This document shows positions 1-64,000 of a stretch of DNA of 64,000 nucleotides, piece by piece. The stretch covers positions 10,588-74,587 of IMG/VR virus record IMGVR_UViG_3300017956_006678; one strand, given 5' to 3'. Every line of letters starts with the position of its first letter. The stretch's first letter is position 1. The DNA comes from a virus. The notes under the pieces were generated by a model that worked only from the letters and a program-made list of their open reading frames with translations, had not been told where the DNA came from and did not search any database. A program made the translations under genes and the position numbers.

Positions 1-2
1 GT

Positions 3-152
3 ATTGTTACCAAGTCAAAGTCTAGAGACGACAAACAAAAGAAAAAATATTCAAATATGATTGAAACGCTTATTGAAGAATACGGTTATAATGAAAATAG
101 TGCAGAAGAAATTTTAACTTATGCAGCTAATAATCTTTGGAGAGACTCATAG
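3..152 (+). CDS. prkA: PrkA/YeaG-family AAA+ serine kinase, C-terminal fragment (5' truncated by window edge)
   Basis: Frame 3 reads IVTKSKSRDDKQKKKYSNMIETLIEEYGYNENSAEEILTYAANNLWRDS*, resembling the PrkA C-terminal L(I)xExGYNxxSAxE(L/I)LxY pattern; not in the ORF track. Confidence 0.7.
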   Translation: MVTKSKSRDDKQKKKYSNMIETLIEEYGYNENSAEEILTYAANNLWRDS

Positions 153-156
153 GATT

Positions 157-1443
157 ATGAATAATAGCGAAAAATACATTGATTTAATTAAAGAAAATTC
201 GCTTAAAAATTCATTTGTGAAGAATATCAGTGAGTTTAAGAATAATCATCTAAATAAAGTAACACTTTATGATAACGTAGATATTAAAAATAACTCACTG
301 AACTTTTTTAACTATAAGTTTGATGATAATTCTAAGACCCTTAAAAGAGTAATAGACTATGAACTTGCAAGAATAGAATTAAATTCTAAAGATTTAGGTT
401 CACTATTAACCGAGTGGCTAGTTGATTTTTATGTAAAACACCCATATCAGGCTTATGCTTTAGATAGAGAAGTATGTAAAGATTTTATAACAGAAAATAT
501 TTTAAATAAGTTGAATAATTTAGTAGAAAGACCGAATAAAAATCATTTAAATGAAATAATAAAAAATATTGAAAGTAAAAAAAATAAAAACATTATTAAG
601 AGTTTAATTAAAAATATTGACGCAGATGACACTGTTTTTGTAAAAGAATCATTCAATGAAAAAACTTTTATTAAAAAAACAGATCAAATTAAATTTAATT
701 TTGAATTTGACAATTCTTTTTTACTTGACAAAAAAGAATGGCATGCAGAAAATTACAAATATATTATTATAGATGGGTTTATTGACTCTGTAGGTGAAAT
801 ACATCACCTACTTCAAAAGTCTTATGAAGATAAAGAATGTTATGTTGTTTTTTGCAAGGGAATGCATGAAGAAGTTAAGGCAACAATACTTCAGAATCTT
901 AAAAGAAAAACAATCAATGTTATGCCTGTTTCTCTAAAAGTAAATGAAGAAAATGTGAATATTCTAAATGATATTGCTGCATGTCACGATAATGATATTA
1001 TATCTGCACACAAAGGAGATGTAATATCAATTGCAGTAAAAAGAGAGCTTAAGAGAGGTAAGCGAATAACTATTGATAGTGATGGTATTGTATTACAATA
1101 TAAAGACAAAAGATTGAAAGATAAACAATTAGAATATTTAACCCAAAAAGTAAACGATACAATAATTGGTGATCCTAATATTGATTATTTAAATAAGAGA
1201 ATTAAAAATTTAAATTCTAAAAAAGTTGAAATTTTTTTAGATTCAAGATTTACTAAAAGAGAAAGAACAGAATTGGATGCTTATTTAAGATCTATAAACT
1301 ATATTAAATCAGGAGCAGTATTTTTTAAAGATAATAAAAGAATATTAAATTATAGAGAATTGATTGTAGGAATAGTAAAGTTTACAAGTTTAATAAAGAC
1401 AATAGAAAGTTTTGGTTGTGCTTTAGTTGAGGAAAATAAATGA
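157..1443 (+). CDS. Divergent GroEL/Cpn60-like protein lacking the ATPase motifs
   Basis: YIIIDGFIDSVGEIHHLL...VVFCKGMHEEVKATILQNLKRKTINVMPV...ILNDIAA...YLNKRIKNL aligns by eye with the GroEL apical domain; no GDGTTT; start moved to ATG157, after the upstream stop. Confidence 0.65.
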   Translation: MNNSEKYIDLIKENSLKNSFVKNISEFKNNHLNKVTLYDNVDIKNNSLNFFNYKFDDNSKTLKRVIDYELARIELNSKDLGSLLTEWLVDFYVKHPYQAYALDREVCKDFITENILNKLNNLVERPNKNHLNEIIKNIESKKNKNIIKSLIKNIDADDTVFVKESFNEKTFIKKTDQIKFNFEFDNSFLLDKKEWHAENYKYIIIDGFIDSVGEIHHLLQKSYEDKECYVVFCKGMHEEVKATILQNLKRKTINVMPVSLKVNEENVNILNDIAACHDNDIISAHKGDVISIAVKRELKRGKRITIDSDGIVLQYKDKRLKDKQLEYLTQKVNDTIIGDPNIDYLNKRIKNLNSKKVEIFLDSRFTKRERTELDAYLRSINYIKSGAVFFKDNKRILNYRELIVGIVKFTSLIKTIESFGCALVEENK

Positions 1444-1937
1444 AAGTTTTAAATAGTGTTAAGCATTTATTGGAATGTCATTGTACTCTTAAAATATATG
1501 AAAATAAAGATAAAAATTTAGATAATCATTTATTTCACAAATTTCCTGTGTATTCTAAATACGACAATGAAACAGGGAAGTTTATAGAGAAAATAGTACA
1601 ATGTAATAATTGTCAAACATTGCATAAAGTTATTGATGTTTGTAAATCTGAAATCATTCCAGGAGGAAAAGATACAGATATGACGCTATCAACTATAGAA
1701 GATATGGAACTTCAACTACCGAGTAAATTATATAATTTTCTTGTAGGTCAAAATACTGATATAACAACTTTTGAACATGCATTAGATGTTATTGATAATG
1801 AATGTTGGGGATCTCAAATAGTAATTGCTAGAGAATTAATCGATTTTAAATATCACATTAAAGTTTTAGAAATTAATGGCGAAAACAAATTTAAAATTAT
1901 TAAAAAAGTCATTGAAGATGAAATTAACTTAGGATAA
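1440..1937 (+). CDS. Hypothetical protein, probable Zn-binding (CxC, CxxC...H...C)
   Basis: ECHC and QCNNCQTLH...VC motifs; overlaps the upstream stop; GAGG upstream. Confidence 0.6.
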   Translation: MKVLNSVKHLLECHCTLKIYENKDKNLDNHLFHKFPVYSKYDNETGKFIEKIVQCNNCQTLHKVIDVCKSEIIPGGKDTDMTLSTIEDMELQLPSKLYNFLVGQNTDITTFEHALDVIDNECWGSQIVIARELIDFKYHIKVLEINGENKFKIIKKVIEDEINLG

Positions 1938-1941
1938 AGAA

Positions 1942-2220
1942 ATGAATATAGGAAAAACAGATACAGAACTAGAAGTCGATAAAATGATTGAATGTCGACA
2001 AATAGTAAAAAATCTCATAAAATTTGGTCTATCTGAAAAACAGAAAGTACAAATCATGAGATTGTTAGCAATAGAGTTAGAATCTAGAGATGCTATGAAT
2101 ATTATCATAGAAGCTGTAGAAAAAATCAAATCTTTAGACGAAAATGTTAAATTTAGTTTAACAGAAGATAAAATTGATTATAATAATAATAAGCAAAGTA
2201 AAAAGCTTTTAGACATCTAA
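1942..2220 (+). CDS. Hypothetical small helical protein
   Basis: 92-aa ORF in operon context, AGGA upstream. Confidence 0.65.
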   Translation: MNIGKTDTELEVDKMIECRQIVKNLIKFGLSEKQKVQIMRLLAIELESRDAMNIIIEAVEKIKSLDENVKFSLTEDKIDYNNNKQSKKLLDI

Positions 2221-2238
2221 AACACATTGGAGGATAAT

Positions 2239-2439
2239 ATGTCAGAAGTAAGAAGTGATTTGGAACAAAAATGGCAAGAACTTAAAGTACTTATTGAAAC
2301 ACTTGAAGTTGATATTCAAAAAAATATTAAAGGAAATAAATCAGCAGGTGTTCGAGCACGTAAAGGTCTTAGACTACTAAAAACAAATGCCAGTGATATT
2401 GTTAAAGTATCACTAGCAGCTGATAAAGATTCTGAATAA
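2239..2439 (+). CDS. Histone H1-like nucleoid protein (Hc1 family)
   Basis: KGNKSAGVRARKGLRLLK motif; GGAGG SD at 2229-2233 favours ATG2239. Confidence 0.8.
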   Translation: MSEVRSDLEQKWQELKVLIETLEVDIQKNIKGNKSAGVRARKGLRLLKTNASDIVKVSLAADKDSE

Positions 2440-2462
2440 TAAAATAAGATTTAATCTTAAAT

Positions 2463-2702
2463 TTAATTAAGAGAGAGTGATTCTGTTACTCTCTTTTTTA
2501 TTTTTTCGATAATCTTTTTTTCTATTTGACAGACTCTCATTCTTGTTATATTATAAATCTCTCCGATGTCTTGAAGAGTTTTATTACCTGAATTAGAAGC
2601 GGCAACACAACAATTGCCGTCATTTTTTGAATTAATCCAGTACCTGCATTTTTTTTGTTGACAGGTTTTACTTTGTTTATTATAAAATTCGTAACACTTC
2701 AT
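2463..2702 (-). CDS. Stand-alone sigma-70 region-4 HTH protein with Cys-rich N-terminus
   Basis: TLQDIGEIYNITRMRVCQIEKK resembles sigma70 r4 (TLEEVG..F.VTRERIRQIE); C3, C14, C19, C31, C32; AGGAG SD on the minus strand. Confidence 0.85.
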   Translation of the reverse strand: MKCYEFYNKQSKTCQQKKCRYWINSKNDGNCCVAASNSGNKTLQDIGEIYNITRMRVCQIEKKIIEKIKKRVTESLSLN

Positions 2703-2726
2703 ATTTATATTCGTCTCCTATATCAT

Positions 2727-2754
2727 ATATTAAATAGTGTAGACATAAATTACA
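2727..2754 (-). promoter_or_regulatory. Putative promoter TGTAAT-N16-TAATAT for the sigma-r4 gene
   Basis: Same hexamer pattern and 16-nt spacing as elements at 4087, 26418 and 27312. Confidence 0.4.
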
Positions 2755-2769
2755 AAATTTGGAGTAAAT

Positions 2770-4083
2770 GTGCGTAAAACTTTTATACTTGACACGAGCG
2801 TCCTCTTATACGATAAAACATCAATTCATTCTTTTCCAGAAAATGATGTTGTATTACCTATAGTTTCATTAGACGAATTAGATAGATTTAAGTCTAAGAA
2901 AGGAATTATAGGAGAAAATGCAAGATATGTCAATAGATACTTAGATGATTTGAGAAAAGAAGGTGGGTCAATACACGAAGGTGTTGAATTAGAAAATGGT
3001 CAGACAATAAGAGTTGCGCTAGAAGGTTATTCTGACATTCCTAACGGTCTTAATGGTGATGATGCTGATAATAAGATGATAGCGCTAGCTAAAAAAATGA
3101 CTTTAGAATCTGACAAGTCTGTAGTTATGATTACAAAAGACATTAATTTTAGAGTTAAATGTGATGCTGTAGGTGTTAAATCTGAAGATTATTACAAGGA
3201 TCAGATTATTGATGACAATGATAAATCTTACAAGGGTTTTGTTGAATTAGATCTAGGACAAGACTTAAGTCACTTAATTGATATGCTTTATAATGAAGAG
3301 GATGATTTAACACAAGACATTGAAGACTTAATTGGTAGAAAAACCTTTCCTAATGAATTTATATGTCTTAAATCAGGAAGTCAATCCATTTTAGCACAAA
3401 ATAAAAGAGGAATCATTAAAAAAATGGAAAAGCTTTCATTAGAAGACTTTATGGGAATCAAAGCAAGAAATAGAGAGCAGAGTTTTGCTTTAAATCTTTT
3501 GCTTGATGACAACGTTCCTTTGGTTTCTTTGACCGGTATTGCTGGGTCTGGTAAAACTTTTTTAACATTAATGGCGGGAATCGAGGGTATAAATAAAGGA
3601 AAATACAAAAGAATCGTAATTACACGTAATATTCAACCTGTAGGTAGGGATATTGGTTTTTTGCCAGGTGATGCTGATGATAAAATGTTACCTTGGATTG
3701 CACCAATTATGGATAATTTTAGACAAGGTATGAAAGATAAAGACTTGTCTTATTTTGAAGCAATGAGAAGAACTGGTCAAATAGAAATTGCACCATTAGC
3801 TTTTATGAGAGGAAGAACATTTTCTGAAACATTTTTAATTATAGATGAATCTCAAAATAGTTCTATTCATGAACTAAAAACAGTCATAACAAGAATTGGA
3901 GAAGATTCAAAGGTAATTCTTCTTGGTGATACAGATCAAGTTGATACTCCTTATATTGATTCACTCTCAAACGGTTTGACCATAGTTTCAGAAAAATTTA
4001 AAGATCAAGAAATGGCAGGACATATCCAGCTTCAAAAAGGTGAAAGATCTAAATTGTCATTTTTGGCATCAAAAATACTTTAA
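2770..4083 (+). CDS. phoH: PhoH-family protein with N-terminal PIN domain (PhoH2/YlaK type)
   Basis: ILDTSVLL (PIN), ITKDINFRVK, Walker A GIAGSGKT, IGFLPG, MRGRTF, IIDESQN, LLGDTDQVD. Confidence 0.95.
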   Translation: MRKTFILDTSVLLYDKTSIHSFPENDVVLPIVSLDELDRFKSKKGIIGENARYVNRYLDDLRKEGGSIHEGVELENGQTIRVALEGYSDIPNGLNGDDADNKMIALAKKMTLESDKSVVMITKDINFRVKCDAVGVKSEDYYKDQIIDDNDKSYKGFVELDLGQDLSHLIDMLYNEEDDLTQDIEDLIGRKTFPNEFICLKSGSQSILAQNKRGIIKKMEKLSLEDFMGIKARNREQSFALNLLLDDNVPLVSLTGIAGSGKTFLTLMAGIEGINKGKYKRIVITRNIQPVGRDIGFLPGDADDKMLPWIAPIMDNFRQGMKDKDLSYFEAMRRTGQIEIAPLAFMRGRTFSETFLIIDESQNSSIHELKTVITRIGEDSKVILLGDTDQVDTPYIDSLSNGLTIVSEKFKDQEMAGHIQLQKGERSKLSFLASKIL

Positions 4084-4086
4084 AGT

Positions 4087-4137
4087 TTTATTAATGATTG
4101 TTGAGCAGTATTATTATCTCAAAAAGAGGTGATAATG
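4087..4137 (+). promoter_or_regulatory. Putative promoter (TTTATT-N16-TATTAT) overlapping an SD/start-codon-sequestering hairpin
   Basis: ATTATTATCTC-aaaaa-GAGGTGATAAT (4110-4136) forms an 11-bp stem with 2 G-U pairs covering the SD and the start of the ATG. Confidence 0.5.
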
Positions 4138-6048
4138 TTTAACAAAAATATATTTGATACTAAACAAGACAATAATCAATTAATTTTAAATTCTGATATT
4201 GTTGTAGTTTCTGACTTATACGCTGATGAATATCTTGGAGGTGCTGAATTAACTTCTGAGGTATTCATCAATTCTTTAATTGATGCAGGTTATAAAGTTT
4301 GTAAAATTAAAAGCAATGAATTGGATATGAAAAATATTGAAACAGGAGAAATGAAAAGTTGGATATTTTTTAATTACTCTGCAATCAATATGAATTTAAT
4401 ACCTACAATTGTAGCAAATGTGAATTATTCAATTGTAGAATACGATTATAAATTTTGTCAATATAGATCAACAGAAAAACATAAAGAAGTAGAAAATAAT
4501 GATTGTGATTGTCATGAAAAACCATTAGGTAAATTAATATCTGCATTTATGTTTGGAGCAAAAAATTTAATGTGGATGTCAGAAGGGCAAAGAGACTTTT
4601 ACATTCAACGCTTTCCTTTTCTCAAAAGTAAAGATAACTACATAATAAGCTCAGCGTTTACAGATAAAACATTTAAAAATTTAAGTGAAAATAGAAAAAA
4701 TAAAAAAAGAAATGACAAAGCACTGATAATACAGTCTAATTCGTGGATTAAAGGCGTAGAAGATTCTATAGAATATTGTAAATCAAAAAATATTAAATAC
4801 GATCTAATCGGTAATGTTTCACATTCTGAAATAATAAAGGCGATGAGCGAATATTCTCATTTTGTTTTTATGCCTAAAGGTAAAGACACATGTCCTAGAA
4901 TCTTAATAGAAGCAAAATTATCAGGAATGCATATTCATACCAATAATAATTGTCAACACACATCAGAAAAATGGTGGAGTTATAATCTAGAAGAAATAGA
5001 ATCATATCTTAAAAATTCTAAAAAAAGATTCTTAAATGCTATAGATCATCAAATTAAAAAAATAGAAACAATTAGCGGTTACACAACAACAAAAGATTGT
5101 ATATCACAAGAATATCCATACATCCAAGCAATTAAATCAATGTTAAATTTTTGTGATCAAGTAGTTGTTGTTGATGGAGGTTCTACAGATGGGACGTGGG
5201 AGTCACTGGTTGAACTTTCTAAAAAAGATGATAGAATTATCATTGAACAAAAGAAAAGGGACTGGTCACATCCACGTTTTGCCGTATTTGATGGTTTGCA
5301 AAAGGCTTATGCAAGAAGTTTATGTACTAGTGATTGGTGCTGGCAAATGGATTCAGATGAAATCGTTCATGAGGAAGATTATGAAAAAATTAAACAATTG
5401 ATTAAGCGTATTCCTAAATCGATGCATTTACTGGCATTACCTGTAATAGAATATTGGGGTGGGTCTGAAAAAGTAAGAATTGATGTCAATCCTTGGAAAT
5501 GGAGATTGAGTAGAAATCATAAACATATAACACACGGTATACCTAAACAGCTTAGAGCTGAGGATGAAAATGGAGATCTTTACGCTTTACAGGGAACAGA
5601 TGGTTGTGATTATATTGATGCTAATTCATATGAAATAATACCTTGTATGAATTTTTATGATCAAAATATTCATAATTTAAGGATACAAGCATTATCAGGT
5701 AATGAAGACGCAGTTGAAGCTTATGAAAATTGGTTTAATAATTTAGTAGAAAATTTACCTGGCGTTCATCATTATAGCTGGATGGATTTAGAAAGAAAAA
5801 TTAAAACATATAAGAATTATTGGTCTAAGCATTGGCAAAGTATGTATAATATATCTCAAGAAGATACGCCTGAAAACAATATGTTTTTTAATAAGAAATG
5901 GGAAGATGTTACAGATGAAGAAATAAAAGATCTTGCAAAAAAATTAAAAGATAAAATGGGAGGATGGATATTTCATAATCGCGTTGATTTTGAAAAACCT
6001 ACACCTCATGTTTATATTGAAAGAGGTGAACCTGAGGTGATGAAATAA
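4135..6048 (+). CDS. Two-domain glycosyltransferase (N-terminal GT-B/GT4-like plus C-terminal GT2)
   Basis: GGAELT and DTCPRILIEAKLSG (GT4-like); VVVVDGGSTDGT and QMDSDE (GT2); SD GAGGTG before ATG4135. Confidence 0.85.
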   Translation: MFNKNIFDTKQDNNQLILNSDIVVVSDLYADEYLGGAELTSEVFINSLIDAGYKVCKIKSNELDMKNIETGEMKSWIFFNYSAINMNLIPTIVANVNYSIVEYDYKFCQYRSTEKHKEVENNDCDCHEKPLGKLISAFMFGAKNLMWMSEGQRDFYIQRFPFLKSKDNYIISSAFTDKTFKNLSENRKNKKRNDKALIIQSNSWIKGVEDSIEYCKSKNIKYDLIGNVSHSEIIKAMSEYSHFVFMPKGKDTCPRILIEAKLSGMHIHTNNNCQHTSEKWWSYNLEEIESYLKNSKKRFLNAIDHQIKKIETISGYTTTKDCISQEYPYIQAIKSMLNFCDQVVVVDGGSTDGTWESLVELSKKDDRIIIEQKKRDWSHPRFAVFDGLQKAYARSLCTSDWCWQMDSDEIVHEEDYEKIKQLIKRIPKSMHLLALPVIEYWGGSEKVRIDVNPWKWRLSRNHKHITHGIPKQLRAEDENGDLYALQGTDGCDYIDANSYEIIPCMNFYDQNIHNLRIQALSGNEDAVEAYENWFNNLVENLPGVHHYSWMDLERKIKTYKNYWSKHWQSMYNISQEDTPENNMFFNKKWEDVTDEEIKDLAKKLKDKMGGWIFHNRVDFEKPTPHVYIERGEPEVMK

Positions 6049-6788
6049 TGGAAGAAACCAGATTTGTATTTTTAATACCTGCATATAATTGTGAAAAAGA
6101 AATTAAACAAACATTAATGTCTGTGTTTGCACAATCTTATCAAAATTGGAGAGTAATTCTTATTGATGATGTGTCTACAGATAATACATTACAATTCTCA
6201 AAAAATTTGGTCGAATCGCTTTGTTGTAGAGAAAAATTTATATTTGTTAGAAGAGAAGAAAAATATGGAGAAGTGAGAAATACAGTTGAAGAAATAGAAT
6301 ATATCGATAATGATGAAGTTGTTGTTAGGCTAGATGCTGGAGATTGGTTGACAGAAAATGACACTTTGTATTATTTAGATAAGATATATAGTGAACATAA
6401 TCCTGCTGTTTGTTGGACTGCACAAAGATGGGCTTATACAAACTATGGAATATCAAAACAAATGAAACTACAACCAAATCAGAGCGTCTATCAGCATCCC
6501 TGGGTATCTAGTCATTTAAAAACTTTTAGAGCTTCTGCACTTAAAAAGGTGAATCCTAAAAATTTTTATGACGACGATGGAAATTGGATTATGATTGCAT
6601 GTGATCAGGCAGTTTTCTTGCCAATGATGCATTTAGCTATAAAAGAAAAATTACCTCTTGTATTTCTTCCAATCGTGTGTTACCATTATAATATTGATCT
6701 AGAAAGGCCAGAACTTTTTACTGAAGATCGATCGATAAAACAAAAGCAAAGTGCTGAATGGATAAGAGAGAGGGGATATGTTGAGTGA
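6048..6788 (+). CDS. Glycosyltransferase family 2
   Basis: LIPAYNCE, SVFAQSY, ILIDDVSTDNT, RLDAGDW. Confidence 0.92.
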   Translation: MEETRFVFLIPAYNCEKEIKQTLMSVFAQSYQNWRVILIDDVSTDNTLQFSKNLVESLCCREKFIFVRREEKYGEVRNTVEEIEYIDNDEVVVRLDAGDWLTENDTLYYLDKIYSEHNPAVCWTAQRWAYTNYGISKQMKLQPNQSVYQHPWVSSHLKTFRASALKKVNPKNFYDDDGNWIMIACDQAVFLPMMHLAIKEKLPLVFLPIVCYHYNIDLERPELFTEDRSIKQKQSAEWIRERGYVE

Positions 6789-7146
6789 AACAGGTAAACA
6801 TATAAGTGAATGTGAGAAAGTAGATAAACCTTGGGGTTACGAGGTAATTTGGGCAAAAACAAAAGATTATGTTGCAAAAATGATGAGTATTAGCCCAAAC
6901 CAAAGAATGAGTTTGCAATATCATAACAAAAAAGAAGAAACACTATATGTAATGTCAGGTGTTTTAATATTGTGGGAAGGTGAAGAGGAAAATGGCTTTA
7001 AGCATTTACCTCCAGGATCTGTGTATCACGTCAATCCTAAACAAATACATAGGTTTGGTGCTGGCTCGAGCCCAGTTATGCTAATTGAAGTTAGTACAAA
7101 TCACCTTGATGATGTTGTTAGAATTAAGGATGATTACGATAGATGA
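6778..7146 (+). CDS. Cupin protein, mannose-6-phosphate isomerase type II C-terminal-like
   Basis: KPWGYE, SLQYHNKKEET, IHRF, EVST. Confidence 0.8.
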   Translation: MLSETGKHISECEKVDKPWGYEVIWAKTKDYVAKMMSISPNQRMSLQYHNKKEETLYVMSGVLILWEGEEENGFKHLPPGSVYHVNPKQIHRFGAGSSPVMLIEVSTNHLDDVVRIKDDYDR

Positions 7147-8054
7147 AAGTATTTACACATAATTTTAATCCGAGTTCAAATAGCGGACCTAATAAATTTA
7201 CTAGAACTTTATTTAATCAATTAATTAAAGATAATAAAGTTATATTAAGCAGCCAAGAAGAAGCTGACGTTGAATTCTGTTTAATACAGCAACAGCTACA
7301 TAAGGTTAAACCTATGGTTCTTCGTTTAGATGGAATCTGGTTTAATTCTGAACAAGATTATAATAGACAAAATGCACCTATTGTTTTTTCATATCAGAAT
7401 GCAGACGCTGTAGTTTTCCAATCAAATTTTAATAAGAAATTAACAGAAAGTTGGTTTGGTGCACACAAAAATTCTTATGTGATCCACAATGCCGCAGATT
7501 TAAATTTAATTAAAGCAGCTAATTTAAATTTCTGGGATAATAAGTTTGGCAAAGATACAGAAGTGTGGTCATGTGCATCTTCTTGGCGACCACATAAAAG
7601 ATTAAATGAGAATATTAGATACTTTTTAGAATTTGCACCAAAAGATGCAATTTTTGCTATAGCAGGTGCACTTACAATGGACGATGCTAAAAAAATACCA
7701 AAGAATGAGAGGATATTTCTTATGGGAGACTTAGACTACATGAGTTTACTTTCACTTTATAAGCGATCATCAACATTTGTTCATTTAGCTTATCTTGATC
7801 ATTGTCCTAATGTTGTTGTAGATGCGCAGGCATCAGGTTGTAAAATAGTTTGTAGTTCGACAGGAGGCACACAAGAAATTGTGCACGATGGAATTATAGT
7901 TCAGGAAGAATCTTGGGATTTTAAACCAACAAAATTATACGAACCGCCTAGTATGAAATGGAATTTAGTAGAAAAAAATAATAAAAAGACAAAGATTGAT
8001 TCAATAGAGACGTGTTCAAAAATCTATTTTAAAATAATGAAGGGGTTGATTTGA
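7143..8054 (+). CDS. Glycosyltransferase, GT4-like
   Basis: SGPNKF, LRLDG, VFQSNF, DHCPNVVVDAQASG. Confidence 0.88.
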   Translation: MKVFTHNFNPSSNSGPNKFTRTLFNQLIKDNKVILSSQEEADVEFCLIQQQLHKVKPMVLRLDGIWFNSEQDYNRQNAPIVFSYQNADAVVFQSNFNKKLTESWFGAHKNSYVIHNAADLNLIKAANLNFWDNKFGKDTEVWSCASSWRPHKRLNENIRYFLEFAPKDAIFAIAGALTMDDAKKIPKNERIFLMGDLDYMSLLSLYKRSSTFVHLAYLDHCPNVVVDAQASGCKIVCSSTGGTQEIVHDGIIVQEESWDFKPTKLYEPPSMKWNLVEKNNKKTKIDSIETCSKIYFKIMKGLI

Positions 8055-8983
8055 AAATATTTTGTCATGTACCTAGAGAAAATTGGATTGTAGACAGAAT
8101 GGGTAATGAATTTTTACAACATTCTTCGCATGATGTTTCTTTAGATAGAATAGAAGAAGATACGGAATTAATATGGTTATTTGCTTCGTGGTGTTGGAAT
8201 CAAATACCAATTGAAATACTTGCTAGAAAAAAAGTTGTGTGTACAGTTCATCATGAAGTACCTGAAAAATTTGATCTAAAAAGAAAACAAAACTTTTTAA
8301 TAAGAGACAAATTAGTCAATTATTATCACACCTATACGAAAGAAACTAAAGATTTGATAGAATCTTTATCATCAAAACCGGTTAAAATTATTCCTCATTG
8401 GGTAAATAATAAAATATGGATTAAAGAAGATAAGCATAAATGTAGAGAAATATTAAACTTACCTAAAGATAAATTTCTAATAGGCAGCTTTCAAAGAGAT
8501 ACAGAAGGATCTGATCTTAAGACTCCTAAATTAGAAAAAGGACCAGACATATTTGTTGAAAAAATTAAAGATATATGTCGTTTTAGAAAAGATGTACATG
8601 TTGTTCTGAGTGGCTGGAGAAGACAATACGTGATAAATAGATTAAATAATGAAGGTATTAAATTTACATATATTGAATTACCTGATCAGCAAACAATTAA
8701 TAAATTGTATAATTCACTTGATTTGTATATTGTAAGTTCTAGATGCGAAGGAGGACCTCAGTCAGTATTCGAATGTGCACAATTAAAAATACCTGTAATA
8801 TCAACAAAAGTAGGACAGTCATTTTTTCTTCATGAAAATTGTATTTATAATCATGATCAAAAAATAAATAATGAAATAATAAATTTATCTTCTGCATCAA
8901 CTATGTATAATTTCAATAATATTAAAGATCTTTCTATTGATAATTGTATTGATCTTTACGATAATTTTTTGAGAGAGGTTTGA
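8051..8983 (+). CDS. Glycosyltransferase, GT4-like
   Basis: EKGPD, LDLYIVSSRCEGGPQSVFEC, PVISTKVG; TTG start overlapping the upstream TGA. Confidence 0.88.
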   Translation: MKIFCHVPRENWIVDRMGNEFLQHSSHDVSLDRIEEDTELIWLFASWCWNQIPIEILARKKVVCTVHHEVPEKFDLKRKQNFLIRDKLVNYYHTYTKETKDLIESLSSKPVKIIPHWVNNKIWIKEDKHKCREILNLPKDKFLIGSFQRDTEGSDLKTPKLEKGPDIFVEKIKDICRFRKDVHVVLSGWRRQYVINRLNNEGIKFTYIELPDQQTINKLYNSLDLYIVSSRCEGGPQSVFECAQLKIPVISTKVGQSFFLHENCIYNHDQKINNEIINLSSASTMYNFNNIKDLSIDNCIDLYDNFLREV

Positions 8984-8985
8984 AC

Positions 8986-9693
8986 ATGAAAAAAATAATG
9001 ATTAAAGAAAAGTTAAAAAACATGGACGTTGAATTAGAAGACGTTGTCATGGGTGACTTTGATATTATTGGTGAATATACAGCAAAAAAGAGTAGAACAA
9101 GAGACAAAGATCAGTATAGAAAAGCAGGTTGTTTTTTTAGACCTAACTATGAAAGAGGTATACTAATGTATTATCTTGTTAGAAAAAAAGAAATTGAGTC
9201 TGTATTAGAAATAGGTTTTGGAAGAGGATACTCTGTTTTTTGCATGGCAAAGGCAATGTGTGATCATGGTATCGATGGCAAAATAACAACAGTTGATCCT
9301 AATTTAGATGAAAACTTTTTAAATAATTTAGCAAAAATATTTCCAAAAGAATGGTTTGATAAAATAGAATTTGTCAAAAGTACTTCAGACACATATTTTT
9401 CTGAAAATAAAGAAAAAGAATTTGATTTTATTTATATAGACGGCGATCATAGATACGAAGCTGTTAAAAAAGATTGGGAAAACTCTAAAGACAAGTTTAA
9501 AAAAGCACTTTTGTTTGATGACTATCACATGCCTTCAAAAAGACAAAAAGATATTGAATGTTCAAAAGTAATTGACGATATTACAGAATTTGAAAAAGAA
9601 CTAATAATAATGGATAGAAGAATATTTTTTGATGATAGAAGAATAGCTGATGAAGATATTGATTATGGACAAGTCCTCATAGAAAAGGAATGA
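8986..9693 (+). CDS. Class I SAM-dependent methyltransferase (Methyltransf_24-like)
   Basis: VLEIGFGRGYS, FDFIYIDGDHRYEAV, LFDDY; GAGG SD. Confidence 0.88.
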   Translation: MKKIMIKEKLKNMDVELEDVVMGDFDIIGEYTAKKSRTRDKDQYRKAGCFFRPNYERGILMYYLVRKKEIESVLEIGFGRGYSVFCMAKAMCDHGIDGKITTVDPNLDENFLNNLAKIFPKEWFDKIEFVKSTSDTYFSENKEKEFDFIYIDGDHRYEAVKKDWENSKDKFKKALLFDDYHMPSKRQKDIECSKVIDDITEFEKELIIMDRRIFFDDRRIADEDIDYGQVLIEKE

Positions 9694-9699
9694 CATGTC

Positions 9700-10395
9700 A
9701 TGTATACAAATTTTTATAAAAAAGGCATAGTTGATATTGATTTTCATAATGAAAAAATAGATTTAATATTAAAAGATATATTAGATCTCAAAATAAAAAA
9801 TAATTATTTTCTTAAAACTAAATATCAAAAAACTTATGATTTGAGACCTGATGTATATACTTATGATCCTTGTTTTTTGAACGTTCTTAAAGAAAATAAC
9901 ATTAAAGAATTAATAAGGAAGTATACTTTAAGAAATCTAACACTATCACATGTGCAAGTAAGAGTTGTAGAAGATGAAAATAGCTACATGAACTGGCATA
10001 GGGATACATACTATAACCAACGGGGAGACCTGGTAGGACAAGCACCTTCAGGTATAAAAATAATATATTATCCCAAGTTCAATGAGAATGAAAAAGAATT
10101 TGGAAGACTTGCTTATTTAGAAGGATCAAATAGAATACTTTTTCCAACAAATGCATACGATAATCAACTTTTTGGAATACTCAAACAAAATATAGTTAAA
10201 GCTAGATCTGGCAAAGCTATATTATTTGACACTGCAGGACTTCATGCAGTTATTCCAGAAAATAAAGGTGAAAAGTCTATAAGGTTAATTTATAGCTTTC
10301 TTGAGAAAGAGCAAGTAAATGCAATATCTACAGATAAAAAAAATATACATCAAAAAACTTCCTTAGAATATGAAAAATGGATGCAAAATGTTTAA
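9700..10395 (+). CDS. 2OG-Fe(II) dioxygenase, PhyH-like
   Basis: WHRD (HxD), GSN, GKAILFDTAGLHA, terminal R. Confidence 0.75.
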   Translation: MYTNFYKKGIVDIDFHNEKIDLILKDILDLKIKNNYFLKTKYQKTYDLRPDVYTYDPCFLNVLKENNIKELIRKYTLRNLTLSHVQVRVVEDENSYMNWHRDTYYNQRGDLVGQAPSGIKIIYYPKFNENEKEFGRLAYLEGSNRILFPTNAYDNQLFGILKQNIVKARSGKAILFDTAGLHAVIPENKGEKSIRLIYSFLEKEQVNAISTDKKNIHQKTSLEYEKWMQNV

Positions 10396-11326
10396 AGCTT
10401 ATTATTGCAAAGAAAGATTTAAATTTATTCATAATGATTTATTAGGAACTAATTTAATAAAAGAATATTCAAACAAATTTTTAATACCCAAAACAGGATG
10501 TTTTTATTCTGATCATTTAAATTTTTACATTGATACTTCTGATGGTGTCAATGATGATTTAGAGATATATGAGTATTGTGGTAGAATTAAAAGAGTAGTC
10601 CAAGACTGTAAAGGGAAACCATTTCTTTTTTTTAAGTCTGCTTATTCTAAAAAATGGTCAAAAAATATAGAAAAAATAGCAGAAGAAAATAATGGAAAAA
10701 TCATACCTTTTTTTAAATGGTCTTTTAATAATAAATTCTATAGTGACTTGTACCAAAAGCGTGAATTGTTTTTAGAAAAATATGAGAACGTTAAAAAAGA
10801 ATATGACATCGGAATATTTTTTGATTCTAAAAAATACAGATACCCCTTACCTAGTGAAACAGATGAATTTATATCTTGGAGTGATCATGAAAAATTTGGA
10901 TTAGCAGGTAAAAGTAGAAATATGGGATATCAGAATATTAATTCTAGAAAAAATATTATTGATAAACTTAATAACTCAAAATTTAATGTATTACACAGTT
11001 GGTCATCTTATAAAGATTACATCGATCAAAGTTTTAAATGTAAGATAATAATTAATCCACCCGGCATTGGAGAATACACTTCTAGAATGGTTGATCAAAC
11101 ATACCTGGGTAATTGCATAGTTTTAAGAAAGAATTCATACGATAATGGTTTAAGCTGGAAAAAACATATTCCTGAAGTTGACTTCATCAGCTCAGATTGG
11201 GAGAATACAATAGAAAATATTATTTCAAAATATAAGCATCATGGTAAAAATTGTAGAGAATATTATGAAAATTTCTGGACACCAAATGCAATCGTTAACT
11301 ACTTAATAGGAAAAATAAATGATTGA
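10388..11326 (+). CDS. Putative glycosyltransferase (GT-B C-terminal, exostosin/Glyco_trans_1_2-like)
   Basis: YDIGIFF, KCKIIINPPGIGEYTSR; cluster context. Confidence 0.55.
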   Translation: MFKAYYCKERFKFIHNDLLGTNLIKEYSNKFLIPKTGCFYSDHLNFYIDTSDGVNDDLEIYEYCGRIKRVVQDCKGKPFLFFKSAYSKKWSKNIEKIAEENNGKIIPFFKWSFNNKFYSDLYQKRELFLEKYENVKKEYDIGIFFDSKKYRYPLPSETDEFISWSDHEKFGLAGKSRNMGYQNINSRKNIIDKLNNSKFNVLHSWSSYKDYIDQSFKCKIIINPPGIGEYTSRMVDQTYLGNCIVLRKNSYDNGLSWKKHIPEVDFISSDWENTIENIISKYKHHGKNCREYYENFWTPNAIVNYLIGKIND

Positions 11327-11954
11327 ATTATTTGATTTTAAAAAACTCGAATCGATTAGAAATAAAAAAATTATTTTTTTAGATTTAGGTGCAAATGTTG
11401 GAAAGGTAACAGAAAAATTATTAGAAATTGATAATATCACAAAAATATACTGTTTTGAACCTGTTATAGAAAATTTTAAAATTTTAGAAAGAAAATTTGG
11501 AAAAAATGATAAAATAAAATTAGAAAATAAAATAGTTTGGAATCAAAAAGGAAAAGTTAATTTTTCTGTAGGATCTAAAAATTGTCATACAAACTCTAAA
11601 ATAACTAAAATTATTAATGAAAGAAATTATGACAAAAGAAAATATATTAAACAATATGAAATTGATTGTATCGACATATACGATTTTATAGAAAGTTTAA
11701 ACATAAACAATGAAGAACAATATTTAGTAATTAAAATGGATATTGAAGGTGCAGAATATGAAGTATTACCTCGTATGATTGAGAAAAATTCTATCCAAAA
11801 AGTTGACATTCTTCTTGTTGAATTTCATAAAGAACCGATACCTGGCAAATCTAAAAAAAGTATAATAGAAAATATTTTTAAAAATAAAGAAAAAATTTTA
11901 CTATATGAAGAGCAAACCCCGGGTACATTTAAAAAATGTGATTATAAAAGATGA
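11319..11954 (+). CDS. FkbM-family methyltransferase
   Basis: FLDLGANVG, YCFEP, IKMDIEGAEYEVL, VEFH. Confidence 0.92.
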   Translation: MIELFDFKKLESIRNKKIIFLDLGANVGKVTEKLLEIDNITKIYCFEPVIENFKILERKFGKNDKIKLENKIVWNQKGKVNFSVGSKNCHTNSKITKIINERNYDKRKYIKQYEIDCIDIYDFIESLNINNEEQYLVIKMDIEGAEYEVLPRMIEKNSIQKVDILLVEFHKEPIPGKSKKSIIENIFKNKEKILLYEEQTPGTFKKCDYKR

Positions 11955-13006
11955 ATTTCCTAAAATCCAATAAAGTCCTTAATCATCCAAAAAAATACGC
12001 ACAATGGTTTGATATTGGCGATACTCTTGGTCCTATAACTGTAAAAATAGATTTAACCAATGTTTGTAATCATGATTGTCCGGGATGTATAGATTATGAA
12101 TTAATTCACAATGATAACAATAGTTTAAATTTTGATTTGTTTGAAGATTTACTAAACTCTCTAAAAAAGTGTGGTGTCAGAGGAATAAACTATACCGGGG
12201 GAGGAGAACCCACAACACACAAGCAATTTGATAAAATTATAGAATTGACAAATAAAAAAGGTTTTAAAATTGGGTTGATATGCAACGGATCAATGTTTCA
12301 CAAGTGGAATATGAGAATATTATTACCTATGTTCACATGGATACGTGTTTCTTTAGATGCTTATAGTGTAGCAACACACAAAAAGACACACGGAAAAACA
12401 GCTGATTTTAATAGAACAGTAAAAAATTTAAAATTACTCTCTACTTTAAAAAGAATGTACAGGTATAACACCACAATAGGCGCAGGTTATATAACAAATC
12501 AATACCCGGAGATGGATAGAGAACTCTACAAATTTATTGAAATTTGTAAGAACTCAAAAATAGATTATGCCCAACTTAGACCAAGTTTTGGTTTTTTATA
12601 TGATTATAAATCAGTCAATCCGGAAGAACTAAGTGAGATATTTAAAAAAGCTAGGTCATATGAAGATGAAAAATTCAGTGTAATTATAGATGAAGGGAAA
12701 TATAGTAAGATTTTAGAAGGGAAAGGAACATGCAGAAGCTATAATATATGTCATGCACAATCTTTTAAAGCAACTACTATCACTGCAACAGGTGATGTTT
12801 ACATATGCTGTTCTTTAACAGGAAACAAAGAAGGTTGGATAGGTAATATCAAAAAAGAAAACTTTTATAATATCTGGCATGGCGATAAAAGAAAAGAAAC
12901 ATTAGAAAATCTAAATGTTCATAAGTGTCCACACCTTTGTGTAGGTGATAGTTTGAATGAATTTTTAGATAAAATTAAAAATGCACATCACCCGGAGTTT
13001 TTGTAG
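11951..13006 (+). CDS. Radical SAM/SPASM domain protein
   Basis: CNHDCPGC (CxxxCxxC), TGGGEP, RVSLD; C-terminal C...GDVYICC...IGNI...IW...CPHLC. Confidence 0.93.
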   Translation: MNFLKSNKVLNHPKKYAQWFDIGDTLGPITVKIDLTNVCNHDCPGCIDYELIHNDNNSLNFDLFEDLLNSLKKCGVRGINYTGGGEPTTHKQFDKIIELTNKKGFKIGLICNGSMFHKWNMRILLPMFTWIRVSLDAYSVATHKKTHGKTADFNRTVKNLKLLSTLKRMYRYNTTIGAGYITNQYPEMDRELYKFIEICKNSKIDYAQLRPSFGFLYDYKSVNPEELSEIFKKARSYEDEKFSVIIDEGKYSKILEGKGTCRSYNICHAQSFKATTITATGDVYICCSLTGNKEGWIGNIKKENFYNIWHGDKRKETLENLNVHKCPHLCVGDSLNEFLDKIKNAHHPEFL

Positions 13007-13893
13007 TGAAAGTTTTAATCAATAGAAAACCTGTTGAAGGTCCTTGGGGAGGTGGTAATCTATTCGTAAAGTCTATGTGCGAAATAATGCCTAGTTTAGG
13101 GCATAAAATTGTTCATGAAATCCAAGATAACATAGATGTATTTTTTATAATAAATCCAAGATACGATAAGACAAATATATCAATTAACGAAGCTATACAA
13201 TACAAAAATAATTTCCCTAATACAAAGATAATTCAAAGAATTAATGACTGTGATGCAAGAAAAGGAACAAATCAAGTCGATAACATGCTAATTGAGTGTA
13301 GCAAGTACTTAGATTCAACAATATTTGTTTCAGAGTGGATGAAACAATACTATGTAGAAAAAGGTTGGCGATGTGAGAATAATTTTGTAGTAATTAACGG
13401 TGTCGAAACAGGAGATGAAAAATCAAAAAAGATTAAAAACGGAAAAATAAACATTGTAACACATCATTGGTCTGATAATTACTTGAAAGGATTTGACATA
13501 TATGATCAATTAGATAATTTTGTGAGAGATAATGAAGAATATAGTTTTACTTATATAGGAAGAGAAAGAGGTACTTTTAAGAACACACATATAATAAAAC
13601 CTCTGCATGGAAAAAAATTATACGATCAATTAAAAAAATATGACGTCTATGTAAGCGCTTCAAGGTTTGATCCCGGTCCTAATCACATACTAGAGAGTTT
13701 GTCTTGTGGATTACCTACGTATGTTCACGCTGACGGTGGTGGCTGTGTAGAATTTGCAGGAAAAGATAATAGCTTTAAAAATTTTGACGATTTATTACAA
13801 AGAATATTATCTAAAGAATTTGTAAAAAATAAAATTAGTCTATATAATTGGCATAGATGTATGATAAAATTAAATGAAATTATAAAAAGGTAG
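13006..13893 (+). CDS. Glycosyltransferase, GT4-like
   Basis: GPWGGGN, IFVSEW, KGFD, DVYVSASRFDPGPNHILESLSCGLP. Confidence 0.9.
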   Translation: MKVLINRKPVEGPWGGGNLFVKSMCEIMPSLGHKIVHEIQDNIDVFFIINPRYDKTNISINEAIQYKNNFPNTKIIQRINDCDARKGTNQVDNMLIECSKYLDSTIFVSEWMKQYYVEKGWRCENNFVVINGVETGDEKSKKIKNGKINIVTHHWSDNYLKGFDIYDQLDNFVRDNEEYSFTYIGRERGTFKNTHIIKPLHGKKLYDQLKKYDVYVSASRFDPGPNHILESLSCGLPTYVHADGGGCVEFAGKDNSFKNFDDLLQRILSKEFVKNKISLYNWHRCMIKLNEIIKR

Positions 13894-13897
13894 CGAC

Positions 13898-14467
13898 ATG
13901 GCACATAAAGAACAATGGATATTTTGTGAAAAAGTAAAAAAATTATATCCTGAAAAATTTAAAGATGTAGAAGTATTAGACATAGGTTCTTTTGACGTTA
14001 ATGGTAACGCCAAATTCTTGTTTGAAAACTCGAACTATGTAGGTTTAGATATAGGTCCAGGAGAAGGTGTTGATATTATATGCCCTGCACAAGATTATAA
14101 TGCTCCTGATTGTTACTATGACACAATAATTTCTAATGAATGTTGGGAACATAACCCTTATTATGCAGAGTCAATAATAAATGCTGTTAGAATGCTTAAA
14201 AAAGGTGGTTTGTTTTTATTTACATGCGCAACAACAGGGAGACCGGTTCATGGTATTAAAGATTTAGAAAAATATTGTTCACAACAACATGAAAATTGGA
14301 AAACAATGCCTAATGTTTCTAGAGAAGATTGGGATAATAACTATTATAAAAACTTAGAAGAGAAAGATATAAGAGCAGTGCTAGATATTGAAAAAATATT
14401 TAGTAATTTTTCTTTTGAAGTAGAATTAAATCATTGTGATCTATATTTTTGGGGAATTAAGAAATGA
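13898..14467 (+). CDS. SAM-dependent methyltransferase (type 11-like)
   Basis: VLDIGSFDVNG, VGLDI, ECWEH, MLKKGG. Confidence 0.88.
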   Translation: MAHKEQWIFCEKVKKLYPEKFKDVEVLDIGSFDVNGNAKFLFENSNYVGLDIGPGEGVDIICPAQDYNAPDCYYDTIISNECWEHNPYYAESIINAVRMLKKGGLFLFTCATTGRPVHGIKDLEKYCSQQHENWKTMPNVSREDWDNNYYKNLEEKDIRAVLDIEKIFSNFSFEVELNHCDLYFWGIKK

Positions 14468-15285
14468 AAGACCATATTGCATTTTCTTATTTATGTTATA
14501 TTAATAAAAGTAATATTGATAGAAGAATTGATAATTTTACTAAAAGCTTAGAAAGTATGTCTCTCTTAAAAAAACAAGAAAAGTGTACTGTATATGCAAT
14601 AGACAATAATTGTCTAGAAAGTATTTCTAGAAAAATTAAAAATCAAGAAGGGATTGATTTTCACGTAAAGATGAACAAAAACTTTTTTGATATAGCATCT
14701 GTATATTCATGTTCAAAAATTGCTAAAATTAAAAATTTTAAATATTGCGGTTACTTATTTGATGATTTTGTAATCTATAATAAACAATTTGTAAGAGATT
14801 GTATTGATTTTTTAAATACGCATGAGGATGTAGGTTGTATAAGAATTCCAAAATATAGTTTTGATAATATGGAAAATTATGATTCTCAAAAAACACCAAA
14901 ATCAATTAACCCTGAGTCAGTAAGACATTATAGTAATAATCATATTGATAGAAAAGAATTGGTTTGGGAAGGACCTTATGATTTAAAAAATAGTAGATTC
15001 TATAAAAATAACTGGCATTATAGTTCGAGACCTGCAATCTGGAGAACAGACTTGTTATATTCTTTTTTCGATAAAAAAATACCTGTTATGCAAAAATTTG
15101 AATATGTTGCAGCAAAAAAGTTTTATAATTCAGGATTTAAAACAGGCGTTTTAGATGGAGGAGCTATGTATACATTTTTAGAAAGTGAAAGACTAGCTGG
15201 CGGCGCTGCTAGCAATGCTAGATTTGATAATATACTTGTTGATAAATTAGATATAGACAGTATTTTAGAAAAGGAAGTTGTATAA
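14464..15285 (+). CDS. Putative GT-A fold glycosyltransferase
   Basis: AIDNN, YLFDDF acidic motif, PAIWR; cluster context. Confidence 0.5.
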   Translation: MKDHIAFSYLCYINKSNIDRRIDNFTKSLESMSLLKKQEKCTVYAIDNNCLESISRKIKNQEGIDFHVKMNKNFFDIASVYSCSKIAKIKNFKYCGYLFDDFVIYNKQFVRDCIDFLNTHEDVGCIRIPKYSFDNMENYDSQKTPKSINPESVRHYSNNHIDRKELVWEGPYDLKNSRFYKNNWHYSSRPAIWRTDLLYSFFDKKIPVMQKFEYVAAKKFYNSGFKTGVLDGGAMYTFLESERLAGGAASNARFDNILVDKLDIDSILEKEVV

Positions 15286-15286
15286 A

Positions 15287-16063
15287 ATGAAAGAAGAATA
15301 TTTAAATAAAACATTGGTTGTTACTTTTGCTCAAAATGAGAGAACATTAAATCTATGTAATTACTGCTATGAAAAGCTAGGATTTAAAAATATTGTAACT
15401 TTAAATTCTCCTGGAGGTTTTCATGACAAATATATTGAATTTTCTGATATTGTCAATAATACAAAATACGATTATTATTTAAGAAACGATGCAGATAGAT
15501 TAGTATTCGATGGTATAAATGAATTATTTGATTTAATGGAAAAAGATAAAGAATTACAATGGGTAACCGGTGAATATTTTGACTATATAATGAATAGATT
15601 TAGAGGTGGTACTCCTACTTTACACAGGAGAGAACCACTTGTATATTTAAACAAAAACAAACATCTAATGAAAGATGTACAAAAACCAGAAGCAACCTTC
15701 GCAACAACAATAAAGAATAAATTTAAAATGAAAACAGTCAAAGTGTTCACTAATTTGCATGAGTATGATCAATACCCAAGTAAGGTTTGTAACGCTTTTT
15801 TAAATAGATTAGGTAGAAATCACTACCCTAGGCTTTACGATAAAAAATATTTAGATAATTTACCTAAAGATTATAAAAAAGCAATTGATTTAGCTTTTGA
15901 GTCATTTAACAAACAAGGTGGTAGTAAAAACTCTATGGTGTTTGAAAATTTTGACTATCTAGATAAAAATTTTAAACCAATAATTGATCTAGATTCAAAA
16001 TATAATTATTATAAAGACCTATATAACGAACTAATGAAAAACTATAGTAGGCGCAAAGATTAA
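15287..16063 (+). CDS. Putative GT-A fold glycosyltransferase
   Basis: YDYYLRNDADR (DxD), KPE, LHEYDQY; cluster context. Confidence 0.55.
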   Translation: MKEEYLNKTLVVTFAQNERTLNLCNYCYEKLGFKNIVTLNSPGGFHDKYIEFSDIVNNTKYDYYLRNDADRLVFDGINELFDLMEKDKELQWVTGEYFDYIMNRFRGGTPTLHRREPLVYLNKNKHLMKDVQKPEATFATTIKNKFKMKTVKVFTNLHEYDQYPSKVCNAFLNRLGRNHYPRLYDKKYLDNLPKDYKKAIDLAFESFNKQGGSKNSMVFENFDYLDKNFKPIIDLDSKYNYYKDLYNELMKNYSRRKD

Positions 16064-16068
16064 TTAAA

Positions 16069-17109
16069 ATGAGAGCTTTTTATATTTTTGGAATTACAGA
16101 CTTTCAAGATATGACAACTTCCATAGTCGAATCTTTAAATTACTGTAATGTTTGGGTCGTGATATTTAATTGTTTGGAAAAGAAAAACCAGTTTTATTAT
16201 TATAAAAAAGAAGAAATAATCAAATACATCAATTCAATTTGCAAAAATAATAATAATAAAAATAACTTAGAAGTTTCTTACTACTCTAAGTCATGCCAGA
16301 CAATTTACGAAAAAGATTTTAAAGATAGAAAACCTAGTATAATATTTATGCAGGGTATTTTTCACAAGTATCCTTTTTGGATTCCAAAAATTTTAGACAC
16401 GCCTGTTGTTCATTATGCTTGGGGTGCAGATGGTTTAAACAATTTAAATAAAAGCAAATATAAGAATAATATCTGCTTAAATGTTTTGAGACACAAAGAA
16501 GACTTAAAATTATTTAAAGAAAAAACAAAAATACCGGCAATGTATTTTGGTAATTTTGGACTAGATAGTTTGAATTTTATGTACACTGGGTATGAAAAAA
16601 TTAACAGTTTGAATGGTAAAAAGATATTGTTTATGCCTGAAACATGGTTAAAAAAAGAAAATATCAAGTGGGATAAAAGATCTGTACAGAAATGCATTGA
16701 CCCTATTGTAAAAATCGCAAAAGAATTGGGATATTATATAATTCTTAAAAGAAGAGAGAAAGGATATCCTACGGATAAAAATGCGGGATATTCAAATTTA
16801 CTAAAATATAAGGATGAGATAGACATGATAATAAATAAAGATTTGTTTTTTCCTTCGTCATTATATGGAGTCCCGATCTTAGCAAAAAAAACGATATTAG
16901 CTGGTCATATGACGCAAGGAACGCAAGAATTAATAAACTGTTACAAAAAAATAGGATCTATTGATTTTATGTATGTAAATGAAGACAATTACAATAAGAA
17001 AAAAATTGAAAATTTTATGAAATTAGAAAGTATAGAAAAAGGTCAAATTAAAATTAAAGATAAAATCACAAAAAAACTCATGAGGTACTTAGATGATAAT
17101 TTATGTTGA
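16069..17109 (+). CDS. Hypothetical protein, possibly a GT-B nonulosonic-acid transferase
   Basis: 346-aa soluble alpha/beta protein immediately upstream of HAD-NeuB-NeuA; function inferred mainly from context. Confidence 0.35.
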   Translation: MRAFYIFGITDFQDMTTSIVESLNYCNVWVVIFNCLEKKNQFYYYKKEEIIKYINSICKNNNNKNNLEVSYYSKSCQTIYEKDFKDRKPSIIFMQGIFHKYPFWIPKILDTPVVHYAWGADGLNNLNKSKYKNNICLNVLRHKEDLKLFKEKTKIPAMYFGNFGLDSLNFMYTGYEKINSLNGKKILFMPETWLKKENIKWDKRSVQKCIDPIVKIAKELGYYIILKRREKGYPTDKNAGYSNLLKYKDEIDMIINKDLFFPSSLYGVPILAKKTILAGHMTQGTQELINCYKKIGSIDFMYVNEDNYNKKKIENFMKLESIEKGQIKIKDKITKKLMRYLDDNLC

Positions 17110-17389
17110 TATAGATGAAACTATATGCAATTATGAAAATGTTGAGAGAAAGTATAAAAATGCTAAACCGGTTTATGAAAATATTAAAAAAATTAACAAT
17201 CTGTATAATGCTGGCAATAATATAATATACTGGACAGCAAGAGGCACAGTAACAAAAATAGATTACTATGAATTAACAAAATCACAACTAAAAAATTGGG
17301 GATGCAAGTATCATGATCTAATTGTGGGAGAAAAACCACACTATGATCTTCTAATATGTGATAAATCTAAGAGAATTGAGGAAATATGA
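17093..17389 (+). CDS. Minimal capless HAD-family phosphatase (capsule biosynthesis type)
   Basis: YVDIDETIC (motif I), YWTARG (II), EKP..DLLICDK (III/IV). Confidence 0.85.
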   Translation: MIIYVDIDETICNYENVERKYKNAKPVYENIKKINNLYNAGNNIIYWTARGTVTKIDYYELTKSQLKNWGCKYHDLIVGEKPHYDLLICDKSKRIEEI

Positions 17390-18213
17390 AAAAAACTTAT
17401 ATAATAGCTGAAATAGGAATAAATCATAACGGAGAATTAAAGAATGCATTAAGACTAATAGACTTAGCTAAAGTGGCTGGTTGTGATGCAGTTAAATTCC
17501 AAAAAAGAAACCCAGATGTTTGTGTTCCAGATCATCAAAAAATGAAAATTAGGAAAACTCCTTGGGGTGAAATGACTTATATTGATTATAAGCACAGAGT
17601 TGAATTTGGGAAAAAAGAATATGACATAATAGACAAATATTGCAAAGAGAAAGATATAGCATGGTCAGCTTCTCCATGGGATATTGATAGCTTAAATTTT
17701 TTAATGAATTATGATATACCTTGGATAAAAGTCCCTTCAGCAATGATAACAAATGAAAAACTAATGAGAGAATGTGCAAAATCGGGAAAGAGAATAATAT
17801 TCTCAACAGGAATGTCTACATATGAAGAAATTGATAATGCAGTTAAATTTTTAGAAGGATCTGAGATTGTAATGCTACATTGTAACTCTTCATACCCAGC
17901 TGCTTTAGAAGATTTAAATTTACTCTGTATAAAAACTCTTAAAGATAGATATAATTGTGAGGTAGGATATAGTGGCCATGAGTTTAGATTAGGAACCACA
18001 GTTTCTGCAATATATTTAGGAGCCACATATATTGAAAGGCATATAACTTTAGATAGAACTATGTGGGGATCTGATCACATGGCTTCAGTCGAACCACAAG
18101 GTTTAATTAAAATGGTTCGCGGTATAAGAGAATTAGAAATAGCTCTTGGTGATGGAATAAAGCGAGTAACAGAAAGTGAATTACCTATAAGGAAAAAATT
18201 AAGAGGTACCTAG
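17386..18213 (+). CDS. neuB: N-acetylneuraminate/nonulosonate synthase, lacking the C-terminal SAF/antifreeze-like domain
   Basis: IIAEIGINHNG, DAVKFQKR, STGM, LHCNSSYPA, GYSGH, IERHITLDR, GSDH; ends at 275 aa. Confidence 0.95.
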   Translation: MKKTYIIAEIGINHNGELKNALRLIDLAKVAGCDAVKFQKRNPDVCVPDHQKMKIRKTPWGEMTYIDYKHRVEFGKKEYDIIDKYCKEKDIAWSASPWDIDSLNFLMNYDIPWIKVPSAMITNEKLMRECAKSGKRIIFSTGMSTYEEIDNAVKFLEGSEIVMLHCNSSYPAALEDLNLLCIKTLKDRYNCEVGYSGHEFRLGTTVSAIYLGATYIERHITLDRTMWGSDHMASVEPQGLIKMVRGIRELEIALGDGIKRVTESELPIRKKLRGT

Positions 18214-18214
18214 G

Positions 18215-18898
18215 ATGAAAAACATTAATGACGTCGCAATTATTGTACAGGCACGACTTAATTCGCAAAGACTACCTAAGAAAATGTTAAAAGAATTTTG
18301 TGAAAGTAATTTATTTGAAATACTTCTAACAAAGTTAAAAAGTTCAAAAATCATTAATGAAAAAAACGTATATTTGTCAATACACGAAAAAGAATTAATA
18401 GATGTTTCAAAGAAGTTTAATTTTAATGTTTATCTAAGAAGTAAAAAGTCTGCAAACGAAGATAATGATATAAAAGTTATTTATGAATGGTATAATAAAC
18501 TTCCTTATAAATACTGTGTCTTAATAAGTGCTTGTAATCCTTTATTAAAAATTGAAACTATAGACAATTTTATTTCTAACTATCTCAAGTCAGAAAAAGA
18601 AGGTGCCTTTGCTGTCTTTGAAAAAAAGACATATTACTGGAATAAAGAAGGGAAAGCTATTACAGACTGGGGTAGTCAAAAAATAATGAATACAAAAGAA
18701 GTTACACCTGTATACGAAGCTGCTCATTGTCTCTATGGCAGTAGATTAAGTTTTCTAGAAAACGAATATTGGATGGATAAAAAAACGCCTCCCGAACCTA
18801 TGCTTTTTACAATGAATGAAATAGAAGCTTTTGATATTGATTACCCGTGGCAATTTGAGATTGCAAAAAAGCTATACGAGGACCAAAAAAATGAATGA
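18215..18898 (+). CDS. neuA: Acylneuraminate cytidylyltransferase (CMP-nonulosonate synthetase)
   Basis: IVQARLNSQRLPKK, CNPLL, FDIDYPWQFEIA; directly downstream of neuB. Confidence 0.85.
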   Translation: MKNINDVAIIVQARLNSQRLPKKMLKEFCESNLFEILLTKLKSSKIINEKNVYLSIHEKELIDVSKKFNFNVYLRSKKSANEDNDIKVIYEWYNKLPYKYCVLISACNPLLKIETIDNFISNYLKSEKEGAFAVFEKKTYYWNKEGKAITDWGSQKIMNTKEVTPVYEAAHCLYGSRLSFLENEYWMDKKTPPEPMLFTMNEIEAFDIDYPWQFEIAKKLYEDQKNE

Positions 18899-19736
18899 TT
18901 TAAATTATCTTACCGAAAAAGTATTGGATGCAAAAATACATACTGAACCTTTTGATCATATTATTATTGATAATTTTTTATCCGATCATGACTTAAAAAT
19001 AATATTAAATGACAAACAAATACATTTTGACACGTGTCAAAATACTAAAGATTTAATTAATACTCTACATGAAAAAAATTACAGTATACAGAGTTTTCCC
19101 GGATGTAGTACAGATATAAAAGATTATCTAGATAAATATAAAAATAAGGTTTGGCCTAATGAAAGAAACGGTACACCTGTAGAAACATTTGGGCTAACAT
19201 TTCGACTAAAAGATTACGACAATCCTAGAATAGAAGAAATTGTTAAATACATGAGCTCAGAAAATTTTCAAAATGCAATTTCTAAAAAGTTTAATTTGAG
19301 TAAAAAAACTTATGCAATAACTGCTATCCAAAAAAATCTTTCCTATTATGAAATAAGCCCACACCCAGATACAAGAAGAAAAGCAGCAACTTACTTGTTA
19401 AATATAAACAAAAATGATGAAGCTGAAAAACTAGATGTTCACACACATCTTCTAAAATTTAAAGAAAATTATAATGATATTTATAGAATTTGGAAAGAAG
19501 AAGATCATTTTGATAGATGTTGGGTACCCTGGGATTGGTGCACCACAGAAAAAATGATTAGAAAAAATAATACTATTGTAATATTTCCGACAACAAATAA
19601 AAGTTTACATGCTGTTAGATTAGATTATGACCATTGTAAATTTCAGAGAACACAAGTCTACGGTAATTTAATGTATGAGAACACAAATAGAGTACCTCAA
19701 AGAAATTATAAAAAGTTAAAGGAAAATATAAAATGA
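18891..19736 (+). CDS. 2OG-Fe(II) oxygenase
   Basis: EPFDHIIIDNFL, ISPHPD (HxD), SLHAV, QRT; GAGG SD before ATG18891. Confidence 0.8.
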   Translation: MNDLNYLTEKVLDAKIHTEPFDHIIIDNFLSDHDLKIILNDKQIHFDTCQNTKDLINTLHEKNYSIQSFPGCSTDIKDYLDKYKNKVWPNERNGTPVETFGLTFRLKDYDNPRIEEIVKYMSSENFQNAISKKFNLSKKTYAITAIQKNLSYYEISPHPDTRRKAATYLLNINKNDEAEKLDVHTHLLKFKENYNDIYRIWKEEDHFDRCWVPWDWCTTEKMIRKNNTIVIFPTTNKSLHAVRLDYDHCKFQRTQVYGNLMYENTNRVPQRNYKKLKENIK

Positions 19737-20434
19737 GCTATAAGGATCTTAATTTTAAAATGCAAAAAGATTTTAAATTTTTAATCGATTCTGGATTGAA
19801 AACTACTTCTACTTTTTTAGATGTTGGTTGTGGCAGAGGTAGATTAGCACATGCAATTCATTATTTGCAAAATAAAAGTTATTATGGTTTTGATAAAGAG
19901 GATTATGTTTTAAGTTTTAAAAAGAAGATTAAAAATAATAGTAGATTATATCAGAAAAAGTCTCCTCAAATATTTAAATCAGAAATGAATAATTTTTTTG
20001 AAAACATCCCGTCAGATAAGTATTTTGATTTTATCTATGGATATTCGGTTTTTACACATGTAACTTTGGAATCAAAATTAAATTTTTTCATTAATATGAA
20101 AAAACATATACACAAAGACACTAAAATTTACTTAACTTTTTTAATTTCAAAAAATAAATGTTTCTCTGGAAGTCTTCACAAAGACAGAAAAAATGAATTT
20201 AATGGAGTTTGGAATACGGAAGAAAAAATTAAAAATTTTTTTAAAAATTTAAATTTTAATGCACAGTGGATTGGTTCTATAGAAAAAAATTGGGAAAATT
20301 CACTTAGACCTGAAAATATCTATAGATATAATGAAGAAGTATATTCACCTTTTGAAAATGGAGAGAAAACTTTTGTTGGAGACTATGGTCATCAAGATTT
20401 ATTCTATATAACACCTATGGATGATAAAATATGA
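19733..20434 (+). CDS. Class I SAM-dependent methyltransferase
   Basis: FLDVGCGRGRL, FDFIYGYSVFTH. Confidence 0.88.
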   Translation: MSYKDLNFKMQKDFKFLIDSGLKTTSTFLDVGCGRGRLAHAIHYLQNKSYYGFDKEDYVLSFKKKIKNNSRLYQKKSPQIFKSEMNNFFENIPSDKYFDFIYGYSVFTHVTLESKLNFFINMKKHIHKDTKIYLTFLISKNKCFSGSLHKDRKNEFNGVWNTEEKIKNFFKNLNFNAQWIGSIEKNWENSLRPENIYRYNEEVYSPFENGEKTFVGDYGHQDLFYITPMDDKI

Positions 20435-21546
20435 AAAAAATACTACATTTAGGAGCTTTTGATCGTAATATTGGTGACAATATAGCATTGATCAATGCAC
20501 AAAAATTATGGAAAAAGAATATCAAAGAAGAAATACAATTTAAAAATTTTGATATAGGTAATTTTTGGAAAAATAATAATGATATTAATGCTTCAAAAAA
20601 AATATTTTCGAAAATTAGCAAAGAATACGATTGTATTCTTGTTGGAGGGGGAGGTCTAGTTGAGTGTCAAGATCACCATGCAACAGGGTGGAAATTACCT
20701 TTTAATAAAAAAGTATTTCAAAGTATAAGTATTCCAACATTTTTCCAAGGTGTAGGTATTAATTGTTTTAGAGGCGGTTCTGAATACACAGATAAAGCTA
20801 AGAATTCACTAAGCGAAACGATTGACAACGCATCAGTTTTTTCTGTACGGAATGATGGTTCAAAGTCAAAGCTTGATAATTGGATTGGAATTAAAAATAA
20901 AAAAGTTATAGAAGTTCCTGATCCGGGTTTAATGCATTATAATGATCATGATATAAAACTAGAAAAATTAGAAAATCTAAATGTTAAAATTTTTGGAATC
21001 CAACCCGCGTGGAACGGAGGTGGTGATCTTAAACCTGGAATTAACTTAGGAAGATTTATAAATCAAGATAATATCGACTTTATAAAATCATTAACTTCTA
21101 ATATGAAAGTTTATCCACATACAGGTAAAGATTTTAATAGATTAAAAGGAAAAACAATTGTCTCTCTAGAAGAATTTAAGACAAAATATCGATACATTAA
21201 AAATACTTATGATTTTATTAACAAATACAATGAAGTGGATTGTGTTATTGCAATGAGAGGGCATGGTCAACTTATAACAATAGGAATGAATTTACCGGGA
21301 ATATATTTAAGTACTCAGGATAAAGTAAGAGATTTTTCCTTATTGAATGGTTTTGAAGATTACAATGTTGACATTCTTGAAGATAATTGGCAAGATAAAT
21401 TAAAAAATTATATTTATCTAATGAAAAACGAAGAAGAATACGTTAAAAATTGGTTTAATATTAGAAAAAATAAAATTAAAAAGTGGAAAAATCAAGATAG
21501 TGACTTTATTAATGAATGCATGAGAGTATTAAAATGGAATGTGTAG
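20431..21546 (+). CDS. Polysaccharide pyruvyl transferase family protein
   Basis: NIGD, LVGGGGL, GVG, SVRNDGS, VPDP, AMRGHG. Confidence 0.9.
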   Translation: MKKILHLGAFDRNIGDNIALINAQKLWKKNIKEEIQFKNFDIGNFWKNNNDINASKKIFSKISKEYDCILVGGGGLVECQDHHATGWKLPFNKKVFQSISIPTFFQGVGINCFRGGSEYTDKAKNSLSETIDNASVFSVRNDGSKSKLDNWIGIKNKKVIEVPDPGLMHYNDHDIKLEKLENLNVKIFGIQPAWNGGGDLKPGINLGRFINQDNIDFIKSLTSNMKVYPHTGKDFNRLKGKTIVSLEEFKTKYRYIKNTYDFINKYNEVDCVIAMRGHGQLITIGMNLPGIYLSTQDKVRDFSLLNGFEDYNVDILEDNWQDKLKNYIYLMKNEEEYVKNWFNIRKNKIKKWKNQDSDFINECMRVLKWNV

Positions 21547-22244
21547 TATGTAGCTCAACCACTCATCAGATAAAAAAAGACATATATGAGTGTAAAGATT
21601 GTGGTCATATATATGTGAACTATATGGGTGACGGATTAGATTATCACAAAAACACACATAGAAGAGACAAAAAAAGTGGAATTAGAGGGAACAATGAGAT
21701 TGATGGTGAAACATTTACGCAAGCTTTTCACGATAGACGAAAAATTATATGTGATAATAGAAAAAAATATATAAAACCTTATATTGAAAACTTGAATAGT
21801 ATTTTAGACATAGGCGCTGGAGGGGGAACTTTTTTAAATCACGTATCTAAATCATTTAATACACTGCATAGTACTGAAATAAGCACTATATGTATAAATA
21901 ATTTAAAAAAACAAGGTTACTATGTTTATGAAGGAAACTTTTCTGATTTAAAAATTATTAAAAAATATGATGTTGTTACATGTTGGCACGTTTTAGAACA
22001 TGTCAAGGAGATGAATTCTTTTATTGATAAGTTAAGTCTCGTAACAGGAAATTATCTTTTTTTAGAAGTACCTACTAAGCGTGGTTTAATTAATGATGTA
22101 CAAGAAAATTTTGATGGCCATTATCATTATTTTTCTAAAAATTCTTTAAAAATAAAACTAGAAAAAAATTTTAAAATAGTTAAAATTGAAGAACCAGGAA
22201 TACAGAAACCCTCTATAACCGTAGTAGCTGTACCTAAATCATGA
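21534..22244 (+). CDS. SAM-dependent methyltransferase with N-terminal Zn ribbon
   Basis: CVVC...CKDC, ILDIGAGGG, YDVVTCWHVLEH, LEVP. Confidence 0.9.
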   Translation: MECVVCSSTTHQIKKDIYECKDCGHIYVNYMGDGLDYHKNTHRRDKKSGIRGNNEIDGETFTQAFHDRRKIICDNRKKYIKPYIENLNSILDIGAGGGTFLNHVSKSFNTLHSTEISTICINNLKKQGYYVYEGNFSDLKIIKKYDVVTCWHVLEHVKEMNSFIDKLSLVTGNYLFLEVPTKRGLINDVQENFDGHYHYFSKNSLKIKLEKNFKIVKIEEPGIQKPSITVVAVPKS

Positions 22245-23065
22245 TTAATTACGAAAAATATTTTAAAAAATGTCAAGAAATTTTTACCGGTAACAAACCT
22301 AGTAGAAACAGTTCTCTTTTTATTGATAATCTAGGTTGTGAAATATTCAATCCGGAAAAGAAAAATAAAATTTTTAAATTTTATAAAAGTTATAATGATG
22401 ACGTACATGAAGCTTTTATTTATTCAGACAATAAAATTAAAAATCGTGTCGATCTTTTTGATACTAATCATAAAAACATAATCAAGGTAGATAATTGGAA
22501 AGATTGTCCTGCAATTTATAGATTAGGTAATTTTTGTGCACGTGTAGCTGAAGAAAATATATATGGTAGTAATGCAATTGTAGAGTCTATTTTAATTTAT
22601 AAGAATTTACTTGGTGGTCCAAAAAGATCTTCGTGGTTATGGCACTATGACGATAACGTACACCAGCAAATTAAAATTATGATTTATTTAAATGACGTCA
22701 CTGATAAGACAGGTGCCATGCAAGTATTAAAAAAAGAGGATGGAACTTCTACAAAATTTTTATCGTCAAAAATAAGCCCAATTAAAACTGACAAGTCAAA
22801 ACAGCTATTTGGTACTAGTCGCTTACCTGAACAATTTATTGAACAACAAGAAATAATAACAATTTCAGGAAAAAAAGGAACTTTTATTGTTTTTGATCCT
22901 AATACTCCTCATAGAGCTACTTTAGCTTCTAATAAAGAGACACGTATGTGTGTAGTTTTTAATTTAAGACCTTATCATAAAAATAAAAATAAAAAAATTG
23001 ATCGATCAACAAAAACTTGGAGTACACTAGGTAATGTAAAAAAATTTAGCACCAGTATGGATTAA
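22241..23065 (+). CDS. 2OG-Fe(II) dioxygenase, PhyH-like
   Basis: WHYD, IYLNDV...GA, GTFIVFDPNTPHRA, R. Confidence 0.82.
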   Translation: MINYEKYFKKCQEIFTGNKPSRNSSLFIDNLGCEIFNPEKKNKIFKFYKSYNDDVHEAFIYSDNKIKNRVDLFDTNHKNIIKVDNWKDCPAIYRLGNFCARVAEENIYGSNAIVESILIYKNLLGGPKRSSWLWHYDDNVHQQIKIMIYLNDVTDKTGAMQVLKKEDGTSTKFLSSKISPIKTDKSKQLFGTSRLPEQFIEQQEIITISGKKGTFIVFDPNTPHRATLASNKETRMCVVFNLRPYHKNKNKKIDRSTKTWSTLGNVKKFSTSMD

Positions 23066-23066
23066 G

Positions 23067-23798
23067 ATGTTAATATACAATACACACAACATGACAAAAC
23101 TAACAAATAATGTTAATAAAAAAAATATTCTTATTTTAGGATCAGGACCTTCAGCAAGAGAGGTTGATTGGGAAAGTATAGATTTTGATACAGTAATTAC
23201 AACAAGTTTTTTTTACTTGAATGAAAAAGTTTTAGAAAAATCAATATGTCACATAAGCTTATCAAAATTAGTAGATCTAGAAAATCCAAAACTTTTAGAT
23301 TATTTGAGAAAAAATAAAAATTGTACTATTTCTTTTGAACCTAAAATAAGTAAACATTTAAAAAATAAAAAAGGTCAAAAAGAAGAAGAAATAATACGAT
23401 TTGTAAATAGTTCTCATAAATTTTATACCACAAAAGTTTTTAATAAATTTTATAAAGAATTCTCAGATAGAATATTTTTTTATAGAGCAGAAGGAGGTTT
23501 AGAAGGATTGGCAGGAAGAATATTTTGGCCGACTATTTTAGGTCATCCTAATAAAATATATTTTTGCGGTTTAGATGGTGTTTCAAAAAATACAAATTTA
23601 GACCCAAGAAACTATTTTCGAAAACACAAGGGAACAACTGACAAACATTACTCATATGAAGAATATAAAAAATCTTTTGAAAATTATGCACAAAGAATGT
23701 ATAATGCTGCTAAAGATAAAAAAATTAAAGTAATTAACTTAGGTAAAGGAAAGAATTATAATTTAATGACAAACATTAGTATAATCTATGAGACATAA
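23067..23798 (+). CDS. CST-I/GT42 (alpha-2,3-sialyltransferase)- or Maf/DUF115-like nonulosonate transferase
   Basis: ILILGSGPSAREVDW, FFY, KIYFCGLDG, NYF, VINL. Confidence 0.65.
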   Translation: MLIYNTHNMTKLTNNVNKKNILILGSGPSAREVDWESIDFDTVITTSFFYLNEKVLEKSICHISLSKLVDLENPKLLDYLRKNKNCTISFEPKISKHLKNKKGQKEEEIIRFVNSSHKFYTTKVFNKFYKEFSDRIFFYRAEGGLEGLAGRIFWPTILGHPNKIYFCGLDGVSKNTNLDPRNYFRKHKGTTDKHYSYEEYKKSFENYAQRMYNAAKDKKIKVINLGKGKNYNLMTNISIIYET

Positions 23799-23816
23799 GA
23801 TAGAGGGAGGATATTA

Positions 23817-24638
23817 ATGAAAATTAAAAAAATAATTTTAGGAAAAGGTAAAGTATCATCTGTGATTACTGATAAAGAGAGTGTTGTTTTAGATAAAAAA
23901 CAATGTAATATATTAAATATTAATGATTTAAATAACGTCATTAATAAATACAAACCTGAAATAATAATAAACTGTGCTGCAAAAACTAATTTAGAATATT
24001 GTCAAGAAAATAAAATAGATTGCTTTGAAAGTAATACTCGTGGTGTTTTAAATTTAATTGAAATATGCTCTTTAAAAAAAATAAAACTAGTTCATATTAG
24101 TAGTGGTTGTTTATTTGATGGTAATGAGTTTATCGCAAATGAAAAGACACACGTTTCACCTAAGGTTTGGTATACATGGACAAAAGCATGGGCAGATCAA
24201 ATAATAGAAAATTATGGTTACGAAAATTATCTAATATTGAGACCTAGACAACTCATATCCTGCAAACCACATCCAACAAATATGTTAACAAAGTTTTCTA
24301 AAATGAAAAAAATACCTGCAATCAAAGAACCGAATTCAATTACATGTCTAGAAGACTTTAAAGAAATCATTAATCATTTAATAAAAATAGATGCTGTTGG
24401 AATTTACAATTGTGCTAATGAAGGGGTTGTAACGCCTTATGATATTGCAATAGGAGTAAAAGAAAAAATTAATCCATCGCTAGTCGTTGTAAAAGAAACA
24501 TATGAAAATCTATTAAAACAGCTACCTAACAGAAGAGTCAATACAATACTTAGCATTACAAAACTTAAAAATTCTGGGTATACACCTAGATCAGCCAAAG
24601 ATGCACTTAACTGGTGTTTAGAAAACTATGGAAAATAA
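23817..24638 (+). CDS. RmlD-like SDR of the bifunctional 3,5-epimerase/4-reductase (NRS/ER) type
   Basis: INCAA, HISSGCLF, YTWTK (YxxxK), LRPRQLIS...PTNMLTK, PNSIT, GIYNCANEGVV. Confidence 0.8.
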   Translation: MKIKKIILGKGKVSSVITDKESVVLDKKQCNILNINDLNNVINKYKPEIIINCAAKTNLEYCQENKIDCFESNTRGVLNLIEICSLKKIKLVHISSGCLFDGNEFIANEKTHVSPKVWYTWTKAWADQIIENYGYENYLILRPRQLISCKPHPTNMLTKFSKMKKIPAIKEPNSITCLEDFKEIINHLIKIDAVGIYNCANEGVVTPYDIAIGVKEKINPSLVVVKETYENLLKQLPNRRVNTILSITKLKNSGYTPRSAKDALNWCLENYGK

Positions 24639-25578
24639 TTGTTATAACATATTACTAACAGGATGTGCAGGCTTTATAGGCAGTCATGCAGCAGAGTGTT
24701 TTGTTAAAGATAAAAGATATTTAGTCGCAGGGGTTGATAAAATGACCTATGCATCGGATCAAAAAAATATTAAAATGCTATCAAATTATGATAATTTTAA
24801 TTTTTACAAAGGTGATATATGCGACAAAATGTTAATTGAAAATATTGTAAAAAAATATAATATTAGATGGATAATAAATTTTGCTGCTGAAACACACGTT
24901 GATAATTCAATTGAAGATGCTACTGATTTTTTAAAATCAAACTTTTTAGGTGTACATAATCTTCTTGAAATTTGTAAAAATAAAAAGATAAAACTTTTTC
25001 AAATTTCAACAGATGAGGTTTATGGAGAAGCTAAAGAATATTCTTACAAAGAAAATAATATGTTAGATCCAAGAAATCCTTATTCAGCTAGCAAAGCAGC
25101 TGCAGAACACTTAATTAATTCTTATGCAAATACATATCAAGTTGAATATATCATAGCTAGACCGTCTAATAATTACGGCCCTAGGCAACATAAAGAAAAG
25201 TTCATACCTAAAATACTTATGAATTTAAAGAATCGTAAAAAAGTACCTGTGTATGGATCAGGATTACAAATTAGAGAATGGACATATGTCAAAGATACAG
25301 TTAACGCTATAAAATTTATATTAGAACATTCTGATTTAAATGAATGTTATAATATTTCATCTAATATTGAAATGAAAAACTTGGAAGTCTTAGATTTAAT
25401 ATGTGAAAAAACAAATAATGACGCGTCGAAAGTTATTAAATTTGTTAAAGATAGAAAAGGGCATGACAATCGATATTCAATTAATAGCGATAAATTGAAT
25501 AAGTTAGGTTATAAAAATTATTTAGACTTTAAGTCAGGTTTAAATAATACAATTAAATATTATTTGGAGAAAAAATGA
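24628..25578 (+). CDS. rmlB: dTDP/UDP-glucose 4,6-dehydratase
   Basis: TGCAGFIG, DKMTYA, FAAETHVDNSI, STDEVYG, PYSASKA, NNYGPRQ. Confidence 0.95.
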   Translation: MENNCYNILLTGCAGFIGSHAAECFVKDKRYLVAGVDKMTYASDQKNIKMLSNYDNFNFYKGDICDKMLIENIVKKYNIRWIINFAAETHVDNSIEDATDFLKSNFLGVHNLLEICKNKKIKLFQISTDEVYGEAKEYSYKENNMLDPRNPYSASKAAAEHLINSYANTYQVEYIIARPSNNYGPRQHKEKFIPKILMNLKNRKKVPVYGSGLQIREWTYVKDTVNAIKFILEHSDLNECYNISSNIEMKNLEVLDLICEKTNNDASKVIKFVKDRKGHDNRYSINSDKLNKLGYKNYLDFKSGLNNTIKYYLEKK

Positions 25579-26417
25579 ATATTGGAATTATAGGGCAAGG
25601 ATTTGTGGGTTCTGCAATAAGAGAAGGTTTAAAAAACTTTTATAAAATAAGAACATACGATATCGATTCTTCTAAATGTAATAGCACACATAGAAAAGTT
25701 TGCTTAGAATCAGATATTATTTTTATGTGTTTGCCTACACCAATGCGTAAAAATGGATCTTGCGATACAAGAATATTAGAATCAGCAATTCAAAAAGTTG
25801 ACATAACTGTCGACCAACGTGATAGCCGACCAATTATAGTTATAAAGTCAACAGTTCCACCAGGTACTACAGAAAGACTAAGTGACATCGTGAACCACTG
25901 TGATGTCTGTTTTAGCCCAGAATTTTTAACAGAAGCAAATTCTTTTGATGACTTTAAAAATCAAAGTAGAATTATTATTGGAGGACCTAGACCTGCAACA
26001 GGTAAAGTAAAGCAAATGTTTAGAAAAGCTTTTCCAACAATACCGATCGTAAAAACAGGTACAAAGACAGCAGAAATGACAAAATACTTCATAAACTGTT
26101 TTCTTGCGTCAAAAGTAACTTTTGCAAATCAAATGTATCAAATTTGTGCGAATAATAATATAGACTACGACAAGGTATGTGAATATGCTTTGTATGATCA
26201 AAGAATTGGAAAGAGTCACTTAGCTGTACCCGGTCCAGATGGAGACTTAGGTTTTGGTGGACATTGTTTCCCTAAAGATCTAGCTGCAATGATTAATTTT
26301 GGCGTGAATAATGAGGGAGACACTGATTTTCTCAAAGCAATTGAAGATTTTAATAATAAATGTAGAAGATTTAAAGACTGGGAGCAAATGAAAGGAAGAG
26401 CTGTAAGTGAAGATTAG
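25575..26417 (+). CDS. ugd: UDP-glucose/GDP-mannose 6-dehydrogenase, short form without the C-terminal domain
   Basis: GIIGQGFVG, CLPTP, KSTVPPGTT, SPEFL, GFGGHCFPKD. Confidence 0.9.
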   Translation: MNIGIIGQGFVGSAIREGLKNFYKIRTYDIDSSKCNSTHRKVCLESDIIFMCLPTPMRKNGSCDTRILESAIQKVDITVDQRDSRPIIVIKSTVPPGTTERLSDIVNHCDVCFSPEFLTEANSFDDFKNQSRIIIGGPRPATGKVKQMFRKAFPTIPIVKTGTKTAEMTKYFINCFLASKVTFANQMYQICANNNIDYDKVCEYALYDQRIGKSHLAVPGPDGDLGFGGHCFPKDLAAMINFGVNNEGDTDFLKAIEDFNNKCRRFKDWEQMKGRAVSED

Positions 26418-26465
26418 TGTAAATAAATAATAAGCTATGTATAATCATATTAGGAGATTAATATG
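26418..26465 (+). promoter_or_regulatory. Putative promoter TGTAAA-N16-TATAAT plus a hairpin over the SD and ATG
   Basis: TATAAT at 26440-26445; CATATTA-ggagat-TAATATG is a perfect 7-bp stem (26446-26465). Confidence 0.5.
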
Positions 26466-27308
26466 AATGAAAACAATGCCCAATTCCCAACAGGTAAACC
26501 ACATATTTCATTTTCAGAAATCAAACAATGGAAAGAATGTGGATATCGTCACAAACTAGTCTATATAGATAAAATTGACACTTTTGAAGATTCACCTTAT
26601 CTTCATTTTGGAACAGCAGTTCACGAAGGATGCGAGAGCTTATTAGAGACAAAGAAAATCGACCGTGATAAAATACTAGGGGTTATGAAAGAAAGTTGGC
26701 AGAAAGCTGGATTTGAGAACCCAGCGTGGTATTCTAAGCAACCTTCTTGGTATAAGCATGAACCTGTTGAAACATGGGAAACTTGGGCTAATAATATGTG
26801 GGATGAAGTTATAACTTTTCTAGATAAAGAATTGACAGGTTGGGAATGTTTTAAAGCAGAAGAAGAATTGTATGAGCCTATTGAGAATCTTAAAAAACCT
26901 TTATCCTTTAAAGGATTTATTGATGGTGTTCTTAAAGTACCTAAAAAGAGAGGTCAGGGTCATGAATACTGGATTATTGACTGGAAAACAGCAGGTCCAG
27001 GTGGTTGGAGAAGAGATAAAAAACAAGATTTAGGTATGACAGCACAATTAATTCTTTATAAACATTTTTGGGCAAAGAAACACAACATTCCACTTAAAGA
27101 TGTTAGATGTGCTTTTATATTATTGAAGCGGGGTGCTAAACAAGGAAAAGTATGTGATATTGTTAAAGTTTCTGTAGGACCTAAAACATATATCAAAGGA
27201 ATTAAACTTATGAGAAATATGATAAAGACAGTTAGAAAAGGAATGTTTCTTAAAAATAGAAATAGTTGTAAATTTTGTCCTTATGAAAATACAGAACATT
27301 GCACATAA
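26463..27308 (+). CDS. PD-(D/E)XK nuclease, Cas4/AddB-like with 4-Cys cluster
   Basis: ISFS...EC, FGTAVH, GFIDG, IIDWKT, QLILY, CKFCPY....HC. Confidence 0.9.
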   Translation: MNENNAQFPTGKPHISFSEIKQWKECGYRHKLVYIDKIDTFEDSPYLHFGTAVHEGCESLLETKKIDRDKILGVMKESWQKAGFENPAWYSKQPSWYKHEPVETWETWANNMWDEVITFLDKELTGWECFKAEEELYEPIENLKKPLSFKGFIDGVLKVPKKRGQGHEYWIIDWKTAGPGGWRRDKKQDLGMTAQLILYKHFWAKKHNIPLKDVRCAFILLKRGAKQGKVCDIVKVSVGPKTYIKGIKLMRNMIKTVRKGMFLKNRNSCKFCPYENTEHCT

Positions 27309-27311
27309 ATG

Positions 27312-27362
27312 TTTACTTTAATGGTCTGTAAGATAAAATTATCTCTAATTAAAGAGGTAATT
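27312..27362 (+). promoter_or_regulatory. Putative promoter TTTACT-N16-TAAAAT plus an SD-sequestering hairpin
   Basis: AATTATCTC-taattaaa-GAGGTAATT (27337-27362), a 9-bp stem with one G-U pair; near copy of the element at 4110. Confidence 0.5.
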
Positions 27363-27363
27363 G

Positions 27364-28617
27364 ATGGAAGAAAATAAAAAATTTAAAGTTGTTATTCTTG
27401 CAGATCACGCACTTTCTACTAGCGGCGTAGGTACTCAAACTAGACATTTGGTTGAAGGCCTTTTGAAAAAAGGTTGTTGGTCGTTTAGACAATTTGGGGC
27501 TGCTTTAAAACATGCAGACTATAGAACTGTTGTTGTTAATGAAGATTTTGTCATTAAACCTATTGATGGATTTGGTAATCCTGAACTTATAAGAGTTACA
27601 TTAGCAACTGAAAAACCTGATCTTATTTTTATTTTTACTGATCCTAGATTTTTTGTGTGGCTATTTGAGATGGAAGATGAAATACATCAGGTTTGTCCGA
27701 TTGTTTGGTGGCATGTTTGGGATAATTATCCGTACCCTAAGTTTAATACGCCTTTTTATGAATCAACAGATCTAATTAATTGTCATTCACATATGACTTA
27801 CACTATGATTAAAGATAAGTTCCCAGCTAAAACAAATTTTATACCTCATGCTCTGCCAGAAAATATTTTTCACCCAATTACAAAAAATGAAAAAATTAAT
27901 TATAAAAATGAAATACTAGGAAACGAAAAGGCAGACTATTTCACAACAATTTGGGTAAATAGAAATGCTAAAAGAAAAAGACCTAGTGACGTTTTAGCAT
28001 CTTGGAAGATGTTTTTAGAAAAACTTAAAAAAGAAAAAGGACACCAAAAAGCAACCTTAATTATGCACACTGACCCATACGATCAAGAAGGTCCTAATTT
28101 AATAGCAGTATCTGAAAACTTAGGAATACAAGATACAGTTATATTCTCTAGAGAGAGGATAGATTTTGCAAAGATGAATATACTGTACAATATTTCTGAT
28201 TGCTGCATTAGTATGTCCTATGCTGAAGGTTTTGGACTGTCAACTCTAGAATCAATGATGACAGGGACACCTATTATTGCACCAAAAACTGGAGGATTAA
28301 CTAGACAAGTTGTTGATCATCGAGATGAAAGTCACAATGGTGTTGCTTTAGATATATCAATGAAAACCCTGGTAGGAAGTCAATCTGTACCTTATATTTA
28401 TGAAGACTATGCGTCATGTGAAGATGCATCAGAAGCACTTTATAAAATGTATAGTTTGTCTGCAAAAGAAAAAGAAAAATTATCAGAAAAAGTATTAGAA
28501 TATGCACACACCCAATTTGGAATGCAAAATACTATTGATAAGTGGCATGATTCAATGATTGATATAATCAAAAATTGGAAAAACAATTATCAAAGATTAG
28601 ATGTACAAGAAATATAA
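27364..28617 (+). CDS. Glycosyltransferase family 4
   Basis: SGVGTQ, VNRNAKRK, AEGFGLSTLESMMTGTPII. Confidence 0.93.
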   Translation: MEENKKFKVVILADHALSTSGVGTQTRHLVEGLLKKGCWSFRQFGAALKHADYRTVVVNEDFVIKPIDGFGNPELIRVTLATEKPDLIFIFTDPRFFVWLFEMEDEIHQVCPIVWWHVWDNYPYPKFNTPFYESTDLINCHSHMTYTMIKDKFPAKTNFIPHALPENIFHPITKNEKINYKNEILGNEKADYFTTIWVNRNAKRKRPSDVLASWKMFLEKLKKEKGHQKATLIMHTDPYDQEGPNLIAVSENLGIQDTVIFSRERIDFAKMNILYNISDCCISMSYAEGFGLSTLESMMTGTPIIAPKTGGLTRQVVDHRDESHNGVALDISMKTLVGSQSVPYIYEDYASCEDASEALYKMYSLSAKEKEKLSEKVLEYAHTQFGMQNTIDKWHDSMIDIIKNWKNNYQRLDVQEI

Positions 28618-28630
28618 TAAGAGGACAATA

Positions 28631-29803
28631 ATGAAAGTTTTACTTAGAGCACCTTTGCTTTCTTTATCAGGTTATGGAATACATTCTAGACAAATATTTG
28701 AATGGTTAGAAACAATTCCAGGAATAGAATTAACTGTTGAAATATTACAATGGGGAACAACAACTTGGTTAGTTAATGAGTCTACACAAAATGGTTTGAT
28801 TGGTAGAATTATGGAAAAATCAAGAGAGTTACAGACACCTTATGATGTTACATTTCAAGTTCAACTTCCTGATGAATGGGATACTAAATTAGGAAAAATC
28901 AACATAGGTGTTTCAGCTTATGTTGAAACAAATAAATGTTCACAAAAATGGTTAGATGCGACAAACAAAATGGATCACATTATAGTGCCTTCTAATTTTA
29001 CTAAAAATGTTATTTTAAAGTCAGGGAATGTAAAGCCTGAAATCTCAGTTGTTCCAGAGTGGTTTAATCAAGAAATAGAAAATAATAAAAAGTCTAAACC
29101 TAAGTTACATTTTAACAAAAAGTTTAATTTCTTAATGATTGGAACAGTTACTTCTAGAAATCCGGATGATGATAGAAAAAATATGCTGTATGGAATTAAA
29201 TGGTTTTGTGAAACATTTAAAGACAATAAAAACGTAGGTCTTATTTTAAAAACATCATTTGGTAAAGGTACAATGATTGATAGACATCTAACACTTAATA
29301 CTGTTAAGGGTGTTTTAAAAGAAGTAAGGAAAGGAGATTACCCTAAAGTAACTGTTGTACATGGTAATATGACACAGAAAGAAATTGCTGACTTATATAA
29401 ACATTCAAGAGTAAAATGTTTAATATCACCTACAAGAGGTGAAGGATACGGATTACCCCTTGTAGAGGCTGCAGCTTCAGGTTTGCCGGTAATGGCAACC
29501 AACTGGTCCGGTCATTTAGATTTTTTAGAAGATAAATTTATTAAAATAGACTATGACTTAGTAAACATAAATAAGTCAAGAATTGATAATAGAATATTTG
29601 TTGAAGGCACCAAGTGGGCAATGCCTAATGAATTACAATTTAAAAGAAAACTTAAAGAAGTATACGAAAATATTGAAAAATTCGAAAACAATTCAAAAGT
29701 TTTAAAGAAAAATGTTTTAAAAAATTTCTCTAAGAAAAGTATTATAAAGATATATGATGAAGTATTTGAGAAAATAAAAATTAAAAATTCAATAGAAGGA
29801 TAA
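28631..29803 (+). CDS. Glycosyltransferase family 4
   Basis: SGYGIHSR, IIVPSNF, RKN, TRGEGYGLPLVEAAASGLPVMATNWSG. Confidence 0.93.
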   Translation: MKVLLRAPLLSLSGYGIHSRQIFEWLETIPGIELTVEILQWGTTTWLVNESTQNGLIGRIMEKSRELQTPYDVTFQVQLPDEWDTKLGKINIGVSAYVETNKCSQKWLDATNKMDHIIVPSNFTKNVILKSGNVKPEISVVPEWFNQEIENNKKSKPKLHFNKKFNFLMIGTVTSRNPDDDRKNMLYGIKWFCETFKDNKNVGLILKTSFGKGTMIDRHLTLNTVKGVLKEVRKGDYPKVTVVHGNMTQKEIADLYKHSRVKCLISPTRGEGYGLPLVEAAASGLPVMATNWSGHLDFLEDKFIKIDYDLVNINKSRIDNRIFVEGTKWAMPNELQFKRKLKEVYENIEKFENNSKVLKKNVLKNFSKKSIIKIYDEVFEKIKIKNSIEG

Positions 29804-29814
29804 TAGGTATTCAA

Positions 29815-30156
29815 ATGTCTGTAATTACAATTGGAATAATTGTATTTTTATTATTGTTAAGTTGCGTTACAAGTTATTATGCGATTAAGTTTGGTATGAT
29901 ATTACTTAATGTGCAGGATTCTATTAATGATTCTTTGGATGAATTAGATGAAAGCTATATTAAGATTAAAGAAATTTCAGAAAAGCCAATCTTTTTCGAC
30001 TCAGTTGAAGTTAGACAGTGTATCAATGAAATTATTAACGTGAGAAACACTGTTATTAAAATAGCTACTAGATTAACTAATATTGGAACAGTAGGAGTAA
30101 TTGGTAGTAATAGCAATCCAGGAGACGCAATTGAAAGGCAAGAAGAAAACAATTAA
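29815..30156 (+). CDS. Hypothetical protein with N-terminal membrane anchor and coiled coil
   Basis: ITIGIIVFLLLLSCVTSYYAI hydrophobic segment. Confidence 0.65.
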   Translation: MSVITIGIIVFLLLLSCVTSYYAIKFGMILLNVQDSINDSLDELDESYIKIKEISEKPIFFDSVEVRQCINEIINVRNTVIKIATRLTNIGTVGVIGSNSNPGDAIERQEENN

Positions 30157-30898
30157 TTTAAATAGTACTACAAAAACAACTAAACCTAAGAAAAAGAGAA
30201 AATCAAAAAGATTATATTTTGGGCCTGAAACTGATCAGGCAATTGTAGATTATCAAAGTACTGATTGCATTGAAGAAAAATCACAATTATATCACGATAT
30301 TATTCAACCAAGCTTTTCTAAACTGTCTGAAAATTTAATTTTTATTCATGGATTTGCAAAAAATCATCATAGTTATGAAGCCCTAAAAGGTGATTGTGTT
30401 TCATTTTTATTTGAAACACTTCAAAAATTTGATACATCAAGAGGGTCTAAAGCTTTTAGTTATTTTAACGTCGTAGCTAAAAACTGGTTAATTATTCAAA
30501 GTAAAAAGCGTGTCAAAAATAAAACAAGACACATAAGCATGAGCAACTTTAAAGAATTTAAAACACAAGATAAAGAAATGATTGAAATGCACAATCACGT
30601 ACCTTCACAAGATATTCGAGTCATCGCAAAAGAAAATTACAAAATATTAGATGAAATATTTGTAAAAATTAAAAGAAAAATTAACAATCCAAATGAAGAA
30701 GCATGCATGCATGCAATTGAGACTTTGTTTAACAGAATAGATGACTTAGATTTTCTTAACAAAAGAGCTATTTTTGTTTACATGAGAGACATATCAGGTT
30801 TGACACCTAAACAGCTTTCTGTTGCAATGTCAAACATTCGAAGACATTATAGAGATATTAAAGGAACTGATGTGGAATATTTTTCTCTCTTTTTTTAG
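30131..30898 (+). CDS. Phage sigma factor, T4 gp55-like (late transcription)
   Basis: LQKFDTSRGSKAFSYFNVVAKNWLI (sigma region 2); located just before the structural genes; GGAG SD before TTG30131. Confidence 0.7.
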   Translation: MKGKKKTINLNSTTKTTKPKKKRKSKRLYFGPETDQAIVDYQSTDCIEEKSQLYHDIIQPSFSKLSENLIFIHGFAKNHHSYEALKGDCVSFLFETLQKFDTSRGSKAFSYFNVVAKNWLIIQSKKRVKNKTRHISMSNFKEFKTQDKEMIEMHNHVPSQDIRVIAKENYKILDEIFVKIKRKINNPNEEACMHAIETLFNRIDDLDFLNKRAIFVYMRDISGLTPKQLSVAMSNIRRHYRDIKGTDVEYFSLFF

Positions 30899-30917
30899 TT
30901 AACCTACGGAGAATTTT

Positions 30918-31283
30918 ATGACAAAAAATATCGATAGAGAAATGAAAAAAGCAAAGTCTCAAAAAACAAAAATTGAACAATTCAGTGACTTACTTGATAG
31001 TTTGACAAATACAGAAGATAAAAAGAAAATGCTTTGGAAAGAAGCATATGAAAATGCTATCTATGATAGAGAAAACGCTAATATTCTTTTAACAGACTTA
31101 CTTTTACAAGTTAAGGGAAGCGTTCCACTTCATACATCGTTAGGGTCAATAATGTCTAAGTATTTAGAAAGAATGTCAAAATCAAATGATCAAATACTTA
31201 GACTAGCTGAATTAATTGCAAAAGAAGAAGAAAAGAACGAAATTTCTGCGGACGACATATTTAATCAAATAACAGGAGATTAA
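30918..31283 (+). CDS. Hypothetical helical protein
   Basis: 121-aa ORF with GGAG SD. Confidence 0.7.
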   Translation: MTKNIDREMKKAKSQKTKIEQFSDLLDSLTNTEDKKKMLWKEAYENAIYDRENANILLTDLLLQVKGSVPLHTSLGSIMSKYLERMSKSNDQILRLAELIAKEEEKNEISADDIFNQITGD

Positions 31284-32714
31284 ATGTTTGCAAATACGAA
31301 AGATCGTCGTCTTTCTAGACATGGAAGCAATATAATTGAGTCTGAAGAAAGAGATCAAATAGGATCCGGTCTTTTAAGAAAAAGCAAGACCATTTTTGAT
31401 ACTGCAATTGTTGTTGACTTCGTATCAAACCCTGTAGAATTTTTATCACAAAAAATTGAAGTTATTAAAGTAGATAAAAGAAGAATTGGTAATGCTAAAG
31501 AAAAAGTAGGATCGATTGTTGATAAAGCAAAAGAAAATTTAAAAAAGATTAATAAATTTAGTTCTACCAGTTTGATACAATCAACAGCTAATCAATTAGG
31601 AATGAACACAGAAGAAGTTGATTATCTTTTAAACTTTGGTCAAACACAAAATTTATCTAGATTAGATGCATTTACACAGCAAGATAGCTCTGCTCTTGTT
31701 GTTAATCCTGAATTAGTTAGTATAATGCCCAGGAATAGTATTTTAGCAATCAATATTTCAAATGAAGATAGATTAGATAAAACAAAAGCAGAAGTATTTT
31801 TTCCTTTTTTCCCACAACATTTATCTTTACCTGTTAAAGCAGGTGAACATGTTTGGTGTTTTTATGAAAACATTAATGGTAAAAAAATTGGTTATTGGGT
31901 TTCTAGAAAGTCTGCAACTTTGCCTGTTGATGATTTAAATTACACACATCTAGACAGAAATGTTTTAATTAATACAGCAGTTGGAATACTTAAATCAAAA
32001 ACATCATCAAGAAATAAAGAAACAGCATTAACTGAACTTTTTAAAACCTTTCCTAATGCGTCTAATTCTATAAATAAAAAATCAAAAACACTTAATGAAT
32101 TAGAATATGATGACATATTAAATAATTCAAAAAGTTACAGAGAGGAATTTGTAGGACAAGCAGTTCCTAGGTACAATAAAAAATGCTCTGATTTAGTACT
32201 GCAAGGATCAAATAATACCTTAATAACAATGACCCACGATGGTCTTCCTAATTCCGGAAAAATATCTATAATCGCAGGAAGAAGCTTGAATAATATACCT
32301 GTTGTAAAAAATAAAAGAGATAAATTTAAAAATTACGAGCATGAAGAAATTGATAAATCAAAAGACATTCTAGTTACTGAAAACATTAGCGTGATTAACC
32401 TAGGTCAGTTTGAAAATAATATGAATGCAGCGTCTATAGAAGTTTCTGAAACAGGCAGAATTGAAATTAAAAATAAATCAGGTGCAGCAATTATTTTAGA
32501 TCAAAATGGCGATGTAATAATTCAACCTAGTGTGACAGGGCTGCTTAAGTTAGGCGGTGAAGACGCGGATCAAGCTATATTAGGGACTCGAGGCACTGAA
32601 TCTGTACCTGGCAACGTTTTGGCTCCGGCAATAATTTCAACAATGGGTGGTGCCTTAGGCGTGCCCGGGTCTTTGCCGACAGGTGCTTTTGCAACAAAGA
32701 TTTTGGTGAAATAA
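31284..32714 (+). CDS. Putative baseplate central spike (gp5/GpV-like, no lysozyme domain seen)
   Basis: PFFP.HLSLPVKAGEHVW...YW (OB-fold-like), DLVLQGSNN, and C-terminal beta-repeats IEVSETGRIEIKNKSGAAIILDQNGDVII...KLG; lies upstream of gp25. Confidence 0.6.
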   Translation: MFANTKDRRLSRHGSNIIESEERDQIGSGLLRKSKTIFDTAIVVDFVSNPVEFLSQKIEVIKVDKRRIGNAKEKVGSIVDKAKENLKKINKFSSTSLIQSTANQLGMNTEEVDYLLNFGQTQNLSRLDAFTQQDSSALVVNPELVSIMPRNSILAINISNEDRLDKTKAEVFFPFFPQHLSLPVKAGEHVWCFYENINGKKIGYWVSRKSATLPVDDLNYTHLDRNVLINTAVGILKSKTSSRNKETALTELFKTFPNASNSINKKSKTLNELEYDDILNNSKSYREEFVGQAVPRYNKKCSDLVLQGSNNTLITMTHDGLPNSGKISIIAGRSLNNIPVVKNKRDKFKNYEHEEIDKSKDILVTENISVINLGQFENNMNAASIEVSETGRIEIKNKSGAAIILDQNGDVIIQPSVTGLLKLGGEDADQAILGTRGTESVPGNVLAPAIISTMGGALGVPGSLPTGAFATKILVK

Positions 32715-33850
32715 TGAGCATCTATAGTAAGAAAGCACCAGACGGGATAGGACTTTTAGACGATGATGGTAATTTAGCCCCAAATACAAAAGAAAAATTG
32801 CTGAACAAGGTTATAGAAAAAGCAAATAACTTACCGCCTAAGATTAGTTTGGCGGGATTAGATATCAATATTGAAGAACTCAGTAGTATGGTTTCAGATG
32901 AAAATACTTTAAAGCATTTTGAACCTACAGACGGTATAGAAGCACATAGGGAAAAATACCCACAGTATCACTCATTATACATGGATACACTGTACGTTGG
33001 ATGCGTTAAAGCATTAGATTTGCCGCCAAATGCTCAACTTAAACCCATAGGTCTGGTTGATCCAACAATCCCTGTTTTGATAATTTTTGATGTAATTGCA
33101 GAATTTACTGAAGGATTGCTAGACTTTGTTGGAGACGTGAAAGCATATATCACTTCTAAAATACACATTGTACTATCTAAAATTAAAGATATAATAGAAT
33201 TTATAGCAAAATTTTTATTAACATTTACTATTGATTTAAGTTTTATTAAAGAACTAATAAGGGCACTGCTAGCAGACTTTGTCGAAGAAAAAATACAACC
33301 TGTAATAGATAAAGTAGACGAGAAGGCTGATGAAATAAAATCAATGATTATTGATAAATTAACGGCTGTACTTGAAAAACTGTTAGGCTCTTCACCTTTT
33401 CCGATTGAAATACCCTTTATTCCTTTTGAATTAGACTTTTTTGATTTTAATTTAGGTTTTGATTTTAGTTTTCCATGGTTTGACTTAAGCATATTCCAAC
33501 TTGATCTACCCTTAGGCATAATAACATTGATTGTTGAATTTTTAAAGGGTGTAGTCACGATTGCGCAAGATGTGATTGCAGCTATAGTAAGTTCTGTCGA
33601 TGCATTTATCGAAGCATTATCTAGTGGAATTCAAGCCATTTTAGAATTTATGGTTAATTTAGTTTTGGATCCACTAATTAGATTGCTAAAGAGAATTTGG
33701 CCAGATATTGAAAAATATACTATACCTGCTGCTCATTTTATTGCAATGTTCGAACAAGTGGTACCTCTTTTAATAGTTGCCATAGTTGGAGTTTTAATAG
33801 GGCCGGGTTTAATTACATTTGGCTTAGCAACCGCTTTATCATTGATTTAG
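32714..33850 (+). CDS. Hydrophobic helical virion-associated protein with probable C-terminal TM segments
   Basis: Long amphipathic I/L/F/V helices, a Pro/Phe-rich linker and C-terminal LLIVAIVGVLIGPGLITFGLATALSLI. Confidence 0.6.
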   Translation: MSIYSKKAPDGIGLLDDDGNLAPNTKEKLLNKVIEKANNLPPKISLAGLDINIEELSSMVSDENTLKHFEPTDGIEAHREKYPQYHSLYMDTLYVGCVKALDLPPNAQLKPIGLVDPTIPVLIIFDVIAEFTEGLLDFVGDVKAYITSKIHIVLSKIKDIIEFIAKFLLTFTIDLSFIKELIRALLADFVEEKIQPVIDKVDEKADEIKSMIIDKLTAVLEKLLGSSPFPIEIPFIPFELDFFDFNLGFDFSFPWFDLSIFQLDLPLGIITLIVEFLKGVVTIAQDVIAAIVSSVDAFIEALSSGIQAILEFMVNLVLDPLIRLLKRIWPDIEKYTIPAAHFIAMFEQVVPLLIVAIVGVLIGPGLITFGLATALSLI

Positions 33851-33865
33851 TAGAAAGGAGACTTA

Positions 33866-34375
33866 ATGACAAATTTTAATTTTAAAAGTTCAGGTAAGAA
33901 ATTTGGTAGATCAGAAAATAACAAAACAACAATTAAAAATAACATTGATGATGAATTAGAACCCTTTGGAATACTGACACCACTTCAGCTTTCTCAAGAT
34001 GATAAAAGTTCTCTCTTTAAAATGAGTTTTGATATTACTGAACAAATCAGAGATAATTTAAGAAATTTACTTTTAACTTCACCTGGAGAGCGACTAGGAA
34101 GATACGATTATGGTGCAGGATTAAGAGACTTAACTTTTGAAATGATTGCACAAAATGATGATTATGAATCTAAAATTATGGAAGTAATATCTGAAAATGT
34201 TGGCAAATATATGCCTTATGTTAATCTTAAGACGCTAACAACTGAAGACGTTAAAATAGAAACAATGTCAAGTGACAGACCTTTAGCTAAATTAATATTA
34301 GAAATAAAATATGAAGTGCCTGCTTTATCATTAACGAATCAAAAAATTGTTCTCGTATTATATGTAGCAGGATAA
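33866..34375 (+). CDS. Baseplate wedge subunit, T4 gp25-like
   Basis: QIRDNLRNLLLTSPGER...DYGAGLRDLTFE...KYMPYV. Confidence 0.92.
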   Translation: MTNFNFKSSGKKFGRSENNKTTIKNNIDDELEPFGILTPLQLSQDDKSSLFKMSFDITEQIRDNLRNLLLTSPGERLGRYDYGAGLRDLTFEMIAQNDDYESKIMEVISENVGKYMPYVNLKTLTTEDVKIETMSSDRPLAKLILEIKYEVPALSLTNQKIVLVLYVAG

Positions 34376-34406
34376 TTAATTTTAAATCTAAGGAAAGGGA
34401 AATAAA

Positions 34407-36248
34407 ATGGCGACAAATGTTAAGAAAGATTTAAAAAAAGCTAGAGATTTAAGTTATCTCAATAAAGATTTTGACAGTTTTAGATCAGACTTATTAGAAT
34501 ATTCTAAGATTCATTACAGTGATGTTATTAAAGATTTTAGTGAGGCAGGTCTAGGTGGTTTATTCTTAGATATGGCAGCTTACGTAGGTGATGTTATGTC
34601 ATTTTATCTAGATCACCAATTTAGCGAATTGAGTTTGGAAACTGCGATAGAAGATAAAAACATTATCCAGCATATTAAAGATGCAGGAGTAAAAATAAGA
34701 GGGGCTAGCCCTAGTTTTTGTGAAGTCGAATTAATACTTTCAATAGCAGCAGAAATTAAAAATGGAGTTTATAGACCAGCTGAAGCACAGCTTCCTATAA
34801 TTAAAGCAGGTACAATTGTATCGTCAATTGATGGTATTGATTTTGAAGTTTTGGAGGATATTGATTTTTCTGAAACTGATATATACGGCAATCTTAAAGC
34901 AGAATATGTTGTTGACTTTGTTGATGGTCAAAATAATCCGACAATTTACTTGGTAAAAAGGAATGCTGTTGTATCGAGCGGGAAAACCAATACAGAAACT
35001 TTCACATTAGGCACATATGTTCCGTTTAGAACAATAACTTTAAGTAATTCAGACGTCACAGAGATATTATCAGTAAAAGACAGCGAAGGAAACATATACT
35101 ATGAAGTAGATAATCTTTCTCATGATATTGTTTTTAATGCAATACCTAACAAAGAGGAGGATGAAGACAAGTCAGGCTTCAGTTTGACTTTAGATCCAGC
35201 GCCTAGAAGATTTATTACAGAAGTTAATTATGAAACCGGTTTGTCTAAAATTAGATTTGGGTCAGGGAAATCAGAATACGAAGATGAGGAAGTAATTGAA
35301 GACCCGACAGACTATGCACTACCTCTCTATGGAGAACGTTTGAATTTTAAAATTAATGCAGTAGATCCAGGTAATTTATTAGAAACAAAAACTTTAGGGA
35401 TATCCCCCCAAAATACTACGTTAACTGTAAGATATAGATATGGTGGAGGCGTTAATCACAATGTTACGCCTAGATCGATCAATACAGTTAAAACAGCAAT
35501 TATGGAATATAAAATTAATACTTCACCAATTATTCAAAATTCTGTGACTAACTCTTTAATAGTTAATAATCCTAGAAGCGCTAAAGGTGGAGAATCTAGA
35601 CCGTCTTTAGAAGAATTAAGAAATATAGCATTTAGTGCTAAGTCTAGTCAAGCAAGAATTGTAAATGTCCAAGATTTACTTTATAGAGTGTACACAATGC
35701 CAGCAAAATTTGGAAAAGTCTACAGAGTTGGTGTTTCAAAAAATCCAGTATCCAATAGCGTATTAATACATGTTGTAAGTAGAGATAATAGAGAAAAGTT
35801 AACATTAGCCAATGATACACTCAAAGATAATATTGCACTTTATATTAATCAATACAGGCTGATATCTGACAGTTATGATATTGTCGACGCAGCAATTACA
35901 AATATATCGATCGAATATATTATATCTGTAGAAAATGGATATAACAGTAACGAAGTAATATCTAGATGTAATTTATTTTTAAGAAATTATTTAGATACCA
36001 AGAATATGCATATTGATATGCCGATCAATAAAACCGATTTGACAAATTTGATAATTAACGCAGAAGGTGTTGAATCTTTAGCCGGTATTCGCGTTATAAA
36101 TAAACGAGGGTCACAAGAAGGTAGGGTTTATTCAAATGTATCATTTAGCCCAAATGAAAACACAAGAAGACAAAAAGTTTATCCACCCACAGGCGGGATA
36201 TTTGAAGTAAGATATCCTGAAGCTGATATTAAAGGAGCAGTTTTATAA
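34407..36248 (+). CDS. Baseplate wedge subunit, T4 gp6/BplJ-like
   Basis: KDFDSFRSDL, DFSE...FLDMAAYVGDVMSFYLD, IRFGSG, VRYRYGGG, AKGG, QARIVNVQD. Confidence 0.92.
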   Translation: MATNVKKDLKKARDLSYLNKDFDSFRSDLLEYSKIHYSDVIKDFSEAGLGGLFLDMAAYVGDVMSFYLDHQFSELSLETAIEDKNIIQHIKDAGVKIRGASPSFCEVELILSIAAEIKNGVYRPAEAQLPIIKAGTIVSSIDGIDFEVLEDIDFSETDIYGNLKAEYVVDFVDGQNNPTIYLVKRNAVVSSGKTNTETFTLGTYVPFRTITLSNSDVTEILSVKDSEGNIYYEVDNLSHDIVFNAIPNKEEDEDKSGFSLTLDPAPRRFITEVNYETGLSKIRFGSGKSEYEDEEVIEDPTDYALPLYGERLNFKINAVDPGNLLETKTLGISPQNTTLTVRYRYGGGVNHNVTPRSINTVKTAIMEYKINTSPIIQNSVTNSLIVNNPRSAKGGESRPSLEELRNIAFSAKSSQARIVNVQDLLYRVYTMPAKFGKVYRVGVSKNPVSNSVLIHVVSRDNREKLTLANDTLKDNIALYINQYRLISDSYDIVDAAITNISIEYIISVENGYNSNEVISRCNLFLRNYLDTKNMHIDMPINKTDLTNLIINAEGVESLAGIRVINKRGSQEGRVYSNVSFSPNENTRRQKVYPPTGGIFEVRYPEADIKGAVL

Positions 36249-37774
36249 TGTATAGAATTATTTCAGGAAGTAAAGACACATATATAACTAATAGAATAAT
36301 CAATAATACATTTAGAGCGACTGATGCAAATGTAGGTTTGGCTGGGACATTAGATCTTTTCAAGCTTTATGATGAATCAACAATATCAGGAGAGACGTCA
36401 CCTATTGAATTTTCTAGATTATTAATTAAGTTTGATTACGGTCCTATACAAACATTAATTAATAACGGTGAAATAGACATTGATAGTAATTCTTTTAATG
36501 TAACTTTAAAGCTTAAAGACGTTTATGGGGGTCAAACAACTCCTGCTAATTTTAAGATTATCGCAATGCCTTTAGCTAAAAATTTTGATGAAGGTAAAGG
36601 AAGGGATATAGTTAATTTTGCTGATGTTGGCGCTACAAATTTTATAACTGCATCATATTCAAATGGATCAGCAAATGCATGGGATATATCAGGTGCACGT
36701 GCTTCTGGAAGTTTAGGCTCTAGTAATTTAGATGTTTATATTAGTGGGAGTTTAGCTGGACCTAGTGGAACAAGTATTGTTAATTTAACTGCAGAAAAAT
36801 ATTTTGCGACAGGAAAAGAAGATTTAGAACTTGATATAACTACCGCGGTATCTGCTTCCCTCTCAGGGCAGATGACTAATCATGGATTTGTAATTGCATA
36901 TTCCGGATCGTATGAAACTGATGCAAAAACATATTTTGTAAAAAGATTTGGATCAATAAATGCGTCAAATATCTATGACAGACCTTCAATGATAGTAAAA
37001 TATGATGATAGCATATTAGATAATCATAGAAATTTTGTTTTTGATGTTACCGGATCCTTATTTTTAAATAATTTTCATAGAGGCGTAAGAAGTAATATTC
37101 TCTCAGGCACTAGTGCAACGCAAGTATCTGGTTTGGATTGCATGAAATTAATTCTCAAATCTGGTTCATATGCTAGTACGCATTCTGTATCACAACATAA
37201 AGTGGGCAATAATTTTAAAACTGGAATATATTCAGCATCTTTTGCAATTAGCGAATACCATGCTGACTTAATTCATAATGCAAAGTCAGCCAGGTCAGCT
37301 TCATTTACACAAATATGGTCATCAAATGATTTAACAATAGGTTATCTAACCGGATCTTTGATTATTGAATCTCCTTTTAGAAGTTCTTATGATGGATCGA
37401 TAGAAAGAATTCTTGTAACATGTAAGAATCTTAAATCAAATTATAGAAAAAATGACAGAGTGAAAGTTAGAGTTTTTGTTGAAAATAGAAATGAAAAAGT
37501 TATATTTCAAAAATTACCTACAGAAAAATTATCTGAAGTATACAATAACATGTATTTTAGAGTTGTTGATGTACAAAAAAATGAAGTAGTAATTCCATTT
37601 GATACGAATAGAAACTCTACCAGGTTATCTTCTGACTCTGACGGTATGTTTTTTATGATTGATATGGATAGTTTAACTCCGGGAAGAGCATATAAGTTTG
37701 AATTTCTAATTAGAGACTTTGATAATGACTTTTTTGTTAACGATGCTTCTGGGAAATTTATTATTAACAATTAA
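36248..37774 (+). CDS. Virion structural protein (baseplate-associated, beta-rich)
   Basis: KDTYI...SRLLIKFD N-terminus, C-terminal DSDGMFF...PGRAYKFEFLI; follows gp6; 11 [ST][GA]S motifs. Confidence 0.7.
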   Translation: MYRIISGSKDTYITNRIINNTFRATDANVGLAGTLDLFKLYDESTISGETSPIEFSRLLIKFDYGPIQTLINNGEIDIDSNSFNVTLKLKDVYGGQTTPANFKIIAMPLAKNFDEGKGRDIVNFADVGATNFITASYSNGSANAWDISGARASGSLGSSNLDVYISGSLAGPSGTSIVNLTAEKYFATGKEDLELDITTAVSASLSGQMTNHGFVIAYSGSYETDAKTYFVKRFGSINASNIYDRPSMIVKYDDSILDNHRNFVFDVTGSLFLNNFHRGVRSNILSGTSATQVSGLDCMKLILKSGSYASTHSVSQHKVGNNFKTGIYSASFAISEYHADLIHNAKSARSASFTQIWSSNDLTIGYLTGSLIIESPFRSSYDGSIERILVTCKNLKSNYRKNDRVKVRVFVENRNEKVIFQKLPTEKLSEVYNNMYFRVVDVQKNEVVIPFDTNRNSTRLSSDSDGMFFMIDMDSLTPGRAYKFEFLIRDFDNDFFVNDASGKFIINN

Positions 37775-37785
37775 GGATAAAAGTA

Positions 37786-40700
37786 ATGAAAAAGAGTTTA
37801 ACATTAGGAAATACAAAATTATTTGATCCTTCAGTTAAAAGAAATGAGAATTTTTTTAGTGATGAGGCTTTTTCAGATTTTGATTTTAAATCTGACAATG
37901 ATCTTTTATTTGAATCTAAAAGAGGTACCTCTAGATCAGGGCAATCATCAAAAACTTCGAAGTTTGGAAAAATATATTCAACTAGAGAATTAAATATTGA
38001 TTTTTCTAAATTTGAAAATCATACTTTTTTTGATTCTGCTGTTTCTAAAACAAATATAGCATTTGATCGAGTCATCAATAAGTTTCCTTTTGATCAGAGA
38101 AAATCTGATATTGAAGATTTTAAAAATGACGGAACAGGTTATGAAAATTATGTTTATGATCAATTTCCAAAAAATAAAGGTTTTATTCATTTCATATCAG
38201 CATCAAATCAACACATAGCCATCAAAGATTTGTCTGGGTATTTATATAGTACTGATAATGAAAAGAAAACCAATAATCCTGTATTCTCTCCGCTCAAAAG
38301 GGGTTTTACTACAGAATTTTGGTTAAGAGTCCCAGAAGAATCAAATCAAGAATCTATCGTATGTCAACTTATTGATACTAGTCGTGCAGGATTTTCTATA
38401 TCTTTAAGCGGGTCATCTGATTCGGCAACAAATTGCAATTTAAGTTTTACTGTGATTAGCGGGTCTAATGCAGAGACAATTACCACTTCATTAAAAAAAG
38501 GTGAATTCAAGTTTATATCTGCAGTTTATGACAACAATAAGAAGAATTCACAAATTTATATAGATTCCCAACTTAAAGTTACTTCGTCATTTAGAGATTT
38601 TGATAACTTAGAAATGAAATTGTCTGACTTTTTAATTGGATCAGGAAGTTCGTACACAGATGATGATGTTAATAGCACTACTTTTTTACCGCTAACAACC
38701 TTGTCAGGGGCAATTGATGAATTTCGTTATTATCATGGTGCAAAAGGTATTACACAAATTCAAGATACACAATACACATCTACTTTTTTAGATGCAGAAG
38801 ATAATCTAGATTTAATACTATATATGAAATTTAATGAACCTGCAGGATCATACACAGGTAATAGTATTGTTTTGGATTATTCAGGAAATAGTTTGCATTC
38901 TCAAATAACAAATTTCAGTGTAGCAATGAGAAATTCAGGGTCAGTTGCTACTATTCCTATAAAAAAAGAAAAATTATCAGATTGTCCAGTACTTTTTGCT
39001 GATAATTCAAATGTAAAATCTTTAAATACAAACTTATTGACTTCTGCATCACTTTATGATGAATTTAATCCTAATTTAATTACAAAACTTGTCCCAGTAC
39101 ATTATTTTCTAGAAGGACAACAAGAAGAAGGTTTTTCTAACTTGACAGGAAGTTTAGGAAATTCTTATGTAGGCGGTAATTTACCTAATACGGGTAAGTT
39201 AGGTTCTGGGCAACTATTAATGTCATTTCTTCTTATATGGGCAAAGTTTTTTGATGAAATAAAGATAAGTATTGATGCTATGGCGGATATACTTCATGTA
39301 TCGTATGATGATTTTGAAGGTTCTTCACCAAATTTTTACAAATTAATTGCTGAAAATAGAGGAATTAGACTTCCTAATATCATTGATAGCAATATAAGTT
39401 TTGATAAATTCCAAGATGGAATTAATATTAATAACACAGGAACTACTTCTGTGTATTCTCTCAATGATTTTCAAAATGAAATCTGGAAGAGAATCCTTAT
39501 CAATATCAGACACATTTATAAGGAAAAAGGAACAAGACGATCATTTCAATCATTGTTCAATACACTAGGTATTGATTTTGATAAGTACTTTTCTTTAAAA
39601 GAATACGGAGGTTCTAGATACCATTATTTAAGTGACTTAAGAAAAGAAGATAAGAAAGTTATTAAATTTATTGACTTAAGTGGTTCCTTTGCAGTTAGAA
39701 GTGATGCTGATAAAGCAGATATCGATGCGCAAGGTTTAAGCAAAGGTACCTCCGGAATTAATTCAGCACCTTATTTAATATCTCCTTTTTTATCTAGTTC
39801 TAGAATTGAAACCGGTTTTCCCGATATAGACGGAACATACGTTCAAAAAAATATATTTCCTCCGCATGGAATATCTAATGCAGTGTCAGATGGTTTGTTG
39901 ACATCAGGATCATTCACTTATGAAGGAATATACAAATTCGTAGGAAGTCACCATGTAACACAAAGTTTAGTTAGACTTCATGTAACAGGAACAGCTGCAC
40001 CAAGTTCAACATCTGGAGGAGTCTTAACAAATCTAATTGCAATTAATGATGGTAATAATTCTAAAATCAAGCTTTACGTTAAACCTCATGTTTCTTCTGT
40101 TGAAAATGATTTTTTAGAAATGCAAATAACTAGTGCTAGTCTATTTGATGGTAACCCGTGGTATGTAAGTTTTGGAAAAATAAGAAATGATGACAATATA
40201 TTTTATAATTCTGTTGATATTAAAAATACACCATCAAGTAGTTTCTTTTTAAGATGTGGAAGATTAGATAGCGGAAGAAAAAATGTTTATTTTACAACAT
40301 CAAGTTTTTATAATGAAAAATCAAGAAAGAATAATCAAACTAATTATTTTAATTCTATTGGCACAACTTTAAATGCAAGTGGTGCATACGCCTTAATAGG
40401 ATCCCAATCAATCACTGAGTCTCCTCGTTTTTTAAATTCTGATCAAGTTGAAAGTGAAGCCAGATATACAAATTTTTCTGGGCAAGTAAGTGGAATTAGA
40501 TTCTATAGTAAAGCAATCACAAAAAAAGGTTTCAAAGAAAGAATAAACAATCCTTTTTCTTTGTCTGTAAAGGATCCTATAAGAAATTATAATCATACGA
40601 CAAAATTAACCGGTTCTTTTGGAAAACTACGCTTAGATAATACAGTTACACGACAAATAACAACAAGTTCAAACGCTTCTGGCGAAATTTCTATATTTGA

Positions 40701-41322
40701 CAATTCACAAAATAATTTTAATTTTACCGGTAAAATGTTTGAAGCTTCAAAAAGAATATTGAAAACAGATCAAATTAAATTTACACGTGTTTCATATGAC
40801 TTTGATCAAAGAATATCTGATGACAAGGTAAGGGTAAGAAGTTACGAATTGCAAAAGAATTTAGAAAATTCTATATACTCAGTTAAAGCACCTCTATATG
40901 AGATACCTGAAAAAGATAAAAATGATAGTGATAAAAGAATTAGTATAGATTTGAGTGCAGTTAAAGCTCTTAATGAAGATATTGTTAAAATGTTTGAAAA
41001 CTTAGAAGTTTTTGATGAATATTTAGGCGATCCTCGTGATGCTTTTGAAGATTCTTATATAGACTTAGAAAAAGCGAGAGAGGTGTATTTTAATGATCTT
41101 TTGCAAAAATTAGATTTAGAAGCACATACTAAATTTTTTACATGGTTTGACAATAGTTTTACTGATCTTTTGCTTAGCTTGGTTCCTTTAGAAACAGTAT
41201 TTTTAGGCGTAAATTATGTTATCGAGCCACATATTTTGGAGAGAAATAAAATAAGATATAATTATAATCATCAATATTTGATAAATTCAAGAAATATTAG
41301 TGACGATAATCAATTTGGATAA
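37786..41322 (+). CDS. Baseplate wedge protein (gp7/tail protein I-like) with LamG-like domains
   Basis: EIWKRILINIRHIYKEKGTRRS (K-G-T wedge motif); FTTEFWLR...LSGAIDEFRYY and FSGQVSGIRFY (LamG-like); VIEPHILERNK. Confidence 0.7.
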   Translation: MKKSLTLGNTKLFDPSVKRNENFFSDEAFSDFDFKSDNDLLFESKRGTSRSGQSSKTSKFGKIYSTRELNIDFSKFENHTFFDSAVSKTNIAFDRVINKFPFDQRKSDIEDFKNDGTGYENYVYDQFPKNKGFIHFISASNQHIAIKDLSGYLYSTDNEKKTNNPVFSPLKRGFTTEFWLRVPEESNQESIVCQLIDTSRAGFSISLSGSSDSATNCNLSFTVISGSNAETITTSLKKGEFKFISAVYDNNKKNSQIYIDSQLKVTSSFRDFDNLEMKLSDFLIGSGSSYTDDDVNSTTFLPLTTLSGAIDEFRYYHGAKGITQIQDTQYTSTFLDAEDNLDLILYMKFNEPAGSYTGNSIVLDYSGNSLHSQITNFSVAMRNSGSVATIPIKKEKLSDCPVLFADNSNVKSLNTNLLTSASLYDEFNPNLITKLVPVHYFLEGQQEEGFSNLTGSLGNSYVGGNLPNTGKLGSGQLLMSFLLIWAKFFDEIKISIDAMADILHVSYDDFEGSSPNFYKLIAENRGIRLPNIIDSNISFDKFQDGININNTGTTSVYSLNDFQNEIWKRILINIRHIYKEKGTRRSFQSLFNTLGIDFDKYFSLKEYGGSRYHYLSDLRKEDKKVIKFIDLSGSFAVRSDADKADIDAQGLSKGTSGINSAPYLISPFLSSSRIETGFPDIDGTYVQKNIFPPHGISNAVSDGLLTSGSFTYEGIYKFVGSHHVTQSLVRLHVTGTAAPSSTSGGVLTNLIAINDGNNSKIKLYVKPHVSSVENDFLEMQITSASLFDGNPWYVSFGKIRNDDNIFYNSVDIKNTPSSSFFLRCGRLDSGRKNVYFTTSSFYNEKSRKNNQTNYFNSIGTTLNASGAYALIGSQSITESPRFLNSDQVESEARYTNFSGQVSGIRFYSKAITKKGFKERINNPFSLSVKDPIRNYNHTTKLTGSFGKLRLDNTVTRQITTSSNASGEISIFDNSQNNFNFTGKMFEASKRILKTDQIKFTRVSYDFDQRISDDKVRVRSYELQKNLENSIYSVKAPLYEIPEKDKNDSDKRISIDLSAVKALNEDIVKMFENLEVFDEYLGDPRDAFEDSYIDLEKAREVYFNDLLQKLDLEAHTKFFTWFDNSFTDLLLSLVPLETVFLGVNYVIEPHILERNKIRYNYNHQYLINSRNISDDNQFG

Positions 41323-41329
41323 GTAAAAA

Positions 41330-42424
41330 ATGACAACATCAATAGTAATCGGTACCAATAAACTTACTGAAAATAATCAAAGTGTATCACAAAAAGATAA
41401 GCAATTTAATGAAGACAGTACTACGTCTTTAGGTGTAAGCGTTGGAAGGAATATAACAATATCTAAACAATCAACGCAAAATGTGTCAGGAGTTAAACAT
41501 GTGTTTTTTCCTGCATTAAATAACAATAACAGATACGGAGAATCAACATCAGTTGATGCTTTATCTATCGATGCAAATTTAGAATCCAAGTCTTCACAAG
41601 GAATTTCAGTTAAAAGATTTAATGACACGCAGGGTGATAACCTCCCTTATCTTTATATTGGAAATATGCCGTATCCAAACACAGTTCATGAAAGATTTAC
41701 ACCTTTCTGGAAAGCTGATATGTACGGAATTCAAGAGCATATTATAAAAAATGATCAATTTTTGGTTTTTGATGATTTAGTGCAAGAATATTCCAATCAA
41801 AATTATATAAATAAATCAAAAAGTGAGCAAAGTTATATTTATCCAGCATTGAGTGGATCTCGTTATTCTAGCGAATTTGATACAAATGCAACAATTGAAA
41901 TATTAGAAATAAGATCAGGATTGATTGGCCCGAAAAGGATAAATACGTTAATTGGAAGTAGCGATATAATTCACAGAGGATTTTTTAGTGGTATATCATG
42001 TGATTTAATGGGTGATAATGAACAATTAAAGAAAGGTGGGAATGTTATTATAGACAGCAAGATTGATGTTAAAGAATTAAACTTAGTAAATAATATTCCT
42101 TATAATGACTCAAAACAAAAAACTTTTTTAAACAATAAGCTCAAACCAATAAGTTACGATGGTTTATACACGAGGTCCTTGCAACCTTTTAATGACAAAA
42201 GATCAGAAGAATATTTAGACAACAAATATGATTTTGCAGGAACAGATGATAGCATGAAAAATTTACTTTATGGAAATGGAATAGAAGCACCTTACTCTAG
42301 GATGAGTGAAATAGGCACAAGATATCAATCTGCTACGTCAGGTTTTGTTTATGATTCTACGACAATAGGAAGTACAACACTAGGAACAGATTCTATCGCA
42401 TTTGGTGGATTGAAAGGAGGATAG
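41330..42424 (+). CDS. Hypothetical virion protein
   Basis: 364-aa ORF within the structural operon; C-terminal GTDSIAFGG. Confidence 0.6.
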   Translation: MTTSIVIGTNKLTENNQSVSQKDKQFNEDSTTSLGVSVGRNITISKQSTQNVSGVKHVFFPALNNNNRYGESTSVDALSIDANLESKSSQGISVKRFNDTQGDNLPYLYIGNMPYPNTVHERFTPFWKADMYGIQEHIIKNDQFLVFDDLVQEYSNQNYINKSKSEQSYIYPALSGSRYSSEFDTNATIEILEIRSGLIGPKRINTLIGSSDIIHRGFFSGISCDLMGDNEQLKKGGNVIIDSKIDVKELNLVNNIPYNDSKQKTFLNNKLKPISYDGLYTRSLQPFNDKRSEEYLDNKYDFAGTDDSMKNLLYGNGIEAPYSRMSEIGTRYQSATSGFVYDSTTIGSTTLGTDSIAFGGLKGG

Positions 42425-42427
42425 AAT

Positions 42428-45400
42428 ATGCCTAAAATTACAACAAGCACAACAACAAGTTTGGCCAAATCAATAAAAGCAAACGATACAACGAATGAAA
42501 CACTTGGATTGGCTACAACATCCCTTTCGGGTTTTCCAACATCAACAATTAATGTTAATGGATTTACAGTATCTTTTTGGGTTAAACTAGACGGATCTAG
42601 CTCAGATGTAAGACATGTTTATCATGACGATACAAGGTCAGGAGTGCATGGAGGTGTTTGGTTCCAAACAGCAAATCAGTTATATTTTAGAGCAGTTAAT
42701 TCTGGAGGAGCGTACGGTAGATATTGGTCAATTGATATTGCAGATTATCAGGAATGGGTTCATGTCGCAATAACTTGGGACGGCGACATGAACAATGGTG
42801 ATACAGAATTGTTTGTTAACGGTGTTTCTCAGGGTGCAGGAACCAATGCACTCGGCACAGGGTCAGGAACAACTCAGGCAATAACTGACTTATACATTTA
42901 TGATAAACAAGGTGTTTTAGATGGTTTTGAACTAAAAGGTGCCCTTGTCGACTTTGCAATGTGGAGTAAGGAATACACTAGCTCACAAATTCAAAACATT
43001 TATAATGGTGGCATTTATAATGATTATTCAGAAATGGGAGGTGTATACACACCCAACCTAATATTATGGTATAGACTAGGTGAAGAATCAACAATTAGTA
43101 GTTTAACAACAGGCGATAGCTTAAGCGCAGGAACACAATTTGCTGCAGCACATACTAGATCAGGTGTTAGTGGCGCTACGCTTACAGCACAGTCTAATAT
43201 AGATATGGAAATTGTAGAAGGTCCATACCAAGTAACAACAACGACAACAACAACTTTTTCCGGAATAACTAGTGATACGCCTAGAAGAACATTGAGAGCA
43301 AAGGATGCAGTAAGTGGACAATATCCTACTATCGCTAGAACTGGCGATTCTTCTAGAATGGGAAATTTTAATATTAATTTTGATGATAGGAATACAATTG
43401 TATTTGAAGAAAATACTACACTTCTTGAATATCCGCATTTAGGACTTTATCAGTCTTCTCATCCCCTCTTAAAATCAAACGCTTCAGCACATTCTACAAC
43501 AAATTCTGGAGTTATAGTAACAACAGGAAGTTTGGTCAAGGGTATCTCTGATGATTACTTATTAAAGGGTGATAGGGTATTAATAGGGTCAAGGTTAGAA
43601 AATGATTTAATAGCCAACGGCGAAGCTCTATCAGGATCTGTCAATATTACTCCATTTGATGAAAGTAGAATTAATTTAGGAACTAGTACATTTTACATGA
43701 CAGGAACTGCAGAAGACGTCTATCCTGGTTTTAGTAGTCGTCTTCACGACAAAACACAAATCGTCATTGATATGACAGCAAATGAGACGACATACTTTGG
43801 AAATACTAATAAATCAAATGATTCTTCTAGTCCTTACTTATATCAGTCCGATACTTCAGATGTAAAACAACCTTATATGGGTTATTACAATCATATACTT
43901 AAAAGATGGGAATCTATAGGTCAAGGTTTTGGAATGAACCAGACGTATGGTACAGAATCAAATTTAATCGATATAGTAAAAAAAGCTCAAATTGGATTTG
44001 ATGGTTGTATTGCAAAAATAGCTACAGGATCAGATCAAACAGGTAATGATTATCGTCTTTTTAATAATGATACACTTAATAGTACAATGAGGCCTATTTC
44101 GACTTTTGGTTTTCCTTTTGATGGAAGATATCATGCAACTGGGAGTCAAATAATTGACATGAGTCAATATATTAATGCACCTTTTGTTGTTGAAAAAGTT
44201 GTTTTTGAATTTAACGCACTTATAGAAACAGGTGATAGCCCAGGTACTGGTGATACTGACACAAATGGTTATAGATTAGGAGCAGGATATGGAGACCCGT
44301 CAGGCATAGGTAATTCTACAGATAGTATTTTTACAAATGTTGAAATTAGAAACTATAACTTTTTCTTGTTAAGACAATTTGAAAGTAAATTTGAAAAAAG
44401 TTGGGAAATAATTACAGGATCTGGAAGTCCTACTAATGAATCGGGTTTTCGATATGGAAAATTTACAGTAACAAGTAGTATTCCCGGGACTTTTGGGTTA
44501 GGAGGCGATAGTAGCACAATTACATTGGTTAAAGATGAAAGAGAATTAATCACATATGGACAACTTATTGATTATCATGTTGATGCATCAAACCCTCTTA
44601 CAAATGGATCAGGTTTTACAAAACAAGACGTTTTAAATAGTCCTCTTATCGCTGGGAGGGATGCAATATTTGAAAGAGAAACAGCATCTTTCGGTCAAAC
44701 ATCAGGTTCATCTTTAACGGGAAGTTTTATTGTCCCTTGTAATGTTAGGCATACTGCAGGAATACTTCCTGCAAATAGAATGAGAGTTTACACAACAAAA
44801 GGGACAGTAACTGAACTAGCTTTATGGATGCAAAATAGATATTCTAGTAGAGGTAGAGATACTTTAGATAAGTCCTCTAGAGCTTTAGTTAATGGTCATG
44901 GTTCAGTTTATAAAGGAGTTACTGAGAGATTACAACCTTTTTCATCTACAGAAGAGGCATTTCCAATAACACCTTCAGCAGCTGAAACGCTGGATGATCA
45001 TTCTCCCTACGTTTTGTTTCCGCAAGATAAAATCATTATAGGTTTTCAATATCCGCCACCTGAAAATTTAAAAACAGCTGGGGGTGTATTTGATGATGTT
45101 AGATTAAATAGAATGGGTTTTAACGGACCAGGAAAAATTACATTATACGGATCGCAAATTAAAGAAAATAAAGAATTTCATGACACGTTAAATCAAAACT
45201 TGACAACCTTAGGTGTCCATGAGGCAATTCATTATGATAACCCAACATTAGATCAATTTTTAGTTGCAACAGAAGCTGAATACAGTGGAAGCTATATGGA
45301 TACATATGTTAAGGGTGGCATTGGATCAGTTGCTAGAAGTATTGTGGGGACAGGCGGTAATGAAATTAGCGGATCTTTGCAGAGATTTAGAGGATTTGAT

Positions 45401-45742
45401 AATAGACAACAGAGATATTATGATTCTGTGTTAATTGATATTGAATCTATGTTTAAAGCTGATGGTTATAAGATGTTAGATGGAACAGCAATAGGGTTGT
45501 CTGATCCAAGAATTAGATTAGGGTCTATTACAACAGTAAGTTCTGGAGAATTTGTTCATAATTCTTGGCATGCAATATTTCCTTTTGAACCTCGTTATCA
45601 TAATTCTGCTAAAAAAATATCACAAAAAATTTATCTTTATCATGTAGGAGCAGAAAATGATAGTACAGGAAATTTATTTAATCGCTCCAATTTTAGTTTT
45701 TTAGGAACAGATGTTACAACTGACGCAGATTTAGAAAAATGA
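42428..45742 (+). CDS. Tail/baseplate protein with N-terminal LamG (ConA-like) domain; ends at a TGA that may be read through
   Basis: FTVSFWVK, EWVHVAITWD, LFVNG, GALVDFAMWS; GGAGG SD. Confidence 0.75.
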   Translation: MPKITTSTTTSLAKSIKANDTTNETLGLATTSLSGFPTSTINVNGFTVSFWVKLDGSSSDVRHVYHDDTRSGVHGGVWFQTANQLYFRAVNSGGAYGRYWSIDIADYQEWVHVAITWDGDMNNGDTELFVNGVSQGAGTNALGTGSGTTQAITDLYIYDKQGVLDGFELKGALVDFAMWSKEYTSSQIQNIYNGGIYNDYSEMGGVYTPNLILWYRLGEESTISSLTTGDSLSAGTQFAAAHTRSGVSGATLTAQSNIDMEIVEGPYQVTTTTTTTFSGITSDTPRRTLRAKDAVSGQYPTIARTGDSSRMGNFNINFDDRNTIVFEENTTLLEYPHLGLYQSSHPLLKSNASAHSTTNSGVIVTTGSLVKGISDDYLLKGDRVLIGSRLENDLIANGEALSGSVNITPFDESRINLGTSTFYMTGTAEDVYPGFSSRLHDKTQIVIDMTANETTYFGNTNKSNDSSSPYLYQSDTSDVKQPYMGYYNHILKRWESIGQGFGMNQTYGTESNLIDIVKKAQIGFDGCIAKIATGSDQTGNDYRLFNNDTLNSTMRPISTFGFPFDGRYHATGSQIIDMSQYINAPFVVEKVVFEFNALIETGDSPGTGDTDTNGYRLGAGYGDPSGIGNSTDSIFTNVEIRNYNFFLLRQFESKFEKSWEIITGSGSPTNESGFRYGKFTVTSSIPGTFGLGGDSSTITLVKDERELITYGQLIDYHVDASNPLTNGSGFTKQDVLNSPLIAGRDAIFERETASFGQTSGSSLTGSFIVPCNVRHTAGILPANRMRVYTTKGTVTELALWMQNRYSSRGRDTLDKSSRALVNGHGSVYKGVTERLQPFSSTEEAFPITPSAAETLDDHSPYVLFPQDKIIIGFQYPPPENLKTAGGVFDDVRLNRMGFNGPGKITLYGSQIKENKEFHDTLNQNLTTLGVHEAIHYDNPTLDQFLVATEAEYSGSYMDTYVKGGIGSVARSIVGTGGNEISGSLQRFRGFDNRQQRYYDSVLIDIESMFKADGYKMLDGTAIGLSDPRIRLGSITTVSSGEFVHNSWHAIFPFEPRYHNSAKKISQKIYLYHVGAENDSTGNLFNRSNFSFLGTDVTTDADLEK

Positions 45743-46195
45743 TTTTTTAATTCGTCATTTGCTGCTTTTTCATTTGGATCCGGCCAAAGAAACATGTTTA
45801 AATTTGTTAATGGCACTACACGTTTACATCGTCCAAAAGGGTTTAAATATGGTATTATTAATGCATTACCACAATTTACCAAAAATATATATCGAGGTGA
45901 TAAATTTGGTCAAAGAGCAGATATGTTAGAACAAGCACAGGATAGCAGGTTTTTAGTAGGTAGCAGTTTTACTTCTGATGGACCGCTAAGAATTAGATTT
46001 GTTTTAGATGATGATGATAATGACCAATATGTTTATTTGAATGAAAATGAAATCATAAATAATACGTATGAATCATCAAATCTGAGCATATATGCAACTT
46101 CTTCACTTCCGTTTTTTGATGATGAAACACCTAGAAATAGAGATTATGATAATATAAGTTTACCTAGTAGTATTTTAGAAGTTGTATCAACTTAG
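45743..46195 (+). CDS. In-frame continuation of the 42428 gene (ORF track calls it from ATG45794)
   Basis: Same frame; 17 sense codons between TGA45740-45742 and ATG45794; no SD before ATG45794. Confidence 0.6.
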   Translation, partial: FFNSSFAAFSFGSGQRNMFKFVNGTTRLHRPKGFKYGIINALPQFTKNIYRGDKFGQRADMLEQAQDSRFLVGSSFTSDGPLRIRFVLDDDDNDQYVYLNENEIINNTYESSNLSIYATSSLPFFDDETPRNRDYDNISLPSSILEVVST

Positions 46196-46207
46196 AGGTA
46201 ACGACTA

Positions 46208-48895
46208 ATGGCAAAGAAAAAAATTAGAGGAAAAACTATTAAATTAGCTGATGCAAATAAAGCTGATTATATAGTTCGAAAAAATGATGGCATCAATATT
46301 GACACTGTTACATTTCCTAGCGACGTTCAAATTGGACTAGCTTCAGGAAAAAATAGTAATTTAACTGTCACGGGACAAATCAAAGGATCGATTCAAGAAA
46401 CAAAAGATGGTTTGCCATATCTTGTTGCAGGTACAGGTATAACAATTGCCACAGGATCTAACGGTCAGGTGACAATAGAATCTTCTGGAGGTGGAGCATC
46501 AGGAGATATAACAAGTGTAATTGCTGGTAATGGTTTAACAGGAGGAGGGTTAACTGGAGATGTTACACTTAATGTTGGATCTGGAACAGGAATAGATGTA
46601 GGGGGAAATTCAATCAGTGTTGATGTTTCTGATTTTATGTCTAATGGAGCAGCTAATAGAATACTGACAGCCACGGGCCCAGATACAATGCAAGCAGAGT
46701 CTTTGTTATTATTTGACGGGACAACACTATCTGTGCCTAATAAAATTAAAGTTTCTGGGGATGTACATTTAACCAACACTGATCCATTTCTTGTCACAAA
46801 TAGCACAAATTTAAAAGTCCAGTCATCTGGAAGCATATGGGCACAAATTGATGATGGAGGAGATAAAACTTCAAGTTTCAGAATATATTCAGGCTCGCAA
46901 ATAATAATGAATGTCGAAAGTAGTAACTTTTCAACAACGTTTCCTGCCGGAGATATTTTTATAACAAATAATAATGACTTAAGATTAAATACAGGCGGAA
47001 CAATAGTCTTAGATAATAATAGCGATTCTGAAGTATACCTCAGCTCTTCAAGTGGATTATCTTTGGACATTGACAGTAATAATATCCTTAATTTATACGC
47101 AGACAATAATATAATTCATTATTTAGGAGATCATCAGGCTGGAACGTATTCTAGAAATTCTTTTAATGCAGGAAACAACACGTTTAACGTGGACAATGAT
47201 GATATGGACTTTAGAGTGCATACAAGCAACTATGAAGGTACATTCTTTGTTGATGCCGGCGACGATACTGTAATAATAGGCGCACAAGATTTTGATTCAA
47301 CCCCAGCAGCTTCAGAGCTTCTTTCAAAGGGTTATGGTAACGATGTTAAAATAATGTTGTCTGGGACTTATGACTCTAAGGACAGTTCGACCCGAGGTGT
47401 TGTTTTAATGACAGGTGACACAACAGTTTCCGGAAACTTGTATATAGCAGGAGACACTTCCGCAAAAAGAAAAATCTCATCGATCGGATCAATGGAAATT
47501 AGGTCTATAGATGGGACAACTTCTGTTGTCGGAGATAACAATGTTAATGTTTGGATTGGTTATGATGGAGCAGGTTCAAATCAATCATTTTCCATTTATA
47601 AGGGCACGGGAGGTTATGAGCAAATATTTGTTGTTAGTGAAGACAAATCAGTTAGAATATTTGGTGAACTAGATGTTGAAAGTAATTTAGTTGTTCATTT
47701 AGATTACGACTCTGATAATTCAAATTCTTATTTTGGAACTAAAAATGGAGGCGGAACTTTTAATCAGGTTTTTTATGAAGATGGAAGAGCTTATTTTAAT
47801 TATAGTAGACAGTCAACAGGAAATTTTATAGTCAATGGAGATAATGATTATGGATTAATATTTGTAGATGCTGGAGAGGACGCTGTTGCTTTAGGTAGTG
47901 CAATAGATATAAATCCTAATTGGTCTGAACTTACAGAAACCGGAACAGATGTTAAAGTATTATTATCAGGAACAATCGGTTCCAAAGATGGTTCAACACG
48001 AGGGGTTACATTAGCAGCGGGTGATTTTGCTGCTTCTGGGAGCATATACACGGGAGGCAACTTACTTTCACTAGATAGTACATTGGCTTTAAATGCTAGT
48101 TCTGAAGTTAGTTCTTTTGTATCTTCAAATAAAAATGCCACATATTCAAGTGCAACTGAGTTTAATACAAATCGAGCTGATGTTGATTTTGAAGTTAATA
48201 CAGATGATTATTATGGTACATTTTTTATTGATGGTAATGACAATACAATAATAATAGGACATGAACTATTTGACAGTTCCCCATCAGCATCAGAAGTTTC
48301 CGGATATGGTAATGATGTTAAAATTATGTTATCTGGATCTGCCGGATCAAAAGATACTTCTAATAGAGGTGTTGTTTTAGTGACAGGTGATTTAGTTGTC
48401 TCAGGGACTACTCATTTAACTAATTTAACCAGCCCGGGAAGCATATTATCATTTAGAAATTTTAATACAGTAAATGCAGAAGACTTTGATGTGCCTACAA
48501 GTTTTAACTTTATAGAAGGGATCACTTCTGGAAAGGCATACATAACATTTGATGCACCTTCAACAGGAAACGTTGAGTTAGAATTTAGTGTCTACGTTGA
48601 ACAAACTGGTGCTGGCGCTGACTTGTTTATGGCATTATCAACAAATGGATCTACATGGACAACTATTTCAAATACAGATGTAAAAGTTTTTGATGGAGAT
48701 GAGAATGACGATGGATATCGAACATTTAAATGGATTCTTACCGGTCTAACCTCTGGAACTTCTTATACATATTATTTTGGGGCAGAGTCTAATAGTAGTA
48801 CTGGTATTGACCTTAATTGGGGAAAAGCTTCTGCTGCTATTGGTTACCCACCTTTAATAATGAAAGCAACATCACTTCCAAATACTATTACGTAG
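46208..48895 (+). CDS. Tail fibre-like protein with internal repeats
   Basis: LVAGTGITI, GDITSVIAGNGLTGGG, GSGTGIDV fibre motifs; three internal repeats; C-terminal LTGLTSGTSYTY. Confidence 0.75.
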   Translation: MAKKKIRGKTIKLADANKADYIVRKNDGINIDTVTFPSDVQIGLASGKNSNLTVTGQIKGSIQETKDGLPYLVAGTGITIATGSNGQVTIESSGGGASGDITSVIAGNGLTGGGLTGDVTLNVGSGTGIDVGGNSISVDVSDFMSNGAANRILTATGPDTMQAESLLLFDGTTLSVPNKIKVSGDVHLTNTDPFLVTNSTNLKVQSSGSIWAQIDDGGDKTSSFRIYSGSQIIMNVESSNFSTTFPAGDIFITNNNDLRLNTGGTIVLDNNSDSEVYLSSSSGLSLDIDSNNILNLYADNNIIHYLGDHQAGTYSRNSFNAGNNTFNVDNDDMDFRVHTSNYEGTFFVDAGDDTVIIGAQDFDSTPAASELLSKGYGNDVKIMLSGTYDSKDSSTRGVVLMTGDTTVSGNLYIAGDTSAKRKISSIGSMEIRSIDGTTSVVGDNNVNVWIGYDGAGSNQSFSIYKGTGGYEQIFVVSEDKSVRIFGELDVESNLVVHLDYDSDNSNSYFGTKNGGGTFNQVFYEDGRAYFNYSRQSTGNFIVNGDNDYGLIFVDAGEDAVALGSAIDINPNWSELTETGTDVKVLLSGTIGSKDGSTRGVTLAAGDFAASGSIYTGGNLLSLDSTLALNASSEVSSFVSSNKNATYSSATEFNTNRADVDFEVNTDDYYGTFFIDGNDNTIIIGHELFDSSPSASEVSGYGNDVKIMLSGSAGSKDTSNRGVVLVTGDLVVSGTTHLTNLTSPGSILSFRNFNTVNAEDFDVPTSFNFIEGITSGKAYITFDAPSTGNVELEFSVYVEQTGAGADLFMALSTNGSTWTTISNTDVKVFDGDENDDGYRTFKWILTGLTSGTSYTYYFGAESNSSTGIDLNWGKASAAIGYPPLIMKATSLPNTIT
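47183..48415 (+). repeat. Three diverged ~85-aa repeats in the tail fibre (about 47183-47445, 47795-48050, 48161-48415)
   Basis: FN....DF.V......FFVDAG.D.V.IG...DVK(I/V)(M/L)LSG...SKD.S.RGV.L..GD...SG occurs three times. Confidence 0.85.
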
Positions 48896-48910
48896 TTTTT
48901 TTAGCAGGGT

Positions 48911-48923
48911 ATAATTATAAATT
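48911..48923 (+). promoter_or_regulatory. Possible late promoter ATAATTA directly before an SD-less ATG
   Basis: ATAATTA at 48911-48917, also intergenic at 34372 and 59964; weak given the AT-rich background. Confidence 0.3.
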
Positions 48924-49973
48924 ATGGGAATACTAAACAAAAAAGAGAGAATAATGGATACGATCATAACTGTTGAAGGACGTCGACAGTTTGGGCGTGG
49001 TAATTTTAGACCTGAATTTGCATCTTTCACAGATGGGCAAGCGTTTTACGAAACTGATGTAGTGAGTGGTTCTACAGATGCTAGAGATAGAATACTTTTT
49101 GAAGCAGTCAGCTTACCAGCAGATAAAATATTTTTAGAGTATGATGATTCAGGTAGACTACTAGGAAGTCCTGATGTTAAAATTAATATTGCAGGTAATT
49201 CCGGAATATTTCTCAGAGATGATAACGGAAATTATAATTTAGCGAACAATAGCAATTTTACAACGTTAGCAGAAACAATGGTAACAGGTGCAATTGATAA
49301 TTTAAATAGACATCAGCTACTTGGTTCTTATAAACCTAATGATGTTAATGATTTTTCTTTTGATCTAACAGAAGAAAATATTGATTTTGTAATTGACAAC
49401 ATAACGCCTTTTGGTAATCTACCTAATAAAAACTCTAAAGAAATAGACGCAATGCAACCTTTCCTTTATGACAAAAGGTTGAATCATTTACCACAATTCC
49501 AATTTTTGCCGCCTGTTAGATCTTCAGATAATAAATTAGTAAGCCTTTATGATGATTTAAATGATCGATCAATAATAACTTTTCAAGACTTAATTAATGA
49601 TATCGGTGAGTTACCATTAGAAAATAAAAATACAGAATCTGAAAAAGATTTATTAAGTCAATTTGGAAATTTAGAAGATTCTTTTGTTAATGCTGCTAAA
49701 CAAAATACTAATCCAAACATAGGATACCCAAGAGAATCAGTTAAGTTTGTTGATACAACATTATCAAACAATATTTTTGCTCAATGTTTTGAAATTAGAT
49801 CAGAAAATAATGAAAACTACTTGGAAAAGTTAAGTGTTATTGATTTCGGAACTTTTAGAGATAATTCAGACAAAAATAGACCTGACAAACATGTGTTTTT
49901 TGTGGGCAAAGTTAAAGACGGTGTTGGTAATATGCCTACTTTTATTAATTTATTTACTTTGGTATTTGACTAA
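48924..49973 (+). CDS. Virion protein with a tail-collar (DUF3751-like) N-terminus; paralog of the 59997 gene
   Basis: MGILN...DTIITVEGRRQFG...ASFTD resembles MGFLD...DAVLTRKGREFLA...FALGD. Confidence 0.55.
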   Translation: MGILNKKERIMDTIITVEGRRQFGRGNFRPEFASFTDGQAFYETDVVSGSTDARDRILFEAVSLPADKIFLEYDDSGRLLGSPDVKINIAGNSGIFLRDDNGNYNLANNSNFTTLAETMVTGAIDNLNRHQLLGSYKPNDVNDFSFDLTEENIDFVIDNITPFGNLPNKNSKEIDAMQPFLYDKRLNHLPQFQFLPPVRSSDNKLVSLYDDLNDRSIITFQDLINDIGELPLENKNTESEKDLLSQFGNLEDSFVNAAKQNTNPNIGYPRESVKFVDTTLSNNIFAQCFEIRSENNENYLEKLSVIDFGTFRDNSDKNRPDKHVFFVGKVKDGVGNMPTFINLFTLVFD

Positions 49974-49999
49974 AGATAGAATTTTGGAGAAAATAATTA

Positions 50000-52900
50000 A
50001 TGCCTATTCGAGTTAAATTTAATCAAAGCGTTATAAACAAAAATAATAGAAAGTTAATTCTTACGCCTAATGAGACTAATGAGCATGTTGTTGTTTTTCT
50101 TAATAAAAATAACAAATACGAATTTTTAATTCCATTAAGAGTAGATTTAAAAGAAAGTATAAATAAGAACTTTACTTTTGAAATGGAAATACAAAATAAT
50201 TTACAACTTAAAAAACCAACGATTGTTAATGAATCAAGTTTAAGTCCATCAACAGAACATTTAGATAAGTTTGGAATGCTACCTGGTCAAATTAATCAAA
50301 ATTCTAGAACTGTTGAACGAATTAAAAAGCGTAAAGAAAAATTAGAAAGATATGAAGGAATTAACAATTCAAAAGGAAGAGATAAAAATTTAGGAGAAAA
50401 TAGTTTAAGATCTAATTCTGACAGAAAATTTCAAGGAAAATATGGATCTAATGACAAAGTTAAGCAAAAAATTAAAAAAGATATAATATTAAATAATGTT
50501 CATGAAGCTCAAAAAGTGCAACGTGATATTGTTTTATTGAATAAAGCTAAAACGATTAAAAAGAAAAAAATCGACTATACAAAAAAAATATCTAATAAAA
50601 AAGTAAAAAATATTGTTCGTAAAGATAAATCAGATGATGAAATATTTGGTTATAAAAAGTCTTATAAACTAGGTAAGCCTAACAATCCTGGTATTGACAT
50701 GTCGTCCCCTATTTATATTTCAAATATCGACATAGGCGGTAATATAACAAATACCGGTCAAAATAATATTAATAATAATCCGGATATTAAAAACAATAAC
50801 ATAAAAAATCAGTCCACAGAAGTTTTATTAAATAATCAATATCTTAAAAAACAAGATCCCGCTGTTCTTTTTGAAGGCGTACCAACACATCGTTCTGTAA
50901 AAAATGTTGATCGAGGTACAAAACCAAAATTAGGTGTTAAAAGCTCTGGTAAGAAAAGAACAACTTTAGATAAAATTAACGTTTCTAAATCTTTAAAAGA
51001 TAACACAAAACCACCTGGGCTTGATCTAGTTAATCGAGCTGTAGGTAGCGGTAATCGTTCTATAAGAACAGGAATTAAAGGCACAGGAAGCTTTGATATT
51101 ACAGGAAGAAAAAATAAAAAAGTCAAAAATAATCAAAAACCATTTGTTTATTCACAAAAAGAAATTAATAGAAAAACACTGATTTATATGAATTATGTTT
51201 TAGAAGATGATCATCTCTTTGGTGAAAAAGTAAATCTTGTTTTTAAGTGTATTAATAGAAAAGGTTTAGTCCTTATGGATAAAATCTTTACACTAAATGC
51301 ATTAGACATTATTGACAAGCAAACATCAATACCAGATTTTATGCCGAGCTTAAGTGTGACGAAAAATAGACACGCAAATTTTGCGCGTGTTGAAGTTTTT
51401 AATAAGTCATCTAATGATATAAGATACAAAATTTATAGAAAAGTCCTAGAACCATCAAAAAGTATTCAATCTTTAAATTATTCGCTAATATTAGAAGGAA
51501 CTGTCAAAGCAAAGTCGTCAAATAGAGAAAAAATCGATCAGTATCACAACTTAGATTGTTTGTATCGAATGACATATGAAATATTTGGAAAAGAAGACAG
51601 CATAGAATACGCAAATTTTTCAAATGATGTTTCGTTAATGGCACACCCGGCAAATAGTTCTAGATATGTCGTTCTAGAAGCAGCAGTTACAAATGTAGAA
51701 TCTAATGAGTCAATTGAAGTTGAAATTAGACATCTACCTCCTGACACAGATAGTGTAAAACTTTTAAGAAAATCTGTTAGTAATGTTAATAGTCCTAATA
51801 AGATGCAAAAAATGGAATATGTCAGAGATCCTAATGATGATAATAGAGTCCAAATTAAAAAGCCTAGTTTAGATAGAATGGTTTCTTTTGTTGATAGAGG
51901 CGTTGTTGACGGTACCACTTATGAATATCGTGCTGAAATTCTTTTAAAAAGAGGTACAAAACATGTAAGTACTAATTGTATTAGAGAAAAATTTGAGGAA
52001 AAAACAGACATATTTAAGCCAAAATTGGGTGTGTCAGATCAAATAGAAAATAATGATTTAACAGTAAATATAAACAGCTTACAAAACGTATTTACAAACG
52101 TAGATTCTCTTAAAGCCTTAAGTGATCAACAAAAAATTAAAAGTGTTCCTGTTCTTAAATTAGAAAAAAGAAAAACAATAGCTGACGATTTAATTGACAA
52201 GCTATCAGCAAAAGGCGAAACATTTACCGAAGATCTAAAAAAGATTAAGCAAGCATCAAACGTACAAGGTGGCGCATCAATTACTTTAATTAATAAGACA
52301 GATGGTGGACGTTTTCATTTAGGGGACATTAAAGAAGGAGAACCTATAATAACTGGTAATCTTAATTTAGAAGGATCCTCAGTTAAAAAGAATTGCGAAT
52401 ATGCAATAAAAATTGAACCTTACGAAATATCAACAAAAGACACAATAGATAAAATATCTAAAGTTTTGTCTAATGCTAATAGTTTAGCAAATGCATCAGA
52501 AGTCGTTAATAAGTTTTCTTCAATAAGAAGATCAGCATTAGCAGATATTAAAAGAAGTAGCAGACAAAATGCTACTAGTCAAAAAGATCGATCTAAATTC
52601 TTTAGTAAGCGACGTTTAAAAAGAGGATCGATTGAACCAGCAGATCGCGCAAAATCTTTAGCTAAGTCCACAATTAAATCAGATTTTATTGATTTAGATT
52701 ATACAGGAGATATTATCAATATTCCTTTCAATACCAATGTTAGAAGAGAATTTTCAGCTGTATTTGTTGATACATATGTGTCGCCTTATCACAATGTTAT
52801 TTTAACGTTTAAAGTTGCAGGATCATTGCAGGATATAGACTTTATTATAATTAGTGCAAAAAAAGATGACGAGTATTATCCTGTAGGATCAGCACATTGT

Positions 52901-53083
52901 GATAAAGAAAATGAAATATATAATTTTTTAGATTATACAAATTCTGATTATTTAGGAAGAATTGAATATTATGCACAAGCTGTTTATGAGTCAGGTGAAA
53001 TTGATACGCAACGTCATAAAATAGGCGAAGCAATATTAGTTAATAAATTTGATGATGAATTCTTAATTAAAAATAAAAAATAG
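50000..53083 (+). CDS. Large hypothetical virion protein, basic N-terminal half and Ig/FN3-like C-terminal domains
   Basis: K/N-rich first ~400 aa; YKIYRK and FVDRGVVDGTTYEYR FN3-like motifs. Confidence 0.6.
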   Translation: MPIRVKFNQSVINKNNRKLILTPNETNEHVVVFLNKNNKYEFLIPLRVDLKESINKNFTFEMEIQNNLQLKKPTIVNESSLSPSTEHLDKFGMLPGQINQNSRTVERIKKRKEKLERYEGINNSKGRDKNLGENSLRSNSDRKFQGKYGSNDKVKQKIKKDIILNNVHEAQKVQRDIVLLNKAKTIKKKKIDYTKKISNKKVKNIVRKDKSDDEIFGYKKSYKLGKPNNPGIDMSSPIYISNIDIGGNITNTGQNNINNNPDIKNNNIKNQSTEVLLNNQYLKKQDPAVLFEGVPTHRSVKNVDRGTKPKLGVKSSGKKRTTLDKINVSKSLKDNTKPPGLDLVNRAVGSGNRSIRTGIKGTGSFDITGRKNKKVKNNQKPFVYSQKEINRKTLIYMNYVLEDDHLFGEKVNLVFKCINRKGLVLMDKIFTLNALDIIDKQTSIPDFMPSLSVTKNRHANFARVEVFNKSSNDIRYKIYRKVLEPSKSIQSLNYSLILEGTVKAKSSNREKIDQYHNLDCLYRMTYEIFGKEDSIEYANFSNDVSLMAHPANSSRYVVLEAAVTNVESNESIEVEIRHLPPDTDSVKLLRKSVSNVNSPNKMQKMEYVRDPNDDNRVQIKKPSLDRMVSFVDRGVVDGTTYEYRAEILLKRGTKHVSTNCIREKFEEKTDIFKPKLGVSDQIENNDLTVNINSLQNVFTNVDSLKALSDQQKIKSVPVLKLEKRKTIADDLIDKLSAKGETFTEDLKKIKQASNVQGGASITLINKTDGGRFHLGDIKEGEPIITGNLNLEGSSVKKNCEYAIKIEPYEISTKDTIDKISKVLSNANSLANASEVVNKFSSIRRSALADIKRSSRQNATSQKDRSKFFSKRRLKRGSIEPADRAKSLAKSTIKSDFIDLDYTGDIINIPFNTNVRREFSAVFVDTYVSPYHNVILTFKVAGSLQDIDFIIISAKKDDEYYPVGSAHCDKENEIYNFLDYTNSDYLGRIEYYAQAVYESGEIDTQRHKIGEAILVNKFDDEFLIKNKK

Positions 53084-53094
53084 GATAATATAAA

Positions 53095-56000
53095 ATGGGC
53101 GGATTTAATTTAACGACCCTTGACAGCAATGTTAGTTTCCAACCTGGAAAATTAACAGTGTCAGGAATCAATGCTGAAGAAGAAGAAACAAATACTGCAG
53201 TTATTAGTAATACAGAAGTTGCATTAGAAACTAGTCCGGATCCTGCTTATGAACCACCTCCTACATCTTCAACATATGTTTCTCAAGAAGTAAAAGATTT
53301 AAACCCAGAAGTTGAACAAGATCCTTTTGACACTGTAGGGGAAACAGAAGAATTTTACAATGAAGTTGAAATCTACGACCCTCTAAACAAAGGAGGCGGA
53401 GAAAGTGCACGAAATCCAGCCAATATTCCTGATCCCGGAGCAATAGCAGATTACAAAGAAGAGCAAGAGGAAAAAGAACAAGAAGAAGAATCTGAAGAAG
53501 AATTAGACTTGCCTATAGATAAAGATGTAATACATGAGCAGCTAGGAATAACATTAGAAACATACTTAGAAGAAGTAGCACCAACTATTTATGACACAAT
53601 ACCAAATTCTAATGATACATATGATAGCACTTCTGATAATCCATCAAATACTACATACTATAGACTTAAAGAAAAGCTAAACGCTGAAGGGTTTAGCGAA
53701 GAATTTCCACAAGTTATTGGAATGACTGAATTTAAGCCTCTTTTTTCTTTTATAGAGGCAAATGATCCTAGATCAATATCAACTAGTGACTTAAGTAAAA
53801 TTATTGAAAGTTTAGACTTGAAAGAAACACCCGCTAACAAACTTTTAGAAATTCAGACTCACGTAAAAAGAATATGCGGTAAAAATACACGGCAACTATT
53901 TAATATATTTAATAAAAGCTTTACTAATAACAGATATAAAAATAGTCCTTACACAAACGTACGGACGTTTATTAATGATTTAAATAATTTAGATCAAGAA
54001 ACTAAGTTTATGAGAGATATTTCTTATAATTTTTTAGACGATACATTTTCTATTGAAGAGATTGTGCAATCTTTAAAAAACAATGGAAAGTCTAAAGGAA
54101 CAAACATTGCTGTATTTATAAAAGGTAACTCTAATAATCCGTATGTGTTAGCTGTATTAAGATACTACATCTTAATAAATTTTGCAAAATCAATTATGAG
54201 TCTTTTGCAAAAAAAAATAGAAGGTAGAGGTTCTTTCTTAAATTCATTTTACGATGACGTTGTTGTTAATAGTGACATAGTTGATTCAGATCTCAAAAGA
54301 GTGTTTAACGACCTAGGGTTGTCAATTAATGATTTTAATAATTTTCTGTCAAATATATTTGTCCAAGATCTTCCTACAAGTGCGAATATTGCCAGGCTAG
54401 TTAAAGCAATACACGCAATTGGATCAGGGATGATTACTAGTAAAGAATATAAAATTTATAATAATGACAATTTAGACGAGGCAAACGGGCTAGTTGTTGA
54501 ATCGATCAAATCTTTTTTAGATCATAGCAGAAAGATGAAGTATGAAAGTTTTTTAAAGCATGCTTACAATAATAACTCTTATACTACAAATAGCAGTTTA
54601 GAAGAATCACAAACTGATCCAACGTCAGCGATATCTATTCTTTCTCCTTACCTATTTGATAAGGAATTAGATATAAATAGTTATACACAAATTACGAGAG
54701 CACTTATTCCTTTAGTCTATGATATTAAAAATACTATAAGCTTTGGGAAAAATACCAATGATACAGACAATGACAAAGATAGTCAAATTAATTTGATCGA
54801 AAATCATTTACACCCAGATGGTATTAGTTCATCAGAAATTTATAACAATAAAAGCACAAATATCAATACTAGTAAAGATGTAATGAAATATTTCGACAAA
54901 TCAATAGACATAAATTTTTCAACAGATCCAAACATAACAGAATCAATAATAAATACAACAGATTTTTCTAAATTAGTATATCAAAATCATGATGATAAAA
55001 CAATTTTAATTGCAGATAACAATGGAATTATTCATAAAGATGAAACTAGTGCAATAGGAGATGACAACATTCAATCTCTGAGAGAATTTGCATTTTCATT
55101 GGATGATTTTTCAGGAGATAAAATTAATGACGTGTATTCACATGTCCAGTCTTCTGTTACAAACATGACTAAACAATTTAAAGATAATTATGCAGTTAAA
55201 AATCTGTCTGAATACTCTCATATACCCGAAGATTATTTTACTAATTTCTTTGATAATCTTGCTGAAATGATTCAAGATTTAAGATTTTTAAATACTACTT
55301 CAGATACTAGACTAATGGAAGCAATAGCATTAACTTATGCTGGTGTATCAAAAAAAATTAATAAGAAAACGTTTATAGCATCTTTAGTTTTGCATCATAA
55401 TATAAAGTTAGGAGACGCACGTCAATTCTTTAACATGTATGCAGACAACTTGCTGGATTCTATGGTTGTTGCTGATGAATTAGTAGATACATTTATAAAT
55501 AATGAGTCTTTTATTTCTAAATCAAATAATGGAAATGACTTTAGAGAAGCAGCATTGATTAAAGTGCACAATAAGCAAGCTTTTTATGGAGGAGAAATAA
55601 ATACTAGTACAGAAGCTTCGACAGATTATTACGATTATGTACGAAGATCTGTTTTTGATTATCTTTTCACAAGATATTATGATAAATTAATACCTGGAAC
55701 ACAGCTCACAGTTGGGGGAGGAAATCAAGATGATGATGCAGGTGAACAGTCAAATTTAAATCAAGTATTTTTAGATGCTGTGTATAAAGATTTAAAGAAA
55801 GATAAAAAACGCACATATGATGGTGATGAAGGAAACTTAGAATATATATGGGATGCATCATCGGAAGATAAAACTCAAAAAATGGGCACACCAAAAACAA
55901 TAGATTTAAGTGTACCTTCAAAATCTGATACAGAATATAATGTGGGAGGAAGCTGGACAGTAACAAAAATTAATCAGCCTTTTAAAAGAATGTTTAGTAT

Positions 56001-57801
56001 TAGTGATGCAACGAACAATCAATTATTAAGACATTCATTTTCTTATGATGAAGAATTTATTAATAAATTTTCTGAATTGTCCAATTTTTTAAATATAGAT
56101 GATTTTTTAAATAAAACTTCAGATATTGCATACGGATCAACATCACTTGCTCGAGCTTATTTGCTTCATTTCTTAACAGTAAGACTATTTGCAACATCTC
56201 TATCTTTTTGCTTTAAAACAACAGGATTGGGCGAGGAAAAAGATAAAGAAAAACATCAAAAAAAGAGAGTAATATCAATACATTACAATATTGATCAATT
56301 TAAAGCAATGTATGACGCACTAAAAGGATTAGATCCGGAACCGGCAAAGTATAATGACGAATCTAAACCGGTTTATAAATTAGTGTTTGATAACGTTAAA
56401 AAAATTAGAGATTTTGCTTTAGGACATGTAGAATTTCATGACAAAGGCATGGTCATTGCACTCTCAGCTTTTAATAAAATAGAAGGTTACTTTAAAAAAG
56501 TAAGAGATCAAAACAGAGTATCACAATCTGATGATAATCAAACTTTGACAGCATCTTCATATCTGAACTCTTTAACAGATGACTTACAAAATCACAAATT
56601 CTTTGATTATTACAATATTGATCAGTTTAAATTAAATGCTGTTAGTTTACTAAAAATAATGTATCCATCAAAAAATAATTTTTATCTACCAGGCGGTAAA
56701 GATATAACTGATAATCAAATAGCTTGTATGCGTAAATTTTTCTCTTATAATCAAGAATACTCACCAGGTCAAATCCCTAGAAATAAATTTACGTCATCAA
56801 CTCAAGAAGAACTTAACTTAACAGCAAAAAAATACATACTACATGTTGGTATTACTAATAATATGTTAAGTACAATTAGAGAAGATCAAATCGCAAATAT
56901 TCAAGATACATCAGGAATAATATTAACTGGGGCGGAAAAAGGAGAGTTAAGAAAGTCTTTGAATAGAAATTCTATTATTAAAATTAATTTGTTTAGAAAA
57001 AACATGATGTCAGGTGAAGAAGTTTCAGTCAAAAGTTTCTTTTTTGACACCAGTAAATTTATTATTGAAAATATTGATCATCCGAAAGTAAGAGATATAC
57101 ATTCAAACTTAGCTAAATCAAATGTTAAATTAAGAGATTTTATTAAGTCACACAGATTTTATCATGTTGACAACACGATGAATATACATCGTATGTCTGC
57201 AGGACAAATATTTAATATGTCATCAGAAGATTCAAATGAAAATATGACTAATACAGAAAAAAATGATTTAATTATGAATCATTTAAATGATTATTATTTA
57301 AAAATGTATTGCAAGGCAATTTTAGGGATAGACTACGATGAAGACATATACCATTTTAATAATGCATTAGAAAAAACTCTATCACGAGGTTATGATACCG
57401 GGTTTAATGAAAAAAATTACATTACTGCTTTTGAACAGCCTATTAAACGTTTGATAAAAACGAATGATTTAAGTTATGCACAAGAAAGAAATAGAATTGA
57501 GTCAGAAGCGCAAAGATCTATATTTTTTGCACCTAGGAAATATCTAAATAGGTCAATTTTACCTAAAACTTTTGATAGAGTATTTTCTTTATATTTGAAC
57601 ATGAATGAATTAAGCACACCTGGAGATAATCAATTTGTCTTTTTAGATCAATTTTATTGTACAATTCAACTTACAACTAAAGTATTGATTCCTGGCGAAG
57701 TATCTTCACCTATAGATTTAAGTACACCTGCAATGCAAAGTGTCTTAAATAATTCATCAACAATAACACAAACAATCGCCGGAATGAATTTATTTAAATA
57801 G
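53095..57801 (+). CDS. Large hypothetical protein (1568 aa) with acidic N-terminus
   Basis: Long ORF in the structural operon; E/P-rich first ~180 aa; no recognisable domain. Confidence 0.65.
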   Translation: MGGFNLTTLDSNVSFQPGKLTVSGINAEEEETNTAVISNTEVALETSPDPAYEPPPTSSTYVSQEVKDLNPEVEQDPFDTVGETEEFYNEVEIYDPLNKGGGESARNPANIPDPGAIADYKEEQEEKEQEEESEEELDLPIDKDVIHEQLGITLETYLEEVAPTIYDTIPNSNDTYDSTSDNPSNTTYYRLKEKLNAEGFSEEFPQVIGMTEFKPLFSFIEANDPRSISTSDLSKIIESLDLKETPANKLLEIQTHVKRICGKNTRQLFNIFNKSFTNNRYKNSPYTNVRTFINDLNNLDQETKFMRDISYNFLDDTFSIEEIVQSLKNNGKSKGTNIAVFIKGNSNNPYVLAVLRYYILINFAKSIMSLLQKKIEGRGSFLNSFYDDVVVNSDIVDSDLKRVFNDLGLSINDFNNFLSNIFVQDLPTSANIARLVKAIHAIGSGMITSKEYKIYNNDNLDEANGLVVESIKSFLDHSRKMKYESFLKHAYNNNSYTTNSSLEESQTDPTSAISILSPYLFDKELDINSYTQITRALIPLVYDIKNTISFGKNTNDTDNDKDSQINLIENHLHPDGISSSEIYNNKSTNINTSKDVMKYFDKSIDINFSTDPNITESIINTTDFSKLVYQNHDDKTILIADNNGIIHKDETSAIGDDNIQSLREFAFSLDDFSGDKINDVYSHVQSSVTNMTKQFKDNYAVKNLSEYSHIPEDYFTNFFDNLAEMIQDLRFLNTTSDTRLMEAIALTYAGVSKKINKKTFIASLVLHHNIKLGDARQFFNMYADNLLDSMVVADELVDTFINNESFISKSNNGNDFREAALIKVHNKQAFYGGEINTSTEASTDYYDYVRRSVFDYLFTRYYDKLIPGTQLTVGGGNQDDDAGEQSNLNQVFLDAVYKDLKKDKKRTYDGDEGNLEYIWDASSEDKTQKMGTPKTIDLSVPSKSDTEYNVGGSWTVTKINQPFKRMFSISDATNNQLLRHSFSYDEEFINKFSELSNFLNIDDFLNKTSDIAYGSTSLARAYLLHFLTVRLFATSLSFCFKTTGLGEEKDKEKHQKKRVISIHYNIDQFKAMYDALKGLDPEPAKYNDESKPVYKLVFDNVKKIRDFALGHVEFHDKGMVIALSAFNKIEGYFKKVRDQNRVSQSDDNQTLTASSYLNSLTDDLQNHKFFDYYNIDQFKLNAVSLLKIMYPSKNNFYLPGGKDITDNQIACMRKFFSYNQEYSPGQIPRNKFTSSTQEELNLTAKKYILHVGITNNMLSTIREDQIANIQDTSGIILTGAEKGELRKSLNRNSIIKINLFRKNMMSGEEVSVKSFFFDTSKFIIENIDHPKVRDIHSNLAKSNVKLRDFIKSHRFYHVDNTMNIHRMSAGQIFNMSSEDSNENMTNTEKNDLIMNHLNDYYLKMYCKAILGIDYDEDIYHFNNALEKTLSRGYDTGFNEKNYITAFEQPIKRLIKTNDLSYAQERNRIESEAQRSIFFAPRKYLNRSILPKTFDRVFSLYLNMNELSTPGDNQFVFLDQFYCTIQLTTKVLIPGEVSSPIDLSTPAMQSVLNNSSTITQTIAGMNLFK

Positions 57802-57811
57802 AGAGAAAATT

Positions 57812-59938
57812 ATGCCTACAGAAGAATTGTATGACGAAGGATATACGTCAGATGAAATGAAAGAGCTAACTGCAGAAGAGCTTAAAACACTACAGACATA
57901 TCAATTTCTTCAACAACGAGATATATCTGTTGCTATAACATTAAATGCAACAAATGTTAGTGAAAGAAATATAACTTATGCTGTAAGTGATGAATCATCG
58001 CCAACAAGAGCATTAACAATTGTCGATCTTCCTGAAGTTAGTTTAGATCCTAATAGCGTTGAATTTGTTTACAATCGATTTGAAAAAAGTGAAAGACTAA
58101 GTAGAAATAATCCTTCATTAGCGCAACAAGACGAAAAAATATTGAGCACAAATGATGCCATAGCAAAATTTAATCTTAAATCTAGATATATAGCTCCACC
58201 TAGATATATCAAGATGAATTATTCAGGCAATGTTTCAGATGAGTTTTCTGCTGATTTAGTAGATATTAATAAATTTGCATTGACGTCAGGTGGAACTATC
58301 GATAGACCTAGTTTCAAAGGTAAAATATCTGATATTATTAATGATATTAATCCAGATCAGATTCTTGTTGAAGGGGGTTTGTACAGTTACTATTATTCTG
58401 GGACAGAGTTAATAGACACAGGTTTGGATAAAAAATATTTAAAATTTGTTGAAAATTTTTCTAAAATTGATAATGATATAAGGAATGTTGACCCTAGAAA
58501 AAGAAGTCGTACAAAAAAAGTTAGAGAAATGATAGAAGAGTTAAAAGAAAATGATCAGCTATCAGACAAAGACTTATTTTCAGAAGTTTTAAAATTACTT
58601 AGTCAAAAAAATGTAAATAAACTTTCAGACAAAGAAGAATTAATGAATCAAATCAGAGCTTTAAGTCATTCGTTGGCTTTTAGTAATTTATGTTTTGATA
58701 AAATCATTAAAGCTAGTTTAGATTCTAGGACGTCTTTATATGAAGATGAGTTAAGATCTTATAAAGGAATTACAAAAGATGTGTACGATTCAGTTATAAC
58801 CTCTATACAAGCTGAAACCATGCAAGGAAGTGACTTTGAAACACAAATAGGTTCAACATATCTTTACGACTATGAAGTTTTAGATGATTTAGTTCAGGCT
58901 AGAAATGGAGAAGATGAAGAAGGCATAATTGCTGGTGTCGTTCATATTGGATATCTAATTGAACGTGTTGAAGTCATTAGAGATCAAGTAACTTTTTTAG
59001 ATCCTGTAATTAAAGGATTGAATTTTACAGAATTTATTGATGTTGATGTTGCATATGGTGGGACATATATTTATAAAGTAAGAAACTTATTTTTGGTAGA
59101 GTATGATTGCATATCAGATTCAGGACAATTTTTAAGAGCTTCTTTTGTCATTGCTTCACAAGGAAAAACAGTTATCAAATCTTGCTTTGAAAATCAGTCT
59201 CCCAAACCGCCTCAATCAGTAAAATTCAAATATGATCATAAAAATAAAGGATTGTTAATATCATGGGAATTTCCACCAAATCCGCAAGGAGATATAAAAT
59301 ATTTTCAGGTGTTTAGAAGAAATTCAATTAATGAGCCCTTTCAATTAATAAAATACTATGATTTTGATGACACAATAGGTAAGGTAAGACAGCGTGAATA
59401 CCCAAGTAGAAAAGAATATATACGTTTGTCTAAAAACGGTGAAACATATGCTTTGACAAACTGTATTGATTATGAATTTAATAAAAAAAGCGAGGCAATA
59501 TATGCTGTGGGCTGTGCTGATGCGCATGGTTTAATATCAAATTTAAGTGCGCAATTTAGAGTAAAATACAATAATAAAAACAGAAAAGTTGATACACAGC
59601 TAGTAGTAACTTCAGGAACTCCTAGACCTTACCCTAATTTATTTTTAAATGTCGATACTGTACAGGACGCAATGAAAATATCAGGAAAGAATAGAATGAC
59701 AGTTTACTTTACGCCTGACGTGTACAAAACTTTTAAAGGGAGTCAGGCACCTAAAAAGTTTATTTCAACTACTGAAACTGATAATCCAACTTATAAATTT
59801 AATTTCGTTAACACAGACTTACAAAAGAGTAAAATGTTAAATATAACCATTAAAGATGTGTCGACGTCTAATGATTCGTTAGGTGTTCCTTATCTTGAAC
59901 CTAACAATTTAAGTTTTTCTTTGACGAAAAATGAATAA
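57812..59938 (+). CDS. Virion protein with FN3-like domains
   Basis: FIDVDVAYGGTYIYKVR, PKPPQSV...LISWEFP...IKYFQVFRR, YAV...DAHGLISNLS. Confidence 0.65.
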   Translation: MPTEELYDEGYTSDEMKELTAEELKTLQTYQFLQQRDISVAITLNATNVSERNITYAVSDESSPTRALTIVDLPEVSLDPNSVEFVYNRFEKSERLSRNNPSLAQQDEKILSTNDAIAKFNLKSRYIAPPRYIKMNYSGNVSDEFSADLVDINKFALTSGGTIDRPSFKGKISDIINDINPDQILVEGGLYSYYYSGTELIDTGLDKKYLKFVENFSKIDNDIRNVDPRKRSRTKKVREMIEELKENDQLSDKDLFSEVLKLLSQKNVNKLSDKEELMNQIRALSHSLAFSNLCFDKIIKASLDSRTSLYEDELRSYKGITKDVYDSVITSIQAETMQGSDFETQIGSTYLYDYEVLDDLVQARNGEDEEGIIAGVVHIGYLIERVEVIRDQVTFLDPVIKGLNFTEFIDVDVAYGGTYIYKVRNLFLVEYDCISDSGQFLRASFVIASQGKTVIKSCFENQSPKPPQSVKFKYDHKNKGLLISWEFPPNPQGDIKYFQVFRRNSINEPFQLIKYYDFDDTIGKVRQREYPSRKEYIRLSKNGETYALTNCIDYEFNKKSEAIYAVGCADAHGLISNLSAQFRVKYNNKNRKVDTQLVVTSGTPRPYPNLFLNVDTVQDAMKISGKNRMTVYFTPDVYKTFKGSQAPKKFISTTETDNPTYKFNFVNTDLQKSKMLNITIKDVSTSNDSLGVPYLEPNNLSFSLTKNE

Positions 59939-59963
59939 AATAAACATTTTTTTTCTTACCATT

Positions 59964-59981
59964 ATAATTACTATATAAATA
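59964..59981 (+). promoter_or_regulatory. Possible late promoter (ATAATTA and T4-like TATAAATA)
   Basis: ATAATTA at 59964-59970 and TATAAATA at 59974-59981 in a 58-nt intergenic gap, followed by a GGAG SD. Confidence 0.35.
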
Positions 59982-59996
59982 ATTCGGAGACATAAC

Positions 59997-60734
59997 ATGG
60001 GATTTTTAGATCACAGTACAAACAACATTATCGTTGATGCTGTTTTGACTAGAAAAGGAAGAGAATTTCTAGCAAATAATGATGGAAGTTTTAGTATTGT
60101 TAAATTTGCTTTAGGCGATGACGAAGTCGACTATACAGTTATTGAACAATATGGAAGAACCGTTGGTAAAGAAAAAATAGAGAAGAATACTCCTATTTTT
60201 GAAGGTTTAACAAATGGAGCTCAGGCTTTGAAACACAGATGTTTGAGTTTATCACCTGCAACTTTTGGTGGTGCACTTTATTATCCTGTACCTAGCTTCT
60301 TTGGAGATAGTAATTTAATTAATAATAACGTTTTAAAACTAAGTACAATTAATCAAACACTTAAAGATTTTAATTTTAGATTAACTATGGAAGATGAGAC
60401 ATCAATCCCTGAAGATTTTCAATCAGGAAATTTTGAAATATTATTAGATAGTAATCTTTTATTGCTTAGTGGTGAAGTTGCTGAATTTACATATCCAGAT
60501 GGAACAGCTTCATATGAAATACCTCCATCAACAACTTCAAATAGTAGGGTTGCTATTAATCCAACATTAGCAATAAAAAGAAGTTTGACCAGTTCTTCAA
60601 CATTTAGTTTCTATAAAGTCAAGTCTGAATCTTTTATAAGAACTTTTGTTACATTGAGACATAGAAATAGTGGTATATCAAAAACCATAGAGGTACAAAT
60701 ATTTAACACAGCGATTAGCTCTAGAGGAATTTAA
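59997..60734 (+). CDS. Virion structural protein with a tail-collar-like N-terminus
   Basis: DAVLTRKGREFLA...IVKFALGDDEVDY...IE..PIFE. Confidence 0.7.
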   Translation: MGFLDHSTNNIIVDAVLTRKGREFLANNDGSFSIVKFALGDDEVDYTVIEQYGRTVGKEKIEKNTPIFEGLTNGAQALKHRCLSLSPATFGGALYYPVPSFFGDSNLINNNVLKLSTINQTLKDFNFRLTMEDETSIPEDFQSGNFEILLDSNLLLLSGEVAEFTYPDGTASYEIPPSTTSNSRVAINPTLAIKRSLTSSSTFSFYKVKSESFIRTFVTLRHRNSGISKTIEVQIFNTAISSRGI

Positions 60735-60744
60735 AGAGGGATAA

Positions 60745-61986
60745 ATGAGTTCATATAAAGATTTAACTGCGAACGACATAAAAACAACGACAACATTTCT
60801 AAATCAATTAGTTAACGTTGTTTCACAAGACGTTTCGTCATCAGCTTCGTCAAGTACAAGAAAAAGTTACCAAGTTTTTGTAACAGGTGGCGTAGGTCCA
60901 GGAATCACTTCTTCGTTATTCCAAACTGTTTTTGATCAAGATTTTTCATTACAAACATCAAATGCAATGTTTGATATGACAGTAGGATTATTCTCTGGGT
61001 CTGATACGGTTTCAGTTGCGACAACGGGTGAAGATGCTAACGGTAAAATACTCTTTACATCAAAATCAGTGATGATGAGAGAAAAAATTAATGTTTATAG
61101 ACAATATGCACAATTCCTTTTAGGTGACGCTGATTCAAGATTTGCAGCTCCTTTTGGATCAAGCACGACAGCAAATCAAATTGATGAAGCAATGTTCTTA
61201 TCATTTAAGAGGCTTTTTCATCGTGATGGAATTAAACGTGAAACATTTGCAATGAAATTTTTTCAAACAGGTGTTATGTCAAATCACGAGCAAAGTGGAC
61301 AACCGATAAGACCAACACTTGAAGTTACTTCTACAAGCGGATCAGTCATCTTTACTGACGTAGGATCATCAACAAATGTTGAAAGATCACAAGTTGGTGG
61401 GGATGTAGGTAATATTGTTGATGCATCTAATACTAATAGAACAGTTGGTAATATTTTCTATCAACAAGGTATTGTAGTTTTAGACTTAGCAAAAATAATA
61501 TCCGGATCACAACACGTTTCAGGTGTTATACCGGGTATGAGAAGCGGAACTTCTAGAGACTATGCATCAGGTGAAGTAGGAATTGGTACAGTTGATGAAT
61601 CGCAAAATGCTAAATACATTCCAGACTTTTTAGTATCAGGTTCTATTGATTCTATTGTAGATCACTTAGCATCAACAAGATTTGGAGACGGAAGCACAGT
61701 TGCTATGGCTTTTCAAAATGAAACTGCAATTAATTCAACATTGATATTCTGTAGAGCTGAAGCTGATGAATTTAATTTCTCATCAAACCCAACTTATACA
61801 AATGACTCAGGAAAGTTAAGAGTAATTGATACAGGACAAGAAAATCAACAACTTCCTTTCACAATGGTAACCACAGTCGGGTTGTACAATGAAGCTGACT
61901 CTCTCTTAGCAGTTGCAAAATTGAGTCGTCCTGTAGAAAAAAATGAAGAGAAAGATATTACATTCAGAGTACGACTTGACTTCTAA
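60745..61986 (+). CDS. Virion structural protein (tail/baseplate)
   Basis: VGNIFYQQG, FCRA...EFNFSSNPTY, TTVGLYNEADSLLAVAKLSRP...RVRLDF. Confidence 0.7.
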   Translation: MSSYKDLTANDIKTTTTFLNQLVNVVSQDVSSSASSSTRKSYQVFVTGGVGPGITSSLFQTVFDQDFSLQTSNAMFDMTVGLFSGSDTVSVATTGEDANGKILFTSKSVMMREKINVYRQYAQFLLGDADSRFAAPFGSSTTANQIDEAMFLSFKRLFHRDGIKRETFAMKFFQTGVMSNHEQSGQPIRPTLEVTSTSGSVIFTDVGSSTNVERSQVGGDVGNIVDASNTNRTVGNIFYQQGIVVLDLAKIISGSQHVSGVIPGMRSGTSRDYASGEVGIGTVDESQNAKYIPDFLVSGSIDSIVDHLASTRFGDGSTVAMAFQNETAINSTLIFCRAEADEFNFSSNPTYTNDSGKLRVIDTGQENQQLPFTMVTTVGLYNEADSLLAVAKLSRPVEKNEEKDITFRVRLDF

Positions 61987-61997
61987 TGGAGCATTAG

Positions 61998-64000
61998 ATG
62001 TCATTTATAAAACTTAATAAAAGCCTCTTCGAAACATCATCAATAATATTACGCAAAAATGTAACTTACACTAGTAGTTCTATTGATGGTGTTTCAAATG
62101 CTCTTAAATTATCAAAAAGAGAATTAGGCTTTAAAGAAGTAACACAAGATTCTGCAGTAGCTAATTATTCAGATAGTTCTATAACAAACGTAACAAATAG
62201 AACAAATGATAATGCGTATACAGGTTACTTACTGCTACCTAATTCTGAAGTTCCTGGTAATCCTAATCCATTTGACGGAAAAGGTGTAACACCTACAAAT
62301 ATACAACCCCAGTTATTTCAGGATTATACAGACTTACTCAATGTAGCTCCTGAAAATACGATGCGTTCTTATGTCACCGGTGTTTTCTATGATTATGACT
62401 CCAGATTTAAATCTCTAAGTATTCTAGGAGGATTAAGATCTTTTCCACAATTTATAGCTACTTATGTGGAAGGCACTACAATATCTAAGTCTACAGGATT
62501 AGCAAAACAAATTAATTCTGTTAATAATACAGATGCACTATATGCAGGGAATAAATCTGTACACGATTATGTTTTTGACCAAACACCCGACATTGATCCT
62601 TTTAGTATTTTTGAATTGCATGCTGACATTAATGATGGAAACTTAGATTTAAACGGATCTAAAGCTTTGTTTAAAAAAGCAGACTTTAAAAAGACGGTTA
62701 TTGACCACTTAATCCCACATTACAAAACTAATTACAATAATTGTGATTTTTCTTATACTAATTATAATTGCTTAAATTTCTTTTATGATTCCAATAGCGA
62801 TCACACAGGAAGAGAAGTTTTAGTATATAATTCTGGATATCCAAGTTATCTTGCAAACTATAATACAAATGGAACTTTAAATTCAAATGTGGCAGAATTT
62901 TTTGTTTCTTGTTGGGTTAATCCTAAGTATAAAAATAGCGAAGCAAATGGAGACATGAACACAGGAACAATTCTTCATATTTCTTCTTCACTAGCACTAT
63001 CAATTGTAACTGGTTCTCATAGAGATGAAGAAGGTTACGCTGATCGATATCGTTTAATGGTACAATTAAAACATAGCGCAGGAATTAATCCTTCCACTTT
63101 TTTAGTTACTGGTTCATCCAATAGAATAGATGATGGAAGATACCCGCACGACTTAATATATTTAACAGATGACAACTCAATTAAGAGAAATACATGGAAT
63201 TATGTGTCTGCAAAATGGGGATATACTAAAAATAGTCAGCAATTAACGTTAAGAATTAACGATAAAAAATATACATACACAGTTCCATCAGCAAGTATAT
63301 CAGAAAATAATGCTTTTGGCAATGAAGTTACGTCCGGAGTTCCCTATGCTTTTGTAGGAAATTATCATGATGGGGAAGCTTCAACAATTAAAAACTATTT
63401 TGATACTAATAAGTCCAAGATAGATTTTGCTAGATCTATAGGAGGTGCTACAGCACATGCAGTCCCTACTTTTGTTAATACACAGCATGTTAATCATTTG
63501 CAAGCAGAACTTCACGAGCTTAGAGTTCATGGTTCTTATTTGAGTGATACAACTGAAGAAAAATATCGTTATACAAGTTTTGATAATGCAAATTTTAATC
63601 ATCGAGTACACAATTTAAATCTATATATTCCAGGTTGGTATGATTCAAATATTCATAATTCACAATTAGAAGATTCGACAACTGGGCTTATTTTATTTAA
63701 TCCTGCATTATATGGCGGAAATTATTCTAAAAGTGATGGCTACGAATATCTGTACAATGGAGTCACAAATCCTTTTATGTCACATGGTATAGGAGGAAAA
63801 TACGTCAATCTTCACAATTTTACTAGTAATTTTTCTAGATCTAGATTATTTGAACGTCCGGCAAGCAATAATTATGGTTACACTAGACCAATACATTTCA
63901 ACATGTCAGCAAGTTTAATTGCGCATGTAACAGATACTAGTGCTGCCTTAGTATCGGTAAGAGATACACTAGCAAATCAAGATTCTATAATAAAGAGAAA
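61998..64000 (+). CDS. Virion protein with LamG-like domain (3' truncated by window edge)
   Basis: GGAG SD, ATG61998, MSFIKLNKSLFETSS...; FFVSCWVNP, TWNYVSAKW, AELHELRV; appears open to the window end, so absent from the ORF track. Confidence 0.75.
   Translation, partial: MSFIKLNKSLFETSSIILRKNVTYTSSSIDGVSNALKLSKRELGFKEVTQDSAVANYSDSSITNVTNRTNDNAYTGYLLLPNSEVPGNPNPFDGKGVTPTNIQPQLFQDYTDLLNVAPENTMRSYVTGVFYDYDSRFKSLSILGGLRSFPQFIATYVEGTTISKSTGLAKQINSVNNTDALYAGNKSVHDYVFDQTPDIDPFSIFELHADINDGNLDLNGSKALFKKADFKKTVIDHLIPHYKTNYNNCDFSYTNYNCLNFFYDSNSDHTGREVLVYNSGYPSYLANYNTNGTLNSNVAEFFVSCWVNPKYKNSEANGDMNTGTILHISSSLALSIVTGSHRDEEGYADRYRLMVQLKHSAGINPSTFLVTGSSNRIDDGRYPHDLIYLTDDNSIKRNTWNYVSAKWGYTKNSQQLTLRINDKKYTYTVPSASISENNAFGNEVTSGVPYAFVGNYHDGEASTIKNYFDTNKSKIDFARSIGGATAHAVPTFVNTQHVNHLQAELHELRVHGSYLSDTTEEKYRYTSFDNANFNHRVHNLNLYIPGWYDSNIHNSQLEDSTTGLILFNPALYGGNYSKSDGYEYLYNGVTNPFMSHGIGGKYVNLHNFTSNFSRSRLFERPASNNYGYTRPIHFNMSASLIAHVTDTSAALVSVRDTLANQDSIIKR

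Follow-up and report, generated by a model that had tools for sequence, protein, structure and literature searches.

A soluble glycan-synthesis island of a marine tailed phage forms the variable section of a module shared by its lineage and may serve virion glycosylation

An uncultured coastal marine tailed phage devotes about 26 kb of its genome to soluble glycan enzymes. Which molecule would receive the glycan that they build? We addressed this question in a window of 64,000 nucleotides, whose contig is about 21% complete by CheckV. An earlier note made from the same sequence had proposed virion proteins.

Organization of the island

Thirty ORFs, all on the + strand, occupy positions 4129-29803 (ORF coordinates). 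Neighbouring ORFs overlap at 20 of the 29 junctions, in agreement with the coupling described in the earlier note, and gaps of more than 20 nt between island genes are found only at 26418-26462 and 27309-27360. The 30 genes claimed by that note are thus present, but not all are glycan genes: ORF 26463 was rejected as a glycan enzyme because it is a PF12705 nuclease, a backbone gene preceding a pair of GT4 enzymes, which leaves 29. The announced figure of about 12 glycosyltransferase-like genes corresponds to our tally of 12 (4 GT2/GT-A, 7 GT-B and 1 GT42-like). Besides the core pair listed further below, these are:

4129-6048 (+): 639-aa protein, GT2 domain spanning residues 334-442 (PF00535, E 1e-10)
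6048-6788 (+): GT2 glycosyltransferase (PF00535, E 6.5e-19)
7143-8983 (+): two GT4 glycosyltransferases, 7143-8054 and 8051-8983 (PF00534 / PF13692)
10370-11326 (+): predicted GT-B-fold glycosyltransferase (AF2 pLDDT 93, Foldseek)
13006-13893 (+): probable GT-B C-terminal domain protein, weak (PF00534, E 1.3e-4, under the Pfam cut-off)
14464-15285 (+): divergent GT2-like glycosyltransferase (PF00535 via homologues)
15278-16063 (+): predicted GT-A-fold glycosyltransferase (AF2 pLDDT 95, Foldseek)
16069-17109 (+): predicted GT-B-fold protein (ESM Atlas model)
23067-23798 (+): GT42-like (Cst-type) nonulosonate transferase (profile against C. jejuni Cst-I/Cst-II)

Residues 1-330 of ORF 4129 gave no match in a PDB search. 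In the family of ORF 14464, PF00535 is matched by 10 of 32 aligned homologues, with a best E of 3e-11. Two further families lack a Pfam model, and the predicted structures of their members identify them as glycosyltransferases of GT-B and GT-A fold, respectively. The AF2 model of ORF 10370 resembles EXT1/2, chlorovirus B736L, GtfC and POGLUT in Foldseek, and one of the 130 clusters of its family (P0097) is fused to a cytidylyltransferase domain. The model of ORF 15278 resembles SpsA, a Leptospira GT, RmlT and SunS/ThuS (E about 3e-6, Foldseek), and residues D71 and D73 (DxD) are invariant among its homologues. ORF 16069, tallied among the 12, is a candidate glycosyltransferase or, alternatively, a 2-epimerase-like enzyme, its model having a TM of 0.62-0.71 to GT4 clusters and of 0.64 to Epimerase_2 (ESM Atlas). 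A 24-homologue profile of ORF 23067 matches Cst-I/Cst-II with E 9e-8 to 6e-7, and homologues of this gene adjoin a cytidylyltransferase gene in many relatives.

Tailoring enzymes, of which ten had been announced, are present as a class but number nine: five methyltransferases, one radical SAM/SPASM enzyme, one pyruvyl transferase and two 2OG-type oxygenases. They are listed here with a protein that could not be assigned to a family.

8980-9693 (+): SAM-dependent (O-)methyltransferase (PF13578, E 2e-17; PF01596, E 1e-10)
9700-10395 (+): 231-aa protein without family (zero matches in Pfam, PHROGs and PDB)
11319-11954 (+): FkbM-type methyltransferase (PF05050, E 3e-13)
11951-13006 (+): radical SAM/SPASM enzyme (PF04055 + PF13186)
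13898-14467 (+): methyltransferase (PF13489 / PF08241)
18831-19736 (+): 2OG-Fe(II) oxygenase-like protein (ESM Atlas comparison)
19733-20434 (+): methyltransferase (PF13847 and others)
20431-21546 (+): polysaccharide pyruvyl transferase (PF04230, E 2e-19)
21516-22244 (+): methyltransferase (PF13489, E 7e-16)
22241-23065 (+): PhyH / 2OG oxygenase (PF05721, E 1e-6)

The NCBIfam matches of ORF 11951 are generic only, including BlsE at E 9e-16, and this enzyme presumably acts in sugar tailoring. ORF 18831, whose true start is likely near 18891, was compared with 2OG-FeII_Oxy clusters (features 0.94, structure TM 0.63-0.67 in the ESM Atlas). Read from gene content alone, the product would be a methylated, pyruvylated and nonulosonate-capped glycan.

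Sugar-donor pathways

Pfam, NCBIfam and PHROGs searches matched enzymes of all three nucleotide-sugar pathways previously claimed, namely nonulosonate, 6-deoxyhexose and uronate; neither RmlA nor RmlC was found among the island genes by these searches.

6778-7146 (+): cupin similar to the mannose-6-phosphate isomerase C-terminal domain (PF01050, E 5e-11)
17093-17389 (+): short HAD-like phosphatase (phrog_1238, E 2.5e-23)
17386-18213 (+): NeuB-type nonulosonate synthase without SAF domain (PF03102, E 8e-77)
18215-18898 (+): CMP-sugar (nonulosonate) cytidylyltransferase (PF02348, E 1e-16)
23817-24638 (+): RmlD-like NDP-4-keto-sugar reductase (PF04321, E 1e-23)
24628-25578 (+): dTDP-glucose 4,6-dehydratase-like enzyme (TIGR01181, 360 bits against a cut-off of 365)
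25575-26417 (+): short NDP-sugar dehydrogenase, 280 aa, without C-terminal domain (PF03721 + PF00984 only; 197 bits against TIGR03026)

The NeuB protein scores under both the NeuB and the PseI equivalog cut-offs. It has 226 relatives in IMG/VR, of which 80, 67-80% identical, were kept. Homologues of the four nonulosonate genes (cupin, HAD, NeuB and cytidylyltransferase) lie together in relatives: cupin homologues adjoin one of the other three in L018-L020, L041, L056, L057, L073 and L075, among others, and a HAD-like gene of the 17093 type occurs in 51 of 82 NeuB-anchored loci. The closest cellular relatives of NeuB, with 56-59% identity, are found in Streptomyces. The main polymer of the Streptomyces wall is a teichulosonic acid that contains Kdn (PMC11481543). 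Owing to this clustering and to the Kdn polymer of the nearest cellular bearers, the CMP-activated nine-carbon sugar made by the four-gene route is probably Kdn. We propose the cupin as the first step of this route and the HAD-like protein as a nonulosonate-9-phosphate phosphatase.

A conserved core across the lineage

The island ends with a block of three genes that is shared well beyond it; they are listed here with a marker gene lying upstream of the island.

2770-4083 (+): PhoH-like gene, conserved upstream backbone marker (phrog_2765, E 1e-102)
26463-27308 (+): PD-(D/E)XK nuclease, conserved backbone gene (PF12705, E 4e-20)
27361-28617 (+): core GT4-A glycosyltransferase (PF00534)
28601-29803 (+): core GT4-B glycosyltransferase (PF00534)

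Among GT4-A-anchored loci (the best 80 of at least 598 IMG/VR matches), the nuclease precedes the GT4 pair in 75 and GT4-B is present in 79. The same block of nuclease, GT4-A and GT4-B occurs in two cultured phages, Flavobacterium phage immuto and Microcystis phage Mel-JY01, and in LR756508; in relatives the PhoH-like gene again lies upstream of this module. More than 5,600 metagenomic protein clusters represent GT4-A. In our best explanation the glycosylation system is a hallmark of this lineage, a large group of marine and freshwater myophages related to immuto and Mel-JY01. The new point here is that the island constitutes the variable portion of a module common to this lineage.

The EX7E residues of GT4-A are invariant in the homologue alignment; in GT4-B the first E never varies and at least 90% of homologues retain the second. 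In the N-terminal domain of GT4-A, all 24 of 24 invariant residues are retained in immuto and Mel-JY01. This invariance across phages of Bacteroidota and Cyanobacteriota points to one conserved acceptor.

Membrane and export partners

None of the 30 island proteins reaches a Kyte-Doolittle mean of 1.6 over 19 residues, which bears out the earlier statement that no clear TM segment is present. The absence of Wzx, Wzy and a priming transferase, also stated then for the island, extends to G000 and four complete relatives, in which Bac_transf, WecA-type, Wzx and Wzy proteins were all absent while positive controls were detected. In the complete 204-kb relative G001, no protein has more than about 7 hydrophobic segments, and the single one above three is a protein of 1,028 aa with segments at 530-884. 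A soluble and self-contained system is thus supported. Some NeuB-bearing relatives, however, encode near the island a protein of about 260 aa without assignment that has at least three hydrophobic segments. O-antigen loci relying on lipid carriers of the host normally have soluble transferases as well. Since such transferases could use host undecaprenyl-linked intermediates, missing membrane genes are compatible with remodelling of the host surface.

Downstream neighbours and a motif of post-baseplate proteins

29815-30156 (+): 113-aa protein, one membrane helix at the N-terminus (Kyte-Doolittle 2.61, residues 1-31)
30101-30898 (+): conserved 265-aa protein, weakly sigma-70-like (Sigma70_r2)
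33866-36248 (+): baseplate wedge genes, gp25-like 33866-34375 and gp6-like 34407-36248 (phrog_43, phrog_6, phrog_219)
36248-45742 (+): post-baseplate proteins rich in [ST][GA]S, 36248-37774, 37786-41322 and 42428-45742 (motif counts)

In the best 80 of at least 598 GT4-A matches, the 113-aa protein gene directly follows GT4-B in 28 loci and a homologue of ORF 30101 is present in 34. The island had been placed next to late sigma and baseplate genes. The baseplate neighbourhood holds: the core block recurs in related phages and the GT4 pair lies 3-4 genes upstream of gp25/gp6 in roughly 30 of the closest contigs, the wedge protein being 34% identical to its immuto counterpart. The sigma assignment is weak, as Sigma70_r2 is matched at E 0.02 by 3 of 14 homologues of ORF 30101; a PDB search with this ORF gave no match. 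No enrichment of the T4 late-promoter motif was found, and a search of RNA runs returned none that contains this DNA.

The [ST][GA]S motif is over-represented in the three post-baseplate proteins (observed/expected 11/1.5, 11/2.4 and 12/3.6, in the order listed), and SGS ranks first among over-represented tripeptides both in the tail proteins of the window, on which the motif was first defined, and in those of G001. Twenty homologues of ORF 36248 contain 155 instances against 30.3 expected; for the neighbouring gp6-like protein 11 were counted where 34 were expected, and T4 tail proteins show no excess (12 against 16). Only five of 32 motif columns are common to half of the ORF 36248 homologues, which favours acceptor sites; on the other hand, these columns hold 43% of the instances, and the motif may be a structural element of an unrecognised fold. 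Pfam, PHROG and PDB searches gave these proteins no identity, fold or family, so that a virion role is suggested by their position only; they are our best guess as candidate acceptors.

The acceptor of the glycan

The conserved GT4-A N-terminal domain, the lack of export partners, immuto DNA devoid of glycosylated bases and the SGS enrichment together make virion glycosylation by a phage-owned cytoplasmic system, most likely on its own tail proteins, the best reading, to which we give about even credence. Acceptor-domain conservation, baseplate synteny and the motif enrichment point indirectly to virion proteins.

The glycan could instead sit on a modified base in the phage's own DNA and protect it from restriction, which the earlier note had called the main alternative but disfavoured. 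T-even phages glucosylate hydroxymethylcytosine. The GT4 pair follows a nuclease where the replication module ends, both enzymes match the Pfam model 'GT4 in conflict systems' (E 1e-5 and 5e-8), although less well than generic GT4 models, and immuto DNA is indeed hypermodified, by a 7-deazaguanine. However, LC-UV-MS of DNA from immuto, which has a homologous module, detected fdPreQ1 beside canonical dA, dC and dT, whereas glycosylated nucleosides were absent (PMC10516641). Moreover, no thymidylate-synthase-like (ThyA-like) gene for hydroxymethyl pyrimidines is present in the complete G001 and Mel-JY01 or in the examined part of G000, and 12 transferases with nonulosonate, pyruvyl and methyl tailoring go far beyond the glucose or gentiobiose of T-even phages, our sole comparison. 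We consider this explanation highly improbable. Another cytoplasmic acceptor, be it a protein (phage-encoded but non-structural, or conserved in hosts), a lipid or a small molecule, would be modified for instance to neutralise a host defence or signalling compound, the island diversifying the product. BshA, MshA, PimA-type and sucrose-phosphate synthase-like GT4s, which act on small molecules or lipids, appear among the solved structures in the PDB search with the GT4-A profile, and GT4-A conservation across host phyla fits any universal molecule equally well. Yet with twelve transferases plus nine tailoring enzymes the glycan should be long and elaborate, which is unusual for a small molecule, and neither the motif enrichment nor the baseplate synteny is accounted for, which makes such an acceptor rather unlikely.

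Remodelling of the host envelope is the long-standing interpretation of 'LPS gene' clusters in marine cyanomyophages. Phage transferases would act, on the cytoplasmic side of the membrane, on host intermediates linked to undecaprenyl phosphate, and a host flippase, polymerase or ligase would export the altered O-antigen, capsule or O-glycan, thereby blocking superinfection or keeping progeny from sticking to debris. Cellular O-antigen loci likewise consist mostly of soluble transferases; pyruvyl transferases, Cst-type sialyltransferases and FkbM methyltransferases belong to the usual repertoire of surface-polysaccharide loci, and the hypervariability of the island parallels that of host surface glycans. 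The 24-gene cluster of the lytic marine myophage P-SSM2 (PMC1079782) and the 13 glycosyltransferases of S-SCSM2R (PMC12801897) were so interpreted. Against this, the four complete relatives lack a priming transferase, flippase and polymerase, so each exported step would need host enzymes tolerating a foreign, hypervariable glycan, and an acceptor-side domain of GT4-A invariant between Flavobacterium and Microcystis phages is unexpected for a host-specific acceptor. Envelope remodelling therefore appears possible but doubtful.

Proposed mechanism and comparison with known systems

For virion glycosylation we infer the acceptor, the order of steps, the sugar identities and the timing of expression. 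The retaining-type GT4 enzymes 27361 and 28601 would attach the first sugars to an acceptor which, being the same throughout the lineage, is most likely phage-encoded; our best guess at the modified sites is Ser/Thr within SGS-type motifs of those proteins whose genes immediately follow the baseplate wedge genes. The ten other transferases would lengthen the chain with donors made on the spot. In the Kdn route, fructose-6-P would be converted to mannose-6-P by cupin 6778, followed by condensation with PEP by NeuB 17386, dephosphorylation by HAD 17093 and CMP activation by 18215; the CMP-nonulosonate sugar, probably Kdn, would be transferred by the GT42-like enzyme 23067 and possibly also by 10370. 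Further donors would be a 6-deoxyhexose (24628 and 23817) and a uronate (25575), and methyl, pyruvyl and oxidative tailoring would come last.

Speaking against this reading, immuto has about 17 kb of small ORFs between the island and the baseplate genes. For both core GT4 enzymes, the closest solved structure is that of a chlorovirus glycosyltransferase, not of a cellular LPS enzyme, in favour of virion glycosylation and against envelope remodelling. The GT4-A profile aligns along its entire length with NY-2A B736L (3oy2; E 7e-21), and 3oy2 is likewise the top PDB match of the GT4-B profile (E 5e-9).

Source DNA and organization of the locus

The window covers bases 10588-74587 of a contig that is 74.6 kb long, is classed as viral in IMG/VR and is about 21% complete according to CheckV; the GC content of the window is about 29%. 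Near-identical DNA was found in 20 DNA runs from 13 studies, comprising salt-marsh, marine, seawater and viral-fraction metagenomes, which shows that the phage is real and recurrent in coastal waters. No RNA run carrying the stretch was present among the 21 runs listed, and a megablast search of 25 kb against GenBank phages gave no match at the DNA level.

The locus (4129-29803) comprises 30 ORFs on the + strand, with overlaps at 20 of the 29 junctions and only two gaps of more than 20 nt. No common motif was seen in the few intergenic regions inspected by eye. The T4 late-promoter motif TATAAATA is not enriched (18 observed, 16.6 expected) and is thus uninformative on timing.

Genes of the locus, named by start coordinate, with the evidence for their assignment
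4129 and 6048, + strand: GT2/GT-A glycosyltransferases (Pfam)
14464, + strand: GT2/GT-A glycosyltransferase (PF00535 matched by 10 of 32 homologues)
15278, + strand: GT2/GT-A glycosyltransferase (AF2 model, pLDDT 95; Foldseek matches SpsA, RmlT and SunS; invariant DxD)
7143, 8051, 27361 and 28601, + strand: GT-B glycosyltransferases (Pfam GT4)
13006, + strand: GT-B glycosyltransferase (weak, under cut-off)
16069, + strand: GT-B glycosyltransferase (Atlas model, TM 0.62-0.71 to GT4 clusters)
10370, + strand: GT-B glycosyltransferase (AF2 model, pLDDT 93; Foldseek matches exostosins, B736L and POGLUT; one homologue fused to a cytidylyltransferase)
23067, + strand: GT42-like glycosyltransferase (profile against Cst-I/Cst-II, E 9e-8)
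8980, 11319, 13898, 19733 and 21516, + strand: methyltransferases (Pfam)
11951, + strand: radical SAM/SPASM protein (Pfam)
20431, + strand: pyruvyl transferase (Pfam)
22241 and 18831, + strand: 2OG-type oxygenases (Pfam and Atlas, respectively)
6778, 17093, 17386 and 18215, + strand: nonulosonate route
24628 and 23817, + strand: 6-deoxyhexose genes
25575, + strand: uronate gene, short form
26463, + strand: nuclease, part of the backbone (Pfam, PHROGs)

An earlier note, made from the sequence alone, had described 30 glycan genes here. Twenty-nine stand as such, whereas ORF 26463 encodes a nuclease. Its estimates of about 12 glycosyltransferases and 10 tailoring enzymes agree with our counts of 12 and nine, and all 30 proteins lacked membrane segments in a 19-residue hydropathy scan, as the note had also concluded. 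Outside the island, the same scan gave one segment in 29815, the gene that follows, and several in ORF 32714, which is tape-measure-like. Other claims hold in part: the rhamnose-type branch has 24628 and 23817 but lacks RmlA and RmlC, and the uronate pathway has its NDP-sugar dehydrogenase (25575-26417), but as a short form of 280 aa whose C-terminal domain is missing. Two short paralogues of this dehydrogenase lie in tandem in the closest relative (L029, 12457-14200). The supposed late sigma factor, ORF 30101, is only marginally sigma-like (Sigma70_r2, E 0.02, 3 of 14 homologues) and has no PHROG or PDB match.

Three glycosyltransferase families of the locus (10370, 14464 and 15278) have no Pfam model. 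That of 10370-11326 comprises 130 clusters, with identities of 40-98% for the 120 listed; it is well conserved, and many of its members come from Tara and other marine samples. Its GT-B model is confident and one member is naturally fused to a cytidylyltransferase, which makes it a candidate for a new family of CMP-sugar transferases. The GT42-like assignment of 23067 stems from profile A3, which matched 2p2v, 2x63 and 1ro7 over profile positions 51-201 (E 9e-8 to 5e-7); its position beside the cytidylyltransferase gene in many relatives suggests a CMP-nonulosonate as donor. Pfam detected no Maf-type domain, and a sequence search of the PDB gave no match for ORF 9700 or for residues 1-330 of ORF 4129.

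A predicted route to a CMP-nonulosonate

The island contains a NeuB-type synthase (17386), a phosphatase (17093), a cytidylyltransferase (18215) and a cupin that may supply mannose-6-P (6778). The synthase lacks the SAF domain and scores under both the NeuB and the PseI equivalog cut-offs. Its relatives in IMG/VR number 226, of which the 80 kept are 67-80% identical to it. In many of them a phosphomannose-isomerase-type cupin, a short HAD phosphatase and a cytidylyltransferase travel with NeuB, while no precursor genes of the NeuC, PseB/C or LegB/C type were found among the island proteins with Pfam and NCBIfam. Together these features suggest that CMP-Kdn is made from fructose-6-P and PEP by a 9-phosphate route, in which case the locus would hold a compact path from central metabolites to a CMP-nonulosonate. 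The model of ORF 16069 would also suit a 2-epimerase.

The nearest cellular NeuB proteins in a set of 185,579 species genomes are those of Streptomyces (56-59% identical). SAF-less NeuB proteins are rare, S. scabiei having one (PMC8208679), and the main decoration of Streptomyces walls is a Kdn-galactose teichulosonic acid (PMC11481543). The Streptomyces NeuB loci have no other gene in common with the island and therefore say nothing on a donor cluster. Between the window and the complete relative G001, NeuB (17386-18213 against L090, G001:C1:35571-36398) is 77% identical despite GC contents of 29% and 45%, whereas the backbone proteins PhoH, GT4-A, GT4-B and gp6-like are only 30-42% identical. 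NeuB is thus either unusually constrained or exchanged among these phages.

A conserved transferase pair beside a variable cassette

The last two glycosyltransferases of the island, GT4-A (27361) and GT4-B (28601), directly follow the nuclease. Relatives of GT4-A number at least 598 in IMG/VR and more than 5,600 metagenome protein clusters; the following counts refer to the best 80 loci. Of these, 75 have the nuclease and 79 have GT4-B. Where GT4-A is at least 50% identical, which defines the 31 closest loci, the gene order of the window is kept over up to ten genes, as far as the contigs extend: nuclease, GT4-A, GT4-B, 29815, 30101, 30918, gp25-like, gp6-like, 36248 and 37786. Upstream of the nuclease the genes are contig-specific and comprise dehydratases, a 4129-like GT2, NeuB with HAD, or a dehydrogenase; NeuB lies within 10 kb in only 11 of the 80 loci. 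A second sub-clade, including G001 (complete, terminally repeated, 204 kb, GC 45%), has its variable genes downstream of GT4-B: one to three NeuB paralogues, Cst-like genes, oxygenases, methyl- and pyruvyl-transferases, up to a HAD gene and the homologues of 30101 and 30918. In the cultured phages vB_FspM_immuto (here immuto; MW353176, 47964-59944) and Mel-JY01 (PP395634, 81375-89690), the nuclease, GT4-A, GT4-B core is followed by smaller, different islands. Since the core is kept while the neighbouring genes differ across relatives, the two transferases belong to the core of the lineage, and the remaining glycan genes form an exchangeable cassette.

The product of 29815-30156 (113 aa, one N-terminal membrane helix) is encoded directly after GT4-B in 28 of the 80 loci and is the sole membrane protein tied to the core module.

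Both core proteins match PF00534 above cut-off and look active from the retention of the EX7E motif: E289 and E297 of GT4-A are invariant, as is E281 of GT4-B, whose E289 is kept in at least 90% of sequences. The best solved match of both is the glycosyltransferase B736L of chlorovirus NY-2A (PDB 3oy2), which covers the full length of GT4-A (E 7e-21) and ranks ahead of all cellular GT4 structures for either enzyme. A model named 'GT4 in conflict systems' was discarded as a functional clue, generic GT4 models scoring higher.

In GT-B enzymes the acceptor binds the N-terminal domain. That of GT4-A has 24 invariant residues among 25 viral homologues, and these are retained without exception in immuto, which infects Flavobacterium sp. 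LMO8 (Bacteroidota), and in Mel-JY01, a phage of a cyanobacterium. This conservation across host phyla makes it unlikely that the shared acceptor is a host-specific surface glycan; a component of the phage or a molecule universal to cells would fit better. The GT4-A orthologue of Mel-JY01 is annotated as two ORFs (L087:8998-9570 and 9581-10489), split exactly between the GT-B domains, with the invariant residues all kept in both halves; it is either a genuine two-chain enzyme or the result of a frameshift or sequencing error.

Export genes and DNA modification

Priming transferases (PF02397 Bac_transf and PF00953, WecA/MraY type) and Wzx/Wzy (PF01943, PF04932) are absent from the partial genome of the window (G000), G001, immuto, Mel-JY01 and LR756508; in the priming-transferase search, positive controls matched in 10-12 of 14 genomes. 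The earlier note had named membrane-bound export or polymerase partners elsewhere in the genome as evidence against virion glycosylation, and no gene matching these models was found in the four complete relatives or in the sequenced part of G000. In G001, one unassigned protein of 1,028 aa has about seven hydrophobic segments, and all others have at most three. GtrA, GtrB and GtrC were not found, the locus having no membrane protein; the sole GtrB-like signal is phrog_841 (E 0.0045) on the GT2 domain of ORF 4129.

Some NeuB-bearing relatives encode unassigned proteins of about 260 aa and about 395 aa in which three to four or more segments are hydrophobic; their genes lie no more than a few kb from the glycan genes.

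Hydrophobic proteins near the islands of NeuB-bearing relatives
L061:6367-7146, L039:6914-7699, L081:7322-8110 and others
L059:3289-4479

These proteins have no Pfam match and could be membrane partners in that sub-clade.

PF00303, the model for the thymidylate-synthase-like enzyme that makes the hydroxymethylated pyrimidine in DNA glycosylation of the T-even type, had no match in G000 (partial), G001 (complete) or Mel-JY01; among the five records it matched only in immuto and LR756508. Nucleoside LC-UV-MS of immuto DNA found canonical dA, dC and dT, with dG fully replaced by fdPreQ1, and no glycosylated nucleoside was reported (PMC10516641). The Pfam TGT model had no match in the immuto record (W01), although DpdA3 has been published for this phage; a negative result with this model is therefore uninformative, and searches for 7-deazaguanine DNA modification in the lineage need a dedicated DpdA profile.

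A tripeptide enriched in candidate acceptors

We counted the tripeptide class [ST][GA]S in proteins of the window and its relatives and compared the counts with composition-preserving shuffles.

Occurrence of [ST][GA]S (observed; expected)
ORF 36248: 11; 1.5
ORF 37786: 11; 2.4
ORF 42428: 12; 3.6
G001 homologue of 36248: 12; 1.9
G001 protein of 4,753 aa: 40; 11.3
20 homologues of 36248: 155; 30.3
gp6-like protein, 28 homologues: 11; 34.2
GT4-A, 80 homologues: 34; 21.9
Twelve T4 baseplate, fibre, sheath and portal proteins: 12; 15.9

For the 30 island enzymes the counts stay at background level. The motif usually stands between hydrophobic residues and a following L, F or Y. Homologues of 36248, picked by homology, reached z of at least 3.1 in 20 of 20 cases, and an excess (z 3 to 4.6) was also observed in tail, fibre and spike proteins of immuto, which encodes its own homologue of 36248 at 84135-85244. 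When all tripeptides were ranked, SGS came first in the tail sets of the window and of G001, the latter ranking being not fully independent because the motif had served in part to select the G001 proteins. In the 36248 family the sites fall in 32 alignment columns, of which five, holding 43% of the instances, are common to half of the homologues; the density of the motif is thus conserved while many positions turn over. Such a pattern is as expected of a modification site; a repeated structural turn in an unrecognised fold would give the same. The gp6-like protein (34407-36248; 28 homologues, L182-L212) is about 3-fold depleted in the motif, and the next gene is five-fold enriched.

The proteins of ORFs 36248, 37786 and 42428 have no match in Pfam, PHROGs or PDB. 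The position of 36248 directly after the gp25-like and gp6-like genes suggests that proteins of its type belong to the virion.

Possible acceptors of the glycan

We favour a phage-owned cytoplasmic protein glycosylation that decorates virion proteins of the tail or those distal to the baseplate, a reading to which we give an even chance; the GT4 pair would start the chain and the island would vary it. Its signs are indirect: the SGS-type enrichment, the synteny and the conservation of the acceptor domain. Some points speak against it. The immuto island is separated from the baseplate genes by about 17 kb of small ORFs, most of the phage's own genome lies outside the contig (about 21% complete), and a protein of about 260 aa with at least three hydrophobic segments occurs near the island in some NeuB-bearing relatives. 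Most O-antigen transferases are soluble, so that the lack of membrane genes is also compatible with a phage that remodels the envelope of its host by way of the host's lipid carriers. This remodelling is the standing reading for cyanophage clusters in the literature (PMC1079782, PMC12801897), but it fits the cross-phylum conservation of the acceptor domain poorly and leaves the SGS motif unexplained; we regard it as doubtful here. Another cytoplasmic acceptor is a distinctly unlikely alternative. Glycosylation of DNA, already weakened by published data, is highly improbable, given the non-glycosylated nucleosides of immuto (PMC10516641) and the lack of a thymidylate-synthase-like gene in G001 and Mel-JY01.

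A more detailed version of virion glycosylation is tentative, and on balance we would not expect it to hold in every part. Very abundant, almost uncultured aquatic myophages would O-glycosylate their own tail and baseplate-distal proteins at SGS-type sites. The GT4 pair would prime and the swappable island would diversify the product, leading to differing glycans, here Kdn-like-capped, methylated and pyruvylated. If true, these phages would show on their own virions a diversity comparable to that of O-antigens. Hypervariable sialic-acid-like glycans on virions would call for a rethinking of phage-host recognition, of the grazing and aggregation of marine viruses, of antibody and lectin recognition of phages, and of the 'auxiliary metabolic' sugar genes in viromes.

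Large glycan clusters have been on record for lytic marine phages since 2005. The present lineage makes the question of their target testable, with a fixed two-enzyme core, cultured members immuto (Flavobacterium) and Mel-JY01 (Microcystis), and a candidate acceptor motif. Our full-text literature search found no description of a nuclease, GT4, GT4 core that is kept throughout the lineage and whose acceptor domain is invariant, of cassette-like island turnover, of a NeuB-type route (probably to Kdn) combined with a Cst-like transferase in such phages, or of the SGS excess in tail proteins.

Comparison with known systems

Immuto and Mel-JY01 share the backbone of the window, with the PD-(D/E)XK nuclease, GT4-A and GT4-B followed by variable soluble glycan genes; GT4-A is 33-34% and the baseplate wedge protein 31-34% identical to those of the window. 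Their islands are smaller (about 8-11 kb), with aminotransferases, an acetyltransferase and GT2/GT4 genes, and NeuB had no match in either record. The literature search found no proposed function for these island genes. For the 'moraphages', a group of jumbo phages that infect Bacteroidota, a paper of 2025 places PhoH, gp6 and four glycosyltransferase groups in the core and does not analyse these transferases.

Clusters with tens of soluble glycan genes, termed 'LPS / cell-wall', are present in the lytic marine myophages P-SSM2, S-SCSM1 and S-SCSM2R (PMC1079782, PMC12801897). These T4-like cyanophages are a different lineage, for which host-surface modification or DNA protection is the literature reading; the two papers describe no lineage-wide core GT4 pair. 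Their nonulosonate genes are of the Kdo type (KdsA/KdsB), whereas those of the window are of the NeuB type. With 13 glycosyltransferases, S-SCSM2R has recently been described as possibly the marine phage richest in them (PMC12801897); the window alone has 12.

Bacterial protein O-glycosylation in the cytoplasm, by GtfA/GtfB or Maf/FlmG, offers a parallel in principle, with soluble transferases that attach one sugar after another to Ser/Thr of a folded or nascent protein. The enzymes GtfA/GtfB, which modify serine-rich repeat adhesins, are likewise a tandem GT-B pair acting on Ser-rich motifs, and GtfA of S. pneumoniae (4pqg) gave marginal matches to the core GT4 pair (E 0.005 and 0.001). GtfB is described as a non-catalytic partner; unlike it, both phage proteins keep the catalytic EX7E. 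The Maf/FlmG flagellin systems use CMP-nonulosonates. As for the sugar itself, the Kdn pathway of Bacteroides thetaiotaomicron has a SAF-less NeuB-type synthase, an adjacent HAD phosphatase and a cytidylyltransferase, and the window resembles both this system and that of Streptomyces in this arrangement.

The island also resembles the glycosylation systems of the chlorovirus capsid protein and the Mimivirus fibrils, with virus-encoded soluble transferases, nucleotide-sugar pathways and no export genes. Methylated and pyruvylated sugars are known in giant-virus glycans. The phage system differs in its bacterial host, its tailed virion and its nonulosonate pathway with a Cst-like transferase, and its acceptor is only a candidate. 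According to PMC12619734, virion glycosylation by virus-encoded soluble enzymes is established for giant viruses and mycobacteriophages. The same paper cites Freeman et al. 2023 for Che8-type mycobacteriophages, whose cytoplasmic glycosyltransferases were shown to decorate virion proteins, and describes few transferases, acting on the C-termini of capsid and tail-tube subunits. Compared by description, the window has 12 transferases together with sugar pathways, and the proteins proposed as acceptors, which belong to the tail or lie distal to the baseplate, have their SGS sites internally.

Follow-up and report, generated by a model that had tools for sequence, protein, structure and literature searches.

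A recurring [ST]-[GA]-S motif in tail proteins of an uncultured marine jumbo phage and its relatives: a candidate sequon for phage-encoded O-glycosylation

Introduction

The autotransporter heptosyltransferases TibC and Aah are cytoplasmic O-glycosyltransferases that recognise a short strand-loop-strand structural motif recurring many times in a beta-rich surface protein, TibA and AIDA-I, respectively. Enzymes of this type belong to a different family from those discussed here, use a heptose donor and work as a single enzyme rather than as a GT4 pair. In Bacteroidota general O-glycosylation acts on exported proteins in the periplasm; the tail proteins of a phage, by contrast, fold in the cytoplasm. 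The Bacteroidota sequon, D-(S/T)-(A/I/L/V/M/T), is like the motif described below in having three residues, a Ser/Thr and a hydrophobic or small neighbour, and Bacteroidota are the likely host phylum of related phages.

In Gram-positive bacteria GtfA and GtfB form the priming O-GlcNAc transferase complex of serine-rich-repeat adhesins, in which a DUF1975 domain mediates the interaction with the partner and the acceptor (PMC6973325). In mycobacteriophages the virion is glycosylated by phage-encoded glycosyltransferases, and the glycans are reported to sit at the C-termini of capsid and tail-tube subunits, with proven chemistry (Freeman et al. 2023, summarised in PMC12619734). The present case would resemble it in that the phage's own glycosyltransferases are believed to modify its structural proteins. 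Here, however, the candidate sites are internal, lie on the baseplate, fibre and (in Flavobacterium phage immuto) sheath proteins of T4-like myoviruses, and are predicted from sequence.

The locus described here comes from an uncultured marine jumbo phage, in whose tail and outer baseplate proteins the tripeptide [ST]-[GA]-S, usually followed by L/F/Y, occurs at about 4-8 times the chance level. The chances seem about even that selection keeps this short linear motif on the outward-facing proteins of tail and baseplate and that it serves as the sequon of a phage-encoded protein O-glycosylation system. A literature search found no paper on an [ST][GA]S motif in phages.

The motif in tail and baseplate proteins

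The window, that is, the whole stretch of 64,000 nucleotides that was analysed, contains a T4-type contractile-tail baseplate module in which a gp25-like wedge gene (33866-34375, matching phrog_43) and the gene of a gp6-like inner baseplate wedge protein (34407-36248, plus strand, matching phrog_6 and phrog_219) adjoin the motif-bearing genes. The latter are all on the plus strand. Directly after the gp6-like gene is that of a 508-aa outer baseplate protein (36248-37774), followed by those of a 1178-aa baseplate or tail protein with a ConA/LamG-like lectin domain (37786-41322), a 1104-aa tail protein with an N-terminal Laminin_G_3 domain (42428-45742; PF13385, E 6e-16), an 895-aa fibre-like protein (46208-48895), a 413-aa protein (60745-61986) and an ORF that continues past the end of the window and has 667 aa or more (61998-63998). 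Homologs of the 1178-aa protein carry PF13385, most of the tail proteins matched no Pfam or PHROG family, and tblastn of the 508-aa protein against cultured phages gave no match.

An earlier note on this DNA had counted the motif by hand, and a recount gave identical numbers: 11, 11, 12, 6 and 5 in the five complete proteins, in the order above, and 4 in the last ORF, which is open at its 3' end and for which at least 4 had been claimed. The five complete proteins together hold 45 motifs in 4,098 aa (about 45 in 4,100 had been estimated), and 10 of the 11 in the 508-aa protein are indeed followed by L/F/Y. The same note had proposed a comparison of each protein with shuffled sequences. With 1000 whole-protein shuffles per protein the excess is strong for three of them: 11 motifs against 1.5 expected in the 508-aa protein (z 8.0), 11 against 2.6 in the 1178-aa protein (z 5.5) and 12 against 3.4 in the 1104-aa protein (z 4.8). 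It is marginal for the 413-aa protein (5 against 1.5, p 0.02) and the last ORF (4 against 1.5, p about 0.05), and the 895-aa fibre is not enriched (6 against 4.0, p 0.22), although S[GA][ST] is found there 11 times against 4.1 expected. As a trait of all the tail proteins that had been listed the motif therefore holds for three of them, weakly for two and not for the fibre, for which the caveat about S/G/T-rich composition was justified.

Could the excess be an artefact of counting or of a composition rich in Ser, Gly and Thr? Ser does make up 10-12% of these proteins, and the fibre loses its excess once composition is accounted for. The three strong proteins, however, reach p<0.001 against whole-protein and 20-aa block shuffles alike, and the excess remains when residues are shuffled only within blocks of 20 or 40 aa, which preserves local composition. 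It is also specific for residue order, as the permuted forms [GA][ST][ST] and [ST][ST][GA] are not enriched, and among the well-populated tripeptides of the three strong proteins SGS exceeds its expectation the most (16 against 2.6). Other Ser-rich proteins of the window have no excess. Three large proteins of 1027, 1568 and 708 aa with no family assigned (50000-59938, plus strand; 8.5-9.0% Ser), which serve as a non-enriched control, have 2 motifs against 3.7 expected. The gp6-like protein, an internal control, has none against 0.84 expected, the gp25-like protein is likewise at expectation by shuffling, and the enzymes of the glycan locus have 0-1 motifs each, also at expectation. In the related megaphage LR756508, ORFs with 11-16% Ser are at motif expectation as well. 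An artefact is accordingly extremely improbable, and for the three main proteins it fails on the shuffles and on order-specificity.

The serine codons at the motifs are mixed (TCN and AGY), so the signal lies at the protein level and is not a DNA word, which rules out a DNA-level cause. Known sequons are not enriched in the tail proteins: D[ST][AILVMT], NxS/T and D/ExNxS/T were all looked for, and the first occurs 26 times in six proteins against 23.6 expected. The excess is therefore not a general Ser/Asn effect. The parallel that had been drawn with the Bacteroidota D-[ST]-hydrophobic sequon stands as an analogy, since that sequon itself is at expectation here.

Conservation and location of the motif

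The excess persists across two whole protein families. Observed over expected motif numbers are 6.6-fold in the 508-aa family (116 homologs) and 4.5-fold in the 1178-aa family (>100 homologs, with a mean of 13.4 motifs), and the lowest values among the 60 sequences tested per family are 3.9-fold and 2.2-fold, respectively. The positions turn over while motif density is held. There are 39 distinct motif columns in the 508-aa family and 111 in the 1178-aa family, of which only 5 and 3 are near-universal, and the immuto and Mel-JY01 orthologs of the 508-aa protein, aligned with mafft --add, have their motifs mostly at other positions. The motif hydroxyls stay Ser/Thr in 96% (508-aa) and 74% (1178-aa) of homologs, compared with 62% and 48% for other Ser/Thr residues (p 4e-8 and 9e-4).

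The location of the motif was read from two AlphaFold models, which cover 22 sites in the 508-aa and 1178-aa proteins. The 508-aa protein (pLDDT 83.5, pTM 0.82) consists of a CBM-like jelly roll (residues 1-254; fold match to the CBM 8wab_B, Z 15.8), an IPT/Ig-like domain (256-376) and an Ig-like domain (384-508), and has its motifs at residues 6, 134, 153, 166, 202, 219, 268, 305, 329, 350 and 368. The model of the 1178-aa protein (pLDDT 77) gives LamG-type fold matches. It had been predicted that the motifs would be found in exposed loops. In the two models most are instead at strand edges or in strand-adjacent turns (13 of 22), three are mid-strand and three are in helices; the preference for strand edges and turns is weak (p 0.08 to 0.09).

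These locations bear on a structural explanation, in which a small-Gly-small sequence plus a hydrophobic residue is how this lineage prefers to cap or start beta-strands and to make tight hairpins in beta-sandwich domains, and also forms the repeat unit of its fibres, with no modification and with shared ancestry as the only link to glycosyltransferases. The sites are flanked by hydrophobic residues, the 13 sites at strand edges and turns include clean two-residue hairpin tips at residue 305 of the 508-aa protein and 225 of the 1178-aa protein, and core sites of the 508-aa family are kept in position (T134-A-S in 99 and S219-G-S in 104 of 116 homologs). The immuto fibre contains tandem SGSFSGSFxGDGSxLTGI and SASYATTASY repeats, which are typical of fibrous folds. 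Against this, orthologs carry SDD, SDE or P-E at the same structural sites (site 219 of the 508-aa protein, SGS here, is SDD, SDE or SDS in outgroups), which means that the fold can do without the tripeptide. The strong turnover of positions at constant density also argues against it, as does the weak excess by location class (p 0.08). Hydroxyls in the 508-aa family are replaced almost only by Ser for Thr, whereas buried small residues usually exchange with Ala, Gly and Cys. In phage T4 and LR756508 comparable tail proteins are made that lack the motif. A purely structural role is possible but on the whole unlikely.

Distribution among other phages

An ORF was counted as enriched when it had p<=0.01 and at least 4 motifs. 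By this measure 8 of 90 ORFs are enriched in Flavobacterium phage immuto, 12 of 103 in Microcystis phage Mel-JY01 and 6 of 90, mostly unannotated, in Rhodothermus phage RM378. None of 17 structural proteins of T4 is enriched, and none of 235 ORFs of LR756508, whose ortholog of the 508-aa protein has 0 motifs. In the positive phages the excess falls in tail or likely virion proteins. Of the enriched immuto ORFs, those named in the record are the sheath and the fibre/spike proteins, and the rest encode hypothetical proteins in the baseplate and structural-gene regions; no enrichment is seen in the immuto tape measure, portal, terminase or gp6.

The excess is found in every tested phage with an adjacent pair of genes for the glycosyltransferases here called GT-A and GT-B, namely the phage's own clade, immuto, Mel-JY01 and RM378. 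LR756508, which by gp6 is as close as the positive phages, has GT-A only and lacks GT-B. Two further phages without a clear signal, Synechococcus phage S-EIVl (a lone weak GT-A-like gene, no excess) and Streptomyces phage Comrade (a distant adjacent pair, no clear excess), are uninformative because their enzymes are not orthologs of GT-A and GT-B. No relative free of glycosyltransferases was found inside the clade among four long IMG/VR records; the three that extend upstream keep glycosyltransferase clusters and the fourth ends too close to the gene to be informative.

The shared motif and pair of the positive phages may reflect common ancestry. The gp6-like protein is 31-34% identical to gp6 of immuto, LR756508 and Mel-JY01, and the gp6 tree, built without RM378, is an unresolved trichotomy, which is compatible with a single origin of both traits, as the structural explanation would have it. 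A profile search found no gp6 in RM378, which hence has no place in the tree. For these reasons the correlation between motif and glycosyltransferases draws on a small number of independent events, with a single informative negative from a near relative.

A third explanation is that the motif serves something other than glycosylation by GT-A and GT-B, such as phosphorylation, acylation, radical-SAM chemistry, an assembly chaperone or a host or phage binding partner. The conserved motif hydroxyls would fit such a use, and the glycan island upstream encodes a radical SAM/SPASM protein (11951-13006), a methyltransferase and a 2OG oxygenase. The PrkA-like kinase that had been put forward as an alternative modifier is not supported, as immuto, Mel-JY01 and RM378 show the excess but lack PF08298. 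Leaving aside the radical SAM and other island genes, no further enzyme that tracks the motif came to light. Some other use of the motif is improbable, though less so than an artefact.

The GT-A/GT-B pair and the glycan island

GT-A (418 aa; 27361-28617, plus strand) and GT-B (400 aa; 28601-29803, plus strand) are GT4-type glycosyltransferases that match Glycos_transf_1 (PF00534) with 51.1 and 37.7 bits, both above the curated cut-off of 26.4 bits. The start of GT-B overlaps the end of GT-A by 17 nt. GT-A is the most conserved gene of the set (mean column identity 72%), has homologs in immuto, Mel-JY01, RM378 and LR756508, and keeps the E-x7-E motif with E289 and E297 invariant; in GT-B E281 is invariant and a second E follows eight residues on in the consensus. 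The pair is 6-9 kb upstream of the 508-aa gene in all 32 related IMG/VR loci with enough flank. A model of the complex predicts that the two proteins bind each other: ipSAE is 0.87, a level that 58 of 80 solved complexes attain, as do 2 of 110 mismatched pairs, and the best of 3 controls is 0.00. At least 97% of contacts agree between runs and partner pLDDT is at least 90. The score may partly reflect likeness to solved glycosyltransferase pairs.

The pair resembles GtfA/GtfB in consisting of two adjacent GT-B-fold/GT4-type genes whose products form a complex (here in a predicted model only), in the cytoplasmic action on Ser/Thr of S-x-S-type units that is proposed here, and in combining a conserved priming pair with a variable number of extending glycosyltransferases. 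There are differences too. A Pfam scan (E<=0.001) detected only Glycos_transf_1-type families in GT-A and GT-B and not DUF1975, and PDB searches gave no sequence match to GtfA or GtfB, only generic GT4 chains (BshA, MshA-like, sucrose-phosphate synthase-like and chlorovirus B736L). GT-B keeps E-x7-E, whereas the literature describes GtfB as a chaperone with no catalytic role. The acceptors of GtfA/GtfB are long disordered Ser repeats (S-x-S-x), whereas here they would be isolated tripeptides at strand/turn junctions of folded beta-sandwich domains, tandem arrays being found only in the immuto fibre and not in the window proteins. There is no accessory Sec export here and the target is the virion.

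GT-A/GT-B could also act on a lipid, a polysaccharide or some small molecule. A DNA target is weakened because nucleoside analysis of immuto DNA found fdPreQ1 and a glycosylated base is not mentioned (PMC10516641). We infer that the pair acts on protein at the [ST][GA]S motif and that the island builds the glycan. The variable glycan-synthesis island (4129-26417, plus strand; about 25 kb) encodes, besides the enzymes already mentioned, a GT2, several GT1, a pyruvyl transferase, RmlD/GMD-type enzymes and a UDP-glucose dehydrogenase, and the number of glycosyltransferases differs among relatives. The earlier note had read the motif as an acceptor site for the adjacent glycosylation machinery. 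Comparison partly supports this, in that the excess is absent from T4 and LR756508 and present with the pair, but the best correlate of the excess is the pair at 27361-29803 and not the whole island. In the proposed mechanism priming would be carried out in the cytoplasm of the infected cell by the conserved, translationally coupled pair, and the island, a candidate source and extender of the glycan, would supply nucleotide sugars.

Conclusions

A broader reading is tentative and falls somewhat short of an even chance. It is that a widespread group of aquatic T4-like and jumbo phages uses a heterodimeric GT4 priming enzyme to O-glycosylate the Ser of [ST]-[GA]-S-hydrophobic sequons, which lie where strands meet turns in tail, baseplate and fibre proteins that face outward, and that lineage-specific islands, here of about 25 kb with nonulosonate-type genes, elaborate a tail sugar coat. 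Such a coat could affect adsorption, stability or recognition. If the motif is only structural, it would still mark the lineage by its particular way of constructing beta-sandwich tail domains, but would be of modest interest. If it is a sequon, phage virion glycosylation would have its first defined acceptor motif, and one could predict from sequence which tail proteins are glycosylated across a large, abundant group of marine and freshwater phages. It would also become possible to test what the large "polysaccharide" islands of jumbo phages do, and a two-gene enzyme with a three-residue tag would be available for study in two cultured systems, immuto and Mel-JY01.

Motif excess in the tail proteins

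The tripeptide [ST][GA]S occurs far more often than in shuffled sequences in three large tail proteins, with 11 motifs observed and 1.5 expected in the 508-aa protein (36248-37774), 11 and 2.6 in the 1178-aa protein (37786-41322), and 12 and 3.4 in the 1104-aa protein (42428-45742). An earlier note had counted the motif by hand and proposed it as a modification sequon in a longer list of tail proteins. A recount gives identical numbers, but the excess is marginal in two of the proteins listed (60745-61986 and 61998-63998) and the 895-aa fibre (46208-48895) is not enriched. The fibre does have an excess of S[GA][ST] (11 vs 4.1 expected) and of [ST][GA]T (8 vs 3.3 expected), and Thr may be tolerated at the third motif position in some proteins. 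The inner-baseplate proteins, the three large proteins of the 50-60 kb region and the enzymes, which the note had described as poor in the motif, are indeed all at expectation. The three large proteins (1027, 1568 and 708 aa; 50000-59938) have neither a Pfam or PHROG family nor a motif excess and may be internal virion proteins. A protein-database entry of 1255 aa, 100% identical to the window sequence at 42428-46195, continues past the TGA at 45740-45742, so that the 1104-aa ORF is fused with a 133-aa ORF at 45794-46195.

The shuffling check proposed in the note was carried out, and the excess persists when residues are shuffled within 20- and 40-aa blocks. A comparison of permuted orders showed that the excess depends on residue order. 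SGS is the top well-populated tripeptide, the motif codons are mixed, and the usual surroundings are hydrophobic-x-hydrophobic-[ST][GA]S-hydrophobic. That the excess is an artefact is scarcely credible.

Structural context and turnover of the motif sites

The model of the 508-aa protein (pLDDT 83.5, pTM 0.82) has a CBM-like jelly roll followed by two Ig-like domains, the first of which (residues 256-376) holds five motifs. The jelly roll (residues 1-254; 36248-37009) matches a chondroitin-sulfate-binding CBM (Z 15.8) and an alginate-binding CBM (Z 14.2), and it also resembles a Bacteroidota BAM-complex subunit (Z ~11). The model suggests a polysaccharide-binding baseplate protein. A ConA/LamG-type lectin domain is predicted in the 1178-aa protein (pLDDT 77). 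The motifs had been expected in exposed loops, however only 3 of the 22 in two models lie in loops. Thirteen are at a strand edge or in a strand-adjacent turn, including two clean hairpin tips, and the rest are mid-strand (3/22) or helical (3/22). Strand/turn junctions are only weakly favored (null 42%, p 0.08), and in these models the placement appears to match neither a buried structural turn nor a long exposed loop cleanly.

A purely structural role for the motif is possible, though rather doubtful. The hydrophobic residues that flank the motif, its location at strand edges and the fibre repeats that are built from it all favor such a role, but the density of the motif is maintained while its positions move among homologs. 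Aligned homologs of the 508-aa protein (116 sequences, 50-97% identity) share five near-universal sites, for example T134-A-S and S219-G-S. At least one sequence has the motif at each of 39 alignment columns of this family and 111 of the 1178-aa family, and minority positions hold ~30-40% of each protein's motifs. The observed/expected ratio is steady at 6.6x and 4.5x, respectively, and Ser/Thr is retained at the motif hydroxyls in 96% and 74% of homologs vs 62% and 48% for other Ser/Thr. Density that is kept while positions shift is, as far as the alignments indicate, the behavior of a selected short linear motif and not of an inherited structural element. Most motif sites are unshared in the deeper orthologs of the 508-aa protein from phages immuto (369 aa), Mel-JY01 (386 aa) and LR756508 (420 aa), where SGS at site 219 becomes SDD, SDE or SDS and SGS at site 6 becomes P-E, P-N or RPK. 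Because these orthologs replace most sites and the LR756508 ortholog has zero motifs, the fold does not need the tripeptide, which also counts against a purely structural role.

Distribution of the motif and of the GT-A/GT-B pair

The window has a G+C content of ~30% with every gene on one strand, and its source record is a 74.6-kb fragment. It contains a variable glycan-synthesis island (4129-26417) encoding GT2, several GT1/GT4, radical SAM-SPASM, pyruvyl transferase, methyltransferase and RmlD/GMD-type enzymes and UDP-glucose dehydrogenase, a T4-type baseplate module (gp25-like, 33866-34375; gp6-like, 34407-36248) and, as its third block, the series of large tail proteins. The SPASM-containing radical SAM enzyme of the island (11951-13006) may act on a sugar or on a protein. 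Relatives abound in marine metagenomes, where the 508-aa protein has more than 1,688 homologs on contigs up to ~300 kb, and CheckV estimates on related records imply jumbo-sized genomes. By gp6, two cultured phages are nearest (31-34% identity), Flavobacterium phage immuto and Microcystis phage Mel-JY01. The uncultured 484-kb phage LR756508 is as near, and the gp6 tree places LR756508, immuto plus Mel-JY01, and the window clade as three branches of one unresolved node.

The glycosyltransferase genes GT-A (27361-28617) and GT-B (28601-29803) share 17 nt at their junction. Each encodes a Glycos_transf_1 protein that retains E-x7-E, and in 32/32 related loci whose flanks are long enough the two genes are found 6-9 kb upstream of the gene for the 508-aa protein. 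Mean column identity is 72% in GT-A, a higher conservation than in the tail proteins. GT-A and GT-B stand side by side in immuto, Mel-JY01 and RM378, although the GT-B match in RM378 is weak, whereas LR756508 has GT-A only. With enrichment defined as p<=0.01 plus >=4 motifs, 8/90 ORFs are enriched in immuto, 12/103 in Mel-JY01 and 6/90 in RM378, only two of the last with virion-type PHROG matches. Enrichment was found in 0/235 ORFs of LR756508, where Ser-rich proteins have the motif at expectation, and in 0/17 structural proteins of T4, which has no pair (12 observed vs ~19 expected). None is enriched in S-EIVl, which has a lone, weak GT-A-like gene, and Comrade, with a distant adjacent GT pair, has no clear excess. 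Since the phages with the pair are enriched and LR756508 is not, the excess seems to track the pair, and GT-B especially, and not gp6 relatedness, a correlation drawn from few independent lineages.

The immuto enriched ORFs with names in the record are sheath and fibre/spike proteins, and the remainder are hypothetical proteins from the baseplate region and the structural-gene region. No enrichment is seen in the tape measure, portal, terminase or gp6. The immuto 'tail spike' (MW353176 97614-100775) is a 1053-aa fibre with 53 motifs, 43 of which precede a hydrophobic residue, in tandem units (SGSFSGSFxGDGSxLTGI, TASYWSGSF and SASFAESSNTASIAT) spaced mostly by 6 or 9 residues. Among immuto DNA nucleosides fdPreQ1 was found and a glycosylated base goes unmentioned (PMC10516641). 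In Mel-JY01 the GT-A homolog (PP395634 83441-84932) is in two ORFs, 83441-84013 and 84024-84932, which could reflect a frameshift, a sequencing error or a genuine split. In Rhodothermus phage RM378 (NC_004735 9165-14008) and Streptomyces phage Comrade (NC_048728 6047-10084) an overlapping glycosyltransferase-like pair is followed directly by ribonucleotide reductase.

The proposed glycosylation system

Complex prediction supports binding of GT-A to GT-B. The score is 0.87, a value attained by 58/80 solved complexes and 2/110 mismatched pairs, and the best of 3 controls scored 0.00. Contact agreement between runs is >=97% and partner pLDDT is >=90, with GT-A C-terminal residues 412-418 predicted to dock onto GT-B 249-257. 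A protein O-glycosylation system encoded by the phage, with the pair acting at [ST][GA]S, would explain the findings most economically. In outward-facing tail proteins the Ser/Thr of the motif would be primed by the GT-A/GT-B heterodimer, and the variable island would complete the glycan. Our confidence in this account is evenly divided, because few independent lineages underlie the correlation and the motif also has a structural side. That the motif serves another modification or a binding role is improbable. A PrkA-like kinase, named earlier as a possible modifier, is ruled out by the absence of PrkA from immuto, Mel-JY01 and RM378, all of which are enriched.

Virion glycosylation is established for mycobacteriophages. 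In "moraphages", a Bacteroidota jumbo-phage lineage, putative glycosyltransferases are among the widely shared orthologous groups (PMC12619734). The nearest working analogue to the proposed priming pair and variable island is the GtfA/GtfB complex, which primes the alternating-serine repeats of Gram-positive adhesins before a variable set of transferases extends the glycan (PMC6973325). The phage pair differs from GtfA/GtfB in three ways: a Pfam scan (E<=0.001) detected no DUF1975 domain in GT-A or GT-B, the candidate acceptors are dispersed and not repetitive, and GT-B looks catalytically intact. A literature search found no paper on an internal tripeptide sequon of this kind in phage tail proteins. 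If the glycosylation account is true, phage virion glycosylation would have a new form in which a GT4 heterodimer serves a defined internal tripeptide sequon in myovirus tail proteins.
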